Origin: a virus
Taxonomy: Duplodnaviria; Heunggongvirae; Uroviricota; Caudoviricetes
IMG/VR virus record: IMGVR_UViG_2671180724_000008
DNA: 64,000 nucleotides
Reading direction: 5' to 3' (one strand)
Shown: one piece after another, positions 1 through 64,000 of the stretch
Layout: each line of letters opens with the position of its first letter
Numbering within the stretch: the first letter of the stretch is position 1
Made by a program: the position numbers and the translations under genes
Notes under the pieces: model-generated
Database searches by the model: none
Told to the model about the DNA's origin: nothing
The model's input: only the letters and a program-made list of their open reading frames with translations

Positions 1-2
1 AC

Positions 3-311
3 CCGAACGCACACCTGCATATTCCATCATGGTACACCGGCGATAACGACATTCTCGACCAGAACTACCGAAACGAAGGATTGGTACGGCTTGCACCCGG
101 AACAGAGCCTCAACGTGGGGACATCTTCTTTATCCAATACGGGAAAATGCCTGACCACTGCGCGGTTTATATCGGTGATGGAATGATTCTTCATCACCAG
201 ATCGACCGCCTTAGTTGTCGTGCTTATTACGGCGGGATGTATCAGAAACATACGACGCATCACTTGCGTCACAAAGACTTGCTCAAGGGAGATGAGACGT
301 GTCTGAGTTAG
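3..311 (+). CDS. tail assembly protein K-like (NlpC/P60-type peptidase domain), 5' end lies outside window
   Basis: Frame is open from the window edge to the stop at 311. Cys/His motif HCAVYIGDGMILHH. Position immediately upstream of I-like and J-like genes. Confidence 0.55.
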   Translation, partial: PNAHLHIPSWYTGDNDILDQNYRNEGLVRLAPGTEPQRGDIFFIQYGKMPDHCAVYIGDGMILHHQIDRLSCRAYYGGMYQKHTTHHLRHKDLLKGDETCLS

Positions 312-889
312 TTCATGTGCAGCTTGGCGGCCCTATGGCCAAACATTTTGGCCGCCACTGGCATCTAAAGGTGCGCAATACAAAACAGGCTCTGGATTTA
401 ATTGAGGCCAACAAGCCTGGGTTTAAAGCATGGATGAAGCGCAATATCAAAACCTATGACAGATACCACATCCAGATCACCAATAAACAGGGCCACAAGT
501 GGTCTGTGGACGAGAGTGAATATCAGATGATGGGGCAGTCTGACAATATTGCAAAAATCCGCATTACCCCTGTTCCGCGAGGAAGTGGTGGATCTGCTTT
601 TGGATGGTTTCAGACGGTTGTTGGAGCAGTATTAATGGTTGCCTCGATATGGGTGCCCGCTCTTGCGCCTCTCGGTTTGTCACTGATGATGGGCGGTATA
701 GCGCAAATCATATCTCCGCAAGCCACTAACGAAAGTGTGAGGCAGGCGGATAACTCGAACTCTTATTACTTTGATGGACCTCAAAACACAACAAACCAGG
801 GGAACCCTGTACAGCTTATCTATGGCGAGGAAATTTTAGTTGGCTCACAGGTCGTGAGTTCTTCTATCACCATCGACCAGCTTATGTAA
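299..889 (+). CDS. tail assembly protein I-like
   Basis: 196-aa ORF overlapping the K-like stop and directly preceding the J-like gene. Hydrophobic C-terminal segment as in lambda gpI-type proteins. Confidence 0.5.
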   Translation: MSELVHVQLGGPMAKHFGRHWHLKVRNTKQALDLIEANKPGFKAWMKRNIKTYDRYHIQITNKQGHKWSVDESEYQMMGQSDNIAKIRITPVPRGSGGSAFGWFQTVVGAVLMVASIWVPALAPLGLSLMMGGIAQIISPQATNESVRQADNSNSYYFDGPQNTTNQGNPVQLIYGEEILVGSQVVSSSITIDQLM

Positions 890-900
890 TCAAGGATTTT

Positions 901-3900
901 TTGGACATGGAACAGTTCAAGAAGAAAAAATTACCGCTTCTTATTGCCGGTGCTGGTGGCAAGAAAAGTAAAAGCTCCAGCCGTACACCGGTTGAAGCTG
1001 ATGATACTGTCAATTCTCGTGCTATGGCAGCCATCCTCGACCTTCTTGGCGAGGGGGTTATCGGTGGCCTGGTAAATGGCGCAAAGTCGATCTTCATCGA
1101 CGATTTACCGATCTTGAATGAAGATGGCTCTTCCAACTTCAGCGGTATTACATGGGATTTTCGTGACGGCTCACAAGACCAGACGCCAATGGCTGGTTTT
1201 GATTTTGTTGAAACGCCTAAGTCCGTAAATATTCAGCTTAAAAAAACACACGACGTTACGGTTTCAATCGATAACGATGAAGCTGATCGCGTTCGTGTCA
1301 TCATGAAATTCCCCTCTTTACGTAGCGTTGATAAAAGCTCTGGCGATACAAATGGCACTACGGTGAAGTACAAATTCCAGATCGCCAACGGAGACGCAAC
1401 ATTTTCTGATGTAGTGGCAGAAGGTGAGAAAAGCGTTGATATCACGCTAACGGCAAAGAAAACCGGCGTGTATTACCGTAGCTATGAGCTGAAACTGCCT
1501 AAGCCTGGTCGTGCATACAAGGTTAGGGTAATTCGTCTTACAGATGATAACAGTAGCCAGTACCTCTACAACGACACATGGGTTGATTCCATAGGTGAGA
1601 TTGTAGATACACCCATGAACTACCCTAATTCTGCACTTGTTGGCTTAAAGGTCAATTCAGAGCAGTTTGGTAGCACAATGCCTTCCCGTTCGTATTTGGT
1701 GCGCGGTATCAAAATTCGAGTACCGTCAAACTACAACGAATACACCAATACTTATGTCGGCGTATGGGACGGTACTTTTAAGCTGTTGTCTTCTTCAAAC
1801 CCTGCGTGGATTCTCTACGATTTGCTTACCAATACTCGGTATGGTCTTGGGCAATTTGTGTCGGAATCCATGATTGACCTCGGCCAGCTCTACCAGATTG
1901 GTCGATATTGTGACGAAGAGGTCGATGATGGCTTTGGGGGTAAAGAGAAACGCTTTGCAATCAATACGCAGATCACTAGTCGACAAGACGCATACCGATT
2001 AATTCAGGATATTGCCGGTGCATTCCGCGGCATGGTGTTTTGGGCTGGTGGCATGGTTAACATCATGCAGGATAGCCCATCAGATCCGGTAATGATGTTT
2101 ACCAACTCCAACGTCAAAGATGGGCTGTTTACCTATAAAGGTTCTGCGCGTAAAGATCGCCCATCCGTTGCGCTCGTAACCTACAACAACAAGGAGGACG
2201 GTTATAAGCAAAACATCGAGTACGTTGAAGATCAGGACGCAATGCGCCGTTATGGTGAGCGTAAAACAGAAGTCGTAGCATTTGGATGTACAAGCCGAGG
2301 CCAGGCTCACCGAGTTGGTTTGTGGCTTTTGTATACCGCCAGAATGGAGTCGGATGTAATTACATTTACTGCCGGCTTAGACGCCTCATTTCTGATGCCC
2401 GGTGAAACCGTTCTGATTCAGAACAAATATCGTGCAGGTAAACGTAACTCCGGTCGAATTGTGGAGTTTACCAAAAACAGCATCACTCTCGATGCGCCTG
2501 TGTCGTTAGCTAAAAGCGGCAGCTTTATTCGGATATTGAATCAGGAAGGCAAAATCGTTGAACGCGATGTTCTTGAAACTGGCGAAAACATAACAAAGGT
2601 TACGTTTTCAAAAGCCCTGTCGTCAGCGGAAACGCCTGTTTTGAACGGTGTCTGGACAATTACAGAACCAGATCTCGAACCTATGCGCGTTCGCATCGTT
2701 AACATCGCGCAGGGGGAAACGCCGGGTAGCTTTGACATCACCGCTGTTGAGAACAATCCGTCTAAATATGAGGCAATCGACAATGGTGCAACGCTTATCC
2801 CGCAGAATACGACGGTATTGGACCCGACTTACTCCAAGCCATCTAATTTGCAAATCACTGAAGGGACTTATCTCTCAAGCCCGGGAAACCTGTCAGTAAA
2901 ACTGACTGCAACATGGGAAGGGAAATCTCCAGAGTATTGGATCAGTTGGCGACGTTCTGATGAAAACAATGTATCGAACTGGCAATCGGCGCGTGTAACC
3001 GAAGAGCAATACGAAATCGTTAATGTCGCGGAGAATGGACGCTACGACTTCCAACTGTATGCGGTTTCATTCAACGGTAAAAAAACAGAAATTATCAGTA
3101 CCGTTTATCAGGTGCTGGGCACAATGACACCGCCGGATGCACCAACGTCATTAACGGCCGTTGGAGACTATCGTAATGTGATACTAAATTGGGTTAATCC
3201 AGATTCGGTAGACCTTGATCACATTAATGTTTACGCATCCCAGACCAACAATCTGGATACGGCGAAACTGATCGCGGAGTCTGCAAGCACCACCTTTACA
3301 CATGCTGGTCTTGGGGATAGTGAAACGTGGTATTACTGGGTTCGAGCATCGAACAAGCGCGGCATGTTAAGTCCTCCGAACTCAAACTTGGGTACAGAGG
3401 CGACAACTCGCGATGTACTGTCGTTCCTGGAAGGTAAGATTACATCGTCTGAGCTTGGTCAGGCTCTGCTTGAGGACATCCACAGCAAAGCCTCTCAAGA
3501 AGCAGTTGACGAGTTAAATGAGCATATCAACCAGAGCGTCGAATCTTTGGAGGGGGCGGTAAACGACGTTAAGGAAGATATAGCTGAATTAGATAAGCAG
3601 TTCAGCGATAACCTCGCGGATTTTGAAATAAAATTCAACGAGCGTAGCGATGCTTTGGAGAACGCACAAACCGAGCTTAAAGGTGAGGTTTCGGCAACGA
3701 TCGACAAGGTCAATGAAGCGTTTGAAAAAATTGGTGCTACTGATGCTGCAATTGTTGAAATCGAAAACACCGTATCTGAACACGATAAAGCTCTCGCTAA
3801 TACAGTCGAGGCAATAAAGGCTGCAAGAGATGAAGCAGCAGCTCTTATTGCTAAGGAAAGCGAGGCTCGTGTTGAAGGCGATGCTGCAAACGCTAAACAA

Positions 3901-5631
3901 CTGGAAGTGTTGCAGTCAACGGTAGAGGAAAGCTCCGCTGCCGTTGAAGAAATGAAAAAGACGGTTGCAGAGGTCGATCGTGCCAGTGCAGAACTGACTA
4001 CGAACATTGAGGCGTTAGCCAAAACAAATATTGACCTGGCTCTTCGTCAAGATGAAGACCAGCGCAAGCAGATGGTCAATAACGCGAAGATCGCAACAAC
4101 ACAGAAAACCTTTGCTGATGATATGTCTGCAATGGCCACGAAGGTTGAGGAAATTCGCGTAGAAATTGGCGAAGACATTAAGGCCAGTATTCTGGAAGAG
4201 TCCACCGCTCGTGCCGATGGCGATGAAGCGTTGGCAAAGCGTGTCACTCAGCTGCAATCTAAGTTTGAAGGAGATATCAGCGCGGCGATTAGTACAGAGC
4301 AGGAGGCTCGTACATCTGCCGATGAAGCTCTGACGACACAGATCACTCAGCTTGAGTCGAAAGTAAGCAACGATATCGTCGCAGCTATTAAGGAAGAGCA
4401 AGAAGCCCGAGCAACGGAAGATTCGGCTCTGGCAAGCCAGATCACCCAACTTCAGGCAAAGGTTGATGATGATATTTCTGCTGCAATACGTAGTGAGCAG
4501 GAGGCTCGAGCAAGCGGGGACTCTGCATTAGCCAAACAAATAAACCAGCTTCAGTCAAAGGTTGACGGTGATATATCCGCTGCCATCACTCAGGAGCAGG
4601 AGGCCAGGGCAAGTGCTGACCAGGCGCTCTCACGAGAAATTAACAGCCTGCGAGCACAGACCGGAACTGATATTGCCGCAGCGGTTGCTGTAGAGACAAA
4701 GGCAAGGACTGATGCCGATAGTGCATTGTCCACTCAGATTACGTCTCTTACAGCAAAAGCTAATGATCTCGAGGCATCTCTTGCCAGAGAAACAACGGCT
4801 CGTGCAGATGGTGATACCGCTTTAACAAAAGAGGTTTCAAGTTTAAAAGCACAGACTGCGAAAGATATTAGTGCGGCCGTTGCAGTTGAAACGCAGGCTC
4901 GAACTGATGCTGACTCGGCGTTGTCATCTCAGATCACCAAGCTGACCTCTCAATACAAAGAGGATATTAAAGCGGCTGTAGCAACCGAAACGAAAACGCG
5001 TACAGAGCAAGATGCGGCACTGGCGACTCAAATCACAAACTTAGAGTCTCAAACAGCAGCCAACATTTCTGCGGCGGTCACAACTGAAACGACAGCGAGA
5101 ACGCAGGCAGATAATGCTCTAAGTGGGCGAATCGATACTCTGAAAGCAGAGGTGGATGGAAATACCGCGACAATTCAACAGCAGGCAACGGCCATTGCTG
5201 ATACCAACAAAAAAGTCTCAACCGCGTGGACGTTGAAAATGGAGACTTCAACGAGCGGAGGGCAGAAGTATGTTGCCGGTATTGCGCTTGGTATCGACAC
5301 CACCGGTCTTTCTCAGTTTTTGGTGCAGGCGGACAGATTTGGTTTGGTCAACTCTGTTAACGGGAAGATCACCACGCCATTTGTTATCGAAAACAGTATC
5401 GCCTATATGAATGGTGCGTATATCAAGGATGGCACAATCACCAATGCAAAAGTAGGCGATCTGCAATCTACCAATTTTGTTAGCGGTAGATCTGGATGGC
5501 GGTTCGGCAAAAATGGAACGCTTGAGATCAACGGTAATAGCGGAGGTAATGGGCGACTGGTCATAAATGGTCAGCGGATTGACGTTTATGACGATAACAA
5601 CGTCCTACGAGTAAGAATTGGCCTTCTGTAA
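901..5631 (+). CDS. host specificity / tail tip protein (lambda J-like) with C-terminal coiled-coil repeat extension
   Basis: 1576-aa ORF with RBS-like aaggat upstream. Contains the J-family motif NPAWILYDLLTNTRYGLGQF and fibronectin-III-like segments, followed by about 300 aa of periodic Ala/Glu/Gln-rich repeats. Confidence 0.8.
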   Translation: MDMEQFKKKKLPLLIAGAGGKKSKSSSRTPVEADDTVNSRAMAAILDLLGEGVIGGLVNGAKSIFIDDLPILNEDGSSNFSGITWDFRDGSQDQTPMAGFDFVETPKSVNIQLKKTHDVTVSIDNDEADRVRVIMKFPSLRSVDKSSGDTNGTTVKYKFQIANGDATFSDVVAEGEKSVDITLTAKKTGVYYRSYELKLPKPGRAYKVRVIRLTDDNSSQYLYNDTWVDSIGEIVDTPMNYPNSALVGLKVNSEQFGSTMPSRSYLVRGIKIRVPSNYNEYTNTYVGVWDGTFKLLSSSNPAWILYDLLTNTRYGLGQFVSESMIDLGQLYQIGRYCDEEVDDGFGGKEKRFAINTQITSRQDAYRLIQDIAGAFRGMVFWAGGMVNIMQDSPSDPVMMFTNSNVKDGLFTYKGSARKDRPSVALVTYNNKEDGYKQNIEYVEDQDAMRRYGERKTEVVAFGCTSRGQAHRVGLWLLYTARMESDVITFTAGLDASFLMPGETVLIQNKYRAGKRNSGRIVEFTKNSITLDAPVSLAKSGSFIRILNQEGKIVERDVLETGENITKVTFSKALSSAETPVLNGVWTITEPDLEPMRVRIVNIAQGETPGSFDITAVENNPSKYEAIDNGATLIPQNTTVLDPTYSKPSNLQITEGTYLSSPGNLSVKLTATWEGKSPEYWISWRRSDENNVSNWQSARVTEEQYEIVNVAENGRYDFQLYAVSFNGKKTEIISTVYQVLGTMTPPDAPTSLTAVGDYRNVILNWVNPDSVDLDHINVYASQTNNLDTAKLIAESASTTFTHAGLGDSETWYYWVRASNKRGMLSPPNSNLGTEATTRDVLSFLEGKITSSELGQALLEDIHSKASQEAVDELNEHINQSVESLEGAVNDVKEDIAELDKQFSDNLADFEIKFNERSDALENAQTELKGEVSATIDKVNEAFEKIGATDAAIVEIENTVSEHDKALANTVEAIKAARDEAAALIAKESEARVEGDAANAKQLEVLQSTVEESSAAVEEMKKTVAEVDRASAELTTNIEALAKTNIDLALRQDEDQRKQMVNNAKIATTQKTFADDMSAMATKVEEIRVEIGEDIKASILEESTARADGDEALAKRVTQLQSKFEGDISAAISTEQEARTSADEALTTQITQLESKVSNDIVAAIKEEQEARATEDSALASQITQLQAKVDDDISAAIRSEQEARASGDSALAKQINQLQSKVDGDISAAITQEQEARASADQALSREINSLRAQTGTDIAAAVAVETKARTDADSALSTQITSLTAKANDLEASLARETTARADGDTALTKEVSSLKAQTAKDISAAVAVETQARTDADSALSSQITKLTSQYKEDIKAAVATETKTRTEQDAALATQITNLESQTAANISAAVTTETTARTQADNALSGRIDTLKAEVDGNTATIQQQATAIADTNKKVSTAWTLKMETSTSGGQKYVAGIALGIDTTGLSQFLVQADRFGLVNSVNGKITTPFVIENSIAYMNGAYIKDGTITNAKVGDLQSTNFVSGRSGWRFGKNGTLEINGNSGGNGRLVINGQRIDVYDDNNVLRVRIGLL
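4200..5120 (+). repeat. imperfect tandem coding repeats (about 40-aa period, coiled-coil-like) inside the J-like gene
   Basis: Recurring peptide pattern EQEARASADSALxxQIxxLxxKVxxDISAAI repeated more than 8 times. The same repeats generate the spurious long minus-strand ORFs in this region. Confidence 0.7.
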
Positions 5632-5723
5632 TGTAGAAAAAAATATTTACATCGGTAAAAATAAGTATGTACTTACTTAATGGCGGGCAAGGATAGCCCG
5701 CCAAATCAAGGAGCATATTCAAC

Positions 5724-8700
5724 ATGTGGTACAGGGAAGGTACTATCACATTTACACAGGGTAGCAATACTCTGGTTGGGGTTGGGACAGCCTGGAACGT
5801 AACAGCTAATGGTGTGTTGCCGGGGATGATCGTCATTGGCCCCGACAATAAGCTGTATGAGATCAAGCGCGTAACAAGCGATACGAATATTGTTCTCTCA
5901 GAACCTTATACCGGCGAAACTCAGTCTGAAGTTCCGTGCCGAATCATTACGACCTATGAAGGCGACTTAACACAGTTTAGCGCGCGCTTTACTGCGCTAA
6001 TGTCGCGTATGTCGGCTGATTCCAAGTCCATGCGCAGTTGGTTGACTGCTCTTGATGAGGTGACAATCGAGCGTGAAGACGGTACAGAAGTTACCGTTAA
6101 GCCGCTGATGCAGATCGTCAACGAGCACAACGAAAACGTTGAGTGGTATAAAAATAACACCGACGCGATTGACGCTGCTGGCGACAAAGCTCGTGAGGCG
6201 GCGGCCAGTGCTGCCGCAGCAGCAGAAAGCGCCAATACCGCTGGAGAAAAAGCCTCTCAAGCGTCTCAAAGTGCATCCGCTGCGGAATCCTCACAAAGTG
6301 CTGCAAGTGCGAGTGCAACTGCTGCGAAAAAATCTGAAACGAACGCAGAATCAGCATATGTCGCGGCAGCAGAATCAGCATCTGTAGCGTCGACTAAAGC
6401 ATCGGAGGCGGCCACATCTGCGTCCAGTGCCTCTGCATCTAAGGATGCGGCTAAAGCATCAGAGGCTAACGCTTCATCGAGTGCAAACGCGGCGGCATCA
6501 TTTGCAACAGAAGCTGAAAATTCGTCTAAGGCAGCAAAAGCGTCAGAGACAAACGCAAAAGCATCTGAAACGGCAGCCGGGCAGAGTGCATCGTCTGCAA
6601 ACAGTTCGAAATCTGCGGCAGAAGCGTCAGCAAGCGCAGCCTCAGCAAGTGCGGATAGTGCTTCATCAAGTGCAACTGCGGCAGGAAAATCTGCGGAAAG
6701 CGCGTCGTCATCAGCGGCAACAGCTACCGCAAAAGCGACTGAGGCGACGAATCAGGCTACAGCCGCTAAAAATTCAGCATCAGCAGCGAAAACCTCTGAA
6801 ACAAATGCAAAGTCTTCAGAAGACAATGCCGCTTCCTCTAAGACTGCGGCTGCTGAATCTGCAAGTTCTGCGTCAGCATCAGCCACCTCGGCGTCTGCTT
6901 CAAAGGATGAGGCGACCAAGCAGGCATCAGCTGCGAAGGGTAGTGCTTCAACGGCATCCACGAAAGCAACAGAGGCGGCAGGCAGTGCGACGGCTGCATC
7001 TCAGAGCAAAACTGCTGCTGAATCCGCTGCGACTCGTGCAGAAGCTGCCGCTGATCGTGCTGAAGAGATTGCCGGTGCAGTTGCGATGGAAGACGCAAGC
7101 CTTACAACTAAAGGTGTTGTGAAACTTAGCAGTGCTGTCGATAGCACCAGCGAATCACTGGCTGCAACTCCAAAGGCAGTTAAAGCTGCGAATGACAATG
7201 CGAATAGCCGATTGGCGAAGAACCAGAATGGTGCTGATATACCAGGTAAGGATACCTTCACGAAAAATATTGGCGCTGGGCGAGCATTTGGAGGCTCTGT
7301 AAGTACAACAGCAGGAAACTGGACTACGGCACAGTTTGTCGAATGGTTGGACTCTCAAGGGGCGTTTAATCATCCGTACTGGATGTGTAAAGGCTCATGG
7401 TCGTATGGCAACAACAAAATCATTACTGATACTGGTTGTGGCAATATTCATCTTGCCGGGGCAGTAATTGAGGTAATGGGGATAAAGTCAGCAATGACGA
7501 TCCGCGTTACCACACCAACAACATCTAGCGGTGGTGGTACTGCTAACGCTCAATTTACTTATATTAACCACGGGACAGATTATTCTCCAGGCTGGCGACG
7601 AGACTACAATACAAAATACAAACCTACGCCATCGGATATAGGTGCATTATCAACATCAGGAGGGACGGTTTCAGGTCCGTTGTCTGTTACTGGTGGATTA
7701 ACTGGTTCATTGAATGGCAATGCGAGTACCGCCACGAAATTGCAGACTGCAAGAACTATCGGCGGCGTGGCCTTCGATGGATCTGCGAACATAAATTTGC
7801 CTGGTGTAAACACGGCAGGTAATCAGAGCACTACTGGTAATGCCGCAACCGCTACAAAACTTCAAACGGCAAGAACGATTGGTGGCGTTTCATTTAACGG
7901 AACTGCCAACATCGACTTGCCCGGAGTTAACAAAGCTGGCAACCAAAGCACCACAGGTAATGCTGCTACAGCTACTAAATTGCAGACAGCAAGAACCATC
8001 GGTGGTGTAAGCTTCGATGGCACTGCGAATATTAATTTGCCTGGTGTTAATGCTGCCGGTAATCAGAACACTACCGGTAACGCGGCCACAGCGACCAAGT
8101 TGCAAACTGCTAGAACTATTAACGGGGTGTCGTTTAACGGCTCTGCGAATATTTCAATACCAACAATTACGTCCAGAGGACGCGTTACTGCGCTCACCGG
8201 TACAACACAAGGTGCTGCGACTGGATTGCAGATGTACGAGGCATATAACAATGGCTACCCTTCGACTTACGGGAATGTGCTTCATCTTAAGGGCGCAACG
8301 GCCGTTGGTGAAGGTGAGTTGTTCATAGGTTGGAGCGGTACAAGTGGTGCTCATGCGCCTGTACATGTACGTTCGCGACGAGATACGGATACATCCAGTT
8401 GGTCTGAATGGGCGCAAGTTTATACGTCCAAAGACTCTATTCCAGGTGTCAATGCCACCGGTAATCAGAACACTACTGGCAACGCAGCCTCTGCAACGAA
8501 GTTGCAGACAGCCAGAACAATTGGAGGTGTGTCGTTTAATGGTACCGCCAATATTAACTTGCCGGGTGTTAATATAGCGGGTAATCAGAATACGACTGGT
8601 AACGCAGCTTCAGCCACGAAGTTACAAACGGCTCGTACCATCGGTGGTGTTAGTTTTAACGGTACAGCCAATATTAACTTACCTGGTGTGAATACGACCG

Positions 8701-9251
8701 GTAATCAGAACACTACTGGTAATGCTGCAACCGCCACAAAATTGCAGACAGCAAGGAAAATTGCTGGTGTTGCGTTTGATGGCTCTGCCGATATAACTTT
8801 GACTGCGGCTAACCTTAATGCTTATACGAAAACAGAGGTAACAAACCTTCTAAGTTCCTATGTGAAGAGCAGTGCTCTTCCAAGCATGACTGTGCGAACT
8901 TCCTCTGTATCAGGTGGGGATATGGGCATGAGTTTGTCTGCGTTCATTAGCCACCTTAAATCAAATGGAGCGTTTAGCAAAAGTTATTGGATTGGCTTTG
9001 GCGATGCTATGGGATTCAATGCTGGTAGTATCAACAATATAACGGGATTTGGTGCTGTAGAATTAGCAGAATCTATAATCGAAGTTTTTAATCTACCTAA
9101 CGGTGATTATACAATTCGTTTAACAACATCACATAAAGCTGACTACGGTGGAGTTACAAACGCAATCCTCGTTTATCACTACCGTAGTAATAGAAGTCCG
9201 TCAGGTCAATGGCTGAAATTTGCCGGTACTGTTGGGGCAACAAGCAACTGA
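5724..9251 (+). CDS. side tail fiber protein with phage-tail-fiber tandem repeats
   Basis: 1175-aa ORF with RBS aaggag upstream. Long Ala/Ser-rich low-complexity N-terminal third, then 9 copies of a 33-aa unit (TGNAATATKLQTARTIGGVSFNGTANINLPGVN). Confidence 0.7.
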   Translation: MWYREGTITFTQGSNTLVGVGTAWNVTANGVLPGMIVIGPDNKLYEIKRVTSDTNIVLSEPYTGETQSEVPCRIITTYEGDLTQFSARFTALMSRMSADSKSMRSWLTALDEVTIEREDGTEVTVKPLMQIVNEHNENVEWYKNNTDAIDAAGDKAREAAASAAAAAESANTAGEKASQASQSASAAESSQSAASASATAAKKSETNAESAYVAAAESASVASTKASEAATSASSASASKDAAKASEANASSSANAAASFATEAENSSKAAKASETNAKASETAAGQSASSANSSKSAAEASASAASASADSASSSATAAGKSAESASSSAATATAKATEATNQATAAKNSASAAKTSETNAKSSEDNAASSKTAAAESASSASASATSASASKDEATKQASAAKGSASTASTKATEAAGSATAASQSKTAAESAATRAEAAADRAEEIAGAVAMEDASLTTKGVVKLSSAVDSTSESLAATPKAVKAANDNANSRLAKNQNGADIPGKDTFTKNIGAGRAFGGSVSTTAGNWTTAQFVEWLDSQGAFNHPYWMCKGSWSYGNNKIITDTGCGNIHLAGAVIEVMGIKSAMTIRVTTPTTSSGGGTANAQFTYINHGTDYSPGWRRDYNTKYKPTPSDIGALSTSGGTVSGPLSVTGGLTGSLNGNASTATKLQTARTIGGVAFDGSANINLPGVNTAGNQSTTGNAATATKLQTARTIGGVSFNGTANIDLPGVNKAGNQSTTGNAATATKLQTARTIGGVSFDGTANINLPGVNAAGNQNTTGNAATATKLQTARTINGVSFNGSANISIPTITSRGRVTALTGTTQGAATGLQMYEAYNNGYPSTYGNVLHLKGATAVGEGELFIGWSGTSGAHAPVHVRSRRDTDTSSWSEWAQVYTSKDSIPGVNATGNQNTTGNAASATKLQTARTIGGVSFNGTANINLPGVNIAGNQNTTGNAASATKLQTARTIGGVSFNGTANINLPGVNTTGNQNTTGNAATATKLQTARKIAGVAFDGSADITLTAANLNAYTKTEVTNLLSSYVKSSALPSMTVRTSSVSGGDMGMSLSAFISHLKSNGAFSKSYWIGFGDAMGFNAGSINNITGFGAVELAESIIEVFNLPNGDYTIRLTTSHKADYGGVTNAILVYHYRSNRSPSGQWLKFAGTVGATSN
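7720..8165 (+). repeat. 99-bp (33-aa) tandem repeat block 1 inside tail fiber gene
   Basis: Five consecutive near-identical units encoding ATKLQTARTIGGV(S/A)F(N/D)G(S/T)ANI. Confidence 0.75.
8440..8800 (+). repeat. 99-bp (33-aa) tandem repeat block 2 inside tail fiber gene
   Basis: Three to four further units of the same repeat after an intervening unique domain. Confidence 0.75.
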
Positions 9252-9288
9252 TTTAGACATTATTTCTAATAAGGATAATTTATAAGAT

Positions 9289-9321
9289 GGTTGTGAGGTC
9301 GATAAATATGGCCTCACAACC
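9289..9321 (+). terminator. stem-loop downstream of tail fiber gene (putative terminator or RNA stabiliser)
   Basis: 10-bp perfect inverted repeat ggttgtgagg / cctcacaacc around a 13-nt loop. No clear T-tract follows, so efficiency is uncertain. Confidence 0.35.
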
Positions 9322-9341
9322 GCAGTTATAAGGATATATTT

Positions 9342-9596
9342 ATGAGCTATGGTGCACAGGTTTGGTCGCCATCAAGACAGGAGATGGTCGATGCGTTGGC
9401 CCCTGTTTATTACCTCGATTATTTTACTCCCTCTGGTTCTGGAAGTAGAACATATGATGTTGAGGCGGGATTGGGAATCGACTATTACATAATGGACGTA
9501 ACCAATGGGAAATACACAAGTCTTACGGTTTCTGGAAATACCATTTCATGGTCTGGAGCTAGTGGTAATTTAAACATATTGGTTTTTCAAAAATAA
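9342..9596 (+). CDS. hypothetical protein
   Basis: 84-aa ORF; stop overlaps the start of the next ORF (translational coupling). Lies in a lower-GC segment after the tail fiber. Confidence 0.4.
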   Translation: MSYGAQVWSPSRQEMVDALAPVYYLDYFTPSGSGSRTYDVEAGLGIDYYIMDVTNGKYTSLTVSGNTISWSGASGNLNILVFQK

Positions 9597-10204
9597 TGTA
9601 CGGAAGCAAGATATATCGATCTGACGGGAAGGTCTGGATGTCTCCTTCTTTGTCTCCTATCGTTTTTCAGAGAAAGCAGGTTGTTTCTTTATCCGGCGGG
9701 ACAGAGTTTAACACCCAAATATCTCCAGATCGTTCACCGATGATTTTTGTTGCCTATTCGAAAGCTGTTTCATTAATAGCCAACAGAATAGTGCGTAACA
9801 ACCAGGTGATTTACAGTTTCGGAGGTCAGGGTAGCGACTCTAGTGCCACGATATACGTATTTTCGAAAGGTATAGCCAAAAAAGAAACTTGGGGCATGAG
9901 TTTTTTCAATGCACAAGGGGAGGAAATCTATAATACGGCAAATATCCCACTTTCATTTACCTTTCTTAATAATACGGAGTGGAACAGCTCTGGAGGGCAT
10001 GTTTTTGATTACCCACCAGCGATAATCCCAACGTATGCGAATGTGTTCGCTGTTCCAGTACCGGGCGGAGCCATGACAATGGTTTATGGATATGCGGCAT
10101 ATGGAAATACTGTTAGCTCGATATTCGTAAACCAACTTAATGGCGGCCATAGTTTTAGCGTAAATGGCAGAGTACCGGTAATAAATAGAAATCTGTATAA
10201 CTGA
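9596..10204 (+). CDS. hypothetical protein (possible tail fiber accessory protein)
   Basis: 202-aa ORF translationally coupled to the preceding ORF. Position after the fiber gene; no recognisable motif. Confidence 0.4.
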   Translation: MYGSKIYRSDGKVWMSPSLSPIVFQRKQVVSLSGGTEFNTQISPDRSPMIFVAYSKAVSLIANRIVRNNQVIYSFGGQGSDSSATIYVFSKGIAKKETWGMSFFNAQGEEIYNTANIPLSFTFLNNTEWNSSGGHVFDYPPAIIPTYANVFAVPVPGGAMTMVYGYAAYGNTVSSIFVNQLNGGHSFSVNGRVPVINRNLYN

Positions 10205-10211
10205 TGAGTAA

Positions 10212-10445
10212 ATGATGAAAAGATTATTTCTAACAATAGCTGTTGTTCTCTCTCTTACTGGCTGCCAGAAATTGCCGACACCTATATGTTATGGTGAGGC
10301 TATCATTGGTGGACAGGAGACTGTCATACCTATATATGCTGTTAAAAAAGTGAACGACTATACCTTATACAAAGCGGGTAGCATCTATAACTGGCGATGG
10401 GTTGGAGTAGGTGCTTTCTCATCAGTCCGTTGCAATGCTGAATGA
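10212..10445 (+). CDS. small lipoprotein, candidate superinfection-exclusion (Cor/Llp-like) protein
   Basis: 77-aa ORF with lipoprotein signal MMKRLFLTIAVVLSLTGC (lipobox LTGC). Sits immediately after the receptor-binding genes. Confidence 0.45.
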   Translation: MMKRLFLTIAVVLSLTGCQKLPTPICYGEAIIGGQETVIPIYAVKKVNDYTLYKAGSIYNWRWVGVGAFSSVRCNAE

Positions 10446-10514
10446 TAGGTAAGTACACACCTACAACAAAAGGGTGAAATGTGATATAAATCCGCCATCC
10501 CGATTTGACTTTTC

Positions 10515-10850
10515 ATGGAGGAAAACATGTCGAACGAGATGGCGGGCGTTACAACAGAGCAAGTTGAGCGTATTGCCGCGATCGTTGCTCGGGAGGTTGT
10601 TGGCAAATTAGGTAAAGAGCTACGTGAAGAAATTGGCCAGGAGGTCAATGATCAGCTGAAAACCTACTTTGGTGATATGACCCCGGCGCAACATAGTATT
10701 CAACACTCCAATCTGGACAAACTCCTTAACCGGTTAGATTCCATCTCAAGTGGGTTCTTTGGCGGCATTGTTTCTAAAATAACGTCGTTCATTATTACCG
10801 CACTGCTTTTGGGGTTAGCCGCGTATGGCGTAAAAAATGGACTGCAATAA
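10515..10850 (+). CDS. membrane protein of lysis cassette (holin candidate)
   Basis: 111-aa ORF with a single C-terminal hydrophobic helix, directly upstream of the endolysin-like and spanin genes. Confidence 0.35.
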   Translation: MEENMSNEMAGVTTEQVERIAAIVAREVVGKLGKELREEIGQEVNDQLKTYFGDMTPAQHSIQHSNLDKLLNRLDSISSGFFGGIVSKITSFIITALLLGLAAYGVKNGLQ

Positions 10851-10863
10851 CAGGAGATCAAGG

Positions 10864-11556
10864 ATGAAGACTCCGAGAGGCATTCGTAATAATAACCCCG
10901 GTAATCTTGATAAAGGATCACCGTGGCAAGGTCTGGTTGTGAATCCAGACGAACCGCGCTTTTGCACGTTTAAAGACCCTGTTTGGGGGATTCGTGCGCT
11001 GGCGGTGACTCTAATTACCTACCACGACAAACGTCGCGCAAAAGACGGCTCAAGTATCGATACCATTCGTGAAGTTATTGAACGTTGGGCACCGCCGAAT
11101 GAAAACAACACTGACGCCTACATTAATGAGGTGTCTAAAGCCGTTGGTGTAACCGCAGACATGATCATCGATCTGCATGATTACGACATCCTTCGACCTT
11201 TGGTTGAGGCAATCATTCGCCACGAGAATGGTCGAGGTCCACTAAAAACGCTGAATACCTGGTATGCGGCAGAAGTTATTGAGGAAGGTCTGCGTCGAGC
11301 TGGCGTCGTTAAGCCGGTGAAAACCGTGAAGGCTGTTCCTGTAACTAAAGAAACAGCAGGCGCAACTGTCACAGCAGGTATTGGTCTGGCGCAGCTTGCC
11401 GATGTTATGCCGCAGGTTTCCGCTGCTATGGATAAGGCACAAGGTCATATCTCTAGCGGGGATACAGTACGCATCATCTTCGGTATTGCCACTATTGTTG
11501 TGGCAGGATTCATTGCCTGGTCGCAGGTAAGAAAACACCAGAAAGGGATGGTCTAA
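10864..11556 (+). CDS. putative endolysin / peptidoglycan hydrolase with C-terminal membrane anchor
   Basis: ATG at 10864 preceded by caggag. Conserved-looking N-terminal motif GIRNNNPGNL; C-terminal hydrophobic segment. Position between holin candidate and spanins. The ORF track offers an earlier start at 10837. Confidence 0.4.
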   Translation: MKTPRGIRNNNPGNLDKGSPWQGLVVNPDEPRFCTFKDPVWGIRALAVTLITYHDKRRAKDGSSIDTIREVIERWAPPNENNTDAYINEVSKAVGVTADMIIDLHDYDILRPLVEAIIRHENGRGPLKTLNTWYAAEVIEEGLRRAGVVKPVKTVKAVPVTKETAGATVTAGIGLAQLADVMPQVSAAMDKAQGHISSGDTVRIIFGIATIVVAGFIAWSQVRKHQKGMV

Positions 11557-11557
11557 T

Positions 11558-11809
11558 ATGCTAGGCAGCCTGATGACAAAGCTAAAAGTTGCTTTGATTA
11601 CGCTGGCTGCCGTTCTTTTCGTTCTGGTCGGCGCTTACACGATGGGCGGAAATGCGGCGCGACGAGCAATGGAAGAGAAGGCAAAACAGGAAGACAGGAA
11701 ACGACTTCAAAGCACATTGGACGTCAAAAATGAAACACTTGATGAGTTACGGAGCAAGGATGCTTCTACTGTTCATCATGAGTTGCACAATAAGTGGTTG
11801 CGTGATTAA
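11558..11809 (+). CDS. i-spanin (Rz-like)
   Basis: 83-aa protein with an N-terminal transmembrane helix followed by a charged helical periplasmic region; its start overlaps the endolysin stop. Confidence 0.55.
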   Translation: MLGSLMTKLKVALITLAAVLFVLVGAYTMGGNAARRAMEEKAKQEDRKRLQSTLDVKNETLDELRSKDASTVHHELHNKWLRD

Positions 11810-11960
11810 GCCTCAACCCGCTGGTGTGCTTTTCTGCGATGCGGCTACACCGCTATACATCAGCCGTGATGATCTCATGACCGAAGAGACTGAAAGAGAG
11901 GTGCTTTTTCACAATATGATAGGGGAGCGATTGTGTGGATGGGGCAGAAAAGTACCCTAA
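11730..11960 (+). CDS. o-spanin (Rz1-like lipoprotein), overlapped with i-spanin in another frame
   Basis: Internal start MKHLM in the 11652..11960 ORF. Lipoprotein signal with lipobox ISGC. Begins inside the i-spanin gene and extends beyond it. Confidence 0.5.
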   Translation: MKHLMSYGARMLLLFIMSCTISGCVIKPQPAGVLFCDAATPLYISRDDLMTEETEREVLFHNMIGERLCGWGRKVP

Positions 11961-12137
11961 CAGAAGAGGAGTTTTCTAACATAAAATTTGCATATTATTA
12001 GAGCACAAGGTAGATTTGGCACATGGATGTCAAGTAAATCATCCCTTGCATTAATGCTGCGACGCATACTCGTAGCCTCTAAACCCTGACAAGGGTCGCC
12101 GCTATGACATTAAGTTAATACCGGCTAAGGTGGACAC

Positions 12138-12521
12138 ATGCTGAACGAAAAACGTTCTATACAAACAATTCGCGATTGCACGAGTGTTATCGCAACTCAT
12201 GTGCTGAATAAGCGCAAACTTGAGGTGCGTAAACTTAACAACGATGCGACTGCGCCAAAAGACACTCGCTTCATCGTAACTTTCAAAGACGATGTTGAGA
12301 ATGCTGGTGCCAGTGTAAAACCGTTGGCTGAAGCGATTTTCCTGAACGATCGTGTTCGTTTCATTGTGAAGCCAGCAAAACAATACCCTGAATTAGCACG
12401 GTTTAGTGACCAATTCTCTGAAATTATTGAGAGTGCAATTCGCCGCTTTCTTAATACTCATGGTAGCATTGTCAGCAATACAACTGCTGATGGTACTGCT
12501 CTAAGATGGCACCTACACTAG
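12138..12521 (+). CDS. hypothetical protein
   Basis: 127-aa ORF with RBS-like aaggtgg upstream. Confidence 0.4.
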   Translation: MLNEKRSIQTIRDCTSVIATHVLNKRKLEVRKLNNDATAPKDTRFIVTFKDDVENAGASVKPLAEAIFLNDRVRFIVKPAKQYPELARFSDQFSEIIESAIRRFLNTHGSIVSNTTADGTALRWHLH

Positions 12522-13258
12522 AACGCACATACTCTAAAAATCTTTATGAGTTTCCTCACCGTGGGGAAACTCGCGTTTCACGTTTTGGCTACCTCATCAA
12601 CGAAGCATCGCTTTTCAAAATATCTGAAATAACCATTATCGAGCCTGATGATGATATCTGTCTGTATATCCTGATGGAGAAAGTTGGAGCACGAGATCAG
12701 GGTGAACTGATGGACTTCATTCTGGACAGAGGCGAAGATGGAATGTCTGATTCGGACATTATTCAAGCAATTCTGCGTTCCGACATGCTCGATCAGAGCA
12801 GAAACACGATAGCAGGCAGAATTGCATTGCGTGAATACACATTCATCGAGGATGGGGTAGAGATTGACTGCTATCAGATTGCAGGTGTTGAAACAGAAAG
12901 AGCAATAAGGCAAAGGGGACTGTGCAACCTCACGTATCGCTTCCTCCTTCATTGGTACGAACATCTTGTCTGTGATTACAATCAGACCATTCCTGGCGCA
13001 AAAATCTGGGCCGGTCCATTAATGCGAACAGGTGATGTAAGAATTTACAACGCAAAAACTGAGACGTTCGAGGATGTGTTAGGCGAATATGGGATGGGAA
13101 AAGAAACCGGCTTTTTGCCGTGGAACAGAGGATTGTTACTTGATCCAGAATTAAGCTCTTGGTTTCCAAATAAGGTGCAAGTTAACGTTGAGAAATTTAT
13201 CGTACTTATCATCTCCCGCAAAACAAGAACCCCAGTTGGTTTATATCTAAAAGATTAA
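12506..13258 (+). CDS. hypothetical protein
   Basis: 250-aa ORF overlapping the preceding stop; followed by a canonical terminator. Confidence 0.45.
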   Translation: MAPTLERTYSKNLYEFPHRGETRVSRFGYLINEASLFKISEITIIEPDDDICLYILMEKVGARDQGELMDFILDRGEDGMSDSDIIQAILRSDMLDQSRNTIAGRIALREYTFIEDGVEIDCYQIAGVETERAIRQRGLCNLTYRFLLHWYEHLVCDYNQTIPGAKIWAGPLMRTGDVRIYNAKTETFEDVLGEYGMGKETGFLPWNRGLLLDPELSSWFPNKVQVNVEKFIVLIISRKTRTPVGLYLKD

Positions 13259-13263
13259 CAATT

Positions 13264-13286
13264 AGGCGACTTCTGTCGCCTTTTTT
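13264..13286 (+). terminator. rho-independent terminator
   Basis: aggcgac-ttct-gtcgcc hairpin followed by tttttt. Confidence 0.7.
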
Positions 13287-13434
13287 GTTAACAGCCATTG
13301 ATTCTCGCCTAAAAATTCTAAGGCAGCACCTACCATTTAACCTTTACACAGCAGCCGTAGGCATTTAGGCTATATCACATATAAGAAAACAAGTTGTTTC
13401 AGACAATAATAATAGACGCAAAGGGAACTCTCCA

Positions 13435-14103
13435 ATGACCAAGATCTTTGTGGTTGGCGGCACAAAGGGCGGGCCTGGCAAATCCACTGTTGCCCAGCAA
13501 ATTGCCGTTTGCCTGAAAGTCAAAAAGAAGAAGAAGGTTTATATCACTGATATAGATATTCAGCGCACGACAACAAGCTGGTGTGAAGACCGTCGACAGA
13601 ACGAAGACCTTGAGCTGATTCCTTTTGCCTACGTTCAGGATGACATCATTAAGCACCTAAAATCGCTTCAGGGTAGAGCTGAGTTTGTAGTGGTAGATGC
13701 TGGTGGCTTTGACTCCGAAATTCAGCGACAAGCGATGCTGATGGCCGACGTTATCATTATCCCGCTGCGTCCTAAGCGTCGTGATTTGAAATCTCTGCGT
13801 GACATCGATCCTATTATCGACAATGTTCGTAATGTAAACGATAAAGTGAAGGTCCGCGCGGTCATGAACCAGTGCCCGGCTTTGCCATCACAAGTGTCTC
13901 GCATTCTGGCGGCTAAAGAGATTGTCGAGACGTTTGGCATCGAGTCTGCGCCAGTCAATCTATATAACCGCAACGTCTACGATGATGCGGAAGAGTCTGG
14001 TCGTTCTATCTTCGAAATGACCGGTAGCGAGCGCGACAAAAAGGCTGAAGCCGAGTTTGAAGAATTTGTAGATTATCTGTTGAGTCTGGAGGAAGAAGAA
14101 TAA
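13435..14103 (+). CDS. parA: ParA-family partition ATPase
   Basis: 222-aa protein with deviant Walker A GGTKGGPGKST near the N-terminus. Small size is typical of type Ib ParA. Confidence 0.8.
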   Translation: MTKIFVVGGTKGGPGKSTVAQQIAVCLKVKKKKKVYITDIDIQRTTTSWCEDRRQNEDLELIPFAYVQDDIIKHLKSLQGRAEFVVVDAGGFDSEIQRQAMLMADVIIIPLRPKRRDLKSLRDIDPIIDNVRNVNDKVKVRAVMNQCPALPSQVSRILAAKEIVETFGIESAPVNLYNRNVYDDAEESGRSIFEMTGSERDKKAEAEFEEFVDYLLSLEEEE

Positions 14104-14462
14104 TGTCCATGAAAATGGGTGACCTAGCAAAGCGCAAAGAGCCTGATGCACCGGCTAAGAACACAACTCCTTTGCGCCAACCAGTCAGACCACAGGGACG
14201 CCCGACTCGTGGCAAAGAGAAAATTAAGAGCCGCACGATGTCACTGGAGGACGAATACTTCGAACTGCTGGAGATGATGAAGTTCATCCCTCGTTTCGAG
14301 AAATTCACCCGTTCAGACGTGATTCGCGCAGCCATTTTCCATCTGGCAGAGAAGTCACCGCAGGAAATCGAGGACATCGTGAAACTTAACGAGGCGATCA
14401 CAGCTGCCGATGTCACGATGCGTACCGATGAAATCAAACGAGAGTTGATGAAAAAAGGTTAA
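14103..14462 (+). CDS. small ParB/ParG-like centromere-binding protein (putative)
   Basis: 119-aa ORF translationally coupled to parA (ATGA overlap). Basic disordered N-terminus and a C-terminal helical region compatible with a ribbon-helix-helix fold. Confidence 0.45.
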   Translation: MSMKMGDLAKRKEPDAPAKNTTPLRQPVRPQGRPTRGKEKIKSRTMSLEDEYFELLEMMKFIPRFEKFTRSDVIRAAIFHLAEKSPQEIEDIVKLNEAITAADVTMRTDEIKRELMKKG

Positions 14463-14499
14463 AAATCATGCATTGGCGCAATGTACGCGCCAATGCATG
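14448..14499 (-). terminator. terminator hairpin between convergent genes
   Basis: 13-bp perfect inverted repeat catgcattggcgc / gcgccaatgcatg with a 7-nt loop. A T-rich run follows on the minus strand (plus-strand gaaaaaaggttaaaaat). Confidence 0.6.
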
Positions 14500-14514
14500 A
14501 CTACAGTGTCAGCT

Positions 14515-15282
14515 TTATGCCGCGCTAACACTATGTTCAGTCCTAACCACCCCAACCTTCACAAAAGGGCTACCGTAGCTTGGTGGCTTCTTGATTAATT
14601 TGCCTACATACAGTTTTCTAATATGCTCATCGGCTATTCTGCCAACAAATTCATAACGTTTTGTGTCGGGGCCAAGAGCTATATCCCTTGTAAAGTACTG
14701 CTGAGAACCGGCTTTGACCCAGCATTCAATCCGATAAACTTCCATTATCAGCCCACCATATGTAGCGTAGGCATATTTGAGATTCTCGTCTCTTGGAACC
14801 TTTGCCCATACGCCACGCGTAGCTTCATATAATGCCAGAGCGGACATTCCTGACTTGTAGGTGCTGTTTAGCAGGAAGGCAAGACCGGCGTGCTCAGGAG
14901 CAATTTCAGTTTCCTCTTGCAGCACTAAGTGATGGTAGGCGTCCAGTGATATTCTGCCCATCATGGAACCACTTCCTCGTACCTTATTCGTAAGCTCTCC
15001 GACCCCCATAAGGTCGATGCATGTCGCCTCAACAAGTTTGGCTGTGGTTTCATCCATACCATGACGAAGTATATCTATGCCTAATTTTTTATTAGCCAAA
15101 AGTTCTTTGATCCGCATGGATTTGGGAGAGTCATCGGGATACTTGATGTGATCGAGACAACGAGTCGATTTGCCTTTTCCTATGTAAAACGGTCTTTTCA
15201 TCTTGTCTTCTGTATCATAGAGACAGTAAACATAGTATTTAGCCTTATCCAATGATCTCGCGTATACCGATAAATCGTCCAT
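14515..15282 (-). CDS. GIY-YIG family nuclease with uncharacterised C-terminal domain
   Basis: 255-aa minus-strand ORF. N-terminal YVYCLYD...PFYIGKGK..R..H matches the GIY-YIG catalytic pattern. It is the only minus-strand gene in a plus-strand block. Confidence 0.55.
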   Translation of the reverse strand: MDDLSVYARSLDKAKYYVYCLYDTEDKMKRPFYIGKGKSTRCLDHIKYPDDSPKSMRIKELLANKKLGIDILRHGMDETTAKLVEATCIDLMGVGELTNKVRGSGSMMGRISLDAYHHLVLQEETEIAPEHAGLAFLLNSTYKSGMSALALYEATRGVWAKVPRDENLKYAYATYGGLIMEVYRIECWVKAGSQQYFTRDIALGPDTKRYEFVGRIADEHIRKLYVGKLIKKPPSYGSPFVKVGVVRTEHSVSAA

Positions 15283-15392
15283 TATTGCATCTCTTAGCTA
15301 CTGACTAATGCGTTCTATTTTACACATAAGTTTTTAATCAATTTAACAGGCTCAAAGTGTAGAGCTTCTGGGCGTCTAAGACGACAAGTTAT

Positions 15393-15455
15393 GCCTGCTT
15401 CCGTATATATAAATAATAAGTAACTTATTAAATATATACAGAAGCAGGTCTTTTA
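15393..15455. repeat. conserved hairpin element, copy A (cctgcttc / gaagcagg stem around an AT-rich loop)
   Basis: 8-bp stem enclosing a roughly 39-nt AT-rich loop, followed by a T-run. A near-identical element recurs at 62088..62148. Confidence 0.5.
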
Positions 15456-15555
15456 AAAGACACCACCAGAACAACTCCCTTCCGTTTCCACTTCCAAAAA
15501 CTGCCACCAGTCGCTATCATCCGCCCATTGTGATAAGTAAGTAACTACCTACCAG

Positions 15556-16305
15556 GTGAGCCACATGAGCCAAATCTTTTTCGACACCATCGACAACGAC
15601 CAGTACGACTTCATGACAGAGTGGAATACCGCTGTTATGGATAAGTGGGTTGCTGAAAACATTGGTTTGTCGCGTTGCAAAGACGAGGCTGAACTCTTCG
15701 ATACGAAGTGGTTTGATTACCGCGACATGCATCCTCTTATGGCCACCTGTCTGTTTACAGAGGCATACAAACGTCAGTACTCAAATATCATGCTGACGCA
15801 CGGTCGAGAACACTTTGAAACAGCTCCGTTCACCACCGGGTTAAAACGCCTGCCTTATCAGGAGTTGTCGACTGCCAATAAAACGTCGCTATGGAAAGCA
15901 CGCCAGTTTGCTGACCGCTATTGCTGCTCATACGACTACTTTATTTCCACCGTTCTTTCCGCAGCTGCACGACGACTGTGGGACAAGCTGCCGCGTCCGC
16001 AGCATTTGTGGCAGCCAGAACTGATTGAGATATTCGAAGATAAATTAGCCAGACGCGCAACAACCCGTCTGGATGACTCTCTGGTTAGCTTTAAGCATAT
16101 GGGAGACATGCAGTTCAACCCGATTCAGGAAAGCTATTTTGAGTGGATTCTGGAGCGTTTACGCGCCATCCCCCGCAGCAAGCGCATACGCGCAATTTTC
16201 TCCGCTATCTGGCTAATGGAAATCGTTCCAGAGCGCCTTATTTCCGCCCACTTTCCAGAAGAACTGGAAGAAGCACGGCGGTTTATTGATCCCCTATCTA
16301 ATTAA
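15556..16305 (+). CDS. hypothetical protein (upstream of replicative helicase)
   Basis: 249-aa ORF, no recognisable motif. Any helicase-loader role is speculation from position only. Confidence 0.45.
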   Translation: MSHMSQIFFDTIDNDQYDFMTEWNTAVMDKWVAENIGLSRCKDEAELFDTKWFDYRDMHPLMATCLFTEAYKRQYSNIMLTHGREHFETAPFTTGLKRLPYQELSTANKTSLWKARQFADRYCCSYDYFISTVLSAAARRLWDKLPRPQHLWQPELIEIFEDKLARRATTRLDDSLVSFKHMGDMQFNPIQESYFEWILERLRAIPRSKRIRAIFSAIWLMEIVPERLISAHFPEELEEARRFIDPLSN

Positions 16306-16348
16306 CTAATACTAGAAAACAATTTGTTTAAAAAACAAAGGAAAGCAC

Positions 16349-17689
16349 ATGACCGAACTTTGCCATACAGGACGCGGGCTGTCCGAAGAGTTTGATGAAG
16401 ATTTCCAGAACAGACTGACGGCATATTTTTGTCGTGATCACGAGTTTCTTACTCGTGCGGGAGATCTGGTTGTGCCTAGCCAATTTGCCAATGCGGCCAA
16501 TGCCATATTGGTTAATATGGTTTCGGGCTATTACCGTATGTACAAGAGCGCGCCCTCTTCATCTGCAATTCTGGATATGCTTAAGCGTGCGAAACGCGAT
16601 AAGACTATCCGTGAGGAACTATTCGCCGATGTTGTTGCTGCGTTTAAGCGCATCCTTGCAGAAAAATTGTCCGATACCTCGTACATGGTTGACCAGGTAT
16701 CAACCTTCGCAAAAAGCGTAGCGTTTGATGATGCTCTGATTAAGGCTGCTGAACTGAAAGAGAAGGGCGACTTTCAGGGGGCGATGGCAATCATGGCCAA
16801 GGTTCAGCAGATTGGATCGAATGAAGCGACCGGAATCTATGACTACTACACCTCCGCAAGTGAGCGATTGAAAGCGCGTGAATATGAGGCTTCAGAGGAG
16901 TATGTACCAAACAGTATTACAACTGGACTCCCTCTTCTCGATAGGTTGCTGTACCAAAAAGGCTGGGCAAAGCGCGAAATGGTGCTCTTCATGGGGTTCG
17001 CTAAATCCGGTAAATCGACCGCAATGGGTGAGTTTTCCATAAACGCAACGCTTGCCGGCTACAATGTTCTGTATCTCTCGCTGGAGGTTCACACCAACAT
17101 TTTGTCCGACCGCTTTGATGCAAGATTGTCGGAGACGGAAATGTCCAAGCTGGTGGAACGGCGCGATGAAGTTCATCGTAAGTTGGCAGAGTTGGGAGCC
17201 ACGAAGGGGATTGGTAGTTTGTGGGTTGTTGAGCGTCCGTCAGGAAGTATGTCACCGGCCGATCTGGACCGTATGCTTAACAGTATGAAAGCCAATGGCA
17301 TGGTGCCTGACATGGTTGTTGTCGACTACGCAGATTTGATGCGTGCCAGTTATGACCTTCGTGATGATCGCGCCAATATTCGTAGTATCTACACCGATTT
17401 ACGTGCTCTTTATGACAAACATAACGTTGCTGGGATCACGGCATCGCAGACAAACCGTGAAGGTGGCGCGTCAGAAGTTGCCACAATGATGCACGCTGCC
17501 GACAACATCGAAAAAGTACGTATTGCTGACCTGGTAATAACGATCAACAAAACCGAAGAAGAAGAAGCGAAAGGAGAGGCTCGTCTCTACTTTGCTGGTT
17601 CGCGTAACCAGCAGGGAGGGATCAGCATTCGCGTTAAACAAAACCTCGAACAAATGCGCTTCATTGAGCGAATCTTAGACGTTACCTAA
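16349..17689 (+). CDS. DnaB-like replicative DNA helicase
   Basis: 446-aa protein with Walker A GFAKSGKST in a RecA-like C-terminal domain. Start preceded by aaaggaaagcacATG. Confidence 0.75.
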   Translation: MTELCHTGRGLSEEFDEDFQNRLTAYFCRDHEFLTRAGDLVVPSQFANAANAILVNMVSGYYRMYKSAPSSSAILDMLKRAKRDKTIREELFADVVAAFKRILAEKLSDTSYMVDQVSTFAKSVAFDDALIKAAELKEKGDFQGAMAIMAKVQQIGSNEATGIYDYYTSASERLKAREYEASEEYVPNSITTGLPLLDRLLYQKGWAKREMVLFMGFAKSGKSTAMGEFSINATLAGYNVLYLSLEVHTNILSDRFDARLSETEMSKLVERRDEVHRKLAELGATKGIGSLWVVERPSGSMSPADLDRMLNSMKANGMVPDMVVVDYADLMRASYDLRDDRANIRSIYTDLRALYDKHNVAGITASQTNREGGASEVATMMHAADNIEKVRIADLVITINKTEEEEAKGEARLYFAGSRNQQGGISIRVKQNLEQMRFIERILDVT

Positions 17690-17770
17690 AAAATAAGCGT
17701 GGAGAACACCTCCACGCTTGATTCATTGGTGAAACAACTTTTCTTTTGCCAAACCACAAAAGAAAAACAC

Positions 17771-18952
17771 ATGAGCCTTTATGTTATATCAACATTTAGG
17801 TTGGTCACAATATTGCCTGTTAAAAGTGGAATTATCGTGAGCGAGCTGAAAGAGCTAATTACCGAATTAGATTTTGAACAATGGTTGGACACTGAAGGTA
17901 TCGTTTATCGACGTGGAGGTGTGAGTGCTCGCGGTCGTGAAGTGAATATCAAGGAGTGTCCGGTATGCGGCAGCTCCAACTGGAAGGTATATTTCAATCT
18001 GACCAGTGGCGTCGGCAAATGCTTCGCTGGTGATCATCCCGAAGAGATTCAGTTCAATAAGCTGGTCTTCCTCAAGCACTACAGCGGTAAATCACGACGA
18101 CAGTTCGAGGAATATGTGCAGAACGCTCTTCTTTCCCAGGGGTGGGCACCAAAGAAAGAAGAGATAGTGCTTGCAAGCACAGTCGAGTTAGAGGGACCAC
18201 TTGCACTCCCTCGTCATTACGAGCTTCCTATAGATGGCCGTCTTCCAGACTATCTGGTTGAACGAAACATATCACCTGAAATGGCAAAGTATTTTGACCT
18301 ACGATACTGCGTCGAAGGCAAGCACGCTTATGTAGATCCGTATACAGATCAGGTAAAAGGACAGATATTCGATATGCGAGTACTGATACCGGTTTACGAT
18401 CTGGATGGGGTAATGAAGACATTTCAGGGACGAGACATTACCGGTACAGCAGACCGCCGCTACCTCTTTCCTATGCAGCTTCCAGCTTCAGGTAAGTTTC
18501 TCTACAACGGCCATAATGCGGTCGGCAAACAGACTGTAGTTGTCTGTGAGGGGGCGTTCGATGTTATGGGGGTTAAACGAGCTATTTTTGATGAAGAAAC
18601 ATTACGTGATTACGTGGAACCGATAGGAACGTTCGGGATGCATCTATCTGGTAACACCACTCAGGATGCAGAAGATCAGTTAGGCGCGTTCCTGACGCTC
18701 AAGGCGCGTGGGTTACGTAATGTGATCATGATGTGGGATAGTGAAAAGCAAGCTATACGCAACACTATGGCCGCAGCCAGGCGACTGACCAGTATCGGTC
18801 TTAATGTCAAAGTTGCGTGTTTGGGTGAGGAAGGACTCGACCCAGGCGGTGCAACGCCAGAACAAATTATCAAAGCCTATTATCGGGCAAAACCGTATAC
18901 CAAACAGTTGGAGTTGCAAAGCAAGGTTTTGGGCATTAAGGCTCTATCGTAA
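17771..18952 (+). CDS. DNA primase (zinc-ribbon plus TOPRIM)
   Basis: Zinc ribbon CPVCGSSNWKVY...GKCF and TOPRIM-like VVVCEGAFDVMG. Start chosen at the internal ATG preceded by ccacaaaagaaaaacacATG (conserved start context); the ORF track offers an earlier start at 17699. Confidence 0.65.
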   Translation: MSLYVISTFRLVTILPVKSGIIVSELKELITELDFEQWLDTEGIVYRRGGVSARGREVNIKECPVCGSSNWKVYFNLTSGVGKCFAGDHPEEIQFNKLVFLKHYSGKSRRQFEEYVQNALLSQGWAPKKEEIVLASTVELEGPLALPRHYELPIDGRLPDYLVERNISPEMAKYFDLRYCVEGKHAYVDPYTDQVKGQIFDMRVLIPVYDLDGVMKTFQGRDITGTADRRYLFPMQLPASGKFLYNGHNAVGKQTVVVCEGAFDVMGVKRAIFDEETLRDYVEPIGTFGMHLSGNTTQDAEDQLGAFLTLKARGLRNVIMMWDSEKQAIRNTMAAARRLTSIGLNVKVACLGEEGLDPGGATPEQIIKAYYRAKPYTKQLELQSKVLGIKALS

Positions 18953-19027
18953 CAAACGCCGTTAAAATAAGTAGATGATTACTTATCTTTCTGTAAGAAT
19001 ACTTTCATCTGTTAGCTAGGAGTTGGT

Positions 19028-19810
19028 ATGAAAGACGAAATTCAGAAATTAGCCTGCGACATCATTGATAAAACTGGTTTAGAAATCAGCGAGAGCAATC
19101 GACTAGACATCATTGAAAAAGCGGTAAAAACAGCAATGGATCATATCGCCACTCGTTTGGTTGAGATCCCGCTACCAGGGCTACCTTATCTGAAGGTTGA
19201 GTTACACGTATGGGGTGAACCTTCTTGTGCACGGCGTTCTGCATTAGTTGTTTTTATTAGCAAAGAAAACCCGCTCAGTCTTAAAGTGCAGGTTGGTGCA
19301 TGGATGGATGGAAAAGTGATCTACACAAATACCGTTTTTTGTGCGCCAAACGACAGTATTATTGAAGAGGCTATTCAGGAATCACTTCTAACTATGCATA
19401 GCTTAGTTTTGCTGGAAGACAAGCAAAACTACGAAGAGTACTTACGGTCGATAAAAGGTGAGAGAACATTGTCACTTAAAGCCGATTTTGTTACCCCGAC
19501 AAACCTGTTGGAAGTCTTGCTTAATAAAGGGGCTAATGATGCCGTAAATGTAATCAGAGAGAGTGAGTATGCGTCTCTTTGCGACATGTGCAAAAGCCAG
19601 TTGGATCTGGTGCATATCGTTATTGATGCTGGGAAGGCATGTGATGGCGTAATGGCGGAATTTGCTGGGAAGATGGTCAGGATTGCTAACGAATTACCGA
19701 TGATAGAGCAAGAGGCTAAATCATACGCCACCAATCATGTCACAGAGCTTCTTGTCCCCTATCGCTTAGAAAGCAATCAGCGCAAGATGGTTAGCTGGGG
19801 AAGTTGGTAA
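19028..19810 (+). CDS. hypothetical protein
   Basis: 260-aa ORF with RBS aggag upstream. Confidence 0.45.
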   Translation: MKDEIQKLACDIIDKTGLEISESNRLDIIEKAVKTAMDHIATRLVEIPLPGLPYLKVELHVWGEPSCARRSALVVFISKENPLSLKVQVGAWMDGKVIYTNTVFCAPNDSIIEEAIQESLLTMHSLVLLEDKQNYEEYLRSIKGERTLSLKADFVTPTNLLEVLLNKGANDAVNVIRESEYASLCDMCKSQLDLVHIVIDAGKACDGVMAEFAGKMVRIANELPMIEQEAKSYATNHVTELLVPYRLESNQRKMVSWGSW

Positions 19811-19865
19811 TCTCTCCGCGCGTCGTTTTTTACGCAAATAACGATAGGTAAGTACAAGATTATTT

Positions 19866-20348
19866 ATGGCGGTAGTTGTGAAAGCTGATTTGTCAAAAAT
19901 CCCCTCTATTTCAGGAAATAATGGTTATTCACTTCGTTGTGAGGAAGTAAAGATAAACGGTGAGTCGGCATATTGCAGCTACTCCGTTTGCCAGCACACC
20001 ATTCTTGCCTTCAAAGAAAACCGTCTTCCTCGAACTTCATTCCAGTCGTGCGCAACCACTATCAAAGCAGGCAAATGCAAGGCGTTAAAAATGATGGTTG
20101 AAGAGATTCGTAAAGGAGAATCTCTGTATTTCGAAGATATGACCGCGCTCATTAAGGAGGTTGAAGAACGGAATAAACAAGCCAGAACTATAAAACGAAA
20201 ACGTGACAGTGTAACGATTAATAGCATGGTTAAGAAGAGCACCACATCACAAACAGCGATCACTGACGTGTATGCGGCGTTGCTTGAAGAAACAACAAAA
20301 GAAACACATGAGCAAATCGATCAACATATGGAGGCAAAACAACAATGA
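19866..20348 (+). CDS. hypothetical protein (Cys-rich N-terminus)
   Basis: 160-aa ORF; several Cys in the first 70 aa (possible metal-binding). Confidence 0.4.
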   Translation: MAVVVKADLSKIPSISGNNGYSLRCEEVKINGESAYCSYSVCQHTILAFKENRLPRTSFQSCATTIKAGKCKALKMMVEEIRKGESLYFEDMTALIKEVEERNKQARTIKRKRDSVTINSMVKKSTTSQTAITDVYAALLEETTKETHEQIDQHMEAKQQ

Positions 20349-21667
20349 AAAAGTTGATCGCACTTAAGCATAAGCTGGACGAAATGAAAGCTATGGGAAC
20401 CAATGCAAAAAAAGAGGCATTGGCCAACATGGATGACTTCGAGCAAAGCATGGTTTCATTGATGCTCAACCCTTTCATCCGTTTTGGGGTAAAGAAATAC
20501 AAAGTGGCAGAGCCGCTTAGTGAGTCCGTCCCAAGTGACGAAAAAGCCATTGATATACTGAATAAGCTGGCCTCTCGCGAGCTGACGGGGAACGCAGCAA
20601 TAGCTGCTGTTGAGTCTATCGTGGCGTCAATGTGCGCCGATGGGCAGGACGTGTTCCGTCGTTTCCTCTTAAAAGATCCGAAAGCTGGCGTTGGGATTAG
20701 CCTATGCAACAAGGTTTTTGAAAATCCCATTCCGAAATTCGAGGTGCAGCTGGCGTCACCGTATAAAGAAAAAGGCGACAAATACCCCTTCAAGCCAAAT
20801 CCTAAAGCAAAATGGCCGATGATTGGCAGCCTTAAGCTCGATGGTTTGCGAGTAATTTGCGAGGTTATTGTTGACGAGGAAGAGGTGAACTTCCTTTCTC
20901 GTACTGGTAATCCAATCACGTCTCTCGATCACCTAAAGCCAGCCATGCTCGAATTAGGCAAACTTTCAGGCCACAAACACATCTTCTTCGATGGTGAAGG
21001 AACAGCCGGTTCATTTAACAAGTCCGTATCTGCATTGCGCAAAAAGAACGTGCAGGCAATTGGCGCTATTTATCATGTTTTCGACTTCTTCCTACCGGAA
21101 TGGCGGGCACAGGCTAAATCCAAAGAGTATGCAAAGACAGGTATGAAGCTGAAAGAGCGCCTGGCTATTCTCGTGGCGTTGTTCAAAAACGATCGCAGTG
21201 AAGACTACGCGCAAGACATTCACCTACATCCGTTCTACATCATCCATAGCCACGAAGACTTCATCGAACGCTTCATGAAACGCCTGGACGATAACGAAGA
21301 AGGGGAGATGGGCAAAGATCCGAACTCTGTTTACGAGTTTAAACGTACCCGCAGCTGGTGGAAGTTAAAAGACGAAGATTCAGAAGATGGTGAAATTATC
21401 GACTTTGAGCCGGGCGACCCGGACTCTGGTTTTGCCAACACACTTGGAAAAATTGTTATTCGTCTTGAAAACGGCGTCATCGTTCGTGCGAGCGGCATTA
21501 AGCATAAATATCTGGACGAGATCTGGAACAACAAAGAGAAGTACCGTGGTCGTATTGTCGAGGTTCATTGTCACGAGAAAACACCGGACGGCAGCTTACG
21601 CCACCCACGACTGAAATGGCCGCGTTGCTTACGCGATACAGAAGATCGAATCGGAGATAAAGAATGA
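20345..21667 (+). CDS. ATP-dependent DNA ligase
   Basis: 440-aa ORF with nucleotidyltransferase motif I KLDGLR (GSLKLDGLRV). Confidence 0.65.
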   Translation: MKKLIALKHKLDEMKAMGTNAKKEALANMDDFEQSMVSLMLNPFIRFGVKKYKVAEPLSESVPSDEKAIDILNKLASRELTGNAAIAAVESIVASMCADGQDVFRRFLLKDPKAGVGISLCNKVFENPIPKFEVQLASPYKEKGDKYPFKPNPKAKWPMIGSLKLDGLRVICEVIVDEEEVNFLSRTGNPITSLDHLKPAMLELGKLSGHKHIFFDGEGTAGSFNKSVSALRKKNVQAIGAIYHVFDFFLPEWRAQAKSKEYAKTGMKLKERLAILVALFKNDRSEDYAQDIHLHPFYIIHSHEDFIERFMKRLDDNEEGEMGKDPNSVYEFKRTRSWWKLKDEDSEDGEIIDFEPGDPDSGFANTLGKIVIRLENGVIVRASGIKHKYLDEIWNNKEKYRGRIVEVHCHEKTPDGSLRHPRLKWPRCLRDTEDRIGDKE

Positions 21668-21843
21668 TGCTCGGCTGGATGATTGCATTTTTAGCGGTTG
21701 GTTTTTTAATCGGTATTGTGGTGATGTCCAGTTGCATCAATGACTACATTAAAAGCGGTGTTATAGAACGACGCGGTCGTATTTATCGCATTGTAGAAAT
21801 AACCCACACAGTGAAGGAGATTAAGGATGATCGTATTAAGTAA
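21664..21843 (+). CDS. small membrane protein (paralog A)
   Basis: 59-aa ORF, absent from the ORF track (under 60 aa). ATGA overlap with the ligase stop. One TM helix and a conserved C-terminal GRIYRIVEITH motif shared with the ORF at 22039. Confidence 0.35.
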   Translation: MMLGWMIAFLAVGFLIGIVVMSSCINDYIKSGVIERRGRIYRIVEITHTVKEIKDDRIK

Positions 21844-22042
21844 GCGGGAGAAGGAAACGCTTCATGAAATCAGTAAGTGGCCGGAGTTCCCTGAGTACTG
21901 GAAGCCTAAAACGCGGGCTAAGTTAGAGCGGTTAGGGTTGGTTGCAAACGTTTCTGAAACGTGGTGTTCGGCCAACTACCAGTTAACTGATAAAGGGAAA
22001 GTATTGCTACAGCAATTAGTAGAATCAGGAGCGTTCAAATGA
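21827..22042 (+). CDS. hypothetical protein
   Basis: 71-aa ORF overlapping the preceding small ORF. Confidence 0.35.
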   Translation: MIVLSKREKETLHEISKWPEFPEYWKPKTRAKLERLGLVANVSETWCSANYQLTDKGKVLLQQLVESGAFK

Positions 22043-22191
22043 TTCCATACATCTCATTAGCTTTTATGGGTGGCTTCCTTATTGGCTTCGGCATCTGTCG
22101 TGATTTAATTAAGCAGGAACTTAAAACCAAAACACTGTGCATCGGAAAGCGTGTGTATCGGGTAGTTCATGAAACAAAGGTGAAAAAATGA
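22039..22191 (+). CDS. small membrane protein (paralog B)
   Basis: 50-aa ORF, ATGA overlap with the preceding stop. One TM helix and a C-terminal KRVYRVVHETK motif paralogous to the ORF at 21664. Confidence 0.35.
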   Translation: MIPYISLAFMGGFLIGFGICRDLIKQELKTKTLCIGKRVYRVVHETKVKK

Positions 22192-22478
22192 GCAATTTAA
22201 CTTCTTGGGAATGGTGGTTGGCCACCTATTTCTTAGCGGCCGGAGTCGCATTCGCCTTTTACGTAGGTCAGTTAGTCGTAAAACTGTTGCTGATTAAATT
22301 TGCTAGTCATAAACGTATCGATGATGGTCTGTGGCGTCTTGGCACCCTGGTGGAAACTCGCTACGGGCAACTTAAGGAGAACGAAACCATTACTATCCAA
22401 GCGAAACGATTCACTGCCACCATCACAAGAACACCTAGTCGTAGAGTGGCATTGATCAAAAAAGTCACAACCGAATAA
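22188..22478 (+). CDS. hypothetical membrane protein
   Basis: 96-aa ORF with an N-terminal TM helix; ATGA overlap with the preceding ORF. Confidence 0.35.
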   Translation: MSNLTSWEWWLATYFLAAGVAFAFYVGQLVVKLLLIKFASHKRIDDGLWRLGTLVETRYGQLKENETITIQAKRFTATITRTPSRRVALIKKVTTE

Positions 22479-23256
22479 AAACATATTGATAAGTATTTAC
22501 TTACTTATCTTTTGTGTATAAGATGACTTTGTTTTCGTTGAGACGCGACTGTTTGAACTTAAATACAAGTGCAAACGAAGAAGTCTATCTGGCAGTAGCC
22601 TAATAAGCCAAACACCAGCGAGGTCAGTTTCCAGCCTCGTTACCGAAATGGGACACACTGAGCGAGTGTGATTGCAGAACGCAGGAGGGAACATTCATGT
22701 TCCCTCCGATGAAGTAACAGAATGGGCGGTTGGTATATTTTCAACTCCATATGACTCCCGGATTCTTAGCCACTGACCGCCCATCCTGTTACGTCATTTT
22801 GTTCAATTATGTCGTTTATACTGGGTTAAAAAGCGGCGACGTAGCCCGGCTGGTATGGTTAGCCAGCACACAACGTTGAGGCCATTACATTTTTATCAAT
22901 TCTAAGGTTCTATTCACAGAGATACCGGCGAGCGTTGATATGTAACATGTTGGGCAAACATTCAATCGGAGTAGTGGCCTCAACGTTGTGAAGACGGGAT
23001 TGTTGTGTAGGTTTAACCACTGTTGCCATTGGTGCCTGTTTTCACAACAAATGATTCCATACATCACATTGTATAAATTACAAAGTAGGTGCTGTCCTCA
23101 GAAACATCATCTACTTAAAGATTTTGCCTTCTACTATTGAGCGAAGTCGAAAGCGTCTGGCACTAACGAAAAGTGCAAGTAGCGGTGCGTTTCCTGGCAG
23201 AAACTAAACCGTCGCGATTGGCACTGTTGAGTAATAAATACTGGCAGTGCTGAATT

Positions 23257-23331
23257 GATGGTGTAGCTCAGCGGTAGAGCAGTTGGCTGTTAACCAACTG
23301 GTCGGTGGTTCGAATCCACCCACCATCGCCA
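23257..23331 (+). tRNA. tRNA-Asn (anticodon GTT)
   Basis: Canonical cloverleaf read by eye: acceptor gatggtg / caccatc, D-arm gctcagcggtagagc, anticodon loop ctGTTaa, T-arm ggtggttcgaatccacc, encoded CCA. Confidence 0.8.
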
Positions 23332-23336
23332 ATTTA

Positions 23337-23423
23337 GGGGAGTTAGTCCGTAGAGGTAGCGGTGTAGACTGTAAATCTACTGTCATTGCGACTCGGGTGG
23401 TTCGACTCCATCACTCCCCACCA
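23337..23423 (+). tRNA. tRNA-Tyr (anticodon GTA), type II with long variable arm
   Basis: Acceptor ggggagt / actcccc, anticodon stem-loop gtaga-ctGTAaa-tctac, long variable arm, T-loop ttcgact, encoded CCA. Confidence 0.7.
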
Positions 23424-23427
23424 AATT

Positions 23428-23503
23428 GCCGGTTTAGCTCAGTTGGTAGAGCGCCTGCCTTGTAAGCAGGATGTCAGCGGTTCGTGTCCGTTAACCGGCA
23501 CCA
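23428..23503 (+). tRNA. tRNA-Thr (anticodon TGT)
   Basis: Acceptor gccggtt / aaccggc, D-arm gctcagttggtagagc, anticodon loop ctTGTaa, T-loop ttcgtgt, encoded CCA. Confidence 0.75.
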
Positions 23504-24171
23504 ACATAATATTGAGAACATTGGCGTAACGGGGTCATATCCCAATCTATGAATAAATGTTACGTTGCCGCGTGACAACCAGTGTTCTCAACATTGTGGT
23601 GAATGCACAGGCTGATGTGCCGCAACTACAGTAGTGCGCGCTTTGCGGGGCTTGCTACAACCCTGTGTCGGAGATCAGCGCCGACCATCACAATTTGGCT
23701 CTCTTGCAACAGCATAACGCTGAAATATGTCCAACCTGGTGCGGCCTGTTCACCCGCCGTTAGCTCCACGAAACGGAGCGCACAACAGATAAGAGAACTT
23801 CCCATATGGGGCTTGGCTTAAATGCATCGAGTTCTCTTATCGCTGTGTCACAGACAAATTTCCGACAGCCCTGTTTATCATCGGACGCAACCTAAAAGGT
23901 CGAGGCAAAGCCAGGTAATAGCGGAGGGAGTGACACAGCACACAACAGGTAAGAGCATTTGTAGAGTTCGACTCTCTACCGTGGGCTTTTTCCCGCGATG
24001 CGAGCCATAAATGCTCTTTCCGTTGTGGTGGATTCGCAGACTGATGCGATAGCTTTCTTGGATGTTAGGGAAATGCGGCCGCAAATCTTCCCTTTCGCGA
24101 GCGGTGATCGTCCGTAGTCCTAATTGGCTGCACCGTATGCCGGAGATTCAGTACCGGCCACCACAACGGCC

Positions 24172-24258
24172 GGAGAGTAGGGAGCATGGTGCTCAAGCGG
24201 TCTTGAAAACCGTCCCATTGTGCAAACGATGATGGTTCGATTCCATTACTCTCCGCCA
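24172..24258 (+). tRNA. tRNA-Ser-like (anticodon TGA), type II, non-canonical D-arm
   Basis: Acceptor ggagagt / actctcc, anticodon stem-loop gcggt-ctTGAaa-accgt, long variable arm, T-loop ttcgatt, encoded CCA. The D-arm is irregular, so function is uncertain. Confidence 0.5.
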
Positions 24259-24260
24259 GA

Positions 24261-24338
24261 CACAGCGTTGAGCGGTTTGGCCTTTTAATCAACTCGATTA
24301 AGACTCCGCTAACATAAACCAGACCGCTCAACGCTGTG
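24261..24338. repeat. long imperfect inverted repeat immediately after the tRNA cluster
   Basis: 20-bp arms (19/20 match): cacagcgttgagcggtttgg and ccagaccgctcaacgctgtg, separated by a 42-nt loop. Confidence 0.6.
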
Positions 24339-24370
24339 ATAGACAATTACGGCAGACGTTCTTAACCATA

Positions 24371-24400
24371 GCTTGCTAACATCCTAGCAACACTTTTTTT
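24371..24400 (+). terminator. rho-independent terminator after tRNA region
   Basis: ttgcta-acatcc-tagcaa hairpin followed by cacttttttt. Confidence 0.5.
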
Positions 24401-24413
24401 CAGCGCAAAATTC

Positions 24414-24436
24414 AAAGGGGCTTCGGCCCCTTTTTT
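24414..24436. terminator. bidirectional rho-independent terminator
   Basis: aaaggggc-ttcg-gcccctttttt, with an A-run upstream and T-run downstream. Lies just past the 3' end of the minus-strand gene 24454..25788. Confidence 0.75.
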
Positions 24437-24453
24437 GAAAGCAATGGGCAAGT

Positions 24454-25788
24454 TCATGCCAAATTATCCAGATTTCTTTTCTTTTTTTCAATTATATTTC
24501 TCGCGCCAGAAAAAATTTTACTCAAAATAATTGATTTGCTTGCTCTATTATTAAGATGTAACAACGCGCTATAAAATACATAGTTATCTATTTTACTATT
24601 TAAAGTATTCCCAAGCTTCCCGTTATATGTGCTATTAATAGTATTAAAATATACATGTTCAGGACCTATATTACAAATACCCCTATCAACTCGCTTTAAA
24701 TAATGTTTAACTAAAGAAATAGCATCTTCCTTATCATTAATAACATAAAGTCCTGAGCGTTTACCTAGCTTGCTGTCCGAGAATAATTTATAACCAACAA
24801 GTTCATTTAACGTATTATCCACTTTTGTCAACTCTTTGTTGGCAATCTCCAAATAATACTCAATCTCTTTCTCCATATTACTTATTAAAGAGTTAAATTC
24901 TGCTCGTAACAAATCACCACCAGGTGATTTATAACTCCATAAAATTGAATTGGTAATACGTACTACGTCAGATACTTCTGGTTTCTCTGAATAGTTTTTG
25001 TATCTAGTGCAAATAATGCTGTGCTTTATATATTCTCTAACTAATGATCGATAATCCCTTTCGAAAAGGTTTTTGACATCTAGTCTTCCATTGCTTGTTG
25101 TTATTAAGGTGGTGTTTAAAACTGGGTCGCCTTCAAAAAAATTATATTTATTTAGTAATCGTTTTAGCTTGTGTGAATTATGTGATGTTTCGCCATAATA
25201 ATTTATCCCAAAAATAGCAATTATTAGCATAACATCAGGAGTGATGAAATGTCGTAATTGCTCGGCATAAACTTTTTTATCTTCGATTTTCGAAGATGGA
25301 GAGTAAAAACCTTTGTCTATATATTCTAATATTGAAACAATATTACTAACATAACGTATAAAAACTTGATTCATTACAACGGAATCATAAACCTGATGCA
25401 AATAATCTACTCTCAAGTTGTTTTTTATTTTTTCCCCTGTACTAGATGATAACTCTTCTTTTACCTGCCCAAGTAGCTTTTCGTGGTGCTCCAGCAATGT
25501 TTTAAACCATTGTTCAAATGATGATTTTCTTGCCTCAGTTAATGAATCTGATGTTATCTGGACAGCTTTCATAGCTGCTTTCGCACTTTTCTTTGCTTCA
25601 TAAGCGTTCCATGCTGAAGCACAAAAAGCTGCCGCCGTGATGCAACTGGTAAAAATAGAAATCCTATCTGCAACATTCAAGCTCCAGAACCAATCAGACG
25701 ATGAAATCAAAACCACAGATATTACGGGAACAATGAAAATCAAAACAGGCATGTATGTACTCGCTCTAATAGTTATTAGTCGAGGCAA
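24454..25788 (-). CDS. low-GC membrane protein of unknown function (candidate accessory / defence or exclusion gene)
   Basis: 444-aa minus-strand ORF in a markedly AT-rich segment. Two predicted N-terminal TM helices, then a largely helical soluble region with no nucleotide-binding or nuclease motif recognisable by eye. Own terminator at 24414..24436. Confidence 0.5.
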   Translation of the reverse strand: MPRLITIRASTYMPVLIFIVPVISVVLISSSDWFWSLNVADRISIFTSCITAAAFCASAWNAYEAKKSAKAAMKAVQITSDSLTEARKSSFEQWFKTLLEHHEKLLGQVKEELSSSTGEKIKNNLRVDYLHQVYDSVVMNQVFIRYVSNIVSILEYIDKGFYSPSSKIEDKKVYAEQLRHFITPDVMLIIAIFGINYYGETSHNSHKLKRLLNKYNFFEGDPVLNTTLITTSNGRLDVKNLFERDYRSLVREYIKHSIICTRYKNYSEKPEVSDVVRITNSILWSYKSPGGDLLRAEFNSLISNMEKEIEYYLEIANKELTKVDNTLNELVGYKLFSDSKLGKRSGLYVINDKEDAISLVKHYLKRVDRGICNIGPEHVYFNTINSTYNGKLGNTLNSKIDNYVFYSALLHLNNRASKSIILSKIFSGARNIIEKKKRNLDNLA

Positions 25789-25848
25789 ATATTATATAAA
25801 TCTCGTTATGATTTACAGACATGTATACGTATTGCTAATTATCACCAA

Positions 25849-25880
25849 CAAATGATAGGTGTGTACATATCTATCATTTG
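25849..25880. promoter_or_regulatory. palindromic operator-like site in a divergent intergenic region
   Basis: Perfect 10-bp inverted repeat caaatgatag ... ctatcatttg with a 12-nt spacer, between the minus-strand membrane-protein gene and the glutaredoxin gene. Confidence 0.45.
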
Positions 25881-25930
25881 TTGTAAAATTAATGTATACG
25901 CTATGAATACACTAATAATATGAGGTAATC

Positions 25931-26176
25931 ATGACTATCGTTATCTACGGACGAGATAACTGTTCATACTGCAAACGTGCGGTCGAGCTGGCGAAGCAAC
26001 TAAAGGGACATGGCTACGGTGATTATGAGTACATCGACATCACTACTACCGGTATCGATAAGGAAAAACTTAGCGAAATTGTTGGTAAACCGGTAGAGAC
26101 TATACCCCAGGTACTGATCGATGGCCAGCCGATTGGCGGATACACAGAACTGGCTGCATACGTCAGCACCCTCTGA
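25931..26176 (+). CDS. glutaredoxin (NrdH/Grx-like thiol-disulfide redoxin)
   Basis: 81-aa protein with active-site CSYC near the N-terminus and the TIPQVLIDGQPIGG motif. Confidence 0.7.
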   Translation: MTIVIYGRDNCSYCKRAVELAKQLKGHGYGDYEYIDITTTGIDKEKLSEIVGKPVETIPQVLIDGQPIGGYTELAAYVSTL

Positions 26177-26180
26177 TTTT

Positions 26181-26206
26181 AACGGCTCACAGGAGCCGTT
26201 TTTATT
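26181..26206 (+). terminator. rho-independent terminator
   Basis: aacggctc-acag-gagccgtt hairpin followed by tttatt. Confidence 0.7.
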
Positions 26207-26386
26207 CCCACCAAACTCACTCCCGTTTCCCTTAAAATTCAAAAAACAACGTCAAAATGATTCCATACCTACTATGTATGGAATCATTCGTGAAAATGAG
26301 TTACTTTTACTCTTGATCCTATAAGAATCTATGCCTAATATACTGTTTACTTATACAGTGAATCGGCGTAACTCGGTGATTGTCAT

Positions 26387-27490
26387 ATGAAAAATAGCTT
26401 TGACAGAGCACGCGCTGCGGAGAACACCTCAAAAGAGGCGATTGAGTATCTCGAAAGAGCATCTCAAATGCAGGCCGTTATGATCTCGCAGGTTAGCAAT
26501 GACATGAGATTCTCGGACGCATTCATGTTATTCACTCGCTTATCTCTGCTTATAACCAGACGTCGGCCAGAGATCGCTGTTCATTGTATTTTGATACATG
26601 TTTTGCCGCACATTGCTGATGTAAAAGTAAGTGACATTAATAGGTTCATGGTGAACCAACTGGTAAACCCACTAATACTGGATGGCAAAATTGTTATGGG
26701 CCGCCGCGTTTTCTCTCTGATGAAGCAGTTCCTTAGCTGGTGCGCCTTCCAGGGGATGATAGACGTGTCACCGTTAAACGATATGTCACTAAACAAAGTT
26801 GCCGGTGGCGCAAAGCCCACACCTCGCGAGCGGAAGCTGACCGACGCAGAGGTATGGGTGTTCTGGAATATATGGGACTACTTCAATGTGTGCGCTGGTA
26901 CAAAATGGGCGGCCAGGCTGTGTCTTGTATCAGCAAGACGACCTGACGAAGTACTGCGGGCTAAAAAAAGTGAGTTCAATCTTAAGCGTGGGGTTTGGAA
27001 TCAAGGCAAGAGAAACAAGTCAGCACGTGAGCATTCGCTGCCTTTAAGCACATTAATGCGCACATGCATTGAAGAGTTGTTCGAATACGGTAAAGACAGC
27101 CAGTGGCTCGTGCCTTCGAATAAAAAAATCGGGAAAGACCTTCCTATGTCTAAAGTGGCAATAGCCCAGGCATTACGTCGTATTCTGGAACGACCAGAAC
27201 TGATGGAGCTTGAGCCATTTACACCCCGAGATTTGCGCCGTACTGCGCGTAGTTACTTCCCAGCATTAGGCATAAGCCAGGAGGTATCACGCAAAATCAT
27301 GAACCACAGTCTTGAGGGGATAGATCGGGTCTACGACCGGCACGATTATATGGACGAGATGCGAGACGCCTTAGAAAGTTTCTCGACGTACATCGCATCA
27401 ATCGTAGAGCAACCGGATTTAGACGAAATTGACCACAAATTCAAGGGAGATCGTCTATCAACAGAGCTTATTCGTGTAAATTTTTCATAG
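26387..27490 (+). CDS. tyrosine-type site-specific recombinase (integrase / resolvase family)
   Basis: 367-aa ORF. C-terminal catalytic region carries R..DLRRTARS ... HS ... YDRHDY, consistent with the R-H-R-Y tyrosine recombinase signature. Confidence 0.7.
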   Translation: MKNSFDRARAAENTSKEAIEYLERASQMQAVMISQVSNDMRFSDAFMLFTRLSLLITRRRPEIAVHCILIHVLPHIADVKVSDINRFMVNQLVNPLILDGKIVMGRRVFSLMKQFLSWCAFQGMIDVSPLNDMSLNKVAGGAKPTPRERKLTDAEVWVFWNIWDYFNVCAGTKWAARLCLVSARRPDEVLRAKKSEFNLKRGVWNQGKRNKSAREHSLPLSTLMRTCIEELFEYGKDSQWLVPSNKKIGKDLPMSKVAIAQALRRILERPELMELEPFTPRDLRRTARSYFPALGISQEVSRKIMNHSLEGIDRVYDRHDYMDEMRDALESFSTYIASIVEQPDLDEIDHKFKGDRLSTELIRVNFS

Positions 27491-27871
27491 AGACTTTATG
27501 GCCTCAACAACCTTTTGTGATGCGCCTTTCTCTTTACCGAATCGCTCGTTATATGCAGCAAGAACCTGTTTTTCGTCCTCGTTAAGAGGAGCGGTGCCTT
27601 CTTTGTATAAAAATGCTGCGAGTTCAGGTTGGCGTTCTTCCAGCACCATCATCATAAGACGACTTGGCTCAATACCCAGCGCCAGCGCCAGCGGACGAAC
27701 CTTATCGATAGGCAAAGGAATTTTGCCACTTTTAATTAAAGAAAGGTTGTTGGCATTTTTATAACCAATAAGTCTGGCTATTTGGGCCTGACTCATAGGT
27801 GAGGATTCAATCAGCCCTGCGATAAAAGCAGCATAGCGACTTTCTATAAATTCAATCTTGTTGTCAGACAT
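27485..27871 (-). CDS. XRE-family helix-turn-helix transcriptional regulator (repressor-like)
   Basis: 128-aa minus-strand ORF with HTH segment SQAQIARLIGYKNANNLSLIKSG. Convergent with the recombinase gene and divergent from the operon beginning at 28123. Confidence 0.6.
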   Translation of the reverse strand: MSDNKIEFIESRYAAFIAGLIESSPMSQAQIARLIGYKNANNLSLIKSGKIPLPIDKVRPLALALGIEPSRLMMMVLEERQPELAAFLYKEGTAPLNEDEKQVLAAYNERFGKEKGASQKVVEAIKSL

Positions 27872-28122
27872 TGTTACAACCTTTGCGCGTTTAATTCTCT
27901 CTGGTAAGTGCTTACCGATATTACATCAAAGGTTAGGGTTGTAAAGCTATTATCATTTTTTTCGGCAGGCACTTGTAAGACCGAGCAAAGGTCCATGCAT
28001 GGAGAAAAACTAGCCCAAAATAGGTAAGAAAATTAACTTGCATCTGATATAGATGTATTCAGTATTGATACAAATTTTAGTAGTATTCCTTACCATAGTA
28101 TAAGTTAGAATGGATTGATTGA

Positions 28123-28335
28123 ATGAAAACCACTATTTCCAGCCTAATCGCTCTTGAGATCGGACACGTACAGAAATTAGCTGATGAGTGTGTAGCTGAC
28201 ATCCTCACCGATCTACCGAATGAGCAGATTCAGGTTGGTGTGAATGACACAACTGGCTTTATATTCGAACTTAACAACAAACGCTTCACGCTTCTCAATA
28301 CCGGCTCCGGGTCTTTAGCCGTCAGAATCTGTTAA
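28123..28335 (+). CDS. hypothetical protein
   Basis: 70-aa ORF, first gene divergent from the HTH regulator. Confidence 0.3.
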   Translation: MKTTISSLIALEIGHVQKLADECVADILTDLPNEQIQVGVNDTTGFIFELNNKRFTLLNTGSGSLAVRIC

Positions 28336-28433
28336 CCCCTCTTCTCCCTGCGCGAATGGCTTAGTTCCCTGTTCGCGCAGTGCTACATTAAACACACTAG
28401 TAAATAATTTGTTTTCATAACAAAGGATTAGCC

Positions 28434-30542
28434 ATGTCTAAAAAACGTTCCATCAAAGAGGTTCAGGACTTCCGTGACAGTGTAAAACGAGTAGTCGCTC
28501 TCCTTTCAGGTAAAAACATCCCTGTTGCAGAACGAGGGGACGACGCTTATGTACGCTATAACGATGATGGAGAGCCAATTCTCGTAAACATCCCATCAAT
28601 CCCGGATAACGCAACACCGGCATTGATGAATGCTGTGCGCGGATTTCTCGATCATGAGGTTGCTCACATTTTGTTTACCGATATTCGTGTGTCCAACAAA
28701 ATGAGAGAAAAAGGACGCGTTCCTTCCTGGTCGCTATGGAATGCCTTAGAAGACGTGTTCATCGAGCGAAAAATGGGGCAGGTCTTTAACGGAACAAGAC
28801 GTAATCTGATGGCAACTCAGCGCCTTATAATCGAAAAAGTCTTTAAACCAAAGGCTTCAGAGGCTATTGCTTATTGTGGCAAAGATCAGCGCGCGCTTTT
28901 TCTAAACTTCTTTCTCTGTCCGGTTGTAAGAGCCTGGGATGGCCAAGCACCGTTCGTAGATTTCATGGATGAATACTGGCCTGTCATTGAGAAACCAATT
29001 TCATTATTAAAAGAACATGGTATCGATGTGGCCGTGCGTAACATGTCTTGCACCGAGGATTGTGTAAAGGTGGCTGCGACCATAGCTAAGATCCTCAAAG
29101 ACACTGAAAGTGAAAGCAAAGGTAAGGAGTCAGCTCCGGGAAAAACTTCCGATCCTTCAGACGCTGACCAGACGGATGCCTCTGGAGAAAACAATGAAGA
29201 CAACGAAGATCATGAGACACCCTCAGCGTTAGATAATCACAAATCTATCGAATCAGAATCACACAGTAAGCACAAACATGATAATAACGACAGTGATGAT
29301 TCAGATAATTCTGAATCATCAGAAACAATATTCGATGATACAGAAAATGATAAAGAGGTATCAGATTCTGATGCTTCTGATAACGCGGCGTCAGAATCAT
29401 TAACCGCTGGCCACGAAAAAAGAAAAACGACAGAAGACGGCTCTTCAGATATTCCAACTCCGTCAAAAATGAGTCTGGAAGAGGCTTTAGAGGAGCTGGA
29501 TAGCATAGAAGATGAAGTCGGAGGCATGACAGAAGATGCTCTATCCGAAACGATTAAAAGCGAGTTAACAGAAAGCTCGAAAAGCGAATACAGGCCATAC
29601 AATCGCTCATACGACTTCATCGGCTCGATTGATCAGGCAGAAGCCCATATCAAACGGCTTATTAAAACATTCTCCGATATTGATTTAGGAGGATATCCAA
29701 TCAGCCGCTATCGCATCGTTCCTGAAGGCAACCAGCTCTTCGACAAATATATTGAAAAGCATCTTTCGTCAGGTGTTTCGTCGACGCTGGCAAAAGACCT
29801 GGAGCGAGCAATAGCAAGCAGAAACAGAGTTCAGTTTATACCGGGCCAGCGTCGGGGGCGCATTCATGGTTCTAGTATCTACAGATTAGCAATGAATGAT
29901 GATCGCGTGTTTCGTAAAAAAGAAGAATCTAAAGCCGTTAACGCCTGTGTTCAACAAGTGATTGATTTATCAGGTTCAATGAGTGGCGAAACGATAAAAC
30001 TAGCTCTTGCAAGTGCATATACCATCGCCGATGCTCTTGATCGAATAAATGTTCCCAACATTATCACCGGCTTCACTACATTTGGCAGTCATCTGGCAGC
30101 GATAGAACTTAAGGCTATCAAGTATGAGTTCTCTCGCTTTGAATCTTTAATGCTACCTATCATCAAAAATTGGAATGAAAAAGCAAATTCTCGCGAAGTT
30201 CGCTCACGTATGGGGTGCGTAGGCTACACATTCCCACTTCTTAATAACGTGGATGGTGAAAGCATAGCCAGCCTTGCATCGTTATTTTCCGGTCGCATGG
30301 AGGACAGGAAGATCATGCTTGTTCTGAGCGATGGCGAGCCGCTGGCTGTTGGGAGAGGTTTTGACGCTCATTTGCGTTCGGTTGCGAAGCAAATTGAAAC
30401 GCAGACTGACATTGATTTGATGGCAATTGGCATCATGACTGACGCACCGGAGAGATTTTACGCAAATCATGCCCTGGTAACGAGCGTTGATAGTCTTGGT
30501 TCATCTGTAGTTACTGAACTATCTCGTATCATTTTGAAGTGA
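28434..30542 (+). CDS. CobT-like von Willebrand factor A domain protein with acidic disordered linker
   Basis: 702-aa ORF. C-terminal VWA domain with MIDAS DLSGSMSG, central Asp/Glu/Ser-rich low-complexity region, and an N-terminal HEVAH (HExxH) motif. Confidence 0.6.
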   Translation: MSKKRSIKEVQDFRDSVKRVVALLSGKNIPVAERGDDAYVRYNDDGEPILVNIPSIPDNATPALMNAVRGFLDHEVAHILFTDIRVSNKMREKGRVPSWSLWNALEDVFIERKMGQVFNGTRRNLMATQRLIIEKVFKPKASEAIAYCGKDQRALFLNFFLCPVVRAWDGQAPFVDFMDEYWPVIEKPISLLKEHGIDVAVRNMSCTEDCVKVAATIAKILKDTESESKGKESAPGKTSDPSDADQTDASGENNEDNEDHETPSALDNHKSIESESHSKHKHDNNDSDDSDNSESSETIFDDTENDKEVSDSDASDNAASESLTAGHEKRKTTEDGSSDIPTPSKMSLEEALEELDSIEDEVGGMTEDALSETIKSELTESSKSEYRPYNRSYDFIGSIDQAEAHIKRLIKTFSDIDLGGYPISRYRIVPEGNQLFDKYIEKHLSSGVSSTLAKDLERAIASRNRVQFIPGQRRGRIHGSSIYRLAMNDDRVFRKKEESKAVNACVQQVIDLSGSMSGETIKLALASAYTIADALDRINVPNIITGFTTFGSHLAAIELKAIKYEFSRFESLMLPIIKNWNEKANSREVRSRMGCVGYTFPLLNNVDGESIASLASLFSGRMEDRKIMLVLSDGEPLAVGRGFDAHLRSVAKQIETQTDIDLMAIGIMTDAPERFYANHALVTSVDSLGSSVVTELSRIILK

Positions 30543-30637
30543 TTAAAACAGCCTTAACGATAAGTAACTACTTATGATAGTTAATGATATATTTATATAA
30601 GAAGTTGAACGCTCATTAGAGAACAAAGGAAAAACGC

Positions 30638-31873
30638 ATGACTACTACTGCACTGCAAAATGAAAAAAATCCTTCTGATTACCTTGTTTGCAAGTGGTGC
30701 GGAAAATCATTTCACTATTTTAAGTCCCATGTAGCCTATGGTAATTGCGAGGGCATTCCTGAGTCGGTAAAAGATGCCGATCCTGACACCGTACTGAAAA
30801 TGTACACAACGCAGTTTCCAGATGAACCAACGCTATCGAAAAAGGCACTTGATGCAATTCAAGCTAAACGTGCCGAGCAAAAAAGCGAAATGGCCAAATC
30901 TTCTGGTGTGACCAGTAGCCCAGGCTACATAGGCACAGTTGAGTACAAGACAGATCTGGTCGCAGCTCACGAACTGCTAGACGTAACGGTGGAAGAACTC
31001 GGAACAAAACGTGGGACGCCGCTCATGGTTAGCGTCAACGTCAATACGCCGTTTCCAGAGTTCGTTCCTGAAGTGAAGAAGGGCTACGTATATGGCGACT
31101 TCGAACTGATCAAAGACATTTTCATGATGCTTGAACTTGGCATACCAGGCTATTTGTGGGGACATGCAGGAACAGGCAAATCGTCATTGCCTACACAGCT
31201 ATGTGCTTTGCTCAATCGTCCGTTGATCCGTGCCCAACATACAGCATCAATGGAAGAAGCTCATGTTACGGGTCAAATTCTGGCGCGTGATGGCTCTACG
31301 TATTTCGAGCCAGGCTTGCTTGCGCTCGCAATGAAGCATGGCTGGGTTTACCTCGCGGATGAATACGACTTTGCGTTTCCACAAATTCTTGGCGTGTATC
31401 AGCCAGTGCTGGAAGGTGAAGCGTTGGTCATCAAAGAGGCGACACCAGAATGGCGTCGCATTACTCCGCATAAACGGTTTGCTTTTATTGGCACTGGCAA
31501 CACGAACGGATCTGGTGATGAAACCGGCTTGTACCAGGGTACAAACATCCAGAACGCCGCGAACTTTTCGCGTTTTGGCATCGTTTCGAATGTGAAATAC
31601 ATGAGCAAAGAGGCAGAGATCAACATGTTGATAAATGCCGGCATTGTGGATGAGTACGCTGAAAAGATGGTTAAGTTTGCCGGTATCGTTCGCGATGGTT
31701 ACGAAGAACACAATATCAGCCAACCGATTGGGCCTCGTGAGCTTTTGTTGTCGGCCAAGATTGGAATGATGCGAGGCGACTTTGTGACAGGTATTGAGCG
31801 TTCTTTCATTAACAAACTCCCTTCAGCTTCTGCACAAGCGGCTCGTGAAGTTGTTCAAAAAATATTTGGTTGA
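30638..31873 (+). CDS. CobS/MoxR-like AAA+ ATPase
   Basis: 411-aa ORF with Walker A GHAGTGKSS and an N-terminal Cys-rich segment CKWCG...C. Start preceded by aaaggaaaaacgcATG. Confidence 0.6.
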   Translation: MTTTALQNEKNPSDYLVCKWCGKSFHYFKSHVAYGNCEGIPESVKDADPDTVLKMYTTQFPDEPTLSKKALDAIQAKRAEQKSEMAKSSGVTSSPGYIGTVEYKTDLVAAHELLDVTVEELGTKRGTPLMVSVNVNTPFPEFVPEVKKGYVYGDFELIKDIFMMLELGIPGYLWGHAGTGKSSLPTQLCALLNRPLIRAQHTASMEEAHVTGQILARDGSTYFEPGLLALAMKHGWVYLADEYDFAFPQILGVYQPVLEGEALVIKEATPEWRRITPHKRFAFIGTGNTNGSGDETGLYQGTNIQNAANFSRFGIVSNVKYMSKEAEINMLINAGIVDEYAEKMVKFAGIVRDGYEEHNISQPIGPRELLLSAKIGMMRGDFVTGIERSFINKLPSASAQAAREVVQKIFG

Positions 31874-32079
31874 TCGTGCGTAAAGGATGTTTCGGCTCTC
31901 TTATCGCTGCTTCTGAAACTGGTAAGGCTTGTCTGGTGTGTCCAGACAAGCCCGATTGTCACCAATCAGCAAAAGAAGTTGCGATTTCGATGCACGGGAA
32001 GTTCGTAGGCTTCCCAAATGACAAAATCAAAAAAACCAGAAAGGTAAAAACACATGAAGGCACTGATGGTTCGAACTGA
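31870..32079 (+). CDS. small Cys-rich hypothetical protein
   Basis: 69-aa ORF, ATGA-coupled to the upstream gene and overlapping the polymerase start. Contains CLVCPDKPDC. May be spurious. Confidence 0.25.
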   Translation: MIVRKGCFGSLIAASETGKACLVCPDKPDCHQSAKEVAISMHGKFVGFPNDKIKKTRKVKTHEGTDGSN

Positions 32080-35000
32080 CTTCTCACTTGGGGAGTCGGC
32101 TTTAAAAGCGGAAAACGCGGTGAAGATTGCCAGAGAAGCTGGCTACACCGCTGTAATTTCAGCAGATAGCATGAATATTGCGAGTGTTATTCCACTACAA
32201 CGTGCCGCTGGTGACGACATGGCGGTTATTTGTGGTGTGAAACTAAATATCGTTGATGATCCCACATACGAGTACCGGGCTAAACTTGCTAAAGAGTCTA
32301 AGGGATGTATGGAATCATTAGAGCGAGGACGTAACTACTCGTTTACCGCTCTAATTAAAAATGAGCAAGGATATCGCGACATCTGCGAACTAATGACGGT
32401 GGCCAACACACGAGAACAGTTCTACTTTGTACCGCGTCTCTCGCTCGAACAGTTGGTTTCTACATATGCCAAAGGCAACATCATCCTGCTCACTTCCGAC
32501 ATCGGTAGCGTGTTCCAACGCAACGATTTTGCAAAAATCATAAGCACACTGATTACAGCGGGTGGAAAAGACAACTTCTATAGTGTGGTTTATCCGCACC
32601 CTACCCCATTCTACGACCAGATTAACGTCCGGGCGATGAAAGTCGCCAGCGCATTGAAAATAGAGCCAGTGGCGTTCTATCCCGCTTATTACGAATCGAT
32701 CGACGATGCAGACATTAAAGACATTGCGCACATGGTTACGAACAACATCAAAATCGACCAGCCGCATCGTCTGCGTATCCCCCACCAGCGAGATAACGCC
32801 GTCAATGGTCGCCGCCATCTCCTTGAGGCTCTTAAAGCCTTCTCCGTTCGCATGGATGTGCCGGTAACAGCTGCAATGGCCTCAACAACGCAGGATACCA
32901 TTATCGATGCCTGCACATGGCGCTGGCATGAATTGCCGCCAGCACTGCCAAAGATGGCAGACGACGAGCCTGCAACGCTTATGAAACTGGCTGTTGCAGG
33001 GCTGCGTAAACGTCTTACCACAAAAGAGTTTGGCTACACACCACCTGCTTCTGAGAACAGGGTTTATGTTGAGCGGCTAAAGTACGAAATGGACACGCTG
33101 ACTCGCCTGGGATTTTGTGGTTACTTCCTGATGGTACGCGATCTGATGAATCACAGCCGTGAAACTGGCATTCCTGTCGGGCCTGGTCGTGGTTCCTCCG
33201 CTGGATCTCTGGTGGCATGGTGCATAGGCATAACCAACGTCGACCCAATCCGTCACGGTCTTCTGTTTGAACGTTTCATCAACCCTGAGCGTCTCGACTT
33301 GCCGGATGCGGATTTGGACTTCAGCCAGGCACGTCGCCATGAAGTGATCGAGTATTTGAATGAACGCTACGGCGAAGATTACGTTGCGGGTATTCCGAAC
33401 TTCACATATCTGGGCGCAGCCTCTGCACTACGTGACACCGCTCGTATTTATGGTGTGGAGTCCGCAGATATGGCGGTATCAAAAGAACTGAAGAACGTCG
33501 AGGATGATAGCCTTCCATTGGAAGAACTGCGCGAACAACTGGCAAGTCTCGACAAATACGCAACAAAATATCCTGATGCATTCAATGCAGCCTGCAAGTT
33601 ACAAAGCCTTATGCGTGGCTTTGGTAGACATGCGGCAGGGATGATCGTAGCAGGTGTTCCTCTGACAGAACGTACACCGGTTGAGCGCCGTGGTGACGCG
33701 CGTTGTATCGCATTTGACAAGCGTTACTGCGAGGCTATGGGCCTAATTAAGCTGGACGTGCTTGGCCTGGCAACTCTCGATTTGCTCGATAGTGCAAAAC
33801 GCTACATAAAAGAGAACACAGGTGAAGATATCAATCTTGATGCCATTTCTCTTGAGGATCGCAAGGTGCTGGATGGTTTTGCTGCTGGGTACACTCAAGG
33901 TGTTTTCCAGCTTGAATCAGGCCCAATGCGCAAGCTGCTTAAAGATTTAGGTGGTGGAATTGAGCCAATGAGCTTTAAAACGGTTGTTGCTACGACTGCG
34001 CTCTTCCGGCCGGGGCCAATTCAGTCAGGCATGTTGGATGATTATGTTTCTGTCGCCAAAGGCTTTATGACGCCGGAATCATTACACCCCGTTCTTGATG
34101 AACTTACCGCAGAAACAAATGGCGTGATTCTCTATCAGGAACAGACGATGAACGCGACTCGATTGCTTGCTGGCTTCACAATGGCTGAAGCTGACGGTGT
34201 TCGTAAAGCGATCGGCAAAAAAGACATGGAAAAAATGAAGAGCATGGGCGAGAAGTTCATCGTTCAGGCTCAAGCTGGCTGGATAGACGTTGAGCTGGAA
34301 GATGGCACTACACAGCGCATTCACCGTGCGGAACATTTTAAATGCGAAGACGGAACTCTGAAAACTGTCGAAGAGGCACTTGAGTACGGCGCAAAACTAC
34401 CTATAAACGCAGTACGCGTTACAGCGTCACATCCAGGGCTATCAGAGATGAAAGCGAAGGAGATCTGGACCGCATTCGAAAAGAATGGTGCCTACCAGTT
34501 CAACAAATCACACTCTGTTGCTTACTCCTTAATCAGTTATCAATCTATGTGGTTGAAAACTCATTATCCCGCAGAGTTTTTCGCTGCTGCTCTCACTATT
34601 CTTGGCGAAGATAAACACCAGGGGCTGGTTAAAGATGCGCTGACCTATGGTATTCGCGTATTGCCACCAGACGTTAACGTGTCATCTAACCGAATCGAGA
34701 TCCGCACGCTTGAAGATGGCAGCCAGGTGCTGTATGCGCCCTTCTCTGCTGTGAAAGGTTGTTCTGAGAATGGCTGCCAGGCCATCATGAGAGCGCGAGA
34801 AAAAGTTGGCGGCAAATTCGAGTCACTGGCGCAATTCGAAGAAGCTGTCGAGAAACGTGCCTGTAATAGTCGAGTGCGCGAATCACTGCAAAAAGTAGGG
34901 GCGTTTGCATCCATCGAGCCAGGTAGTCTGCCAGCAACTGATCCAGAGCGTCTCCGCGACCAAGCTGAATTGATGGGAAACCTTGTCATAGACGCAGTTA

Positions 35001-35572
35001 AAGCCTCACGTCCGTTTGAGATGAACCCCAAACGTTCGGCTGAGATTAACGTGCTCATGACACGGATGGCGGCTGAAATGGGATTAGGTGATGAACTAAT
35101 CCGCCCTAGCATTGGCATTAAGCCGAAAATCATGATCATTCTGGACAATGCAAACGGCAATGATGCTCGAACCGGTTACTTTATGGAGAACGGATACGAC
35201 GATTTTAAGGCCAAGCTGTTGACGGCTGGGGATTTGCGCATGGGCGATCTCTATGTCACAGGCGTTTGCAAAAAGGTGAAAGACAAAGAAAAGGACTACA
35301 CCAAAGACGAGATCGGCCAGTTCACCGACTTTATGCGTGAAGAGATCAATCTGGTGCGCCCGACCTATGTGCTGACGTGTGGCAGCCGGGCAACGGCATT
35401 GTTTAACAACAAAAACAAGCCATCCGATTTGGTCGGCAGGAAGGAGTACCTTCCAGACCTTGACGTTACTGTCTTTTACGGGTTTAACCCCAACATTCTT
35501 TACTTCAGACCTGAAGAGGGAGAACGACTAGAAGCGATATTAGCCGACGTAGCAGAAACCATTAAGACGTGA
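32054..35572 (+). CDS. dnaE: DNA polymerase III alpha subunit-like replicative polymerase (DnaE family) with C-terminal extension
   Basis: 1172-aa ORF. N-terminal PHP-like region, central Pol III alpha-type palm/fingers, and an extra C-terminal domain of about 200 aa. Start preceded by aaaggtaaaaacacATG. Confidence 0.75.
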   Translation: MKALMVRTDFSLGESALKAENAVKIAREAGYTAVISADSMNIASVIPLQRAAGDDMAVICGVKLNIVDDPTYEYRAKLAKESKGCMESLERGRNYSFTALIKNEQGYRDICELMTVANTREQFYFVPRLSLEQLVSTYAKGNIILLTSDIGSVFQRNDFAKIISTLITAGGKDNFYSVVYPHPTPFYDQINVRAMKVASALKIEPVAFYPAYYESIDDADIKDIAHMVTNNIKIDQPHRLRIPHQRDNAVNGRRHLLEALKAFSVRMDVPVTAAMASTTQDTIIDACTWRWHELPPALPKMADDEPATLMKLAVAGLRKRLTTKEFGYTPPASENRVYVERLKYEMDTLTRLGFCGYFLMVRDLMNHSRETGIPVGPGRGSSAGSLVAWCIGITNVDPIRHGLLFERFINPERLDLPDADLDFSQARRHEVIEYLNERYGEDYVAGIPNFTYLGAASALRDTARIYGVESADMAVSKELKNVEDDSLPLEELREQLASLDKYATKYPDAFNAACKLQSLMRGFGRHAAGMIVAGVPLTERTPVERRGDARCIAFDKRYCEAMGLIKLDVLGLATLDLLDSAKRYIKENTGEDINLDAISLEDRKVLDGFAAGYTQGVFQLESGPMRKLLKDLGGGIEPMSFKTVVATTALFRPGPIQSGMLDDYVSVAKGFMTPESLHPVLDELTAETNGVILYQEQTMNATRLLAGFTMAEADGVRKAIGKKDMEKMKSMGEKFIVQAQAGWIDVELEDGTTQRIHRAEHFKCEDGTLKTVEEALEYGAKLPINAVRVTASHPGLSEMKAKEIWTAFEKNGAYQFNKSHSVAYSLISYQSMWLKTHYPAEFFAAALTILGEDKHQGLVKDALTYGIRVLPPDVNVSSNRIEIRTLEDGSQVLYAPFSAVKGCSENGCQAIMRAREKVGGKFESLAQFEEAVEKRACNSRVRESLQKVGAFASIEPGSLPATDPERLRDQAELMGNLVIDAVKASRPFEMNPKRSAEINVLMTRMAAEMGLGDELIRPSIGIKPKIMIILDNANGNDARTGYFMENGYDDFKAKLLTAGDLRMGDLYVTGVCKKVKDKEKDYTKDEIGQFTDFMREEINLVRPTYVLTCGSRATALFNNKNKPSDLVGRKEYLPDLDVTVFYGFNPNILYFRPEEGERLEAILADVAETIKT

Positions 35573-35581
35573 TCCCATAAA

Positions 35582-35604
35582 CATGGCCTCTATGGCCATG
35601 TTTT
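35582..35604 (+). terminator. rho-independent terminator
   Basis: catggcc-tcta-tggccatg hairpin followed by tttt. Confidence 0.6.
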
Positions 35605-35697
35605 CCCTTATCCCCTCATATCCCCTATCCTCGAACTCCTTGCCTTATCATCACAATGATATAATCAATATAAAATGATAAGTAAAAAGGAAAGCAC

Positions 35698-36129
35698 ATG
35701 ATCACCGATATTTACGAGAAAATAATGTCTGATCTCGAGTTTGACCGAGACAATCTGGAGGAAGTCTGGCGTAGACAACCCCGCCTTTTAATGGAGTATG
35801 GCTCAAAACTCGCTCATGCAGAAAGAAGTGTCGCAGAGGCAAAACTTAACCTTGAAGCTGTTGAAGCAAAGCTATACGACACAGAGCGTAAGAACTTGAG
35901 TATGAACGGCATTAAGTTCAACGAGTCTGTACTGGACGCTAAGGTTAAAACAAACCCACAGTATCTGTCTAAACGGCAGAAGTTGGATGAAGCACGGCAC
36001 ATCGCAGACATATACAAACATGCTGTCGCCGCCTTTTCGCATCGCCGAGACATGATCGTTCAGGCGTCGAAGATGGCCATCGTTGAGTTAGATCGATTAG
36101 GCTCTGAACGCTTTATTACTCCCCGTTGA
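35698..36129 (+). CDS. hypothetical protein
   Basis: 143-aa ORF with the conserved start context aaaaggaaagcacATG, between the polymerase and SSB genes. Confidence 0.45.
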   Translation: MITDIYEKIMSDLEFDRDNLEEVWRRQPRLLMEYGSKLAHAERSVAEAKLNLEAVEAKLYDTERKNLSMNGIKFNESVLDAKVKTNPQYLSKRQKLDEARHIADIYKHAVAAFSHRRDMIVQASKMAIVELDRLGSERFITPR

Positions 36130-36246
36130 TTTTTGATAGATAATAAGTAAGTACTGATCTATCATTTAACAGCTCGAAAGAGCCACGAATGAACGAAAGC
36201 CCAACGCGCATAGCGCCATCGGCCAAATCACAACAAGGAGAAACAC

Positions 36247-37269
36247 ATGTCTAAGACATTACTTGATTTGCTTAACAAAACTCGTGAAGACATTGCCGCC
36301 AAACGTGGCAAAAACACTGATTTGACCCGCTTAAAAGACGGCATCAACTATATCCGCATCTTCCCTAATAAAGACGACCCGAATGGTAAGTTCTTCCAGA
36401 CTTTTGGTATGCACTACATTAAGTATCAGAACGAGGAAGGTAAAGAAGCAACCAATGCTTATATTTGTGAGCAACATACTCACGGTCGCGCTTGTCAGCT
36501 ATGCGAAATGGTGATGGAAGGTCGCGCTCGTCACAAGGGTAACAAAGCAATGGAAGAGCGCATCGGTCAAATGCGTGCAACCCCTCGCTACCTGGTAAAC
36601 GGCATTCTTTCAACTCGTGAGGATTTCTCCGATGCAGAGAAATGTCAGTTAATCGAACTGCCTTCCACTGTGTTCGATGATATCTGCAAAGCAATCACCG
36701 AAGACATCGCTGACGATATCGGCAATCCATTAAGCAAAGAGGAAGGTTACGCATTTCAAATTAAGCGCACAGGCTCTGGTCGCGATACAGAATATGACGT
36801 TTCACCAAAACGTAAAGTCTTCAAAGGTGATATCGAAGATAAATTCTGGAACAACCAACATGACCTGATTGCTTATGTGAATCAGGCCGATGAAACTCGC
36901 CTTCTTGCGACAGTTCGCACTATGGGTCGTCTGATTGGCATCGCTGCACCAACTGCCACTGCATCGGCACCAGCAATTTCCTCAACAGCGAAAACATCGG
37001 CCTCTGCACTGCCTGGATTTGGCTCGATCACTGGTCATACGGAAGGAGCGACGGCTGTAGCAACCGCCCACACTCCAGCTTCTGAACCAACCAGTCTGGT
37101 TGATGAAGAAGTCCTGCGAGCAATGGAATCTGAATTTAAATCAGAAACAAGTTCTGCTGCCACATCAGCCAAAGAGTCTGAAGCAGACGCAACGACATCT
37201 GTAGCAGCCGCATCTGCGGCGGAAGATGAAGGTATTGATGACCTGCTGAAAGAACTGGAGTCTCTGTAA
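36247..37269 (+). CDS. single-stranded DNA-binding protein (T4 gp32-like) with acidic C-terminal tail
   Basis: 340-aa ORF. N-terminal region aligns by eye with gp32 (INYIRIFPNKDDPNGKFF versus gp32 AVIRFLPSKNDEQAPF) and carries a Cys/His cluster CEQHTHGRACQLC. Acidic C-terminus EDEGIDDLLKELESL. Confidence 0.6.
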   Translation: MSKTLLDLLNKTREDIAAKRGKNTDLTRLKDGINYIRIFPNKDDPNGKFFQTFGMHYIKYQNEEGKEATNAYICEQHTHGRACQLCEMVMEGRARHKGNKAMEERIGQMRATPRYLVNGILSTREDFSDAEKCQLIELPSTVFDDICKAITEDIADDIGNPLSKEEGYAFQIKRTGSGRDTEYDVSPKRKVFKGDIEDKFWNNQHDLIAYVNQADETRLLATVRTMGRLIGIAAPTATASAPAISSTAKTSASALPGFGSITGHTEGATAVATAHTPASEPTSLVDEEVLRAMESEFKSETSSAATSAKESEADATTSVAAASAAEDEGIDDLLKELESL

Positions 37270-37286
37270 TCCCATTACGTGACCAG

Positions 37287-37314
37287 TAAGGCGTCTACGG
37301 ACGCCTTACTTTTT
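37287..37314 (+). terminator. rho-independent terminator after SSB gene
   Basis: taaggcgtc-tacg-gacgcctta hairpin followed by ctttttgg. It lies inside the longest version of the next ORF, arguing for a later start. Confidence 0.6.
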
Positions 37315-37329
37315 GGAAGGAATGTACCG

Positions 37330-38274
37330 GTGAATTATCTCTTCGTAGATGGCAATAGCCTGGGTTATTACCACCAACAATCTGACAAATTGCACAACGG
37401 CGAAATGGAAGTACAGGCTGCTTTCGGCTTTGTTAAGAACGTCCGTCGTTATGCCTCCATCCTCCATGCCCGACCTATGATTCTTTGGGATGGATTTAGT
37501 GACAAGCGTCGCGACTTTTACCCGGACTACAAAGCAAATCGCGACGACGATCCTGATATGAAAAAGATGAAGGAAGGCTTTGCTGTCCAGAAGCCATACA
37601 TCCTCAAAATGATGACCGCGCTTGGTGTTAACCAAATCATTGCAAAAGATGCAGAAGCGGATGATCTGGCCGGGCTGCTGGTATCCCGCATGGCACCGCA
37701 GCCAACCGTTGAACACATCTATCTGTTAACAGGCGATAGCGACTGGCTTCAGTTAGTTCGCGAAAACGTAAGCTGGGTAAGCCTGCGTGAAGACGCCAAA
37801 AACAAGCAGGTTAATTTTGAGCAATTTGCGGAGCTGACAGGATTCGCCACGCCTCGCGCATTTTTGGAAGCAAAAGCATTACAAGGCGATAACTCGGACA
37901 ACATTAGCGGTGTTGGTGGCATTGGTGCTGGCGGCGCGAAAGAGCTGCTGCATGAATGGGGAAGTGTCGCAACGATGGTACGCGGCATCAACGACGGCTC
38001 AATCGTGGTTAATAAAGGGCGTCATAAGACCGCCTTCAACAAACTAGCGAAGAATGCCTTCAACGAGAAAACAGGCTGTCGAATGCTCGAAGCGTTCAAG
38101 AGAAACATCACGCTAATGAACCTGATTGAGACGAAGTTTCCGCCTACCGAAATCGAAACAATCAAAGGCAATCGTGACGTGAAAGCATTCGAGCAACTGT
38201 GCTACGAGCTGAATTTCCGTTCGTTCCTTGAAGACCTTGAAGTGTTTGTTCTTCCATTCGAAAGGTATTGCTAA
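37330..38274 (+). CDS. 5'-3' exonuclease / flap endonuclease (T4 RNase H / T5 D15-like)
   Basis: N-terminal LFVDGNSLGYY and downstream acidic clusters typical of the FEN/PIN fold. Start set at GTG 37330 after the terminator, with ggaagg RBS; the ORF track start is 37279. Confidence 0.6.
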   Translation: MNYLFVDGNSLGYYHQQSDKLHNGEMEVQAAFGFVKNVRRYASILHARPMILWDGFSDKRRDFYPDYKANRDDDPDMKKMKEGFAVQKPYILKMMTALGVNQIIAKDAEADDLAGLLVSRMAPQPTVEHIYLLTGDSDWLQLVRENVSWVSLREDAKNKQVNFEQFAELTGFATPRAFLEAKALQGDNSDNISGVGGIGAGGAKELLHEWGSVATMVRGINDGSIVVNKGRHKTAFNKLAKNAFNEKTGCRMLEAFKRNITLMNLIETKFPPTEIETIKGNRDVKAFEQLCYELNFRSFLEDLEVFVLPFERYC

Positions 38275-38540
38275 TGCTTAAATCGATTATTAATGGCGCT
38301 ACCACCACCCCTACCCAACTGGCAAAAGAGATTGTCTTTTATCACGGTGAGTACGCTGTCATCGCACTGCCGTCAATTCTAGGCGCTGCCGGAATGAAAG
38401 CGACAGATCGCGAGTTTGGATTAGTCAGCGAGCAGGTCGTAAAAATCCTCGCTCGTGTATCCAAACACCTTAACCACGATGCGATTGTATTCGACGAATC
38501 CGCCGCTTTAAAACGAATCAACAAAACAAAAGGAGCCTGA
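38268..38540 (+). CDS. hypothetical protein
   Basis: 90-aa ORF overlapping the stop of the exonuclease gene. Confidence 0.3.
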   Translation: MLMLKSIINGATTTPTQLAKEIVFYHGEYAVIALPSILGAAGMKATDREFGLVSEQVVKILARVSKHLNHDAIVFDESAALKRINKTKGA

Positions 38541-38542
38541 TC

Positions 38543-39616
38543 ATGGCAAAAGGAAAATCCGCACTGGCACTTGCTCTGAAAAAGAAAATCGGTAGCAACG
38601 ACGAAATTCAGAAAGTAACCCATTGGATTGACACAGGCTTTCCTCCGTTAAACAAAGCTATTTCAGGTCGTTACGATGGCGGTTTCCCATGTGGTCGTAT
38701 CGTAGAAGTATTCGGGCCGCCAAGCGCGGGGAAAACCTTTTTGGCAACAGCAGCAATGATCTCCGCTCAGAAACAAGATGGTCTGGCGGTATTCCTCGAT
38801 CATGAGAACAGTTTTGACGTTGGCCTGGCGGTAGCCAATGGCCTGAATGCAGATGAGGATGACGGCCAGTGGGTATACAAGCAGCCTGATACCTTCGAAG
38901 ACTCTGTAGAGTTGATCGGCACAATACTTAAATTGGTACGTGATGAAGAGCTTATCCCTGAATCAGCACCTATCTGTATCGTGGCTGACTCACTTGCGTC
39001 TATGGTTCCGAACTCCAAAGCCGAGAAGTTCGAAAAGATGGCTGAAGGCACTGCCAAAGACAAAGATCAGCTAAACATGAACGACAATACGGCGCTTGCT
39101 CGTGCGACGAGCGCGAACTTCCCCACTCTGGCTTTGTGGGCACGCAAATATAACGCCTGCATCATCTTCTTGAATCAGGTTCGCACAAAAATCGGTGTAA
39201 TGTTTGGCGACCCTACGACGTCACCAGGCGGCGATTCACCGAAGTTTTACGCTTCTGTGCGCATCCGTCTCGGTGCATCGGTGATGAAGGATGGTAAAGA
39301 GAAGATCGGTCAGGACGTAGGCGCAGAGTGCATCAAAAACAAAGTTGCACCACCGTATGGCAAATGCACCTGGAAATTCTACTTCGATCCTACTCGTGGC
39401 CTCGACGTTATCGAGTCGCTCGTCGAGTACATGCTGGAAGAAGGATACCTGCCAAAGAACGCCAGCGGGCGCGTAGAAATTGGTGACAAGAAATACACCA
39501 AATCACAGATCGTCGAGATGTATCGGGAGAAGCCACTAGCTGAAATCATTGCGGCTTTACAGGCAATCGACGACCGGAGATCAAAAGACAATCCCACCGA
39601 GTCAGTAGAAGAGTAA
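38543..39616 (+). CDS. RecA-family recombinase (RecA/UvsX-like)
   Basis: 357-aa ORF. Walker A region RIVEVFGPPSAGKTFLA closely resembles RecA GRIVEIYGPESSGKTTL. Confidence 0.6.
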   Translation: MAKGKSALALALKKKIGSNDEIQKVTHWIDTGFPPLNKAISGRYDGGFPCGRIVEVFGPPSAGKTFLATAAMISAQKQDGLAVFLDHENSFDVGLAVANGLNADEDDGQWVYKQPDTFEDSVELIGTILKLVRDEELIPESAPICIVADSLASMVPNSKAEKFEKMAEGTAKDKDQLNMNDNTALARATSANFPTLALWARKYNACIIFLNQVRTKIGVMFGDPTTSPGGDSPKFYASVRIRLGASVMKDGKEKIGQDVGAECIKNKVAPPYGKCTWKFYFDPTRGLDVIESLVEYMLEEGYLPKNASGRVEIGDKKYTKSQIVEMYREKPLAEIIAALQAIDDRRSKDNPTESVEE

Positions 39617-39621
39617 ACACA

Positions 39622-39645
39622 AGGCGTCCACAGGACGCCTTTTTT
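39622..39645 (+). terminator. rho-independent terminator
   Basis: aggcgtcc-aca-ggacgcct hairpin followed by ttttt. Confidence 0.75.
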
Positions 39646-39708
39646 ATCTCTTGAAAATATATAAGTACTTACTTATCATTTTCACATAACAACCACATAG
39701 GAAAACAC

Positions 39709-39909
39709 ATGATCAAAATCTATCTATTGGCAGTAGCCACAGGCCTTTCAGTGGCTCTCATCTACGGATTACTGGTTCCGTCGCTGATTTCTGCAAAGAG
39801 TGATTTGGCCGTCATGCTTGGAGTTCTCGTTGGTTTTGGTACTCCTGTAATCGGTCTTATTGCTGGTCGTAAGTTTATTAACTCATTAATCAAAGCAAAG
39901 GGGAAATAA
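39709..39909 (+). CDS. small two-helix membrane protein
   Basis: 66-aa ORF with two hydrophobic helices. Start context cataggaaaacacATG. Immediately upstream of the SPFH gene. Confidence 0.4.
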   Translation: MIKIYLLAVATGLSVALIYGLLVPSLISAKSDLAVMLGVLVGFGTPVIGLIAGRKFINSLIKAKGK

Positions 39910-39912
39910 GTA

Positions 39913-40743
39913 ATGAAGAAACGTTTACCTGTAATTGCTCTGGCGGCTATTTGCACAATGGGTATTATTGGCTATGACCGCGTAGAACCTGGATTTGTTG
40001 GCATCAAAGTAAACAAAGTAGGTGAAGATAAAGGGATTGGTGAAGTTGTTGGTGTTGGCCACCAATGGGTAGGCATTAACACTGAACTTTATGTATTCCC
40101 GACCTTCAAACAAATGAAGATCTACGACGAGCCGTTCACATTCCAGATGAGTGACGGTACTGCTATCGGTCACAAAATTGGCGTTACGTATCTGGTTAAT
40201 CGTGACAAGGTAACGACAGTGTTCCAGACCTATCGCAAAGGCGTAGACGATATCACCGAATCAGATCTGCGTCAGAAAATTGCCGACTCTCTAAACCGTT
40301 TGGCCAGCCGTATGACCACTGACTCATTTATCGACGGTGGTAAGGCACAATTGCTGGACAACGCACTGAAAGATATTCAGAAAGAGATGTCTCCGGTTGG
40401 TATTGAGGTACTGAGCCTGTCATGGGTTGGAAAACCTGATTACCCAAAAACCGTCATTGAATCCATCAACGCCAAAGTAACGGCTAACCAGCGTACTCTG
40501 CAACGTCAGCAGGAAGTCGAACAACGTAAAGCTGAGGCGAATATGCTGCGTGAACAGGCTAATGGTGAAGCTGATGCTATCCGTGCTCGTGCGCAAGCAG
40601 AAGCAGACGCCATTCGTCTGCGCGGTGAAGCTCTGCGTCAAAACCCGAACGTTATGGAACTGGAAGCCATCAATAAATGGAATGGCCAGTTACCGCAGTA
40701 CATGACTCAAGGGGCTAACACTCCTTTCATTACCGTGAAATAA
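39913..40743 (+). CDS. SPFH / band-7 (stomatin-prohibitin-like) domain protein
   Basis: 276-aa ORF. N-terminal signal/anchor, central region with SPFH-like sequence character, C-terminal Ala/Glu/Arg-rich coiled coil (QRKAEANMLREQANGEADAIRARAQAEADAIR). Confidence 0.55.
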   Translation: MKKRLPVIALAAICTMGIIGYDRVEPGFVGIKVNKVGEDKGIGEVVGVGHQWVGINTELYVFPTFKQMKIYDEPFTFQMSDGTAIGHKIGVTYLVNRDKVTTVFQTYRKGVDDITESDLRQKIADSLNRLASRMTTDSFIDGGKAQLLDNALKDIQKEMSPVGIEVLSLSWVGKPDYPKTVIESINAKVTANQRTLQRQQEVEQRKAEANMLREQANGEADAIRARAQAEADAIRLRGEALRQNPNVMELEAINKWNGQLPQYMTQGANTPFITVK

Positions 40744-40761
40744 CTCTCTTTGAGAAGTTCA

Positions 40762-40786
40762 GGCGTCCAGTTGGACGCCGTTTTAT
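40762..40786 (+). terminator. rho-independent terminator
   Basis: ggcgtcc-agtt-ggacgcc hairpin followed by gtttta. Confidence 0.7.
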
Positions 40787-40838
40787 TCTCGTTATTATCA
40801 CATACAAGAAAACAATTTGTTAAAAGGTTAAGTTAATT

Positions 40839-41663
40839 ATGCCCAACCACATTACAAACGAAATCCGAGTCATAGGTGGCACAAATAAACAACGCTTAGA
40901 TTTCATACGTGCCATAACTAACAAAAAAGGTCTAATTGACTTTAATACCATTTGCAGACGTCCGAAAAGTATAGAAATGGAAGAAAACAATCATATCAGG
41001 CGCATGGCCTCTGCAATGGCGGGCGAAACAGTTTACGACTACATGTTCGGTGAATTAAAGACTCCAGAACAGCTCGAATTAGCTATGCGTGAATCAGGAA
41101 TGACACGCAAGGAAATTCGCAAAATCAAAGAGCAGGCTCTTATGCGGCTTGAGAATTATCGTCGCTATGGCTATTACTCATGGTTTGACTGGTCGCGAGC
41201 TAATTGGGGAACAAAATGGAATGCCTACAACATCGAAATGCCCGTAAAACGTATCCCTACACGTATTAAGTACGGCCATAATTTCCGCCATACACACGTT
41301 CGAGCATATGCAAAACGAATCTATAAAAAACGTCTTGCAAGACATGCCGCAACTGGTGGTGAGTTGGTGATTCGCTTTGAAACAGCCTGGTCTATGCCAA
41401 AACCAATTTATCAAGCGATGGCTAGAAAGTTCCCGCACCTTGAGTTTGTAATACGTTATGCAGACGAAGACTTCGGCAATAACTGCGGATTCATTTTACT
41501 TCGCAACGGCAAATGGGAATATGACTACATTGCACCGGCGAATAACGAACAATCGTCAGAAGAAAAAATCAAATGGCGCAAGTTCGCCTTTGAGTTATGT
41601 TGTCCTGGTATCACTCCACAAGAATACGGTCTAAATGAAGAATACGAATACGCCGGATATTAA
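40839..41663 (+). CDS. hypothetical protein (conserved-looking SWFDWSRANWGTKWN motif)
   Basis: 274-aa ORF; Trp-rich motif of unknown function. Confidence 0.45.
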   Translation: MPNHITNEIRVIGGTNKQRLDFIRAITNKKGLIDFNTICRRPKSIEMEENNHIRRMASAMAGETVYDYMFGELKTPEQLELAMRESGMTRKEIRKIKEQALMRLENYRRYGYYSWFDWSRANWGTKWNAYNIEMPVKRIPTRIKYGHNFRHTHVRAYAKRIYKKRLARHAATGGELVIRFETAWSMPKPIYQAMARKFPHLEFVIRYADEDFGNNCGFILLRNGKWEYDYIAPANNEQSSEEKIKWRKFAFELCCPGITPQEYGLNEEYEYAGY

Positions 41664-41709
41664 AAAAATTGTCATTTAGCTTTACGCATGAAGCATAGAG
41701 GTTAATAAG

Positions 41710-42450
41710 ATGAAAAGAAAAATTGAAGAACCAAAAACGACCCTTAATAAACATGGGGAAAAAATTCAAACACATCCAGCGTTCGGTCTTGTGAAAACAA
41801 GCCGTGTTAGCACAACTGGCATTCGCCTATTTGATTCAGAACTGGAACATAGAGACTATATTGAAATAGGCGTTTACGAGGCGGAACTGTCCTTAGACAA
41901 TGAACGAACCCGGCCACAAAGAAGTAGCAATAGACGGCCTTTAGTTGAAATCAGACTTAGTCAGGCACAATGGGCTGCTATGGTTAGCAGTTTTGGTGTG
42001 GGCGAAGGTGTGCCATGCACTATTTCATATAAAACCATTGGCGACTCAATTAGAGTTCATGATATTGCCGAGCAAAAAAGTATTCGGCAAAAATTCAACG
42101 ATCAAATAAAGGCAGCTACGAATAGTGAGATTGATCGACTTAATCAGCAAGTTTCAGAGCTAGGTGAGCTTGTGAAAAAAGGAAGAGCTGGAAAACGTGA
42201 CCTTGAAGAACTATATAGAAAACTTGCATCTGCTGTAGCTAACCTTCCTGAAAATCTGTGCTTTGCTACCGAATTAATGCAGGAGCAAATGGATGAAATT
42301 GTCTCATCTGGAAAGGCGGAGATTGAGGCGTATGTTGCGGGCACGGTTATGCGTAAAGGGTTAGCAGCATTAGGCACAGAATCATGCATTAACGATGATC
42401 CTACTGTCTCTATCACCAAAATGGAAAGCGGTAAAGAATTACTGCCATAA
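41710..42450 (+). CDS. hypothetical protein
   Basis: 246-aa ORF with RBS gaggt upstream. Confidence 0.45.
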   Translation: MKRKIEEPKTTLNKHGEKIQTHPAFGLVKTSRVSTTGIRLFDSELEHRDYIEIGVYEAELSLDNERTRPQRSSNRRPLVEIRLSQAQWAAMVSSFGVGEGVPCTISYKTIGDSIRVHDIAEQKSIRQKFNDQIKAATNSEIDRLNQQVSELGELVKKGRAGKRDLEELYRKLASAVANLPENLCFATELMQEQMDEIVSSGKAEIEAYVAGTVMRKGLAALGTESCINDDPTVSITKMESGKELLP

Positions 42451-42470
42451 ATGCATCTGAGGTACTGACA

Positions 42471-42860
42471 ATGCTTTTAATTCAACCTGGGTTCGGTTTA
42501 AAGATAAAAAAAGGGCATATGTTTGGTGAGCGAGATTCCAAACGAAAAATTCTGTCTATTCGATTACCATTTATCACCATTCATTGGTTAAACAGAGAGT
42601 CAACCGATTATTGGTATAAATGCGCAAGAGCAGCATTTAACGACCCTGACTGGTTTGTAGAAAATCACCACGCGGTTCGTCAGGCAAAAAGAAAGGCTAA
42701 TACGACATATATGAAGGCATATCAGGATGCCTGGGAAGAACATCGTGGCCGATACCAAAAAAACATTGAAAAACTTGAATCAGAAAATATGGACCTAAGA
42801 AGAAAACTTGGTGAAGCACGTCGAGACATCGAAGCATATAAACGTCTTGTATCGGAGTGA
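42471..42860 (+). CDS. hypothetical protein
   Basis: 129-aa ORF. Confidence 0.35.
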   Translation: MLLIQPGFGLKIKKGHMFGERDSKRKILSIRLPFITIHWLNRESTDYWYKCARAAFNDPDWFVENHHAVRQAKRKANTTYMKAYQDAWEEHRGRYQKNIEKLESENMDLRRKLGEARRDIEAYKRLVSE

Positions 42861-42922
42861 ATATATCTTTGCTTTATTTTTTCAAAGGTGATTATTTTCC
42901 TATTTATAAGGAGAAGTAAAAC

Positions 42923-43348
42923 ATGGCAGCAATTAAGAAACTCTACGATGCCGCAAACGCGGCTCTGGATGTTATTGATGATGAAGTATCAAAAGGCTTT
43001 CCTGAACCTGATTGGGCGCATCAGCTACGAAACGCTATCGCCGAAATGAATCCACCAGATCCGACCACCGACGAGACAGACTGGCAGCGATTTATCCGTA
43101 TGTACGCTCAGGAAATAGGTCCAACGCCAACGGCAGAGCAAGCAATGCTGCTGAAATACTTCAAAGAGGCGGGAGAGGATTTACCAATTGATGACTCAGC
43201 ATATTGGTTCCACTGCGCATGGCGTAAGTATGACGTGATATTCACACAAGGCATGGGGAGCAAAGATATGGTTGTGTGGCATCTACTCCATATAGACACA
43301 GCCGTTGACAGAGTTATTGAACAGTTTTTCCCTAAACAAGAAGATTGA
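42923..43348 (+). CDS. hypothetical protein
   Basis: 141-aa ORF with RBS aggag upstream. Confidence 0.4.
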   Translation: MAAIKKLYDAANAALDVIDDEVSKGFPEPDWAHQLRNAIAEMNPPDPTTDETDWQRFIRMYAQEIGPTPTAEQAMLLKYFKEAGEDLPIDDSAYWFHCAWRKYDVIFTQGMGSKDMVVWHLLHIDTAVDRVIEQFFPKQED

Positions 43349-43403
43349 TCGCCTATTCATAACTAACAAAATAAGTAAACACTAACCACAAAAGGAAAAA
43401 CAC

Positions 43404-43679
43404 ATGAGAGTTTTAGTTCGAATCGTTACCAGCACTGTCTATGACGTGTTTCCGCTTTTTATGGTCAAAGCCGATGGTCTTAACGACGAAGAAACTGACG
43501 CGCTGATCCAGCGTATTCTCGTTGAATATACAGGTCATGACGCTGATTCAGTGATGGTTGATGATGATGGTGTTTGTTGGCATAACGGCAACTGTTGGTA
43601 CGTAGAAGAGACTCAACAAATCAGTGATGAAGATGCCGCACATCTTGAGCGTATTTTAAGCATCAGCACTTTTGAGTGA
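43404..43679 (+). CDS. hypothetical protein
   Basis: 91-aa acidic ORF with the conserved start context aaaaggaaaaacacATG. Confidence 0.4.
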   Translation: MRVLVRIVTSTVYDVFPLFMVKADGLNDEETDALIQRILVEYTGHDADSVMVDDDGVCWHNGNCWYVEETQQISDEDAAHLERILSISTFE

Positions 43680-43718
43680 GTTTACAGTAAAATTTATATA
43701 AGTTAGTATCTACCTATC

Positions 43719-43898
43719 ATGAAGATTTTTATTGAATACTTGTTACTCATCGTGTCAATAGCTTTTGTCATCGACTGCATTTTCACTGGTGTCATTCGTA
43801 AAGTCTTTTCCCCGGTGAACGACGTAGTAATAAACGCTTTGGCTATCGTGCTCGTATTTAATTCAGCATTTGATGTAATCAAAGAGGTGGCAGCATGA
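43719..43898 (+). CDS. small membrane protein
   Basis: 59-aa ORF, absent from the track (under 60 aa). Two hydrophobic helices; ATGA overlap with the next gene. Confidence 0.25.
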   Translation: MKIFIEYLLLIVSIAFVIDCIFTGVIRKVFSPVNDVVINALAIVLVFNSAFDVIKEVAA

Positions 43899-44230
43899 AG
43901 GCCATCCCATTCGCGCTGTTGTTCCTTTCTTCGATCGTTGTGGCCGACACCACTGTTTATCAGTGTGAAATGTCTGTAGCCGACGTTAAGAATGGCGCTC
44001 TTACCGACGTCATAAAAGCACCATATGGAGCGATGGTCGTAGACAGCGGCGACCAGTTCTATGTTGTGCGTGACGATCGAGTATTGTCATCCCCATATCT
44101 CACAAACCGTAATGGCAAATTAACCGGCGTTGGAGAAGACCACTTCGTATACAACAAATACAAGGGCTTCTATGGCGTTCACGCTTCTCAGCAAAGCTAC
44201 CTTTTCGATGACTGCAAGGAGGTTGGATAA
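43895..44230 (+). CDS. secreted hypothetical protein
   Basis: 111-aa ORF with signal-peptide-like N-terminus MKAIPFALLFLSSIVVA. Confidence 0.4.
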   Translation: MKAIPFALLFLSSIVVADTTVYQCEMSVADVKNGALTDVIKAPYGAMVVDSGDQFYVVRDDRVLSSPYLTNRNGKLTGVGEDHFVYNKYKGFYGVHASQQSYLFDDCKEVG

Positions 44231-44442
44231 TGGCATTAACACTGGCAGGTCTGGAAATCGAGAAAACAAGCGGCTACTGGCGTGCTAAGGGTTTCAAGCA
44301 GCCAGGCATTCTTGAGCGTCTGGAACGTGAAGATGGGTATATCGTCCACCAGCGGCGTGAATGGCGTATGTACGATCCAGAAACAGGAAAACTGACTACA
44401 AAAGCCGGAACACTCTGGGGTCTGTTGAAGAAAATACACTAA
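44230..44442 (+). CDS. hypothetical protein
   Basis: 70-aa ORF translationally coupled to the preceding gene. Confidence 0.35.
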   Translation: MALTLAGLEIEKTSGYWRAKGFKQPGILERLEREDGYIVHQRREWRMYDPETGKLTTKAGTLWGLLKKIH

Positions 44443-44487
44443 ATGCAAACTGACTGCGGCTCGTTCCGCAGTCATATTTCATAGTCG

Positions 44488-45022
44488 TCACCGCTGACAG
44501 CATACACAATCAACTACCGCTGATAGCATATCGAGAGTCTATCTTACCGCTCACAGCATACTTTACTCGATTTTTTACCGCTGACAGCATACTTAAGACA
44601 TTGCATGAATAATGTGTACCGGTATGGGTATAACCAGAACAAAATTACCGCTGGCAGCATACGAAGGTCTGACATATACCATTAATTACCGCTGATAGCA
44701 TATCCAAACAAAAATTCCTCAATAAAACACCGCTGACAGCATACGTTCTATCAGGGAGCAGCAGGCAATAAATGCCTTTCACTACAAGCAATCAGCGCAA
44801 TAGCAATAGAATGTTAGTGAGCGCAAACCTATATGGAATGCACTCTTCGAGGTTAGTAACCACTGGGGAGGTATGACAGAGCATTGAGTGGTGATAGATG
44901 ATTTACCGCTCACAGCATACGTTCATCTCACTATACCGCTGGTAGCATATCTTTAACCGTTCACAGCATACTTTTCAGAAAAATAGCCGCTGATAGCATA
45001 CATTTCACCGCTGACAGCATAT
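44488..45022. repeat. iteron array downstream of repA (12 copies, incA-like)
   Basis: Twelve direct repeats with consensus (T)ACCGCTGACAGCATAC at irregular 20-45 bp spacing, in two clusters (7 + 5) separated by about 140 bp. Confidence 0.85.
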
Positions 45023-46116
45023 CAAAGCAGTTTGAGACTATTGGAAAGGATCTCAATCATCTTGATATTTTCAGGCGTCAAATTCTGCGAAAGTTCGGTT
45101 ATCTTGTTGATAATGTTCTGTTTAGCATCAATTTCCCCGGCTTTCTCATCTGGTTTTTTGGGTTCGATGTCTTCAGGTTTTGGCGGTGCGACTTTAAGTT
45201 TTGGATTACGGCTGTGAATCTGGATATAGATCGACCGCCCTCGCTTAATCTCGCTGTATTCGAGATAGCCCAAATCTTGGAGAGCTTTTAAGCCGTTACG
45301 TATAGTCTGATTCTGCGAGCTGACATTCCTGCTACTCAAATTGAGTCGCGCACGCAATCGAGCAAGCGATACCGGCGCAGGCTTGGTTGGAAGACTTTCG
45401 ATGAAGGTGTACAGAGCCTGTGCTGTTTCTTTGCGTGGTAGCTTATTGATAACCTTTAACTGCAAAAGAACCTTATGGTCAAAGCGATATAGTTCGGCCA
45501 GCTTCGGTTCTGCATAGAACACCACCGTATCTTTCTGCTCGTTGTAGTCCACGCTATTGATGAGGTGCACCATCAGAAGCGAGATCTTGTTAGAGCCGTC
45601 GACGTTCTTTTCTTCATACGTTCTCTGGAAAGACAGAGTTGTACGCATGATCTTCAAAAGACTGTTTGTAAGCCGGTCGCGGAGTGTTTTGCGGATCTGT
45701 GACGATGGATAGCCACAAAACTTCGCAAATTTCGTGATGCTTAACTCGACACGACCGTTAGGTTCGCCGTATTCTGCCAGCGAACGCACAACGCCCACCC
45801 ACGTTTTGAAATCATGATCCATGTCGAGACGAGGACCGGTTATCTTGATGTCGGAATAGCCTTCAGAACGGGCTACTTCGAGCTGAACAAGCTCCTTTGA
45901 AGCATCGATTTCATTTGGCTTGTTACGCTTGCTGTATTTTGTCCCCTTGAGCGTGGGCACGAACAACCCCAGCCGCATCAACGCAATTGGTTGGACTGTA
46001 TTGTTGCTATTAGGGACAAGTTCCCCTGTGTACAATTCAAGGGAACCTTCTTCAAAGTTGTCGAGATTATCTTCTACTTCTTTGTTATTTTTACCTTTTT
46101 TATTTTTTGTGGACAT
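45022..46116 (-). CDS. repA: RepA-like iteron-binding plasmid replication initiator
   Basis: Minus-strand ORF flanked on both sides by iterons. Start set at MSTKNKKGKNNK (ATG at 46116-46114) so that the coding region does not overlap the upstream iterons; the track start is 46236. Confidence 0.7.
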   Translation of the reverse strand: MSTKNKKGKNNKEVEDNLDNFEEGSLELYTGELVPNSNNTVQPIALMRLGLFVPTLKGTKYSKRNKPNEIDASKELVQLEVARSEGYSDIKITGPRLDMDHDFKTWVGVVRSLAEYGEPNGRVELSITKFAKFCGYPSSQIRKTLRDRLTNSLLKIMRTTLSFQRTYEEKNVDGSNKISLLMVHLINSVDYNEQKDTVVFYAEPKLAELYRFDHKVLLQLKVINKLPRKETAQALYTFIESLPTKPAPVSLARLRARLNLSSRNVSSQNQTIRNGLKALQDLGYLEYSEIKRGRSIYIQIHSRNPKLKVAPPKPEDIEPKKPDEKAGEIDAKQNIINKITELSQNLTPENIKMIEILSNSLKLL

Positions 46117-46134
46117 GTGGACACCTTTGTCATT

Positions 46135-46237
46135 CAACCGCTGACAGCATACTTGATTTGCCGCTGGCAGCATACAAAAAACAGTTGGCAGCATACGGCG
46201 AACCGTTGACAGACTATCAATTACCGCTGACAGCATA
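46135..46237. repeat. iteron array upstream of repA (5 copies, origin/incC-like)
   Basis: Five copies of the same CCGCTGACAGCATAC-type repeat, two of them degenerate, in the repA promoter region. Confidence 0.8.
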
Positions 46238-46278
46238 CATGAACATGGCTTCAGACCAGTCGTGGCGCGGCTTACAGC

Positions 46279-46351
46279 GATCGGGGATCTTATTTGATCT
46301 ATACAAGGATCTATCTATGGATCTCTTTATTAGGATCTATCCTGTGGATAT
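46279..46351. promoter_or_regulatory. origin-associated GATC cluster with DnaA-box-like sequence
   Basis: Six GATC sites within about 60 bp (46279-46337), followed by tgtggatat (reverse complement atatccaca, 8/9 match to the DnaA box TTATCCACA), adjacent to the iterons. Confidence 0.65.
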
Positions 46352-46437
46352 GTGAATAATTAAAACAGGCATTTACTACCTTCGGCGCACCTGGTGGGTT
46401 ATCGTTGCCTCGGCTAACAATCACAGAAAAATGACAT

Positions 46438-47082
46438 ATGGATCTAAAACGCACGCGCTGGGTTCGTCGTCTTGAAGACGGCTCATACACTATCGAATCA
46501 AATTCCAACCTGAATAAGCAGAAGTTGCTTTGTGACATCTGCGGTATAGCGGCGAAGTGCCCGATCTACGAAACCAGAATAAAACTTGATAAGGCTGGTG
46601 TGAATTTTCATTTAAACAGTTGCATCAGGTACGTTCCATTGCTCGCATTTCGTAAACCGATCATCGGATTGGATGCCCCCTACTTCAACACACTCCGTTC
46701 AGGTGTGACGTGGCGAGATCGTTTATCACCAGACAAGCTGATTTGCCTTGTATCCGCAGACACAGGGAAAATCATCCGTTTTGGGAAAGTAGACAAGGTT
46801 TACTCAGGTCCAGTAGACGAAATGTTGCGGAAACACAGCCGGTTTAATCATCTCTGTATGGGTGGTGAGAAAATCGAAAAGGTGGAAGAAGTGATCCGTA
46901 AATCCTACGGACACTTTCTGACCAAAGATAGCCTGCTCACCGCAATCTACATCAGACATGTAAAACGTGAGTTCGACCTCGAATACCACAGCGAAGAAGA
47001 GCTTAACCTTGTTGACCCACGTCCAAAAGCTGGCGTCATAAGCATAAACGCAGCGCGTAAAAAGCCCACTGACGCGCTGTAA
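46438..47082 (+). CDS. hypothetical protein
   Basis: 214-aa ORF next to the origin. Confidence 0.4.
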   Translation: MDLKRTRWVRRLEDGSYTIESNSNLNKQKLLCDICGIAAKCPIYETRIKLDKAGVNFHLNSCIRYVPLLAFRKPIIGLDAPYFNTLRSGVTWRDRLSPDKLICLVSADTGKIIRFGKVDKVYSGPVDEMLRKHSRFNHLCMGGEKIEKVEEVIRKSYGHFLTKDSLLTAIYIRHVKREFDLEYHSEEELNLVDPRPKAGVISINAARKKPTDAL

Positions 47083-47336
47083 CCCTCCAGATCGTATATT
47101 GGCGTAGATAGAATCTACGCCCCCTCAAAATAGCTCTCATAGCGTTCTACAGTGATCCTGTCTTATTTTTAGTCATACAGGCAAGCAAAGTTGCGCCACA
47201 ACAAATAGGTATATACTTACTTATAAATTTTGTATATTAAGACGCTCGTTTCATTCCTAACATACCGTTATGCATAGTTGTTTACCTTCTCATTGCTCTT
47301 AAAATTTGTATCAAAATAACCACAAAGGAAAAACAC

Positions 47337-48422
47337 ATGACTTTGCCATACGGCGTCATTTCTGACTGCCACTACCACAAATGGGATGCGTTCTCCACGA
47401 CGAACGCTGAGGGGCTTAACTCCAGACTTGAAATACAGTTGGAAGCAACGAAAGAAGCAGCCATCGCCATGAAGAAGGCCGGTTGTAAGTACATGTTGGT
47501 TGCCGGTGATACATTTCACGTCCGAGGAACTGTGTCCCCTTCTGTTTTGCATTACGTAACTGAAACGTACAAGTGGATTATCAACGAGCTTGATCTGACA
47601 GTAGTAATGCTGGCCGGTAATCACGATCTTGAAACCAACGATTCAGTATATAGCGCCAACGCAGCAGCATCGCTGAGTTCTATCGGCGTGGTAATCGTAT
47701 GTGGCAAGCGCCCACACTCAATAAAAATTGGTGATGTGACTGTCCACCTGATTAGCTGGCGTAACAATCATGCGGAGCTTATCAGCGATCTGAAAGCATT
47801 ACGTAAGAGCGTAGAAGGTGATAATCATGACGTTGTTATCCATACATCCATTAACAAAGCCATTCCAACAATGCCTGACGTCGGTATCGATGCGCAGGAG
47901 TTAAAGGATATCGGCTTTCGTCTCGTGCTTAGTGGGCATTACCACAACCACAAAGAGGTCATTCCTGGTGTTATCAGTGTCGGTGCGCTGACCCATCAAA
48001 ATTGGGGAGATGTTGGATCTCTGGCTGGTTACATGATCGTAAACCCGGACGGCAGTTTCAGTCACTACGAAACCAGTGCGCCTAAATTCATTAACCTGGA
48101 AGATTATGTTGCCGATGACCAAATTCGCGGCAACTACGTGCGTTTCCGCGCCGTAATTGAGAACGATGAAGAAGGCATTAAGTACCAGAATATCCTCAAA
48201 ACAATGGGCGCAAAAGGTGTCGTGTGCAACTTCATCCGTAAGTCATCAATGATGGAAGGGACAGCAAGCACAACGGAAACCAGCAAAATCGATAGCTTGG
48301 GAGAGTCGGTATCTGCTTATTGCAAGATTGTCCACGATACTGACGGCGGATTTGATCTGAGCAAGTTGGATATTTTGTGTCAGGAAATCCTCACCGAAGC
48401 GGAGAGTTCGGAGGCTGTGTGA
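47337..48422 (+). CDS. SbcD/Mre11-like nuclease (calcineurin-like phosphoesterase)
   Basis: 361-aa ORF with phosphoesterase motifs DCHYH, GDTFH and GNHD. Start context acaaaggaaaaacacATG. Confidence 0.65.
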   Translation: MTLPYGVISDCHYHKWDAFSTTNAEGLNSRLEIQLEATKEAAIAMKKAGCKYMLVAGDTFHVRGTVSPSVLHYVTETYKWIINELDLTVVMLAGNHDLETNDSVYSANAAASLSSIGVVIVCGKRPHSIKIGDVTVHLISWRNNHAELISDLKALRKSVEGDNHDVVIHTSINKAIPTMPDVGIDAQELKDIGFRLVLSGHYHNHKEVIPGVISVGALTHQNWGDVGSLAGYMIVNPDGSFSHYETSAPKFINLEDYVADDQIRGNYVRFRAVIENDEEGIKYQNILKTMGAKGVVCNFIRKSSMMEGTASTTETSKIDSLGESVSAYCKIVHDTDGGFDLSKLDILCQEILTEAESSEAV

Positions 48423-48651
48423 GGCAAAGTCGTTATGGGAGCTTTCGAGACTTTGCCATCACGATGAAAAGACTTGAACGAGGCCAGACGGTGATGTTTC
48501 ACAAGCCCTACCCGCCACAAGGAAATCCCGTAGCGTTTTATCTTGGAAGGTTAACAAGAAAAGGCGTATTGAGACGCAGATCCTTCCCGGCGCATACGGA
48601 GTTCAGATTGAAAGAAGGTCAAAAGCTAACACACGGTATCAAAGGTGTTAT

Positions 48652-50568
48652 ATGAAGTTTTTAAAGCTCCAGGTTGAGAATTTTATGGCTATCGCCAGCG
48701 CGGAGGTCGAGTTAGATCAGCGTGGTTTAGTGCTAATTCAGGGCGTTAATAGTGATGATAGTTCCGCATCAAGTAATGGCTCTGGAAAGTCAACTCTAAT
48801 GAATAGCCTGATGTGGTGTCTTTATGGCGAAACAGCTCATGGTGTGAAGGGTGACGATGTGTTGTCTACCGACCATGAAAAGAACTGTCGTGTTGCAGTA
48901 ACCATCGAGGATGAAGGCAAGAGATATGCGATCATTCGTCACCGTAAACACAAAGAGTTCAAAAATCGTCTTATCGTTCGTGGTGAAGATGGCGATATGA
49001 CGAAAGGCAAAGATGCGCTGACGCAGGAGTTCGTCGAGCGTCTGATCGGTGCATCTAAAGAGGTTTTCATGGCTTCCATCTATGCGAGCCAAGAAGCTAT
49101 GCCAGATTTACCTGGAATGTCCGACAAAAACCTCAAAACCATCGTAGAAGAAGCCGCTGGCGTTGACAGACTGACACGCGCCTACGCTATTGCTCGTGAG
49201 CGAGCTAATGCAGCTGCCGCACGTATGGATGTGGTTAAAACCAAATTGGAGTCGACAATCTCGACCATTGAGGCAACACAGTCAGAAATTGAGTCCGCGA
49301 AAGCCTCCTCTGAATCATGGGAACAAGAGCGTTCTAAACGTTATGACGATGCCTTGGCTGGGCTGGCAAGTGCCGAAGTTGAGTTAACGGAAGTTGAACT
49401 TGAGATCCGCACTCTTCCCGAACAGATCCGTGATACCGAGAAGGCAATCGAAAGTGAGCGCAAAAAGTTAGCCTCAAAAGAAGAACATGACGCCAAGTTG
49501 CTCAAAGTGCGTGGTGCGATAACTGATATTCGGGCAAGCATCAAAGCTACAGAAAATAGTCAGGCTGATGCAATGAGCCGCGCGCGCAATTTTAAGACTA
49601 AAGCAGAAGAGGTTGGTACTAAAGTGGGATCGCCATGCCCTACTTGTGGCAAAGCCTACTGCGAAGAAGATCTATCAACGGTGAAGGAGAATTTCATTGA
49701 ACAAGCACGTCAGGAAATTGGTCAGGCGAAGACACTTGCAGAGGCAATGGCTAAACACAAAACGAATCTTGAGAAAGCGTTAAGCATTGAGTCTGCCCTT
49801 GTTAAAACGACACCTGATGTAACGGCTATCATTGCACGGATTGAAGAGCTTACTAAACAACTCTCATCTTTGCGTCATCGTGAGAAGGAGGTTGTTGCTA
49901 TTGAGTCTCTTGTTACTCGTGCTCGTGCAGAGGTAGATCGTATCTCAAAAGAGGTTAATCCGTTTATTGCACTTATCGCCAGACACGAAGATAACCTGGC
50001 ATCCAGTAAGTCTACCTTCAAGTCCTTAAAAGATGAGTTGAAGGCTATTCAGGAACAAACGTTGCTATTGGAAAAAGCTCGTCAGGTCTACTCTCCTGCC
50101 GGGGTGCGTTCTCATATTTTGACGTCTGTTACGCCTTTCCTGAATACACGTACAGCTGAGTATCTCAATACGTTGTCTGACGGGAATATTACTGCTGAGT
50201 GGTCGACGATGGATGTCACTAAAAAAGGTGAGTATCGCGACAAATTCAACATTAGTGTGCAGAAGAAAGGTTCAAGTAAGTCGTTCCAGACCCTCTCTGG
50301 TGGTGAGAAGCGGAAGGTTCGCATTGCGTGTTCTTTGGCATTGCAGGATCTGGTTAGTAACCGGGCGAGTAAAAACATCGATTTGTTTATCGGCGACGAA
50401 ATTGACGATGCACTCGATACAGCCGGTCTTGAACGCCTCATGGGTATTCTGGAGTCCAAAGCTCGCGAGCGAGGTACTGTGCTGATTATCTCCCATAAAG
50501 AGATGAAGTCATGGTTCCGGGAAACTATTACGCTGGAAGTTAAAGAGGGGCGCAGCTATGTCGTTTAA
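48652..50568 (+). CDS. SbcC/Rad50-like ATPase
   Basis: 638-aa ORF. N-terminal Walker A NGSGKST, central coiled coil with CPTCGK zinc hook, C-terminal signature LSGGEKRK and Walker B LFIGDEID. Confidence 0.65.
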   Translation: MKFLKLQVENFMAIASAEVELDQRGLVLIQGVNSDDSSASSNGSGKSTLMNSLMWCLYGETAHGVKGDDVLSTDHEKNCRVAVTIEDEGKRYAIIRHRKHKEFKNRLIVRGEDGDMTKGKDALTQEFVERLIGASKEVFMASIYASQEAMPDLPGMSDKNLKTIVEEAAGVDRLTRAYAIARERANAAAARMDVVKTKLESTISTIEATQSEIESAKASSESWEQERSKRYDDALAGLASAEVELTEVELEIRTLPEQIRDTEKAIESERKKLASKEEHDAKLLKVRGAITDIRASIKATENSQADAMSRARNFKTKAEEVGTKVGSPCPTCGKAYCEEDLSTVKENFIEQARQEIGQAKTLAEAMAKHKTNLEKALSIESALVKTTPDVTAIIARIEELTKQLSSLRHREKEVVAIESLVTRARAEVDRISKEVNPFIALIARHEDNLASSKSTFKSLKDELKAIQEQTLLLEKARQVYSPAGVRSHILTSVTPFLNTRTAEYLNTLSDGNITAEWSTMDVTKKGEYRDKFNISVQKKGSSKSFQTLSGGEKRKVRIACSLALQDLVSNRASKNIDLFIGDEIDDALDTAGLERLMGILESKARERGTVLIISHKEMKSWFRETITLEVKEGRSYVV

Positions 50569-51301
50569 ATTAAGCCGCTCGCAGTTTTTGCAGGTATTTG
50601 CAGTGATGCAGTCGATAAAACTGATCAATGGGCATACTTCCAATAGTGCGGCTCCACGTATTCTGTGGGGCAGCAATAATATTGACAAAGCACAATTCGC
50701 CCCGTTGCTTGGTCTAATATCCGAGACACCATTGATGCAAAGTTTGGAATCACTACCGTCTGGATGTATTGCGCCGATCTTGATTAATCCTTTTGTTGAG
50801 GGGGGATATCTTCCCAACGTCGGACCTGGGTTTATCGCAACCCATGAAACTGAAGATCTTAACATTAATAGCGAAGGGTTCTTTGGGGCAATGGATGCGC
50901 ATCTCTGTATGGCTTTCACGAACCTTATTCGACTTGCCAATAAGCGGGCGGATAGTTTGGCATCGCCAGGTGATGCTTTTACTGGTTTCCTTATCCAAAG
51001 GAGGGATAAAAAGTACAGTGCGGACAAACTACAGTTTGTTGGTAAGTATGGAGAAATGGTAGAAATCGAACTTCAGCTCCCTCATGTTTTAGCAAACGAT
51101 AGTGCAGACAGTCGGAGGCTGTTGGGCATCATGCGTCATTTCATAGCAAGTGGCGTTAAACATGCCGTAGATAAACGTGTCACGCAGGAAAATGAGTATT
51201 CAGACTTTGCAAGCTATCCCCAACCAACGTTGCAAACGGCAATAGTAGCCAATTCGTTGGAGGCGAGATTATTGGAAAACCCTATATGGGGAACATGGTA
51301 A
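50558..51301 (+). CDS. hypothetical protein
   Basis: 247-aa ORF overlapping the SbcC-like stop. Confidence 0.4.
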   Translation: MSFKLSRSQFLQVFAVMQSIKLINGHTSNSAAPRILWGSNNIDKAQFAPLLGLISETPLMQSLESLPSGCIAPILINPFVEGGYLPNVGPGFIATHETEDLNINSEGFFGAMDAHLCMAFTNLIRLANKRADSLASPGDAFTGFLIQRRDKKYSADKLQFVGKYGEMVEIELQLPHVLANDSADSRRLLGIMRHFIASGVKHAVDKRVTQENEYSDFASYPQPTLQTAIVANSLEARLLENPIWGTW

Positions 51302-51310
51302 GGAGACTAT

Positions 51311-51880
51311 ATGAGTAAAAAAATCAGCGTAGTTGGTGTTGATCCCTCAATGAGCAACTTTGGGCTTGCTGTGGGCACTTTAGACCTTGAAACGGACGAA
51401 CTTGAGATTCACGGCCTTACTCTTGTTGAGACTAAAGCGGGGAGTAACAAAAAGACAGTTCGTGTGAACAGTGACGATCTGCGCCGTGCCAGTGAAATAT
51501 GGCGTGTTGCGAAGCCAATCATTGATAAGGCAAATATGGTTTTTTGTGAGCTACCGGTTGGGAGCCAAAACTCTCGTTCGCAGACGTCTTACGGTATTTG
51601 TATCGGTGTACTTGCGTGTGTGGATAAGCCATTGATCCAGGTCACTCCAAACGAAATTAAGCATTTTGTCGGCAATAAACTTACTACATCGAAAGAAGAG
51701 ATTATCCAGTGGGCTACGAAAAAACACCCTAAAGCACCGTGGCTGCGTCGTAAGCAATCTGGACAGGATGTTCTCGTGAACAAAAACGAACATTTGGCTG
51801 ATGCGGTGGCTGCCATCCATACCGGTATGCAAACGGATCAGTTCCGCCAGGTGCGCGATGTTCTTAAGTCTCTCATTTGA
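51311..51880 (+). CDS. RuvC-like Holliday junction resolvase (putative)
   Basis: 189-aa ORF. N-terminal ISVVGVDPS resembles the RuvC/YqgF catalytic Asp motif. RBS aaggag upstream. Confidence 0.5.
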   Translation: MSKKISVVGVDPSMSNFGLAVGTLDLETDELEIHGLTLVETKAGSNKKTVRVNSDDLRRASEIWRVAKPIIDKANMVFCELPVGSQNSRSQTSYGICIGVLACVDKPLIQVTPNEIKHFVGNKLTTSKEEIIQWATKKHPKAPWLRRKQSGQDVLVNKNEHLADAVAAIHTGMQTDQFRQVRDVLKSLI

Positions 51881-51914
51881 TTTCATTGATAGGTAAGTGC
51901 TTATCTATTAACAT

Positions 51915-51947
51915 GGGCCACTATATTTAGTGGCCCTCTTTATTTGG
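51915..51947 (+). terminator. rho-independent terminator
   Basis: gggccact-atattt-agtggccc hairpin followed by tctttatttgg. Confidence 0.65.
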
Positions 51948-51953
51948 TGATAC

Positions 51954-54269
51954 ATGATAAGCATCGTAAAACGTAACGGCCAAACAGAGCCGTTATCCGA
52001 AGAAAAATACAACCGCGTCGTAATGTATGGCGTAGAAGGCATTCGTGGTGTAAGCGCATCCGCTGTAGCAATGGGAGCTGCGGCCAGCATTTTTGATGGG
52101 ATTACCACCAGCCAGTTGCATGAGGCTTTGGTTAAATCTGCCGCTGATTTGATCTCACCAGATGCACCAAATTACTCGCAGGTGGCTGCCCGCCTGAACA
52201 TTTTTAAAATCCGCAAAGATGCCTTCGGTCGTTACGACTATCCGAACTTCTACCAACACATTGTCAAGAACGTTAACAAGGGCGTCTATGACAAGGATTT
52301 GCTGACACATTATTCATTTGAAGAGATCGAAGAACTCGGCAATTACATTAAGCCTAAACGTGACGATCTTTTTGGCTATGCAGCTACGGTGCAATTGCAA
52401 AGCAAATATCTCGTTCAAAACCGTGTTACTGGTGAGATTCATGAGGGGCCGCAACATATCTATATGCTGGTAGGCATGTGTCTGTTCCAGAATTGGGAAG
52501 ACGACTGCGCTGGCAAAACACGTATGGAGATGGTCAAAGGTTTCTATGACGTTACAAGTACGTTCAAACTGTCTCTGCCCACACCAATCATGGCCGGCGT
52601 CCGTACTCCAACCCGTCAGTTCTCCAGTTGTGTGCTGATTGAGTCTGGCGATAGTCTGAAAGGTATTAGTGCAGCTTCAGCCGCAATTATCGACTACGTT
52701 TCACGTCGTGCTGGAATTGGTATTGGTTTTGGCCGTATCCGTGCGCTGGGCAGCGAGATCCGCAATGGTGAAGCCACCCATACCGGAGTTATTCCATTCC
52801 TGAAGCATTTCCAGACGGCTGTTAAATCTTGTTCGCAAGGTGGTGTTCGTGGTGGCGCAGCAACAGCGTTTTACCCGATCTGGCATCTTGAAGTTGAAAG
52901 TCTGCTGGTGGTGAAAAATAACCGTGGTATTGATGAAAACCGCGTTCGCCATCTTGATTACGGCGTCATGAGTAACCGTCTAATGTACCGTCGACTCGTC
53001 AGAAGCGAGAACATCACTCTGTTCAGCCCGCATGATGTGCCTGATATGTACGAAGCCTTCTTCACAGACCAGGATCTGTTTGAAAAGCTGTACCATAAAT
53101 ACGAAGCCGATGATTCAATTCGCAAGAAGTCAGTACCTGCCATTGAGCTGTTCTCATCTCTGATGCAGGAACGAGCGTCCACGGGCCGAATTTATATTGC
53201 GAACGTCGATCATATTAATGAGCATGGCGCTTTCATTCCTGCTCTTGCACCTGTCCGCCAGTCAAACCTGTGCATGGAGATCACTCTACCCACTCGTCCA
53301 CTGGCATTTACCGACGACCCGAACGGTGAGATCGCGCTATGCACTTTATCCGCTTTTAACCTCGGAGCCATCCGTTCACTGGAGTCTCTTAAAGAGGTGG
53401 CGTTCTATGCCGTTGCTGCACTGGATTCGTTACTGGATTATCAAGACTATCCGATGGAGGCAGCCGAAGTGCCTGCCAAAGCTCGTCGTAGCCTGGGAAT
53501 CGGTGTAACCAACTTTGCTTATTACCTGGCAAAGAATGGCGTTCGTTATTCTGATACCGCTGGCAATAAACTGGTGCATGAAACGTTCGAAGCTATCCAG
53601 TATTACCTTCTTGATGCCAGCTGCCGACTTGCTGAAGCAAAAGGTGAGTGTGACTGGTTTGAGCAGACCAAGTACGCAATTGGTCAGTTGCCGATCGACC
53701 ATTACCGTTCTTCATTAGACGAAAGTGACGAAACCAACTTTGAGTTAAAGATGCCGTGGGAAGAACTGCGTGAACGTATTGCGAAATACGGCCTTCGCAA
53801 CTCCACACTGACGGCACAAATGCCATGTGAGACTTCCAGCCAGATCACTAATTCCACCAACGGCATCGAACCGCCTCGTGGCCCGGTGTCGGTGAAATCT
53901 TCTAAGGACGGCATCGTTAAGATGGTCGTGCCTGAGTTTGAAAAACTGAAGGAACAGTATGAATACCTGTGGGATATGCCGGACAACCGCGGCTATCTGA
54001 CAAAGGTGGCGATCATCCAGAAGTTCTTCGACCAGGCTATTTCAGCCAATACCAACTATGACCCTTCTCGCTTTGAAGGCGATAAAGTCCCAATGATGAC
54101 GCTACTGTCAGATTTGCTTCTCGCCTACAAGATGGGAGTTAAAACGCTTTACTACCACAACACCAGAGATGGGGCAGGAAAGCGTGATGACGACGAACCG
54201 CAGAATCCACTGACGCAAGCTGTAGCCGTCGAGCCAGAAGATGAGTGCGACGGAGCCTGCAAAATCTGA
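51954..54269 (+). CDS. nrdA: ribonucleoside-diphosphate reductase alpha subunit (class Ia NrdA)
   Basis: 771-aa ORF. Near-collinear, high-identity match (by eye) to enterobacterial NrdA along its length, including N-terminal ATP-cone, catalytic-site segments and C-terminal Cys pair. Confidence 0.9.
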   Translation: MISIVKRNGQTEPLSEEKYNRVVMYGVEGIRGVSASAVAMGAAASIFDGITTSQLHEALVKSAADLISPDAPNYSQVAARLNIFKIRKDAFGRYDYPNFYQHIVKNVNKGVYDKDLLTHYSFEEIEELGNYIKPKRDDLFGYAATVQLQSKYLVQNRVTGEIHEGPQHIYMLVGMCLFQNWEDDCAGKTRMEMVKGFYDVTSTFKLSLPTPIMAGVRTPTRQFSSCVLIESGDSLKGISAASAAIIDYVSRRAGIGIGFGRIRALGSEIRNGEATHTGVIPFLKHFQTAVKSCSQGGVRGGAATAFYPIWHLEVESLLVVKNNRGIDENRVRHLDYGVMSNRLMYRRLVRSENITLFSPHDVPDMYEAFFTDQDLFEKLYHKYEADDSIRKKSVPAIELFSSLMQERASTGRIYIANVDHINEHGAFIPALAPVRQSNLCMEITLPTRPLAFTDDPNGEIALCTLSAFNLGAIRSLESLKEVAFYAVAALDSLLDYQDYPMEAAEVPAKARRSLGIGVTNFAYYLAKNGVRYSDTAGNKLVHETFEAIQYYLLDASCRLAEAKGECDWFEQTKYAIGQLPIDHYRSSLDESDETNFELKMPWEELRERIAKYGLRNSTLTAQMPCETSSQITNSTNGIEPPRGPVSVKSSKDGIVKMVVPEFEKLKEQYEYLWDMPDNRGYLTKVAIIQKFFDQAISANTNYDPSRFEGDKVPMMTLLSDLLLAYKMGVKTLYYHNTRDGAGKRDDDEPQNPLTQAVAVEPEDECDGACKI

Positions 54270-54374
54270 CATATGGTGGGGGGTATCCCCACCTTCTCTT
54301 TGATTTGTAAGCCTTGTTTAAACAAATAAGATAACAACTTGTTTAAACACATCAAAAAGCAAAAGGAAAAACAC

Positions 54375-55517
54375 ATGTCATATTCAACGTTCCGTTTGGG
54401 TGCTAATGATGCAACCAAAGAGCCTATGTTCCTCGGACAATCTGTCAACGTGGCACGTTACGATCAGCAAAAATACCGTGATTTTGAAAAGTTGATTGAA
54501 CGTCAATTGTCTTTCTTCTGGCGGCCGGAAGAAGTTGATATTTCGAGCGATCGCATCGACTTCAATACGAAGCTGCGGGACCACGAACGCCACATTTTCC
54601 TGAGTAATCTCCGTTATCAAACGTTGCTCGATTCAGTTCAGGGACGTAGCCCAAATGCAACGCTGCTGCCGCTTATCTCTATTCCTGAACTGGAAACGTG
54701 GGTTGAAACGTGGTCTTTCTCTGAGACTATCCATAGCCGTAGCTACACCCACATTATTCGTGGCATGGTGGACGATCCGAGCATTGTTTTTGACGGTATT
54801 GTTACGGATGAAGAAATCATCAACCGAGCGATCAGTATCTCTGCTGAATATGACAGGCTTTATGGGATGACATGCGAGCGCCAGTCGTTAGGTGAGAAGG
54901 AGTTTGAACGTCTGTACGTAAATGAATATGGCTGGGAGCCATACCCTTTGCACCGTCAGCTTTTCCGCACGTTGGTGTCCATTAATGCGCTTGAGGCGAT
55001 CCGTTTCTATGTAAGTTTTGCATGTACGTTTGCCTTTGGCGAACGGAAGTTGCTTGAGGGTAACACCAAAATTATGCGCTTTATTGCCCGTGATGAAGCT
55101 CTGCATTGCGAAGGAACTGAACGCATGATCCGCTTCATGCGTACCGGTCGAGAAGGTTTATTGTGGAAAGAGATTGCTGCTGATGAAGAAAACGTCATTT
55201 ACGACACCATGAAATCAGTCGCCGAACAAGAAATGAACTGGGCAGACTATCTCTTCAAAGACGGTTCGATGATTGGTTTAAACGCGGATATTCTCAAAAC
55301 CTATGTAAAATACCGCACCAATCTGGCTATGAATCGTCTTGGCCTGAAGGCTTTATTTCCAGAAGTTACCACTGATCCGCTGGTCTGGATGAACAAGTGG
55401 TTGTTAACCGACACACTGCAAATTGCACCACAAGAGGCAGAGCAAAGCACATATCTGGTAGGTCAGATCGATTCTACCGTGGATAAGGCTTCTCTAAGCC
55501 AGTTTGCAGACCTGTAA
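54375..55517 (+). CDS. nrdB: ribonucleoside-diphosphate reductase beta subunit (class Ia NrdB)
   Basis: Start at the ATG preceded by aaaaggaaaaacacATG. Iron-ligand and tyrosyl-radical region [18 protein letters not shown] and ARDEALH conserved as in E. coli NrdB. Confidence 0.9.
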
Positions 55518-55594
55518 ACCGATACAAAGCATTATGTGGCCTGGCAACGCTGGGCCACAATGGATCACAAGAATTAAGAAGGAACAAAACTAGC

Positions 55595-56464
55595 ATGAAC
55601 TTTACCAAACTGACTGACCACCTGAAACTTGCCACCGATCGACTCATTGGATTTAAGCCAGAACCATATGAGTTGCATGAAGGTCATGGTGTAGCTACTG
55701 AAAGTATTTACAAGATGGTCGATCAGTTTCATGAACTCTTCCAGCATCCGAGACGCGTTATGCCGACACCAGAGCTGCTTCGTCTCCGTGCAAGCCTGAT
55801 TCATGAAGAAGCTGTAGTGGAAGGTATTCCAGCCGCAATGAATGGGGATATTGAGCAACTGCTGGATGCAATGGCCGACTTTTTATACGTTGGTGTTGGT
55901 ACGATGGTCGCCATCAAAGGTGGTATTTCTACCGGCATGACCTATTACACGCAGGAACAGAGCATTGATCGCTTTATGCAGACAATTTTTGTGCCTGGTA
56001 ACACTGTTTTCGATGATATGGCAATGCCATTTCAGGAAGCTCGTGAGGCGTCATGTATGCTCGAAGAGCTGGCAGATAAACTTGAGAACAAGACTGTTAA
56101 GGATTCTGAGCTGATTCAGGAACTGCGCCGTGTAATGAACAAAATCTATGTGGCGTGCATGATGACCTATCGACTGGCTGATTTCCTCGGTATCAATGTC
56201 GTCGAGCTGGTTGGCGAAATTCATCGGTCCAACATGACAAAATTATGGCCTGCAGATGCCGAAGAGCGTCGCCATGCTGTGGCCAACTGCAAATACGACT
56301 CTTCTGACCTGGGATTTCGCCATGCTGATGGCACCGATAAGATGATCGGTTTTCGAATTTCCGATGGAAAGATTCTGAAGTCTCCAACCTATAGTGATGT
56401 CGATTTATCCTCCTTTGTTGAGCAAGCTAAAGCCTCAGCAATGTACGGAATGATCAAAAAATAA
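55595..56464 (+). CDS. MazG-like nucleoside triphosphate pyrophosphohydrolase (putative, tandem all-alpha NTP-PPase modules)
   Basis: 289-aa ORF with two EE..E...D..D acidic helical motifs (IHEEAVVEG...DIEQLLDAMADFLY and EEL..K...D.E.I.E), located between nrdB and thyA. Confidence 0.35.
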   Translation: MNFTKLTDHLKLATDRLIGFKPEPYELHEGHGVATESIYKMVDQFHELFQHPRRVMPTPELLRLRASLIHEEAVVEGIPAAMNGDIEQLLDAMADFLYVGVGTMVAIKGGISTGMTYYTQEQSIDRFMQTIFVPGNTVFDDMAMPFQEAREASCMLEELADKLENKTVKDSELIQELRRVMNKIYVACMMTYRLADFLGINVVELVGEIHRSNMTKLWPADAEERRHAVANCKYDSSDLGFRHADGTDKMIGFRISDGKILKSPTYSDVDLSSFVEQAKASAMYGMIKK

Positions 56465-56533
56465 TTGTAGGTAGTTATCTATCTGTGTATATTGCATTGG
56501 CGCGTTAAATTTCTGAAACAACTATTCGTTTTT

Positions 56534-56558
56534 GGTGGCCTATGGCCACCATTTTTTT
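56534..56558 (+). terminator. rho-independent terminator
   Basis: ggtggcc-tat-ggccacc hairpin followed by attttttt. Confidence 0.75.
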
Positions 56559-56635
56559 ATCTATCTGGTCTTGTTCGCTCAATAAATGTAAACTCACATA
56601 ATGAATAAGTAGTTACTTATCTTTGTGAGGTTTTT

Positions 56636-57739
56636 GTGTCACTCCTTTTGAATCGTGAGCATACGAACGGTCAGGTAACAAACGCATCGTATGCAAAAGT
56701 TATTGAGACGGTGCTTAAAAGCGGCGTGCAGGCTGATGATCGCACAGGCACTGGTACTTTAAGCACCTGCTACGTTCCCTCTTACTACATGCTTACTGGT
56801 GGGACTGTGCCGCTTATTTCTGGAAAGGCGGTAAATCTTAAGCCACTACTTGTCGAACTTGAGTGGTATCTGAAAGGCACGGGCAACATCCAATTTCTCA
56901 AGGATAACGGCGTTAAGATTTGGGATGCATGGGCCGATGAGAATGGCGATTTGGGGCCGGTTTACGGTAAGCAGTGGCGTCGCTGGGAAGATACCCGCAT
57001 CGTGAGCCATAGTGAGTATCTGAGCAAGATCGATACGTTCCGTGAACGCGGGTACAAAGTCGAGGGATACCTGGGTATCAGTGAAGATCGCGTAGTGCTG
57101 TCCCGTGAAATCGATCAGCTACAGCGTATTGTCGATACACTGCGCACGAACCCTACCGATCGTCGCATCATGCTTAACGCATGGAACGTAGGCGAGCTTG
57201 AGGATATGAAACTGCCACCTTGCCACTTTGTCTTCTCTTTGTGGAGTCGTGAGCTTGATTTTGAAACCCGTTTAACGATGGCAACTGACATTGGTCTTCA
57301 ACACAGTCGCCTCGGTTACGAGTCTATCTACACCAAGATGCTATACGATCTGGAGATGGTCGGCAGTGTTACTGAAACTGAACTGGATGAACTTGGAATC
57401 CCCAAACGCATCCTCAACTCCTGCCTCGTACAGCGTAGCGTAGACACTTTTGTTGGTATGCCATTCAATATTGCTGGTTATGGCATTCTCACTCATTTTC
57501 TCGCGAAGATTACGGGTCACATGGCCGGTGCCTTTGTGCATTTTGGCTTTGACGTGCATTTGTACAATAACCACATGGAAAGTGTGTGTGAGCTAATGAA
57601 ACGACAGGCTCCAGAGCATTCAGATCCGGTCGTTATTTTCCCTCATGAATGGTCTGAGCTGGATGATTTCAAATGGGACGATATTCTGATTCTTGGCTAT
57701 GACCCTCTACCGTGGATCAAGGTTCCAGTGGCGGTGTGA
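56636..57739 (+). CDS. thyA: thymidylate synthase (ThyA family) with internal insertion
   Basis: GTG start. Conserved DRTGTGTLS, RRIMLNAWN and catalytic LPPCHFVF motifs plus QRSVDTFVGMPFNIAGY. At 367 aa it is about 100 aa longer than E. coli ThyA, mainly from an insertion after the catalytic Cys. Confidence 0.8.
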   Translation: MSLLLNREHTNGQVTNASYAKVIETVLKSGVQADDRTGTGTLSTCYVPSYYMLTGGTVPLISGKAVNLKPLLVELEWYLKGTGNIQFLKDNGVKIWDAWADENGDLGPVYGKQWRRWEDTRIVSHSEYLSKIDTFRERGYKVEGYLGISEDRVVLSREIDQLQRIVDTLRTNPTDRRIMLNAWNVGELEDMKLPPCHFVFSLWSRELDFETRLTMATDIGLQHSRLGYESIYTKMLYDLEMVGSVTETELDELGIPKRILNSCLVQRSVDTFVGMPFNIAGYGILTHFLAKITGHMAGAFVHFGFDVHLYNNHMESVCELMKRQAPEHSDPVVIFPHEWSELDDFKWDDILILGYDPLPWIKVPVAV

Positions 57740-57740
57740 T

Positions 57741-58154
57741 ATGGCAAGAGGTATGTATGTCTTATGCGAAATTGAAGGTGTGCTGGCAAATACCAGCCAT
57801 CGTAAATCTGTATCTGACGCGGATGCAGGCCAGCTCATTGCCGGTGATGAACTCATTTTCCCTACCAGCCGTATGTTGCGTGGTTTTGCTCGCTCAGGGG
57901 CTGAAGTGGTGCTTATCAGTAGCCGCTCTGAAACCCTTGAAGCGCCCACTAAACGATGGCTGAAAGATTTTGGTGTTGATTACGACTGGCTTCATCTCGT
58001 ACCGAATGGCATCAGTTATGAGAAGCATATTAAGCGCACATTAGCGGAGCATAAAGGCGATCTGCTTATCGCTGCGCTGGTGCACGATCCTCGACTCCGT
58101 GCCGCTTTAGCTGACTCTCATCATAGACCGGTCATCTATGAGGTGGGCAAATGA
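57741..58154 (+). CDS. HAD-fold hydrolase-like protein (putative nucleotidase-like; atypical motif I)
   Basis: Start at the ATG immediately after the thyA stop. Motif YVLCEIEGVLA resembles HAD motif I DxDGVL but with Glu in place of Asp. Confidence 0.3.
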   Translation: MARGMYVLCEIEGVLANTSHRKSVSDADAGQLIAGDELIFPTSRMLRGFARSGAEVVLISSRSETLEAPTKRWLKDFGVDYDWLHLVPNGISYEKHIKRTLAEHKGDLLIAALVHDPRLRAALADSHHRPVIYEVGK

Positions 58155-58627
58155 AGATGATAGCTGCTGTTGGCCGTAATTATGAGATCGGTAGAGCGAA
58201 CGAACTGCCCTGGCGTTGCTCTACCGATCTGAAGCTATTTAAGAGACTCACCAAAAACGCCACTGTCGTTATGGGACGTAAAACGATGGAAAGTCTCAAA
58301 CGCCCTCTTCCAGAGCGTCATAATCTCGTTTTGACGCGCTCTCATGGCTTTGTACCAAATGGATTCTACCCTGCTGGTGTGGATGATGTGTTGCGATTAC
58401 CAGAGCCTGTGTGGGTGATTGGCGGGGAACAAATTTACTCGCTATTCATGCCGCATGTTGAAGAGATTTGGCTCTCCCACATCGGCGTTGATGTACCAAA
58501 CGCTGATGCATTCTTCCCGGCAAGCATGATGCGTAACTTAGGCTTTGTGCCTGTTGAAACAGCTTATACCCAACGAGCCAGCGAGGAAGAGCCTGGCTTT
58601 TCGCAGATCGTATACAGAAGGTCGTAA
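58151..58627 (+). CDS. folA: dihydrofolate reductase
   Basis: 158-aa ORF with N-terminal MIAAVGRNYEIGRANELPW and VVMGRKT motifs typical of DHFR; translationally coupled to the upstream gene. Confidence 0.8.
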   Translation: MKMIAAVGRNYEIGRANELPWRCSTDLKLFKRLTKNATVVMGRKTMESLKRPLPERHNLVLTRSHGFVPNGFYPAGVDDVLRLPEPVWVIGGEQIYSLFMPHVEEIWLSHIGVDVPNADAFFPASMMRNLGFVPVETAYTQRASEEEPGFSQIVYRRS

Positions 58628-59271
58628 TGGATTACCGGATTGGGATCACTGGTGCTCAGGGCAGTGGGAAAACAACCCTGGCTAAATATATCGACAAACA
58701 TTACGGAATCCCTTACGTGGATGCTGGTGTCGGAAGTTTGATGAGCCGCCTCGGTGTTCGAGTAGGTGAGTCTATGCCTCTATATGAGCGGCTTCAGATT
58801 CAAATGGAAATAGCAAAGCATATAGAGCTACTTACGCGTGGTGTTGAAGGCTTTGTTATCGATCGTACACCTGCTGATGTTATGGCCTACACGTTGGATT
58901 TGGTCGGCCATACAAATGAAGAGCGGTGTATTGAGTTAGCCCTCGATATCGAAAAGTTTTGCCACAAAACTGCCATTTCAAACTTTAACGCCATTGCTGG
59001 CTTACGCCCGGGAGTCGCTCTCTCAGAGCGAGATTACTTGCGATCACAACGAGCATCATTAGACCGTCTGTATGTTGCTCGTATTGATGCGTTGATGTGC
59101 GGGGAACTGACAAAAATTCACCTGCATCCGCAAAGGGGAGATCTGCAAACCTTCGTCGTTTCCAACCGATATCGCACGGTTGAAGCAAGAGCCAGATCAG
59201 TGATGAGAATGCTAGATAACGCTGTAGAAAAGATAGAAAACCGGTTCTGTGGCCGAGTGACCGTTCATTAG
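58627..59271 (+). CDS. P-loop nucleotide/nucleoside kinase (putative dNMP kinase)
   Basis: 214-aa ORF with Walker A GITGAQGSGKTT at the N-terminus; sits in the nucleotide-metabolism cluster. Confidence 0.45.
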   Translation: MDYRIGITGAQGSGKTTLAKYIDKHYGIPYVDAGVGSLMSRLGVRVGESMPLYERLQIQMEIAKHIELLTRGVEGFVIDRTPADVMAYTLDLVGHTNEERCIELALDIEKFCHKTAISNFNAIAGLRPGVALSERDYLRSQRASLDRLYVARIDALMCGELTKIHLHPQRGDLQTFVVSNRYRTVEARARSVMRMLDNAVEKIENRFCGRVTVH

Positions 59272-59332
59272 AAATTGTTCGCCTCTTCTACATTGCGACA
59301 ATAAAACTCTCAAAATGGGTTAAGGATAAAAA

Positions 59333-59752
59333 ATGTTTAGTGAAATGTTGCTTGAAGATGAACTGGATCGGAAAACAACAGAGGCTTTGATTCGTGTGGC
59401 GGACGAACATTCTCGGTCGTTTATGAGCGATCGAGAGGCTCGTCTGGCTATTCGTGCCATATTCGAAACTGCGCAAGGGCTTGTTGGCGCACAAGTAGGT
59501 GAAGCCATTAACATCGCCATGTCTCAGTTCAGTGAAGGCAGTAAAAAGCCTCTGTTTCCTATGCATTTGATGCTGGCTGGTGGCACGGTGCTTTATATCT
59601 CTGTTTGTCTGGATAGCAACCAAATCAATATTCTCAACACTGCGTCAGGTAAGTGGAAAGATCCGATTGTCTGTGAAACCAGTGAAGAAACTTTGAAAAA
59701 AGCGGCTCAATTTGTACGTAGCGCACTACTTAAGGGCGCTAAGAAGTTGTAA
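59333..59752 (+). CDS. hypothetical protein
   Basis: 139-aa ORF with RBS aaggat upstream. Confidence 0.4.
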   Translation: MFSEMLLEDELDRKTTEALIRVADEHSRSFMSDREARLAIRAIFETAQGLVGAQVGEAINIAMSQFSEGSKKPLFPMHLMLAGGTVLYISVCLDSNQINILNTASGKWKDPIVCETSEETLKKAAQFVRSALLKGAKKL

Positions 59753-59761
59753 GGAGTTCTG

Positions 59762-60319
59762 ATGACAACGATTGTTGCAGGCATCGATATCGAGTCTACG
59801 GGACTGGATTTCCTTGCTGGTCATAAAATTATTGAAATCGCAATTACCCGCTATGAACTGGAGACACAGAGACATATTGATAGTCTGGAGATGCGTTTTA
59901 ACCCTCGCAGAAACATAGATCCGAAAGCTCAAGCCGTTCATGGCATTTCATTGGAACAGCTCGCAGCTGAACCTTTGTTGTCAAATCATGCCAGCGAAAT
60001 TGGCGCTTATATGGGGGCATGTAGTGCGTGGATTGCTCATAACGGCGAAGCGTTTGATATACCATTTATTCGGCACGAGTTTTCAGGGTATGGAGTAAGA
60101 CTGCCAGACGTTCCTGTTATAGATACTATGTTATCGGGATTGTGGGCCACAGAAGACGGTAAACGCCCCCGCCTTGAAGAGTTGGCCTTCTCTCTTGGCT
60201 TTATATACGATCATGCCAAAGCACATAGTGCCTTATATGACACAAACTTAATGATGCAATGCTTCTTTAAGGCACGTAATAAGTACGGATTTTTTAAATT
60301 ACCCTCTGAAATTGTGTAA
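59762..60319 (+). CDS. DnaQ-like 3'-5' exonuclease (DEDDh family)
   Basis: 185-aa ORF with Exo I GIDIESTGL, Exo II AHNGEAFDIPF and Exo III H..LYDT motifs. Confidence 0.7.
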   Translation: MTTIVAGIDIESTGLDFLAGHKIIEIAITRYELETQRHIDSLEMRFNPRRNIDPKAQAVHGISLEQLAAEPLLSNHASEIGAYMGACSAWIAHNGEAFDIPFIRHEFSGYGVRLPDVPVIDTMLSGLWATEDGKRPRLEELAFSLGFIYDHAKAHSALYDTNLMMQCFFKARNKYGFFKLPSEIV

Positions 60320-60323
60320 AACA

Positions 60324-60361
60324 AAAGCCTACTTTAAAAAGTTTAAAGTAGGCTTTCTTTT
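60324..60361 (+). terminator. rho-independent terminator
   Basis: 15-bp perfect inverted repeat aaagcctactttaaa / tttaaagtaggcttt with a 3-nt loop, followed by ctttt. Confidence 0.75.
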
Positions 60362-60477
60362 AAAGAACAGTCGCCTTTCAATCATTTCCTGCCTGTATTT
60401 AATACTTTTCCGCCTGATAGGTTTAGTCAAAATGTAGCCATCGAAACGCAAATGTAACCAAACAGAAGGAGACTTAC

Positions 60478-61287
60478 ATGAGTTCGGTTGAAAATGTAAT
60501 GACAAATGATGATCTGGACGAGCTGACAGCCATGTTGCAATCACTTGATGAACCAGTAAAAAAAGCTGCACAGGTTGAAAATACTGATGATATTGACGAT
60601 CTGCTGCTCGGCCTCGATGCTGGCGTAGCCATGAGTTCTGATGATGTTGCCGAAGAACTGTTCAATGAAGAAAAAGCAGGTGATTTCAGCTCTGCTTTAA
60701 ATGAGTTGGAGTTAGCGCATGAGCCTATAAACGTAATTAACGCTGAAAGTGGTGAAGCTGCCGAAAATGAGCCAGAACAGTTGGGGATCATTGAGGTTGA
60801 AGAGTGTGTTGAGGTTAATGATGAATTAAAAGTTCAACAGTCAAATGATAGCAATACAAATAAAAAAACTCGTGCTGCAAGAGGTCCTCGTTTTACTTTA
60901 AGTGATAAAGATGATTCGTTTTTCAATAAAGCAGGCTTAGAAAAAGATATTTTCTTAGACGCTTACGAAAACGCGCCTGTCAAAGCGAAGGATAAGATAT
61001 TAAACCTTCTTAATTGGTTTAGCGGAGGTCCAGATATTAGTGTTTACACGGTAATTTCCATGAGACACCTTCTTACAGAAAAGAAGGCTACAAGTAATAG
61101 TATTAAGATTGCTTTAATGAGCAATCCAGAAAAACCGTATCCGCTTAACACTGCGTCAACTCAGGCTGGGCAAATGATGGCTGTATTTCCAGCTACAGGA
61201 ATTGCCGTTAGAGACGGTGGAAATCTAACATTGAACGAAGAATCACCGATCGTTAAGAAGTTTGTCGCGGAGTACACTATTGGATGA
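60478..61287 (+). CDS. acidic hypothetical protein
   Basis: 269-aa ORF with RBS aaggag upstream; Asp/Glu-rich N-terminal half. Confidence 0.4.
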   Translation: MSSVENVMTNDDLDELTAMLQSLDEPVKKAAQVENTDDIDDLLLGLDAGVAMSSDDVAEELFNEEKAGDFSSALNELELAHEPINVINAESGEAAENEPEQLGIIEVEECVEVNDELKVQQSNDSNTNKKTRAARGPRFTLSDKDDSFFNKAGLEKDIFLDAYENAPVKAKDKILNLLNWFSGGPDISVYTVISMRHLLTEKKATSNSIKIALMSNPEKPYPLNTASTQAGQMMAVFPATGIAVRDGGNLTLNEESPIVKKFVAEYTIG

Positions 61288-61364
61288 CGTTCCCCTACTG
61301 AAAATAAAGCCCATAGAGAGCTTTATAGTGCTGGGTAAGCTAATCACATACCCAGCACCATAAA

Positions 61365-61410
61365 AACGCGCCAGAGAGCTTCTTGTTCGCATTTCTGGCG
61401 CGTTTTATTT
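61365..61410 (+). terminator. rho-independent terminator
   Basis: aacgcgccaga / tctggcgcgtt 11-bp stem followed by ttatttgatt; a second hairpin gtgctgggt / acccagcac lies just upstream. Confidence 0.7.
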
Positions 61411-61470
61411 GATTGCCATACATAAAATCAAATGCAAAAATAGGTAATCACTTACCTATCGAGAAAGAAG

Positions 61471-62064
61471 ATGATTGCAGCCGAAAAAATCAAACAGCGA
61501 AAGCGCGACAACTCTCTTCGTGACCTCTGGAGAACACCTGATTGGCTGTTTTCTGCCATTCAACGTTATCTTGGAGTGACATTTGATGTTGACGTTGCCT
61601 GCAACAAGGACAATGCAAAGCTGCCTAATTTCATAGGCATTGAGCGTGATGCTTTGAAATCTGAATGGGGACAGCCAGGTACAATTGCCTTCCTCAATCC
61701 ACCCTACTCCAAAATCTCCCCCTGGATTGATGCGGCTATACGTGAGCAGGCTCGCGGAGTTACAACAGTGATGCTAATTCCTCAATCCCTCGATACAAAG
61801 TGGTATGAGCGTGCAACAGAGTATGCGAATGAGACGATTATTCTGTCTGGTGGCCGCGTAGCGTTTGTCGAGCCTGACGTCAATTTGGGTCAGGTAGAAG
61901 TAAACATCAACCCCGGTGGCAGTATGCTCGTTGTTTTTCGAGGATTCTGTCAGGACGCTGGGCACTCTATAAGCAAGATCCCTTTGGACGTCATGAAAAG
62001 TCTGGGAGGGTATGATCCTGCGAATGTGGTCAGGAAAAAAAGACCATCAAAGAAGGCTGCTTAG
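61471..62064 (+). CDS. phage-type DNA N6-adenine methyltransferase (Dam-like)
   Basis: 197-aa ORF with catalytic NPPY motif (AFLNPPYS); small size is typical of the phage Dam family. Confidence 0.6.
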   Translation: MIAAEKIKQRKRDNSLRDLWRTPDWLFSAIQRYLGVTFDVDVACNKDNAKLPNFIGIERDALKSEWGQPGTIAFLNPPYSKISPWIDAAIREQARGVTTVMLIPQSLDTKWYERATEYANETIILSGGRVAFVEPDVNLGQVEVNINPGGSMLVVFRGFCQDAGHSISKIPLDVMKSLGGYDPANVVRKKRPSKKAA

Positions 62065-62087
62065 TTTGTTCTGGCGAGTGTAATTAA

Positions 62088-62148
62088 CCTGCTTCTGTAA
62101 ATAAATAACTACATATTAATTATTAATATACGGAAGCAGGCTGTTTTG
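62088..62148. repeat. conserved hairpin element, copy B (cctgcttc / gaagcagg stem around an AT-rich loop)
   Basis: Same 8-bp stem and similar AT-rich loop (gtaaataaataa...) as copy A at 15393..15455, followed by ctgttttg. Confidence 0.5.
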
Positions 62149-62249
62149 TATCAGAGACTCCCAGACCTGAACACCACTACAGAATCCACTAGAACCCCTT
62201 CTCAGACGCTTTAAAATCGATTTTATGAACCACTTTAAGGAAAACTAAC

Positions 62250-62480
62250 ATGTCATACCCGACCAATGTTGTTGCGCTCGTAGAGAGCGATTTTCTGGCT
62301 AAGGCTCGTGAAATGATGAAAGATCGCGAGCAGGCTTTCAACTTGTACGAATGGGCAATTAAGTGCTTGCATCTTGGGGAGCATCGCGAACTTGTTGAAC
62401 AGCTTTTAGGTGAGTTGATCAACGAGGTGTTTGCCTTGAATGTTCAACTACATGGTCGAGAAAATAATCAATCGAAATGA
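62250..62480 (+). CDS. hypothetical protein
   Basis: 76-aa ORF with start context aaggaaaactaacATG. Confidence 0.35.
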   Translation: MSYPTNVVALVESDFLAKAREMMKDREQAFNLYEWAIKCLHLGEHRELVEQLLGELINEVFALNVQLHGRENNQSK

Positions 62481-62997
62481 TAGATAAGTACAAACTATTC
62501 ATAAGATGAATTGTAAGTGCTAAGATCTGATAGTTTCCAGTCATAGACTGGAGACTCGACCTGATGGGTGGGGGTAAGCGTCACTGGCGTCAGGTTTAAA
62601 AAAGCTCACTACCAGCGTAGAACCGGTGCCGTTTAGGTGTCGGGGAAGGGGGAACCAAAGTGAGCAGAGACAAGGGTCACTTTATGATTGTCGAGTCTGG
62701 GGTGTTTCGAGAGGTTGAATCCAGTACTCCCCTTCATAAAGTGTGGGAAGATCTCGGTTCTGGGGTGCTGTCATCCATAACTTCCCAAGTCTAAGCTGGC
62801 AGTAGACTTAGACCATAGCTTTTCAGGTTATGAAACGACCAGGTTGGTGAGGAATTTTATACTCACCTCCCTGGGAGAGTATTACCTGAAAAGACAACCT
62901 CTCACTTCGTTCGAGGTGAACTTCACTCACTTCGTTCGTTCAGTTCAGGTTTATAAAAACCTGTACTGGGAAGTAATTTGTTTATTTTAATAATTAT

Positions 62998-63023
62998 TAC
63001 ACGCACGCGTGTGCGCACGCGCG
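62998..63023. repeat. 26-nt perfect alternating purine-pyrimidine tract (Z-DNA-prone)
   Basis: tacacgcacgcgtgtgcgcacgcgcg alternates Pu/Py without interruption and contains the direct repeat cgcacgcg twice. Lies about 40 bp upstream of the RNase H start. Confidence 0.6.
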
Positions 63024-63062
63024 AGGAAAAAAATAGGCGCGGCGCTTGATTCAGGAGTTTAT

Positions 63063-63653
63063 ATGACGTCGAAGACACCAGCCCGGTCGCAAGCAAAAAC
63101 TCGCAAAAAAGACAAAAACAAAAATTCTCCCCGCACCAATCCCACAACGCCTGTCGTAGAGTTCAATCCCCAGCTTAAAACCGTGAAAATCTTCAGTGAT
63201 GGCTCTTGCCTTAAAAATCCGGGTGGCCCGGGCGGTTACGGTATAGTTCTCCAGTATCGTGGTGAGGAACGCGAGTTCTCAGATGGTTTTCATAGCACCA
63301 CCAATAACCGCATGGAGATGATGGGGGCACTTATCGGGCTGGAGCGTTTGAAATATCCATGCAACGTTATTTTGCACTCTGATAGCCAGTATCTGAAAAA
63401 CGGCATGACACAGTGGATGAAATGGTGGAAACGCAATGGATGGATGACTTCTGACAAAAAACCGGTAAAGAATGTTGATCTGTGGAAGCGTCTGGATGAG
63501 GCCGCAAGTCGACATAATGTTCGCTGGAAGTGGGTTAAAGGTCACGCCGGGCATCGTGAAAATGAAATATGTGATCGACTCGCGAAGATCGCAGCTTTTT
63601 CAGCAGCAGATATGCCTCACAAGAAAGATATTGGTTTTGTTTATAACAATTAG
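63063..63653 (+). CDS. rnhA: ribonuclease HI
   Basis: Start at the ATG preceded by caggag. Motifs [28 protein letters not shown] and [14 protein letters not shown] are typical of RNase HI. Has a short basic N-terminal extension. Confidence 0.8.
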
Positions 63654-63801
63654 TAAGTAAGTATTTACCTATTATTTTAAATCATGTATCTTATCGGCGT
63701 CAGGATGACAATGTGTCGGTAAGACACAGTTCCAGGATGGAACGAGAAAGGCGGCTGGCAATCGCCAGCCGCAACTCTTTCTGACACTGGATGGAGTCCA
63801 C

Positions 63802-64000
63802 ATGGCACGTCAAACCTATTTCACTTCTGCAACTAAACGTCCTCGTTCTTTACGTCAAATTTTGGCCGAATTATTTAGCGGTCGTGTTATGTCACGTCTT
63901 GATGAACTAGAGACTACCGTTCGGTTGCTGAATGAACGTTTAGATAATCAAGCGTCAGTTGTTGCGAACGTGGGGGCGATTGTTGCCTCTGGTTCTTCAC
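63802..64000 (+). CDS. hypothetical protein, 3' end outside window
   Basis: ORF opens at ATG 63802 and runs off the window edge; a GC-rich hairpin lies upstream. Confidence 0.3.
   Translation, partial: MARQTYFTSATKRPRSLRQILAELFSGRVMSRLDELETTVRLLNERLDNQASVVANVGAIVASGSS

What the first reader, a model, noticed from the sequence alone, without database searches (positions are those of the whole stretch)
14448..15455. Antisense GIY-YIG nuclease gene inserted between partition and replication modules
A 255-aa protein with a clear GIY-YIG catalytic signature (YVYCLYD...FYIGKGK) and an uncharacterised C-terminal domain is the only minus-strand gene in a long plus-strand block. It has its own terminator (14448..14499) and sits beside a repeated hairpin element (15393..15455). 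That layout is typical of free-standing homing endonucleases, but a nuclease of this type could instead be a defence or anti-defence effector.
Basis: partly seen in the sequence, partly recalled or inferred. Interest (0 to 1): 0.55.

Follow-up and report, generated by a model that had tools for sequence, protein, structure and literature searches.

The report
Phage-plasmid carries a modified-DNA restriction nuclease
The antisense GIY-YIG gene is not a homing endonuclease but a divergent member of the recently solved CMoRE/PD-T4-3 family, nucleases that destroy the hydroxymethyl-cytosine DNA of T4-like phages, and it sits as swappable cargo in a slot of an SSU5-type phage-plasmid where relatives carry other defence-type genes.

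Summary
A 255-aa ORF (14515..15282, minus strand) with a GIY-YIG signature lies between the partition genes and the replication genes of an Escherichia SSU5/pHCM2-type phage-plasmid. It has its own minus-strand terminator and sits next to a conserved hairpin.

One difference is that the acidic autoinhibitory loop is shortened in the whole clade.

The gene is a 933-bp cassette (14461..15393) with sharp borders. Close relatives carry other cargo at the same borders: DUF2971/PDC-S31, KAP-NTPase/PDC-S49 and several unknowns. I never saw an empty site. The cassette is 97–100% identical in a backbone that is otherwise about 80–88% identical.

Verdict: a new, divergent member of a known defence family in a cargo-exchange slot. 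Modest interest.

The parts
14461..15393 (.). Exchangeable cargo cassette (933 bp): terminator, nuclease gene and its upstream control region
   Evidence: Homology to Cyrano, CMS-2020a(SCU-175) and SSU5 stops at 14460 and resumes at 15384-15394. The cassette is found in 136 PLSDB plasmids and in 107 of 5426 complete E. coli genomes, always on plasmids. It is 97-100% identical in L008, whose backbone is about 80-88% identical.
14515..15282 (-). CDS, 255 aa: CMoRE/PD-T4-3-family modification-dependent (type IV) restriction endonuclease
   Evidence: ORF; PADLOC PD-T4-3 E 1.6e-23, aa 11-231 against profile positions 11-238 of 256; 9u7u_A E 1.9e-15, aa 12-230; BLASTP 32% identity over 237 aligned positions; Foldseek top four hits are the PD-T4-3 crystal structures, E 2e-11.
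14953..15282 (-). [quoted passage not shown]
14548..14907 (-). C-terminal modification-sensing domain (about aa 126-245)
14448..14500 (-). Intrinsic terminator of the nuclease gene (stem 14466-14500, U-tract 14448-14465)
   Evidence: -28.5 kcal/mol, z -6.4, followed by UUUUUAACCUUUUUU. Not called by the consensus scan.
15283..15393 (-). Upstream region of the nuclease gene within the cassette. It holds a Shine-Dalgarno-like AAGAG and a weak sigma-70-like TTAAAT-18 nt-TAAAAT (15346..15317). The promoter is inferred only.
   Evidence: Read directly. The promoter scan found no site at its threshold.
15394..15455 (+). Conserved backbone hairpin followed by UCUUUU. It is probably the plus-strand intrinsic terminator of the parA-parG(-cargo) unit, and it marks the right border of the cargo slot.
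   Evidence: It is conserved in 10 relatives including SSU5 and a Klebsiella phage-plasmid. The C-to-U changes keep G-U pairing.
14103..14462 (+). 119-aa ParA-partner gene (ribbon-helix-helix-like by eye; phrog_5111). Its 3' half is the conserved left border of the slot.
   Evidence: Positions 14211-14410 are 92-100% identical in the Escherichia and SSU5 relatives (L001, L002, L007, L008) and 86-92% in the Klebsiella one (L012), regardless of cargo.
13435..14103 (+). ParA-type partition ATPase (context)
   Evidence: Annotated ParA or AAA family ATPase in the relatives.
62088..62140 (+). Second copy of the backbone hairpin, downstream of a Dam-type methyltransferase gene

Best explanation
The gene encodes a single-protein, modification-dependent (type IV) restriction endonuclease of the CMoRE/PD-T4-3 family. 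The SSU5-type phage-plasmid carries it as accessory defence cargo.

Inferred mechanism, by homology to CMoRE (Liu et al. 2026, PMC12923530):
- The gene is transcribed from its own promoter, antisense to the partition operon, while the element is maintained as a plasmid.
- The C-terminal domain recognises hypermodified bases in incoming phage DNA. The most likely targets are 5-hydroxymethyl- and glucosyl-hydroxymethyl-cytosine of T-even phages.
- The N-terminal GIYxY-YIG domain, probably working as an oligomer, cuts that DNA.
- Ordinary, Dam-methylated host and phage-plasmid DNA is spared.
- This is direct immunity rather than abortive infection, and it protects the host and hence the resident element.

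The gene occupies a cargo slot bounded by the conserved 3' half of the parG-like gene and a conserved terminator hairpin. Unrelated cargo cassettes appear to be swapped there, probably by homologous recombination in those conserved borders.

Shown here: family membership at sequence and fold level for both domains; conservation of the catalytic residues; the cassette borders; the alternative cargos; exchange between diverged backbones.

Inferred, not shown: expression, substrate specificity, oligomeric state, the protective phenotype, and the recombination mechanism.
For: (1) PADLOC PD-T4-3 match at E 1.6e-23 covering 89% of the profile.
(2) phmmer against the PDB finds only CMoRE chains (E 1.9e-15, aa 12-230). 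The clade profile gives E 5.7e-23. BLASTP identity is 32%.
(4) Y17, Y19, Y33, R41, E85 and N99 are invariant in 24 clade members.
(5) The sensor domain recurs fused to McrB-like AAA_5 with SRA, and to HEPN. This is the combinatorial pattern of modified-DNA readers in type IV restriction.
(6) Two of the alternative occupants of the same slot, DUF2971 and KAP NTPase, match PADLOC candidate defence models PDC-S31 and PDC-S49.
(7) The cassette is an identity island in a diverged backbone and occurs only on plasmids in E. coli.
(8) Published experiments on family members: T-even-specific, direct defence; cleavage of 5hmC/5ghmC DNA but not C or 5mC DNA; catalytic tyrosines essential (PMC12923530). 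A 48%-identical Capnocytophaga homologue behaves likewise (PMC12366544). A native E. coli copy is active (10.1101/2024.12.20.629700).
(9) A DefenseFinder screen already reports PD-T4-3 in clade J SSU5-type phage-plasmids of E. coli and Shigella (10.1101/2025.09.12.675607).
(10) The element encodes a Dam-type methyltransferase. That is compatible with an enzyme that ignores simple methylation.
Against: Identity to the characterised enzymes is only about 32%, and no member of this clade has been tested.

The acidic lid loop that prevents self-cleavage in CMoRE (four consecutive acidic residues) is 5-6 residues shorter here and keeps only D50 and D51. The whole clade has the short loop. Regulation or substrate discrimination may therefore differ.

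One dimer-interface residue, L96 in CMoRE, is an invariant Cys in this clade.

The consensus scan found no promoter.

Other slot occupants of unknown function gave no defence-model hit, so 'defence slot' is not shown for all cargos.

Family members show plasticity: PD-T4-3Capno also cuts Mu DNA. The exact target here is therefore uncertain.
Confidence: 0.8

Rival explanations
1. Same enzyme family and defence role, but a different specificity or control. The short-loop clade would recognise another hypermodified base (for example arabinosyl-hmC, carbamoylmethyl-adenine or other glycosylated bases), or would lack the acidic-lid autoinhibition and rely on expression level or another safeguard.
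For: The acidic loop is shortened throughout the clade. Identity to tested enzymes is 32%. Substrate plasticity in the family is documented (PMC12366544; PMC12923530 discussion).
Confidence: 0.2
2. Free-standing GIY-YIG homing endonuclease (Seg or I-TevI-like). It would cut the parG-rep junction of relatives that lack it and spread by repair-mediated copying.
Against: The C-terminal domain is the CMoRE modification sensor. No NUMOD, HTH or zinc-finger DNA-binding module was found. No empty site was seen; other cargos share the same borders. Flank conservation is the same in non-carriers. Chromosomal clade members are solitary genes among housekeeping genes, not inside conserved phage modules.
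Confidence: 0.04
3. Housekeeping structure-specific or repair nuclease (LEM-3/SLX1/UvrC-like) that serves phage-plasmid replication or recombination.
For: The only Pfam hit is LEM-3_GIY-YIG, RefSeq names the protein accordingly, and it lies next to the replication genes.
Against: It is not conserved in the element family. About half of the Escherichia and Shigella records and, among the relatives inspected here, SSU5, pHCM2 and a Klebsiella phage-plasmid lack it and carry unrelated genes instead. It is homologous over its full length to a defence enzyme.
Confidence: 0.03
4. Offensive or anti-defence nuclease, in the manner of T4 EndoII. It would degrade host or competitor DNA during lytic growth.
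Against: The gene has its own transcription unit, antisense to the maintenance genes of a temperate element. Every characterised relative spares unmodified DNA. No anti-defence model or literature supports this reading.
Confidence: 0.03

Closest known systems
CMoRE / PD-T4-3 (E. coli APEC O1 and O157:H7; PDB 9U7U, 9U7Z, 9U75, 9U8D; Liu et al., Nat Commun 2026, PMC12923530; first found in ECOR68 by functional selection)
   Different: Only about 32% identical. The alpha2-alpha3 acidic lid is shortened from a DDDE-containing loop to 'YPDDSP'. Interface residue L96 is a Cys. It is located in a phage-plasmid cargo slot. It has not been tested experimentally.
PD-T4-3Capno (Capnocytophaga homologue; Rodriguez-Rodriguez et al. 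2025, PMC12366544)
   Same: A divergent family member that still gives modification-dependent defence. This shows the function is retained across large sequence distances.
   Different: It also cuts Mu DNA carrying carbamoylmethyl-adenine. It comes from a different phylum. Its relationship to the window's clade was not determined.
Other type IV modification-dependent nucleases built from a reader plus a nuclease (PvuRts1I/AbaSI, MspJI, VcaM4I, McrBC, GmrSD)
   Different: Different nuclease folds (PD-(D/E)XK, HNH, DUF262/DUF1524) and different reader families. There is no sequence similarity.
Free-standing GIY-YIG homing endonucleases (I-TevI, T4 SegA-G)
   Same: The GIY-YIG catalytic fold and an intergenic, autonomously expressed gene in a phage genome.
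   Different: No sequence-specific DNA-binding C-terminal modules, no empty target alleles and no co-conversion signature.
Accessory defence loci of temperate phages and phage-plasmids (for example the P2 old/tin/fun locus and P4 hotspots, cited from my own knowledge; defence genes on P1 and SSU5 elements, 10.1101/2025.09.12.675607)
   Same: A fixed position between conserved backbone genes where unrelated cargo genes replace one another.
   Different: This particular slot (parG | hairpin | rep) in SSU5-type elements is, as far as my literature searches went, not described as a hotspot.

Membership tests
CMoRE / PD-T4-3 | Single-gene system with a two-domain protein of about 250 aa that matches the family profile over its full length | tested here: met
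   255 aa. PADLOC PDLC04031 E 1.6e-23, profile positions 11-238 of 256. PDB CMoRE chains are the only sequence hits, aa 12-230. The clade profile gives E 5.7e-23.
CMoRE / PD-T4-3 | GIYxY-YIG motif with a third tyrosine (Y17, Y19, Y31 in CMoRE) | tested here: met
   Y17-V-Y19 ... F-Y33-I-G, aligned to the CMoRE tyrosines. All three are invariant in 24 clade members.
CMoRE / PD-T4-3 | Catalytic Arg and Glu (and Asn) of the GIY-YIG active site | tested here: met
   R41, E85 and N99 align with the CMoRE residues and are invariant in the clade.
CMoRE / PD-T4-3 | Inserted, negatively charged alpha2-alpha3 lid loop with four consecutive acidic residues (autoinhibition) | tested here: not met
   The loop is 5-6 residues shorter and keeps only D50 and D51 ('YPDDSP' against 'GEVAAVDDDELL'). 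All 24 clade members have a short loop with one to three acidic residues. The paper says only 'most' family members have this loop, so it is not universal. Its absence marks a sub-clade and does not exclude the protein from the family.
CMoRE / PD-T4-3 | C-terminal modification-sensing domain of the CMoRE fold | tested here: met
   [not shown]
CMoRE / PD-T4-3 | Tetramer (dimer of dimers) needed for function; interface residues V92 and L96 and the beta1-beta2 loop | tested here: inconclusive
   V92 aligns with V84 (conserved), L96 aligns with C88 (an invariant Cys in the clade), and R80 aligns with R73. Oligomeric state cannot be assessed with these tools.
CMoRE / PD-T4-3 | Cleaves 5hmC/5ghmC DNA but not C or 5mC DNA; protects against T-even phages by direct immunity | not testable with these tools
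   Needs plaque assays and in vitro digests. Known only for relatives.
Free-standing GIY-YIG homing endonucleases (I-TevI/Seg type) | GIY-YIG catalytic domain | tested here: met
   [not shown]
Free-standing GIY-YIG homing endonucleases (I-TevI/Seg type) | C-terminal sequence-tolerant DNA-binding modules (NUMOD, HTH, zinc finger) | tested here: not met
   No such Pfam hit at E <= 1. The C-terminal domain is the CMoRE sensor.
Free-standing GIY-YIG homing endonucleases (I-TevI/Seg type) | Relatives without the gene carry an uninterrupted (empty) target site, and co-conversion tracts flank the insertion | tested here: not met
   All inspected relatives have other cargo between the same breakpoints. 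In the 60-row spread sample, every record in which both flanks aligned had a slot of roughly 820-2180 bp. The left-flank identity profile is the same in carriers and non-carriers.
Free-standing GIY-YIG homing endonucleases (I-TevI/Seg type) | Cleaves the cognate allele that lacks the endonuclease gene | not testable with these tools
   Requires an in vitro cleavage assay or crosses.
   Sensor-domain homologues (746 at E <= 1e-3) occur alone, in tandem, and fused to GIY-YIG, to McrB-like AAA_5 with or without SRA, to HEPN_Swt1 and to kinases.

The most novel reading that the evidence does not exclude
The interval between the parG-like gene and the conserved hairpin upstream of the replication genes is a dedicated, never-empty cargo-exchange hotspot of SSU5-family phage-plasmids across Escherichia, Shigella, Salmonella, Klebsiella, Enterobacter and Citrobacter. 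If so, two things follow. First, its uncharacterised occupants would be new anti-phage systems: the 352-aa phrog_22329 protein of Shigella sonnei-type and pHCM2-type elements, the 250+140-aa pair, the 225-aa phrog_1353 protein, and DUF2971 itself. Second, the short-loop CMoRE clade carried here would have a specificity or self-control mechanism different from the crystallised enzymes.
Probability: 0.4. Interest if true: 0.5.

Novelty: new member of a known kind. Interest (0 to 1): 0.3.

Why it matters
It replaces the 'hypothetical / LEM-3-like GIY-YIG' annotation carried by hundreds of E. coli phage-plasmids with a specific, testable function: restriction of hydroxymethyl-cytosine phages.

This implies that about 2% of complete E. 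coli genomes gain T-even resistance from a resident phage-plasmid. That matters for phage-therapy host-range prediction.

The shortened acidic lid offers a natural variant for testing the autoinhibition model proposed for CMoRE.

The slot architecture, with a conserved gene end on one side, a conserved terminator hairpin on the other, and interchangeable cargo between them, gives a simple handle for mining further defence candidates from this clinically common element family. That family includes pHCM2 of S. Typhi and the S. sonnei elements.

Tried and rejected
- NCBIfam gave no hit for the nuclease.
- The promoter/terminator consensus scan returned nothing in 14000-15700. The terminator was then established by direct folding. 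The promoter remains unverified.
- PADLOC, Pfam and PHROGs gave no informative hit for the alternative cargos of L005, L006 and L007, for pHCM2's second gene, or for the window ORFs 12138..12521 and 12506..13258. All fall in 'unknown function' PHROGs.
- I looked for a second copy of cassette sequence to explain 'places_in_record 2'. There is none in the window and none in PhiR41_1 1-50000. H140 is an IS26-truncated remnant. The second places remain unexplained.
- Literature searches for a described hotspot at this position, or for a phage-plasmid GIY-YIG study, found none. Only a one-line DefenseFinder mention of PD-T4-3 in SSU5 clade J turned up.
- The homing, repair and anti-defence readings were considered and rejected, as set out under the rival explanations.
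- Base composition does not mark the cassette as foreign: GC is 0.45-0.47 against 0.47-0.50 in the flanks. Only the intergenic regions are AT-rich.

Full report
**What is in the sequence**

The window holds an ATG-initiated ORF at 14515..15282 on the minus strand. It encodes 255 aa beginning MDDLSVYARSLDKAKYYVYCLYDTEDKMKRPFYIGKGK.

The gene is convergent with a 119-aa gene (14103..14462) that follows a ParA-type ATPase gene (13435..14103). Downstream on the plus strand lie a 249-aa gene, a DnaB-like helicase gene and a primase-like gene. Among ORFs of at least 130 aa, it is the only non-shadow minus-strand ORF between about 300 and 24400.

A perfect 14-bp inverted repeat lies at 14466-14500. 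On the minus strand it folds at -28.5 kcal/mol (z -6.4) and is followed by UUUUUAACCUUUUUU. This is a canonical intrinsic terminator for the gene, although the consensus scanner did not list it.

The hairpin at 15394-15448 is real (-26.2 kcal/mol, z -7.3). It has a second copy at 62088-62140.

**Which replicon this is**

The region is 98% identical to Escherichia phage PhiR41_1 and to CMS-2020a, and about 83% identical to Salmonella phage SSU5. It matches 704 PLSDB plasmids from Klebsiella, Escherichia, Enterobacter, Salmonella and Citrobacter, nearly all of them non-mobilizable. It is an SSU5/pHCM2-type phage-plasmid.

**What the protein is**

- Pfam recognises only a LEM-3-like GIY-YIG domain at aa 32-104. 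PHROGs places the protein in a family of unknown function.
- PADLOC matches the PD-T4-3 model over the full length, at E 1.6e-23.
- PD-T4-3 was characterised in 2026 as CMoRE (PMC12923530). It is a type IV restriction endonuclease that binds and cuts DNA containing 5hmC or 5ghmC, but not C or 5mC. It cuts with CN11/N9G geometry and gives direct, non-abortive immunity to T2, T4 and T6.
- In CMoRE, the N-terminal GIY-YIG domain has a third tyrosine ('GIYxY-YIG') and an acidic lid loop that prevents self-cleavage. The C-terminal domain binds 5hm-dCTP. The enzyme is a tetramer.

Against all PDB sequences, the window protein hits only the CMoRE chains (E 1.9e-15, aa 12-230 of 255). Identity is 32% over 237 aligned positions. 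A profile of 24 clade members raises the match to E 5.7e-23. The C-terminal 130 residues alone still find only CMoRE (E 3e-4).

Y17, Y19, Y33, R41, E85 and N99 align with the CMoRE catalytic residues and are invariant in the clade. Every family criterion I could test is met except one, described next.

**The one difference**

The acidic lid is 5-6 residues shorter here and keeps only D50 and D51. All 24 clade members share this short loop. The CMoRE paper notes that only 'most' family members have the acidic loop. I therefore treat this protein as a short-loop sub-clade of the family, not as an outsider. It does mean that self-control and discrimination may differ from the crystallised enzymes.

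A full HMMER scan of 1.84 billion representatives with the domain alone found 746 proteins at E ≤ 1e-3. The domain occurs alone, in tandem, and fused to different partners:

- GIY-YIG nucleases
- McrB-like AAA_5 modules, once together with an SRA domain
- a Swt1-like HEPN domain
- protein kinases

This combinatorial use is what is expected of a modified-nucleic-acid reader in type IV restriction systems.

**The locus is a cargo slot, not a homing site**

Homology to Cyrano, CMS-2020a(SCU-175) and SSU5 ends at 14460, two bases before the end of the 119-aa gene. It resumes at 15384-15394, the start of the hairpin. The cassette is therefore 14461..15393.

Between the same borders, other elements carry different cargo:

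| Element | Cargo in the slot |
|---|---|
| Cyrano; a Klebsiella element (annotation only); Enterobacter elements (annotation under the match only) | DUF2971 protein (PADLOC candidate PDC-S31, tested for Cyrano) |
| SSU5; Citrobacter elements (by slot size and annotation only) | Two small ORFs without a family match, plus DUF2971 |
| pHCM2 | DUF2971 plus a 351-aa protein |
| CMS-2020a(SCU-175) | 567-aa KAP-family P-loop NTPase (PDC-S49) |
| Other E. coli elements (a Shigella sonnei element has the same slot size as the 352-aa type) | A 352-aa protein, a 250+140-aa pair, or a 225-aa protein, all of unknown function |

In a 60-row sample spread over the whole hit list, every record in which both flanks aligned had an occupied slot of roughly 820-2180 bp. 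Some slots also held IS elements.

The GIY-YIG cassette is present in 136 of 704 matching plasmids. Of those, 134 are Escherichia, which is about half of the Escherichia and Shigella records. It is in 107 of 5426 complete E. coli genomes, always on plasmids.

In pYUXYEH3934-1 the backbone is only about 80-88% identical to the window, but the cassette is 97-100% identical. The cassette has therefore moved between diverged elements.

The left flank at 14211-14410 is 92-100% identical in the Escherichia and SSU5 relatives, and 86-92% in the Klebsiella one, whatever their cargo. That makes it a conserved recombination anchor and not a homing co-conversion tract.

The right-hand hairpin is conserved in ten relatives, including SSU5 and a Klebsiella element. 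Its C-to-U changes preserve G-U pairing, and it is followed by UCUUUU. I read it as the plus-strand terminator of the partition and cargo unit, doubling as the right anchor.

More distant clade members in Providencia, Salmonella, Shewanella and other genomes are solitary genes among housekeeping genes. This is typical of single-gene restriction systems.

**Most likely mechanism**

The gene is expressed from its own weak promoter in the plasmid-prophage state; the promoter is inferred and was not detected by the scan. The enzyme would recognise hypermodified cytosines in the DNA of an infecting T-even phage through its C-terminal domain and cut with its GIYxY-YIG domain. It would spare the Dam-methylated DNA of the host and of the element itself, which encodes a Dam-type methyltransferase at 61471..62064. 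This protects the host cell and so the resident element.

Family membership, catalytic competence at the sequence level, and the cassette's mobility are shown here. Specificity, oligomeric state, expression and phenotype are inferred from relatives that are 32-48% identical.

**Comparison with what is known, and novelty**

The family, its structure and its mechanism are published. A 2025 preprint already lists PD-T4-3 among DefenseFinder hits in clade J SSU5-type elements of E. coli and Shigella. This gene is therefore a new, divergent and untested member of a known kind.

What I did not find described:

- the short-lid sub-clade
- the precise slot architecture with its interchangeable cargos
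- the reader domain's fusion repertoire and its weak PUA-like affinity

Interest is modest for the gene itself. It would be somewhat higher if the slot proves to be a general defence hotspot whose unknown cargos are new systems.

Noticed in passing
window 12100..13330 (ORFs 12138..12521 and 12506..13258): There is a second variable region just upstream of parA. Most close relatives lose homology before 13328 or 12917. Cyrano carries a KacT-type toxin/antitoxin pair there, while the Klebsiella element and pHCM2 carry a minus-strand gene of about 185 aa. The window's two ORFs belong to PHROGs of unknown function and have no PADLOC or Pfam hit.
   Followed up: partly
window 62088..62140, and 61471..62064: The second copy of the CCTGCTTC...GAAGCAGG hairpin lies directly downstream of a Dam-type N6-adenine methyltransferase gene (Pfam PF05869, E 5e-38) and is followed by a U-rich stretch. 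The hairpin may be a family-specific terminator type that is reused in the backbone.
   Followed up: partly
[not shown]
   Followed up: partly
proteins P0144, P0197, P0217, P0220, P0262: The sensor domain is fused to protein kinases, to a Swt1-like HEPN domain, and to McrB-like AAA_5 modules, one of which also has an SRA domain. These may be undescribed modification-dependent systems with non-nuclease effectors.
   Followed up: partly
L018 2968..3732 (Serratia phage Moabite gp009) and related jumbo phages: Virulent jumbo phages of Serratia and Pectobacterium (Moabite, 2050HW, BUCT660, Yubaba and others) encode two-domain homologues that are 28-30% identical over 85-88% of the protein. They are annotated as GIY-YIG or homing endonucleases. 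They could be inter-phage weapons against phages with modified DNA.
   Followed up: no
L005 1196..2254 (-), L013 6500..7555 (-), L006 1187..2354 (+), L007 1171..1848 (-): Uncharacterised occupants of the same slot: a 352-aa phrog_22329 protein (also in pHCM2; a Shigella sonnei element has a slot of the same size), a 250+140-aa pair (phrog_22270/17322) and a 225-aa phrog_1353 protein. They have no Pfam hit and no significant PADLOC hit. They are candidates for new defence genes by position.
   Followed up: partly
PLSDB and RefSeq records; L019: Many records show a second short 'place' matching part of the cassette. I could not locate one in the window or in PhiR41_1 1-50000. One case, NZ_CP107722.1, is a 158-bp remnant of the cassette truncated by IS26.
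   Followed up: partly
window 14445..14514: The consensus terminator scan missed a textbook terminator: a 14-bp GC-rich stem, a 7-nt loop and a U-tract. A negative result from that scan should not be read as absence.
   Followed up: yes
window 24454..25788 (-): The next sizeable minus-strand ORF (444 aa) ends the long plus-strand block. I did not examine it.
   Followed up: no

Follow-up and report, generated by a model that had tools for sequence, protein, structure and literature searches.

A conserved palindromic element is present in three copies in the phage-plasmids of the SSU5-like family, to which this repeat is specific, and may act as a terminator/insulator hairpin on transcripts at module boundaries. 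We give this function slightly less than an even chance of being the correct one. The window (the whole stretch of 64,000 nucleotides that was analysed) belongs to an SSU5/pHCM2/pMT1-like phage-plasmid with ~98% identity to Escherichia phage PhiR41_1. It carries copies A and B; copy C, the third, is found beyond the window, immediately ahead of the small terminase gene. The parts of copies A and B and the surrounding genes are the following.

14515..15282, - strand: GIY-YIG (LEM-3-like) gene (Pfam PF22945, E = 5.6e-7), in the variable cargo slot left of copy A
15366..15371, + strand: outer box TTCTGG of copy A, which pairs with CCAGAA at 15466-15471 in the extended fold
15394..15448, + strand: core of copy A, a 55-bp imperfect palindrome composed of CCTGCTTCCGTA, a 31-nt AT-rich and largely self-paired interior, and TACAGAAGCAGG
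15449..15457, + strand: T-rich tail of copy A, TCTTTTAAA, which doubles as the first half of the small palindrome GTCTTTTAAAAGAC
15466..15471, + strand: outer box CCAGAA of copy A, part of the motif AGAC..CCAGAMC that is common to the downstream side of all three copies
15492..15520, + strand: candidate sigma-70 promoter (TTCCAA, 17-nt spacer, TATCAT), identified by eye only, for the operon of the 246-aa protein, the DnaB-like helicase and the primase
15565..16305, + strand: conserved gene of the 246-aa protein, the first one right of copy A, with its ATG 116 nt past the end of copy A; a Pfam search of the protein gave no match
16349-17689, + strand: DnaB-like helicase gene, next after the 246-aa protein gene
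61471..62064, + strand: Dam-type N6-adenine methyltransferase gene (PF05869, E = 5e-38), whose stop codon is 24 nt before copy B
62070..62074, + strand: outer box TCTGG of copy B, whose partner in the extended fold is the CCCAGACC region
62088..62140, + strand: core of copy B, a 53-bp imperfect palindrome composed of CCTGCTTCTGTA, a 29-nt AT-rich interior, and TACGGAAGCAGG
62141..62149, + strand: T-rich tail of copy B, CTGTTTTGT
62160..62167, + strand: downstream outer box of copy B, CCCAGACC, part of the extended fold
62250..62480, + strand: 76-aa ORF starting 109 nt past copy B, the first gene of the block that contains RNase HI
63009-63653: RNase HI gene, in the same block

The first-pass annotation had placed two copies of one hairpin at 15393..15455 and 62088..62148, and both are found there. 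They are copies of the same element. The stem reported as cctgcttc / gaagcagg extends to arms of 12 nt on each side, CCTGCTTCYGTA and TACRGAAGCAGG, which are identical in A and B. The pattern CCTGCTTC-N25-55-GAAGCAGG has exactly two matches in the window (15394-15448 and 62088-62140) and none in 100 dinucleotide-preserving shuffles. A single covariance model of the family recognizes copy A (85.8 bits, E = 3e-13) and copy B (63.2 bits, E = 5e-9); run over the window, it found no further sites, the next best match having E = 0.59. On the + strand, position 9 forms a C.A mismatch in copy A, a minority variant within the family, and a U.G wobble in copy B. The likeness continues beyond the core, with a TCTGG box ~20 nt upstream and AGAC..CCAGA(C) 10-27 nt downstream, and the TCTGG / CCAGAC boxes lengthen the palindrome to ~100 bp. 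The TTCTGG form is present in about half of the site-A upstream contexts.

The structure of the hairpin differs from the one initially described. The supposed loop of about 39 nt is mostly paired in A and B, giving a hairpin of ~22-26 bp with a GC-rich base, an all A-U upper stem and an apical loop of 3-5 nt. The fold energy is -26.2 kcal/mol for copy A (z = -7.1 against shuffles) and -19.8 kcal/mol for copy B (z = -4.8), and the interiors pair better than composition-matched shuffles (mean z of -2.3, -2.2 and -3.5 at A, B and C, respectively). Copy C has the same core within a ~100-nt hairpin of ~45 bp with interruptions; it is the best conserved copy and the strongest fold (-51 kcal/mol). 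The loop sequence proposed to be conserved between A and B shows no excess over composition: both interiors are AT-rich and have TAAATAA on the 5' side, with a similarity of z = 0.9 (p = 0.24, composition-matched), while the interior of A is significantly similar to that of C (z = 4.7). With no significant similarity between the A and B interiors, and most of each interior being stem, the argument that a conserved loop sets the element apart from a plain terminator fails. The trailing T-run is real, though short (TCTTTT after A and CTGTTTT after B), and the term terminator-like fits both copies. A free-standing small structured RNA, another earlier suggestion, is unsupported: Rfam gave no match and the 5' side has no conserved promoter.

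The element is found at the same three syntenic sites in relatives, with 109-118 nt between the end of each copy and the following gene. Viral contigs scanned for the exact pattern yielded at least 120 stretches and, among the matches listed, all but one are at the three sites. Samples fetched via the neighbouring proteins, which are not biased toward the element, show it at site A in 58 of the 58 upstream regions that reach it, at site B in all loci with a methyltransferase identity of 73% or more, and at site C in all readable loci. It is present in 255 of 5,426 complete E. coli genomes, in 390 places that are all on plasmids and never chromosomal or annotated. Among 185,579 species-representative genomes, true members are confined to SSU5/pMT1-like replicons of Enterobacterales and one contig labelled as a Bacillota MAG, which is probably a mis-binned phage-plasmid.

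Module boundaries, one of the roles initially proposed, is the suggestion that the data support best. In fully mapped genomes the three copies separate the maintenance/cargo, replication and nucleotide-metabolism, accessory, and structural blocks. Homology breaks at copy A, with conserved DNA on its right and ~20 unrelated contexts on its left. The neighbourhood of copy A and a GIY-YIG gene, which had drawn attention before, is correct as to the protein domain. The adjacency is incidental because the slot holds other genes in relatives, including Cyrano and SSU5; the gene itself lies outside the element and diverges from the replication operon. Such genes are treated as part of autonomous transcription units (bioRxiv 10.1101/2022.10.28.514194), which fits a need for insulation left of A.

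Transcription of the + strand would form the hairpin in the RNA. At sites A and B, hairpin and U-rich tail would together act as a factor-independent terminator that keeps transcription of the preceding block from reading through into the downstream operon. The operon protected at A would be that of the 246-aa protein, the DnaB-like helicase and the primase, and the block protected at B would include RNase HI. Each downstream operon would start at its own promoter within the 109-118 nt between hairpin and ATG. The sigma-70 promoter downstream of A is plausible and is conserved at the same place in SSU5 (TTCCAA, 17-nt spacer, TATGAT); a consensus scan missed the candidate because its -35 hexamer matches only 3/6 positions. 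Copy C, before the terminase genes and devoid of a U-tract, would probably give weak termination or pausing, or act as an RNA-processing/stability element.

Placement fits a terminator. Like the intrinsic terminators of enterobacteria and their phages, the element is an intergenic hairpin whose base is GC-rich, and at A and B a T-rich run follows it. Copy B is just past a stop codon, copy C starts right after one between co-oriented genes, and copy A is preceded by a + strand gene in Cyrano and SSU5. The 9 nt after the hairpin contain a mean of 5.5 T at site A (46 distinct sequences), 5.1 at site B (38) and 2.9 at C. The site-A T-tail is kept whatever the upstream context and is therefore not retained merely as part of a palindrome. 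A Klebsiella pneumoniae clade also has terminators at A and B, which counts for this function: the element is replaced at site B by a canonical intrinsic terminator (AGAGATTCAGGCAC-loop-GTGCCTTAATCTCT, then TTTTT), and at site A one is found just upstream of a degraded copy. Across relatives the structure is preserved even though the sequence changes: at a methyltransferase identity of 61-64% the design is unchanged, but the arms are different ones that still complement each other (for example GCCTTGCTCCCATA, ~50 AT-rich nt, TATGGGAGCAAGGC).

Several observations count against a terminator. Copy C has no T-tract on the gene strand and yet is the best conserved and most strongly folded copy. 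The stems of 22-26 bp, with their long A-U upper part, far exceed the usual 5-14 bp of intrinsic terminators, the T-runs have 4-6 T, and neither A nor B was called by a consensus terminator scan. A further difference from ordinary intrinsic terminators is the single stem sequence common to the three copies, together with their concerted evolution. In the window the gene left of copy A is on the opposite strand and no + strand gene ends directly at A. Strand-asymmetry tests are mixed: G.U-type variants overall favour the + strand (47 vs 15 cells), which also folds more stably for the site-A cores and the extended site-C sequences, whereas the minus strand folds better at site B and slightly better for the two window copies. 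Formal covariation is weak (89.3% of alignment cells pair vs 88.5% in shuffles) because the arms are so conserved; the basal stem nevertheless has three double compensatory changes and covariation is present in the outer stem of copy C. Finally, a half-element (..ATTAAATA..TATAGGAGCCAGGC) is conserved at each of the three sites in the K. pneumoniae clade, beside the canonical terminators at A and B, which hints at a sequence-specific role beyond termination.

A rather unlikely alternative is that host RNase III, or an enzyme like it, cleaves the AU-rich duplex of 22-26 bp (~45 bp at C). Long polycistronic transcripts would thereby be divided at the module junctions and, as in T7 early mRNA, the hairpins left at the 3' ends would stabilise the products. 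RNase III needs a duplex of roughly 20 bp, which the paired length exceeds, and the upper stem is all A-U. Copy C, the longest hairpin, without U-tract and between co-oriented genes, is where the resemblance to the T7 early RNase III hairpins and to lambda sib, long and largely A-U structures between polycistronic genes, is closest. The only Rfam similarities, all weak, are to long-hairpin precursor models and reflect shape only. Processing leaves unexplained, however, the conserved T-tails of A and B and the canonical terminators at the Klebsiella sites, and at B the transcript strand is not the one favoured by the strand asymmetry. A characteristic internal loop is typical of T7 sites; A and B differ from these in having terminator-like tails.

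It is also fairly improbable that the palindrome acts as DNA, either extruded as a hairpin/cruciform or recognised as a duplex. Copy C could then be, or overlap, the start or end of packaging (cos or pac); alternatively, all three copies could be programmed break/entry sites or unwinding elements for the phage's T4-like recombination-dependent replication, whose machinery includes gp32, UvsX/Y/W-like proteins, an SbcCD-like nuclease and a RuvC-like resolvase. In GenBank, the linear records of both SSU5 and Cyrano begin within the apex of copy C (..ACTTATTA|AATATATACGGAAGCAGG..), at a point 133 nt ahead of the small terminase gene that would be a strange choice for an arbitrary cut; but the Cyrano coordinates may simply copy those of SSU5, which leaves one independent observation. 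Copy C resembles lambda cosN in being a partly symmetric site just upstream of the small terminase gene, while its 12-bp arms ~30 bp apart do not, and the large terminase is of the Terminase_6 (T4-like) type rather than the lambda GpA type. Three cos sites 30-46 kb apart, the spacing of the copies, would mean sub-genomic packaging. Copy C is internal in 27 of the 27 IMG/VR contigs with an E. coli-clade C flank, but these are mostly plasmid-form assemblies and say little about virion ends. A GC clamp with an AT-rich centre, the design seen here, is that of palindromes that extrude most easily, although palindromes known to be cleaved by SbcCD in vivo have longer arms. The phage encodes SbcD/SbcC-like and gp32-like proteins, the Cyrano record additionally names RuvC, UvsY, UvsW and a RecA-like protein, and the replication module begins with copy A. 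A role as duplex or cruciform would be expected to give the mixed strand asymmetry; the T-tails and the Klebsiella terminators are again left unexplained.

A binding site for a phage-encoded protein is distinctly unlikely. It could be a repressor or activator operator controlling the three operons jointly, a dispersed centromere like that of N15, or a promoter within the AT-rich interior, where the nearly invariant TATAAATA is similar to a T4 late promoter; the palindrome would reflect a dimeric protein. Conservation of the 12-nt arms and of GTATATATAAATAA in the 5' interior exceeds that of the flanking coding DNA (75-80% identical), the distance to each operon is fixed, and the K. pneumoniae clade keeps one half-site at all three positions, without its partner arm at A and B. 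The CCAGAC boxes are repeated downstream (four CCAGAC(C) boxes follow copy B in a Klebsiella relative), but no other clusters of CCAGAM boxes occur in the genome. A palindrome repeated across a phage-plasmid recalls the N15 centromere inverted repeats, from which the architecture of 12-bp arms ~30 bp apart nevertheless differs. ParA and two ParB_N-domain proteins are encoded, yet a centre-to-centre distance of ~43 bp between half-sites does not resemble known operators or parS sites. A co-evolving protein predicts the opposite of the arm changes observed, which are compensatory within each site and not common to the sites of one genome (in one Klebsiella contig, site B has the arms CCTGCTTTCGTA/TACGAAAGCAGG and site A the standard arm). 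The curated Cyrano record has no annotated sigma factor, RNA polymerase or antiterminator, and a consensus scan found no sigma-70 promoter within the element.

Least probable of all, a relic of a small MITE-type palindrome (Correia/ERIC-like) from three ancestral insertions, with little or no function of its own, is suggested by the terminal inverted repeats, AT-rich interior, small size, intergenic position and near-identical copies shared with the ERIC/IRU and Correia elements of enterobacteria and Neisseria. The RNA hairpins that those elements can form influence termination or stability, and some known MITEs also work as terminators or RNase III sites. A relic is made very unlikely, however, by only three non-polymorphic copies, always at the same sites and never on an E. 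coli chromosome, by restriction to SSU5/pMT1-like replicons apart from the one contig, by the lack of a visible target-site duplication, and by conservation above that of neighbouring genes with compensatory pairing, which argues for selection.

The copies evolve in concert, with intermediate forms in relatives. A and C are identical at 55/55 positions in three genomes, and one lineage has a private interior common to A, B and C. Because they are nearly identical, the copies may recombine with each other (gene conversion), and such concerted evolution would account for three terminators sharing one stem. Repeated regulatory cassettes, the PeSL (promoter-early stem-loop) of T4-type phages, reportedly mediate modular shuffling (Arbiol, Comeau and Krisch 2010), as do the boundary sequences of lambdoid phages. 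The SSU5-like element likewise combines a repeated stem-loop and a candidate promoter at the edges of exchangeable blocks, with homology breakpoints and apparent ectopic recombination between copies; it is unrelated in sequence, its downstream promoter is only a candidate, and it has three copies at major module junctions where PeSL number dozens around single small ORFs. No match to it was found in Rfam or in the literature searched, and it seems to be a conserved but fairly ordinary kind of signal, apparently undescribed. Beyond a possible insulation of operons, its copies may serve as junctions for the exchange of modules and cargo genes between phage-plasmids.

A palindromic hairpin element with an AT-rich interior occurs twice in the window, and a third copy lies outside it. 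The copies, with the start codon that follows each, are:

Window 15394-15448, plus strand: copy A, its end at 15448 followed by an ATG at 15565
Window 62088-62140, plus strand: copy B, its end at 62140 followed by an ATG at 62250
PhiR41_1 45583-45635: copy C, between an 88-aa gene and the small terminase gene, its end at 45635 followed by an ATG at 45754

The first-pass annotation, which described A and B as two terminator-like hairpins with a conserved loop, placed both correctly, and its view of them as one element in two copies holds. Their relatedness is carried by the arms, the flanks and the family context. The conserved loop is not borne out, the interiors of A and B being no closer to each other than AT-rich shuffles are (z = 0.9, p = 0.24); those of A and C are clearly related (z = 4.7). 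The pattern CCTGCTTC-N25-55-GAAGCAGG matches twice in the window and never in 100 shuffles. The arms common to A and B span 12 nt (CCTGCTTCYGTA and TACRGAAGCAGG), and likeness extends beyond this core to a TCTGG box about 20 nt upstream and to AGAC..CCAGA(C) downstream, which pair with each other in the extended fold. Under a covariance model made from 59 family members, A reaches 85.8 bits (E = 3e-13) and B 63.2 bits (E = 5e-9). Chance, or a pair of unrelated terminators, is ruled out by the shuffles, by these E values and by the conservation of three syntenic sites. The search for further copies gave none in the window, where a mismatch-tolerant regular expression, an inverted-repeat search and the covariance model detect A and B only, and gave copy C outside it.

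The predicted folds reach -26.2 kcal/mol for A (z = -7.1) and -19.8 kcal/mol for B (z = -4.8). Most of the AT-rich "loop" is paired in these folds, which feature stems of 22-26 bp, and the interiors of 72 distinct members pair better than composition-matched shuffles (mean z of -2.3, -2.2 and -3.5 for A, B and C, respectively). The hairpin that encloses copy C spans about 100 nt (-51 kcal/mol, z = -8.8), and compensatory changes are seen in its outer stem (GGTCTGGG/CCCAGACC). The element matches no known RNA family at Rfam gathering thresholds; at E values up to 10 only generic long-hairpin models are retrieved. No description of the element was found in the literature on SSU5, Cyrano, pHCM2, pMT1 or phage-plasmids.

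Relatives were sampled by fetching loci through neighbouring proteins, which escapes the bias of searching with the element itself. The element is kept at the three syntenic sites. At site A, reached via the downstream 246-aa protein, it is found in 58 of the 58 distinct upstream regions that extend to it; at site B, reached via the upstream Dam methyltransferase, at all loci whose methyltransferase is at least 73% identical; at site C, reached via the downstream small terminase, at every readable locus. The gap between the end of the copy and the next start codon is 109-118 nt at all three. An exact-pattern scan of IMG/VR gave at least 120 stretches and, among the matches listed, all but one lie at these same sites. 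With one genome per bacterial species, true members are found only on SSU5/pMT1-like replicons (Kluyvera, Buttiauxella, Yersinia pestis), with a further member on one contig labelled as a Bacillota MAG, probably mis-binned; outside SSU5-like replicons these species-representative genomes hold chance matches alone. Carriers make up 255 of 5,426 complete E. coli genomes (~5%), with 1-3 places each; the 390 places are all on plasmids, none is chromosomal and none is annotated. Note that some fetched IMG/VR contigs (L180 and L193 at site A; L008, L032, L038, L055 and L060) start inside the element or 30-240 nt away from it. The 55-bp triple repeat probably breaks short-read assemblies of SSU5-like plasmids.

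Within the arms, positions 1-3, 7 and 10-12 are invariant while positions 4, 5, 6, 8 and 9 vary. Double changes that restore pairing in the basal stem are seen in locus L253 (C5-G to U-A), in locus L294 (U6-A to G-C) and at the Klebsiella site B (C8-G to U-A), and their single-change intermediates also occur. The covariation statistic is not significant (89.3% of cells pair, versus 88.5% in shuffles), because arm variation is otherwise too small. At site B of relatives with a methyltransferase 61-64% identical, the structure is kept with a different arm pair (GCCTTGCTCCCATA, about 50 AT-rich nt, TATGGGAGCAAGGC; in another case GCCGTGTTCCCATA...TATCGGAGCACGGC).

Three genomes show no difference between copies A and C across all 55 positions, and the lineage of contig ..2880329822 has a private interior, TATATTAAATAATAAATMAC, in A, B and C that is absent from those sites elsewhere. 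As read from such sequences, the copies exchange sequence and their interiors evolve in concert; gene conversion between paralogous copies would account for the common arms without a trans-acting factor. The variant arm of the Klebsiella site B is absent from site A of the same contig, and the deeply diverged arm of locus L330 occurs once in its contig (plasmid relatives of L330 were sought and not found). Single arm changes private to one site per genome argue against a co-evolving binding protein. Wobble-type variants favour the plus strand overall (47 vs 15 cells). The plus strand folds better for site-A cores and extended site-C sequences and the minus strand at site B; for both window copies the minus strand has a slight advantage. 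Strand asymmetry was set aside as a test of RNA versus DNA function, A and C being sense-favouring and B antisense-favouring.

By megablast, the DNA around both window copies matches SSU5-like phage-plasmids, at ~98% identity for Escherichia phage PhiR41_1, CMS-2020a and Cyrano, ~80% for Salmonella phage SSU5 and ~78% for several Klebsiella phages. The window corresponds to PhiR41_1 from 61.5 kb, across the record end, to 15.3 kb; ~46 kb of the 108-kb genome falls outside it. Its gene order runs from tail genes through lysis, parA, replication, recombination and nucleotide metabolism to the RNase HI region. The 246-aa protein encoded right after copy A (15565-16305), before a DnaB-like helicase, is at least 86% identical across 80 loci and has no match in a Pfam search; it could act in helicase loading or in origin binding. 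Three further gene products of the window are:

36247-37269: gp32-like single-strand binding protein (Pfam gp32, E = 6e-65)
47337-48422 and 48652-50568: SbcD/SbcC-like nuclease subunits

Together with genes named UvsY, UvsW and RecA-like in Cyrano, they form a T4-style recombination set in a plasmid prophage. The 189-aa ORF at 51311-51880, named RuvC in Cyrano, has no Pfam match.

Other palindromes are present in the window. A perfect 14-bp inverted repeat at 14466-14500 (TCATGCATTGGCGC, 7-nt spacer, GCGCCAATGCATGA) lies 4 nt past the operon of parA and a 119-aa gene, between convergent genes; it may act as a terminator in both directions or as the ParA system's partition site. The tRNA gene region has three long inverted repeats (22709-22797, 23502-23601 and 24261-24338; arms of 20-23 nt, spacers of 38-54 nt), one beginning at the end of tRNA-Thr and one just past tRNA-Ser, whose sequence is unrelated to the boundary element. 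In the region upstream of the integrase gene (26387-27490), two near-perfect palindromes (25846-25883 and 26256-26288) make candidate sites for a recombinase or for multimer resolution, or a candidate operator.

Copy A coincides with a junction of exchangeable DNA. In megablast alignments with Cyrano, SSU5 and one CMS-2020a record, homology sets in at window positions 15384-15394, the left edge of the copy, and among sampled relatives about 20 unrelated sequences abut this edge or the outer TCTGG box. The 5' sequence is unrelated right up to A, and there is therefore no conserved upstream promoter. The GIY-YIG gene noticed beside copy A at first pass is indeed there in the window; it is one occupant of a cargo slot, and its adjacency is incidental. 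Mosaic genomes are also found, such as contig ..154997, which combines an SSU5-type A with E. coli-type B and C. Repeated regulatory cassettes (PeSL) are known from T4-type phages, and boundary sequences from lambdoid phages. The behaviour of the element at module junctions, a repeated stem-loop with breakpoints at the repeat, is like that of both.

Among known systems, the closest counterpart of the element is an intrinsic terminator joined to a module-boundary cassette of phages, and a terminator or insulator role is a serious possibility, somewhat short of probable. The basal 8-12 bp of the A and B hairpins are GC-rich, as expected of the stable hairpin of an intrinsic terminator, and the hairpins are followed by TCTTTT at A and CTGTTTT at B. 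The 9 nt after the hairpin contain on average 5.5 T at A, 5.1 at B and 2.9 at C; the T-rich run after A persists across differing upstream contexts, and the A and B tails are kept across lineages. Copy B begins 24 nt past the methyltransferase stop codon and copy C just past a stop codon, both on the same strand as the gene; copy A follows a same-strand stop in Cyrano and SSU5, while in the window its left gene is on the minus strand. In the Klebsiella pneumoniae clade, a textbook intrinsic terminator replaces the element at site B, and site A has a degraded copy with a canonical terminator immediately upstream. The sites on K. pneumoniae plasmid NZ_CP032196.1 are:

Locus L411, about 20330-20500
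Locus L412, about 20340-20660
Locus L413, about 5985-6160, minus strand

All three sites of this clade keep a half-element (..ATTAAATA..TATAGGAGCCAGGC), which at A and B sits next to the canonical terminators; a weak long hairpin is present at site C only. The half-element box pairs with downstream sequence in predicted folds, and its conservation may reflect a sequence-specific role. Against a terminator stand this half-element, the lack of a T-run at C, stems far longer than canonical and the inconsistent strand asymmetry. The hairpins lie outside the canonical dimensions (stem of 5-14 bp, loop of 3-8 nt), and a consensus terminator scan calls neither A nor B. On the supporting side, one candidate promoter was seen by eye after A:

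15492-15520, 44 nt after copy A: candidate sigma-70 promoter (TTCCAA, 17-nt spacer, TATCAT)

It is kept in SSU5 and scores under the consensus-scan threshold; no clear equivalent is found after copy B. Four CCAGAC(C) boxes, ~1-2 helical turns apart, lie between hairpin B and the next gene in Klebsiella phage ST13-OXA48phi12.3 (locus L126, 2296-2360). Their window counterparts are two, at 62160-62167 and, as CTCAGAC, near 62197-62203. These boxes may form a regulator binding array.

An alternative, judged unlikely, is that the palindromes act in packaging or in starting recombination-dependent replication. In its explicit form, equally doubtful, they would be DNA-level lytic signals, hairpin or cruciform sites where a T4-like machinery breaks DNA. 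An SbcCD/gp46-47-like nuclease, a RuvC-like resolvase, gp32 and UvsX/Y/W-like proteins would make or use the breaks, and through them the circular plasmid would pass from theta replication to concatemer synthesis that depends on recombination. Copy C, beside the terminase genes, would double as a packaging cut site, and programmed use of the palindromes would linearise the plasmid prophage. Consistent with this, SbcD/SbcC-like and gp32-like proteins are encoded in the window, and the Cyrano record lists RuvC, UvsY, UvsW and a RecA-like protein. In GenBank, moreover, the linear records of both SSU5 and Cyrano open within C, in its AT-rich apical stretch and 133 nt ahead of the small terminase gene, at ..ACTTATTA / AATATATACGGAAGCAGG.. 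(the slash marks the opening):

SSU5, NC_018843: locus L417, 1-20, and locus L418, 2260-2300
Cyrano, OV696614: locus L414, 1-20, and locus L416, 28340-28379

This opening could be a real virion end or an artefact of assembly or convention. However, the Cyrano opening probably follows that of SSU5, and copy C is internal in 27 of the 27 IMG/VR contigs with an E. coli-clade C flank, most of them assembled in plasmid form. The large terminase belongs to the Terminase_6 type. In 36 distinct site-C sequences the stretch ~45-55 nt after copy C (about 45682-45692 in locus L004, for instance) holds a nearly invariant motif, CAGAAAACA, which is conserved above its surroundings and may belong to a late promoter or to a site recognised by the terminase.

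The element was also compared with other known types. The predicted duplexes (22-26 bp in A and B, a hairpin of ~100 nt in C) reach the length of ~20 bp expected of an RNase III substrate. The genome encodes ParA and two ParB_N-domain proteins; the element, with arms ~30 bp apart, differs from known parS sites. CCAGAC is enriched in locus L004 (43 occurrences vs 17.6 expected), but its use as a genome-wide operator was dropped, as it forms no intergenic clusters beyond the three sites. The 12-nt arms, which do not differ among the copies, suit the terminal inverted repeats of a MITE, but such a widespread mobile element is ruled out by the three fixed sites, the restriction to plasmids in the E. 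coli genomes, the chance nature of matches elsewhere and the absence of any visible target-site duplication at the element edges. A lambda nut or HK022 put site is ruled out by the unrelated sequence 5' of A among relatives and the absence of an Rfam match, and a T4-late-like TATAAATA promoter served by a phage sigma factor was set aside, no sigma factor or RNA polymerase gene being annotated in Cyrano.

To our knowledge, next to nothing has been mapped of the transcription programme of SSU5/pHCM2/pMT1-like phage-plasmids or of the rules that govern their mosaic evolution. The element provides a conserved three-copy landmark that delimits maintenance/cargo, replication, accessory and structural blocks, and a handle for defining transcription units and for predicting sites of cargo exchange, the slot left of A having about 20 occupants. 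It may also explain breaks in short-read assemblies, in which some contigs begin inside the repeat. The group is common in Enterobacterales and has a Yersinia pestis plasmid among its members, which, according to the literature, also include carriers of resistance genes. If simply a terminator, the element is an ordinary signal, yet one worth adding to annotation pipelines and Rfam-type libraries. Only action on DNA would be expected to surprise specialists, and it would bear on how a plasmid prophage enters lytic replication.

Follow-up and report, generated by a model that had tools for sequence, protein, structure and literature searches.

Why do about ten DNA-replication and nucleotide-metabolism genes in one viral genome begin with a near-identical ribosome-binding region of 15-20 bases, and what might read it? 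The stretch analysed here (the window: 64,000 nucleotides of IMG/VR record IMGVR_UViG_2671180724_000008) is an Escherichia coli phage-plasmid of the SSU5/pHCM2/pMT1 type. Such elements form a very large family that has clinically relevant members, with several hundred sequenced plasmids in Klebsiella, E. coli and Enterobacter, together with Salmonella pHCM2 and Yersinia pestis pMT1. A sequence-only reading of the window had described a 16-nt translation-start context at 11 or more genes, and had suggested co-regulation, for example by an RNA-binding repressor such as RegA of phage T4.

To our knowledge, T4 RegA is essentially the only known case of a multi-gene translational operator in phages. 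A shared operator here, if true, would be a second and independent case, and would show how a complete lytic replication machinery stays quiet in plasmid life. Even without a dedicated reader the motif would be unusual: an exact AUG-adjacent spacer under lineage-specific selection and repeatedly re-created at new genes.

Ten start regions in the window

The start context is real. Ten listed starts share an A/C-rich leader followed by AAGGA-A(2-5)-RCAC-ATG, on the coding strand only and at gene starts only, and an A/C-rich tract (AACCACAAAGG...) continues the consensus on its upstream side. A Shine-Dalgarno sequence (AAGGA or AGGA) lies at about -12 to -8 in nine of the ten (AAGAA at 17771), so that the motif has the purine-rich, 16S-complementary stretch 5-10 nt upstream of the start that marks an ordinary ribosome-binding site; the spacer, in contrast to that of an ordinary site, is constrained beyond length and A/U richness. 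Spacing falls into classes: GGAAA-R-CAC at 16349, 35698 and 39709; GGAAAAACAC at 30638, 43404, 47337 and 54375; GGAGAAACAC at 36247; and GGTAAAAACAC at 32054. Two sites deviate, 17771 with GA for GG and 30638 with CGC for CAC. The 16-nt consensus stands exactly at 16337 and 35686 and nowhere else; as typed (AAAGGAAARCACATG) it is 15 nt long. Ten of the 11 starts originally listed are members, and the eleventh (62250; 62230..62252, + strand, CCACTTTAAGGAAAACTAAC-ATG), already described as a looser version, lacks CAC and is not counted.

The members, all on the + strand, were examined with start codons compared against the Cyrano annotation. The DnaB-like helicase site (16329..16351, TAAAAAACAAAGGAAAGCAC-ATG) matches the consensus exactly, and its G at -4 is retained in all relatives, including the distant Klebsiella relative pKSB1_9A_3. 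The site at the primase leader or N-terminus (17751..17773, AAACCACAAAAGAAAAACAC-ATG) precedes an ATG that is conserved together with the 22-codon peptide it begins, MSLY.I....L..ILP.K; the window has this stretch in frame with the primase, and about 20 relatives have it as an ORF of its own, whose end lies 2 nt upstream of the primase ATG. The CobS-like ATPase (30618..30640, AGAGAACAAAGGAAAAACGC-ATG) has AAGGAAAAACAC or AAGGAAAGCAC in relatives, and the DNA polymerase III alpha-like gene (32034..32056, AACCAGAAAGGTAAAAACAC-ATG) has a spacer conservation of 0.98 across 21 haplotypes. The UvsY-like gene (35678..35700, ATAAGTAAAAAGGAAAGCAC-ATG) is the other exact match, its start at 35698 being backed by a conserved N-terminal peptide. 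At the gp32-like SSB gene (36227..36249, ATCACAACAAGGAGAAACAC-ATG), CAC and TAC alternate across relatives, and the motif is predicted to lie in an unpaired stretch 3' of two small hairpins.

The remaining members are a small membrane protein gene (39689..39711, ACAACCACATAGGAAAACAC-ATG), preceded by a terminator-like hairpin (39621-39641) and then a promoter-like TTGAAA-17-TATCAT (39651-39679); a gene for a 91-aa hypothetical protein (43384..43406, AACCACAAAAGGAAAAACAC-ATG), where the ACAC adjoining ATG is constant and the Shine-Dalgarno part variable among relatives; the SbcD-like nuclease gene (47317..47339, TAACCACAAAGGAAAAACAC-ATG), which retains CAC-ATG in relatives though the spacer length shifts by 1 nt; and nrdB (54355..54377, AAAAGCAAAAGGAAAAACAC-ATG), where AAACAC is fully conserved below variable upstream sequence and the pKSB1_9A_3 ortholog reads AAAGGAAAACACATG. 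An upstream ORF ending at an ATGA overlap was rejected by eye at sbcD, where a stop just upstream closes the frame, and a Pfam search at E <= 0.01 did not bear out the ASCH domain annotated for the gene that precedes sbcD.

Four further genes have CAC-ATG with a Shine-Dalgarno type different from that of the motif: a 127-aa ORF (start 12138; 12118..12140, +; AAGGTG type), a 246-aa hypothetical gene upstream of the helicase (15565; 15545..15567, +; AGGTG type), a hypothetical gene running off the window (63802; 63782..63804, +; GGAG type) and, in its own orientation, the candidate start of repA (46116; 46114..46136, - strand, TGAATGACAAAGGTGTCCAC-ATG).

The motif is far from a chance assembly. 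Allowing up to two mismatches, the consensus has seven matches in the window, all on the + strand and each ending in a start codon; 0.42 were expected, and none of 100 shuffles reached seven. CAC occupies -3 to -1 at 13 of 67 curated window starts, against a background of 1.2% (the triplet's share at other upstream offsets; binomial P = 1.4e-12), and the second-commonest triplet there occurs four times. Information content at -7 to -1 exceeds that at the Shine-Dalgarno positions, a descriptive figure only, from ten sites selected for the motif. Motif start regions are 79% A+C and 8% T (51% and 25% in other genes) and are predicted to be more accessible than the starts of other genes. A sigma-70 promoter or terminator consensus was rejected as the motif's source: promoter-like sites are not enriched at motif genes, and only some of these genes have a clear upstream promoter or terminator.

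Lineage, conservation and gene class

The motif is specific to the SSU5/pHCM2/pMT1-type lineage. With one mechanical start-caller applied to all genomes, CAC precedes ATG at 9 of 50 starts in the window (18%) and 17 of 83 in pKSB1_9A_3 (20%), against 0/50 in E. coli (ribosomal-protein operons included), 0/30 in P1 and 1/36 in T4 (lineage versus these host-matched controls, Fisher test 5e-7). An Acinetobacter phage-plasmid gave 2/39, a contrast confounded by host, and unrelated viral loci 3/618. Cyrano carries 13 motif copies on the + strand and none on the -, and pKSB1_9A_3 carries 21 and none, and every copy leads into an ORF of 70 aa or more; in both genomes CAC adjoins ATG in every copy, and that ATG opens an ORF. 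Raw occurrence of the 16-mer in IMG/VR is uninformative, since many unrelated contigs use it to start genes: among the matches listed, 80 of 89 exact copies in unrelated viral contigs begin an ORF that is 60 aa or longer or that runs off the fetched stretch.

Conservation extends, as had been claimed, beyond the Shine-Dalgarno sequence. Spacer positions -6 to -1 score 0.89 in motif genes and 0.73 in 18 control genes (P = 0.0016, the haplotypes being phylogenetically non-independent), so it is not the Shine-Dalgarno hexamer alone that is kept; across relatives, the Shine-Dalgarno region, the upstream region and third codon positions are no different in conservation between motif and control genes. 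Turnover accompanies this constraint. The motif has been gained and lost at orthologous genes with its consensus unchanged: in pKSB1_9A_3, but not in the window, it stands at recA, ruvC and the h78 gene, and GGAAAGCACATG is found at five different genes across lineages. The uvsY motif is confined to the E. coli sub-lineage, start regions in other relatives being unrelated, and is therefore a recent gain. The same 12-15-mer persists, and is re-created, in lineages so far apart that their SSB proteins share only about 50% identity. The alignments thus show a spacer under purifying selection and a motif gained repeatedly at new genes.

Comings and goings of this kind could also mark a non-functional legacy or a recombination junction, boundary sequences kept by module exchange or by copying of start regions with no role in expression. 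The window/Cyrano alignment does break exactly at the uvsY ATG, where Cyrano has a hicAB insertion. However, uvsY is the single mosaic boundary to fall on the motif; identity between copies spans 12-22 nt only, with unrelated upstream and flanking sequence; the spacer is constrained more than neighbouring intergenic DNA; and a junction needs neither a fixed ATG register nor strict strand bias. We consider this account distinctly improbable. The short repeat, the unrelated upstream sequence and the lone coincidence with a breakpoint also set the motif apart from the promoter-stem-loop cassettes (PeSLs) of T4-type phages.

A DNA-level protein site, such as an asymmetric repressor site or a promoter-proximal element, would account for many copies in a single orientation relative to transcription, in the short intergenic spaces of lytic genes, and the stoperators of cluster A mycobacteriophages resemble the motif in all of these respects. 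Stoperators have no start-codon register, whereas every motif copy has CAC adjoining the start codon and ATG within the repeat, a register needless for DNA. The repA copy is oriented with its gene on the other strand, and the same intergenic regions hold better operator candidates, the palindromes TAAGTA-NN-TACTTA and AACAANTTGTT. In pKSB1_9A_3, copies also head internal cistrons or fall within the 3' end of the preceding gene; the internal-cistron copies tell against a DNA site, and given both placements the motif is not a feature of transcript 5' ends. Among the explanations weighed here we give a DNA site the least credence.

Gene class is the other regularity. Motif genes, from about 10 in the window to 21 in the distant relative, serve replication, recombination and nucleotide metabolism. 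In Cyrano and pKSB1_9A_3 together, 0 of 52 structural and lysis genes carry the motif, against 34 of 183 other genes (P = 9e-5), and the major capsid gene is without it.

Translational operator or ribosome-binding site?

Being lineage-specific and kept by selection, the motif looks like a shared translation-control site. Our preferred reading, to which we assign a probability of about 0.4, is that it is a translational operator or enhancer shared by the lytic replication genes, acting at the mRNA level and typical of SSU5/pHCM2/pMT1-type phage-plasmids; its mechanism we infer. Each copy is made up of four segments: a leader rich in A/C, poor in U and G and predicted to be unpaired; AAGGA; a short A run; and a near-invariant (A/G)CAC set against AUG. 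Because host ribosomes do not require RCAC, this element most probably serves as the feature by which a lineage-wide trans-acting factor recognizes its targets. Such a factor would cover the region from the Shine-Dalgarno sequence to AUG and adjust all of these genes in concert, probably as a repressor.

The logic would be that of T4 RegA, though neither the protein nor the sequence would be related. As in the RegA regulon, many early replication and nucleotide-metabolism genes share an AUG-flanking sequence (10 in the window, 13 in Cyrano, 21 in pKSB1_9A_3), control would be exerted at translation initiation, and the gene sets overlap (gp32-like SSB, uvsY, gp46/47-like sbcCD, nrdAB, primase and helicase). 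Within T4 itself, AATGAGGAAATT-ATG-ATTA is common to rIIA and gene 44. RegA sites are AU-rich and loosely defined, whereas the motif is A/C-rich, sharply defined and wholly 5' of AUG.

The chief competitor, which we regard as plausible though doubtful, is that the motif is a high-efficiency ribosome-binding site typical of the lineage, with no dedicated reader: one good spacer inherited and copied, whose A/C-only leader cannot fold or make false starts and whose AAGGA at 7-9 nt docks the 30S subunit well. The high A+C content, T depletion and predicted accessibility suit it, as does the kinship with A/C-rich enhancers that likewise place an A/C-only, low-folding leader next to the start; the CAA repeats of TMV omega, CA repeats and the lacZ leader (CACACAGGAAACAGCU-AUG) are CAA- or AC-rich, and such leaders are known to enhance translation in E. 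coli. Those enhancers act through composition, whereas the motif keeps and re-creates one exact spacer that host genes do not use, and does so across lineages whose SSB proteins have diverged this far. CAC is strongly favoured among A/C-only triplets at -3 to -1 (13, against 4 AAC, 3 ACA and 3 AAA); CAC-ATG is rare or absent in host genes, P1 and T4; and the most highly expressed late genes, the major capsid gene among them, lack the motif. Lineage and gene-class specificity fit co-regulation better than a generic ribosome optimum, and in that respect the earlier suggestion holds up.

The distance from GG to CAC varies from 3 to 6 nt, and the variants TAC, CGC and AAC are tolerated among relatives, a latitude unlike that of a rigid operator and in keeping with an ordinary ribosome-binding site. 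The 16-mer's opening of genes in unrelated viral contigs likewise characterizes it as a competent ordinary site, and weighs against the operator reading.

Candidate readers

The search for a T4 RegA homologue came back empty: RegA run by tblastn on the window and on the complete Cyrano genome gave a best E of 1.5, and a Pfam scan of 40 hypothetical proteins gave no match to the RegA family (PF01818). Several RNA-level partners were also set aside. Additional 16S rRNA pairing, outside the Shine-Dalgarno sequence, reaches -10.7 kcal/mol at best, weaker than shuffled motifs (mean -13.2), and the element's tRNAs (Asn, Tyr, Thr and Ser), none of which reads CAC, offer no link to the motif.

A trans-acting small RNA like C4 of P1, or an endoribonuclease (T4 RegB-like, or an ACA-cutting toxin of the MazF type that would split the Shine-Dalgarno sequence from AUG), would suit the gene-class specificity as a shut-off mechanism; ACA occurs twice around AUG, and these elements carry toxin-antitoxin genes. 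Against a small RNA, a duplex scan over both strands of the whole Cyrano genome brought nothing above shuffle level except the strands opposite the motif sites (the remaining duplexes, at about -18 to -20 kcal/mol, being at that level), and an Rfam scan of the window returned tRNAs and no small-RNA family; a C4-type antisense RNA was rejected on these two results. No nuclease is linked to the motif. We rate this class of mechanism as slightly less probable than a recombination junction.

For the operator reading, the phage-encoded RNA-binding protein that the sequence-only reading had recommended looking for has a candidate, encoded outside the window and sharing the motif's distribution. This is a core protein of the lineage, matched in Cyrano to PF03614 (FljA) at E = 1e-80 and predicted by a structure model to have a tandem Hfq-like fold of two domains. 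It occurs in 12 of 12 SSU5-like phage records and in 831 plasmids; the other phage groups gave no full-length match, and two short fragment records gave weak partial matches. In Enterobacterales plasmids, 341 of Klebsiella and 62 of Yersinia among them, FljA-like proteins number about 1:1 with gp32-like SSB proteins. The shared distribution of motif and FljA-like protein lies within one clade and amounts effectively to n = 1. The gene lies outside the 64-kb window, and a search of the probable source contig (92 kb, which may be incomplete) did not find it.

In full, the proposal would be a RegA-like regulon built from unrelated parts, in which the FljA-family protein binds AAGGAAA(A/G)CAC-AUG at 10-21 genes, keeping them silent in the plasmid state or shutting them off late in infection. 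In this detailed form we think it unlikely. If true, it would assign a role to the conserved FljA/Hfq-like protein of elements in flagella-free hosts, explain why a "flagellin repressor" is kept in elements of non-motile Klebsiella and Y. pestis, and supply a compact, portable pair of start region and regulator.

The precedent is Salmonella flagellar phase variation, in which FljA reportedly binds fliC mRNA and blocks its translation. The known target there is one host mRNA, whereas the protein here is kept also in elements whose hosts, Klebsiella and Y. pestis, are non-motile; we know of no report of a multi-gene phage regulon for the FljA family, and found no mention in the papers searched of the motif or of the function of the SSU5 FljA-like gene. 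A resemblance of the motif to the fliC leader was sought and rejected: in E. coli K-12 that leader (...CAAUAUAGGAUAACGAAUC-AUG) has neither RCAC-AUG nor an A/C tract. The FljA-like protein of pKSB1_9A_3 is divergent (37% identity, without the family-invariant N-terminal EVWPRDY) in a genome with the same motif, and the FljA-like gene's own start region is motif-free; these observations, with the fliC leader, speak against the preferred reading.

Hfq itself offers a partial parallel. CAC-AUG is not needed by Hfq, and host Hfq would not explain the lineage specificity. Modelling gives the candidate protein two Hfq-like domains, and AAC-AAC-AAA-GGA-AAA, read in one frame, consists mostly of the A-R-N triplets of (A-R-N)n binding and overlaps the Shine-Dalgarno sequence.

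Start codons and the shared context

The window is part of an E. coli SSU5/pHCM2-type phage-plasmid, since over 30-40 kb it shares 97% identity with Escherichia phage CMS-2020a, 95% with Cyrano (pLF82) and 80% with Salmonella phage SSU5. Gene starts were carried over from the whole annotated Cyrano genome and, together with window-specific ORFs and after correction of two starts, gave a curated set of 67. Two doubtful starts, 35698 (uvsY) and 17771 (primase leader), are judged real because their N-terminal peptides are conserved: that of uvsY is common to the window and Cyrano despite unrelated upstream sequence, and ATG 17771 is kept in relatives along with the next 22 codons (MSLY.I....L..ILP.K). 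This stretch is in frame with primase in the window; in about 20 relatives it is a separate upstream ORF whose TGA stop lies 2 nt before the primase ATG, an arrangement that suggests translational coupling. The conserved peptide (17771-17839) separates the motif ATG from the GTG at which the Cyrano annotation begins primase.

The sequence-only reading had described a 16-nt context shared by at least 11 genes. As typed, its consensus has 15 nt and is exact only at 16337 and 35686, but with up to two mismatches it yields seven matches where chance predicts 0.42, and every one is on the plus strand and ends in a start codon. Ten genes are true members (helicase, primase leader, cobS, DNA polymerase, uvsY, ssb, a small membrane protein, a hypothetical gene, sbcD and nrdB), while the site at 62250 is a loose relative only. 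The members have in common an A/C-rich leader followed by AAGGA, a run of two to five A, then (A/G)CAC and ATG; the GG-to-CAC distance differs between spacing classes, GA replaces GG in the primase-leader copy, and cobS has a CGC variant. By an unbiased measure, the triplet before the start codon is CAC at 13 of the 67 starts, the next commonest triplet occurring at 4; at other upstream offsets the share of CAC among triplets is 1.2% (P = 1.4e-12). Four of these 13 starts use another type of Shine-Dalgarno sequence (AGGTG or GGAG), among them minus-strand repA, whose CAC-ATG lies in the gene's own orientation. Information content per position is low across all 67 starts, with a maximum of 0.4 bit at Shine-Dalgarno positions; in the ten members the spacer holds more information than the Shine-Dalgarno positions, a descriptive result only, as the motif itself was the basis for picking these ten. 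The observation stands, and more strongly than a first look could reveal; no description of the motif was found in the literature searched.

A motif-like sequence, AAAAGAAACACATG, also lies within the 3' end of the gene preceding ligase (20294-20310). Its ATG opens an ORF of only 19 codons, out of frame with ligase, and may be a vestige, since at the corresponding position the distant Klebsiella phage-plasmid pKSB1_9A_3 carries the motif at a genuine gene of 156 aa.

Conservation among relatives was scored from 240 related IMG/VR loci gathered around ssb, sbcD and the helicase gene, in which orthologous starts were located, collapsed to distinct haplotypes and aligned, the score being the fraction of haplotypes matching the window base at the ten motif genes and at 18 controls with intergenic upstream regions. 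The spacer (-6 to -1) scored 0.89 in motif genes versus 0.73 in controls (Mann-Whitney P = 0.0016, with haplotypes that are not phylogenetically independent), whereas the Shine-Dalgarno region did not differ (0.83 versus 0.80), and the two groups were alike at -22 to -14, at -60 to -23 and at third codon positions. Conservation thus extends past the Shine-Dalgarno hexamer into the spacer, as had been proposed. Relatives vary from CAC to TAC at ssb and to CGC at cobS, and spacer length shifts by one base at sbcD and at the 91-aa hypothetical gene 43404; the most stable part is the RCAC adjoining AUG.

Lineage and gene-class specificity

One mechanical start-caller (minimum ORF length 80 aa; start at the first ATG that has a Shine-Dalgarno-like tetramer between -16 and -5) was applied to all sequence sets. 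CAC preceded ATG at 9/50 starts in the window, 8/86 in Cyrano and 17/83 in pKSB1_9A_3, and at 3/618 in 89 unrelated viral loci, 1/36 in T4 (1-50 kb), 0/30 in P1 (1-50 kb), 0/50 in an E. coli K-12 region with ribosomal-protein operons and 2/39 in an Acinetobacter phage-plasmid with a syntenic, homologous replication module. The difference between the lineage (26/133) and host-matched controls (1/116; Fisher P = 5e-7) shows that CAC-ATG is not generally favoured by E. coli ribosomes. The exact 16-mer AAAGGAAAAACACATG is present singly in many unrelated viral contigs, and in 80 of the 89 matches listed it begins an ORF that reaches 60 aa or leaves the fetched stretch. It is an ordinary, functional ribosome-binding site, and what sets the present case apart is the number of copies.

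Although its SSB is only about 50% identical to that of the window, pKSB1_9A_3 matches AAAGGAAARCACATG with no more than two mismatches at 21 sites, all on the coding strand and none on the other; all 21 open an ORF of at least 70 aa, and several are an identical 15-mer. The motif gene sets overlap only in part: recA, ruvC and the ortholog of the 269-aa gene 60478 bear the motif in pKSB1_9A_3 and not in the window, and uvsY bears it only in the E. coli sub-lineage. Since one consensus persists across saturating divergence and is re-created at new genes, the comparison points to selection for the exact motif sequence. Copies of GGAAAGCACATG stand at five different genes, depending on the lineage, and their flanks are unrelated; a recombination junction is a less likely explanation. 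Internal cistrons of pKSB1_9A_3, with 16-nt gaps, likewise have the motif, and one copy lies within the 3'-terminal part of the gene before it, so the motif is not a feature of transcript 5' ends. Its fixed AUG register, its strand, these internal-cistron copies and the repA orientation place its action at the mRNA or translation level, and a DNA-level site is less likely. The polymerase region of pKSB1_9A_3 is read as two ORFs (790 and 386 aa; 65370 and 67813, stretch L415), each with a motif copy, where the plasmid gene table lists no gene.

Across Cyrano and pKSB1_9A_3 the motif is found in 0 of 52 structural and lysis genes versus 34 of 183 others (P = 9e-5), the major capsid gene being without it; the motif is under lineage-specific and gene-class-specific selection. 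Motif genes belong to the lytic programme, as they are not among the genes expressed above prophage background in Cyrano lysogens (PMC9928086).

Candidate readers of the motif

The most likely reading, to which we give a probability of roughly 0.4, is a common translational operator or enhancer read by a factor of the lineage, a logic like that of T4 RegA with unrelated components. A RegA-type repressor had been suggested from sequence, and no T4 RegA homologue was found; the search for a phage-encoded RNA-binding protein did yield a candidate outside the window, CYRAN_114 (Cyrano 100780-101301, minus strand; 780-1301 of Cyrano stretch L003), with its own TATAAT promoter and terminator. This 173-aa protein, annotated 'transcriptional regulator', is a full-length match to PF03614, the FljA 'repressor of phase-1 flagellin' family (E = 1e-80), with a weak Hfq match in the Pfam scan and a predicted tandem Hfq-like fold. 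FljA of Salmonella is an inhibitor of fliC translation that binds the fliC mRNA; the leader of E. coli fliC is unlike the motif.

An FljA-like gene is present in 12 of 12 SSU5-like phage records, while other phage groups gave no full-length match and only weak partial matches in two short fragment records. Among SSU5/pHCM2/pMT1-type phage-plasmids it belongs to the core genes (831 plasmids), and in PLSDB Enterobacterales it accompanies the gp32-like SSB almost one to one (Klebsiella 341 versus 347, Escherichia 229 versus 224, Enterobacter 92 versus 92, Yersinia 62 versus 63). Repression of host flagellin is an unlikely reason for this core status, because Klebsiella pneumoniae and Y. pestis are non-motile. 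Acinetobacter phage-plasmids are without the motif and have no detectable FljA-like gene, a contrast confounded by host, and the association of gene and motif is a clade-level co-distribution. The FljA-like protein of pKSB1_9A_3, a genome with the same motif, is only 37% identical and is missing the family's invariant N-terminal stretch, and a search of the contig from which the window probably comes (92 kb, and perhaps incomplete) detected no FljA-like gene.

The main rival, possible if doubtful, is a ribosome-binding site that is typical of the lineage, free of structure and highly efficient, with no dedicated reader. From -25 to -1, motif genes are 79% A+C versus 51% in others, and 8% T versus 25%; their start regions fold more weakly, with a predicted unpaired probability of 0.64 versus 0.49. 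The motif has no 16S rRNA pairing beyond the Shine-Dalgarno sequence and no Rfam family; a small-RNA or nuclease target is less likely, and no antisense partner was found in the Cyrano genome. At ssb the motif lies in a predicted unpaired stretch 3' of two small hairpins, recalling the structured-then-open leader of T4 gene 32. The ssb leader (36130-36246) is very highly conserved, with hairpins GCUC-GAAA-GAGC and GCGC-AUA-GCGC and a folding z-score of -2.1; the leader of gene 46438 shares CATCGGCCAA..ATCACA with it.

Insertions and other elements

A low-GC island (24001-26000; 36% versus about 46%) adjoins a cluster of four tRNA genes (23257-23503 and 24172-24258; Asn(GTT), Tyr(GTA), Thr(TGT) and Ser(TGA), three of them scored by Rfam) and holds a 432-aa minus-strand ORF (24454-25752) without a Cyrano counterpart, probably an inserted accessory or defence gene. 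Upstream of uvsY (Cyrano 50264-52214 versus window 35573-35699), Cyrano carries an inserted hicAB toxin-antitoxin pair and a cspA-thermoregulator-like element (Rfam RF01766, 188 bits), and homology with the window restarts exactly at the uvsY start codon. A three-gene insert at 40833-42902 is specific to the window relative to Cyrano, its first protein having a DUF1281_C (Api92-like ferredoxin-like) domain.

When up to two mismatches are allowed, the palindrome TAAGTA-NN-TACTTA is matched 26 times (1.9 expected), with 14-nt sites at 5662, 10450, 15534, 18968, 22490, 30561, 36144, 39662, 43372, 43703, 47206, 51890, 56606, 61441 and 63654. With few exceptions these lie between genes, upstream of the starts of late as well as early operons, and the copy at 39662 fills the spacer of a TTGAAA-17-TATCAT promoter-like site; this palindrome probably serves the lytic transcription units as their chief operator or promoter element. 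A similar TAAGCGCTTA-type element is present in the Acinetobacter relative. There is a second palindrome, AACAANTTGTT, in four copies (0.17 expected), at 13388, 16318, 40811 and 54333, with a second imperfect copy near 54306; the four closely precede parA, helicase, a window-specific gene and nrdB, and the helicase copy is kept in all relatives.
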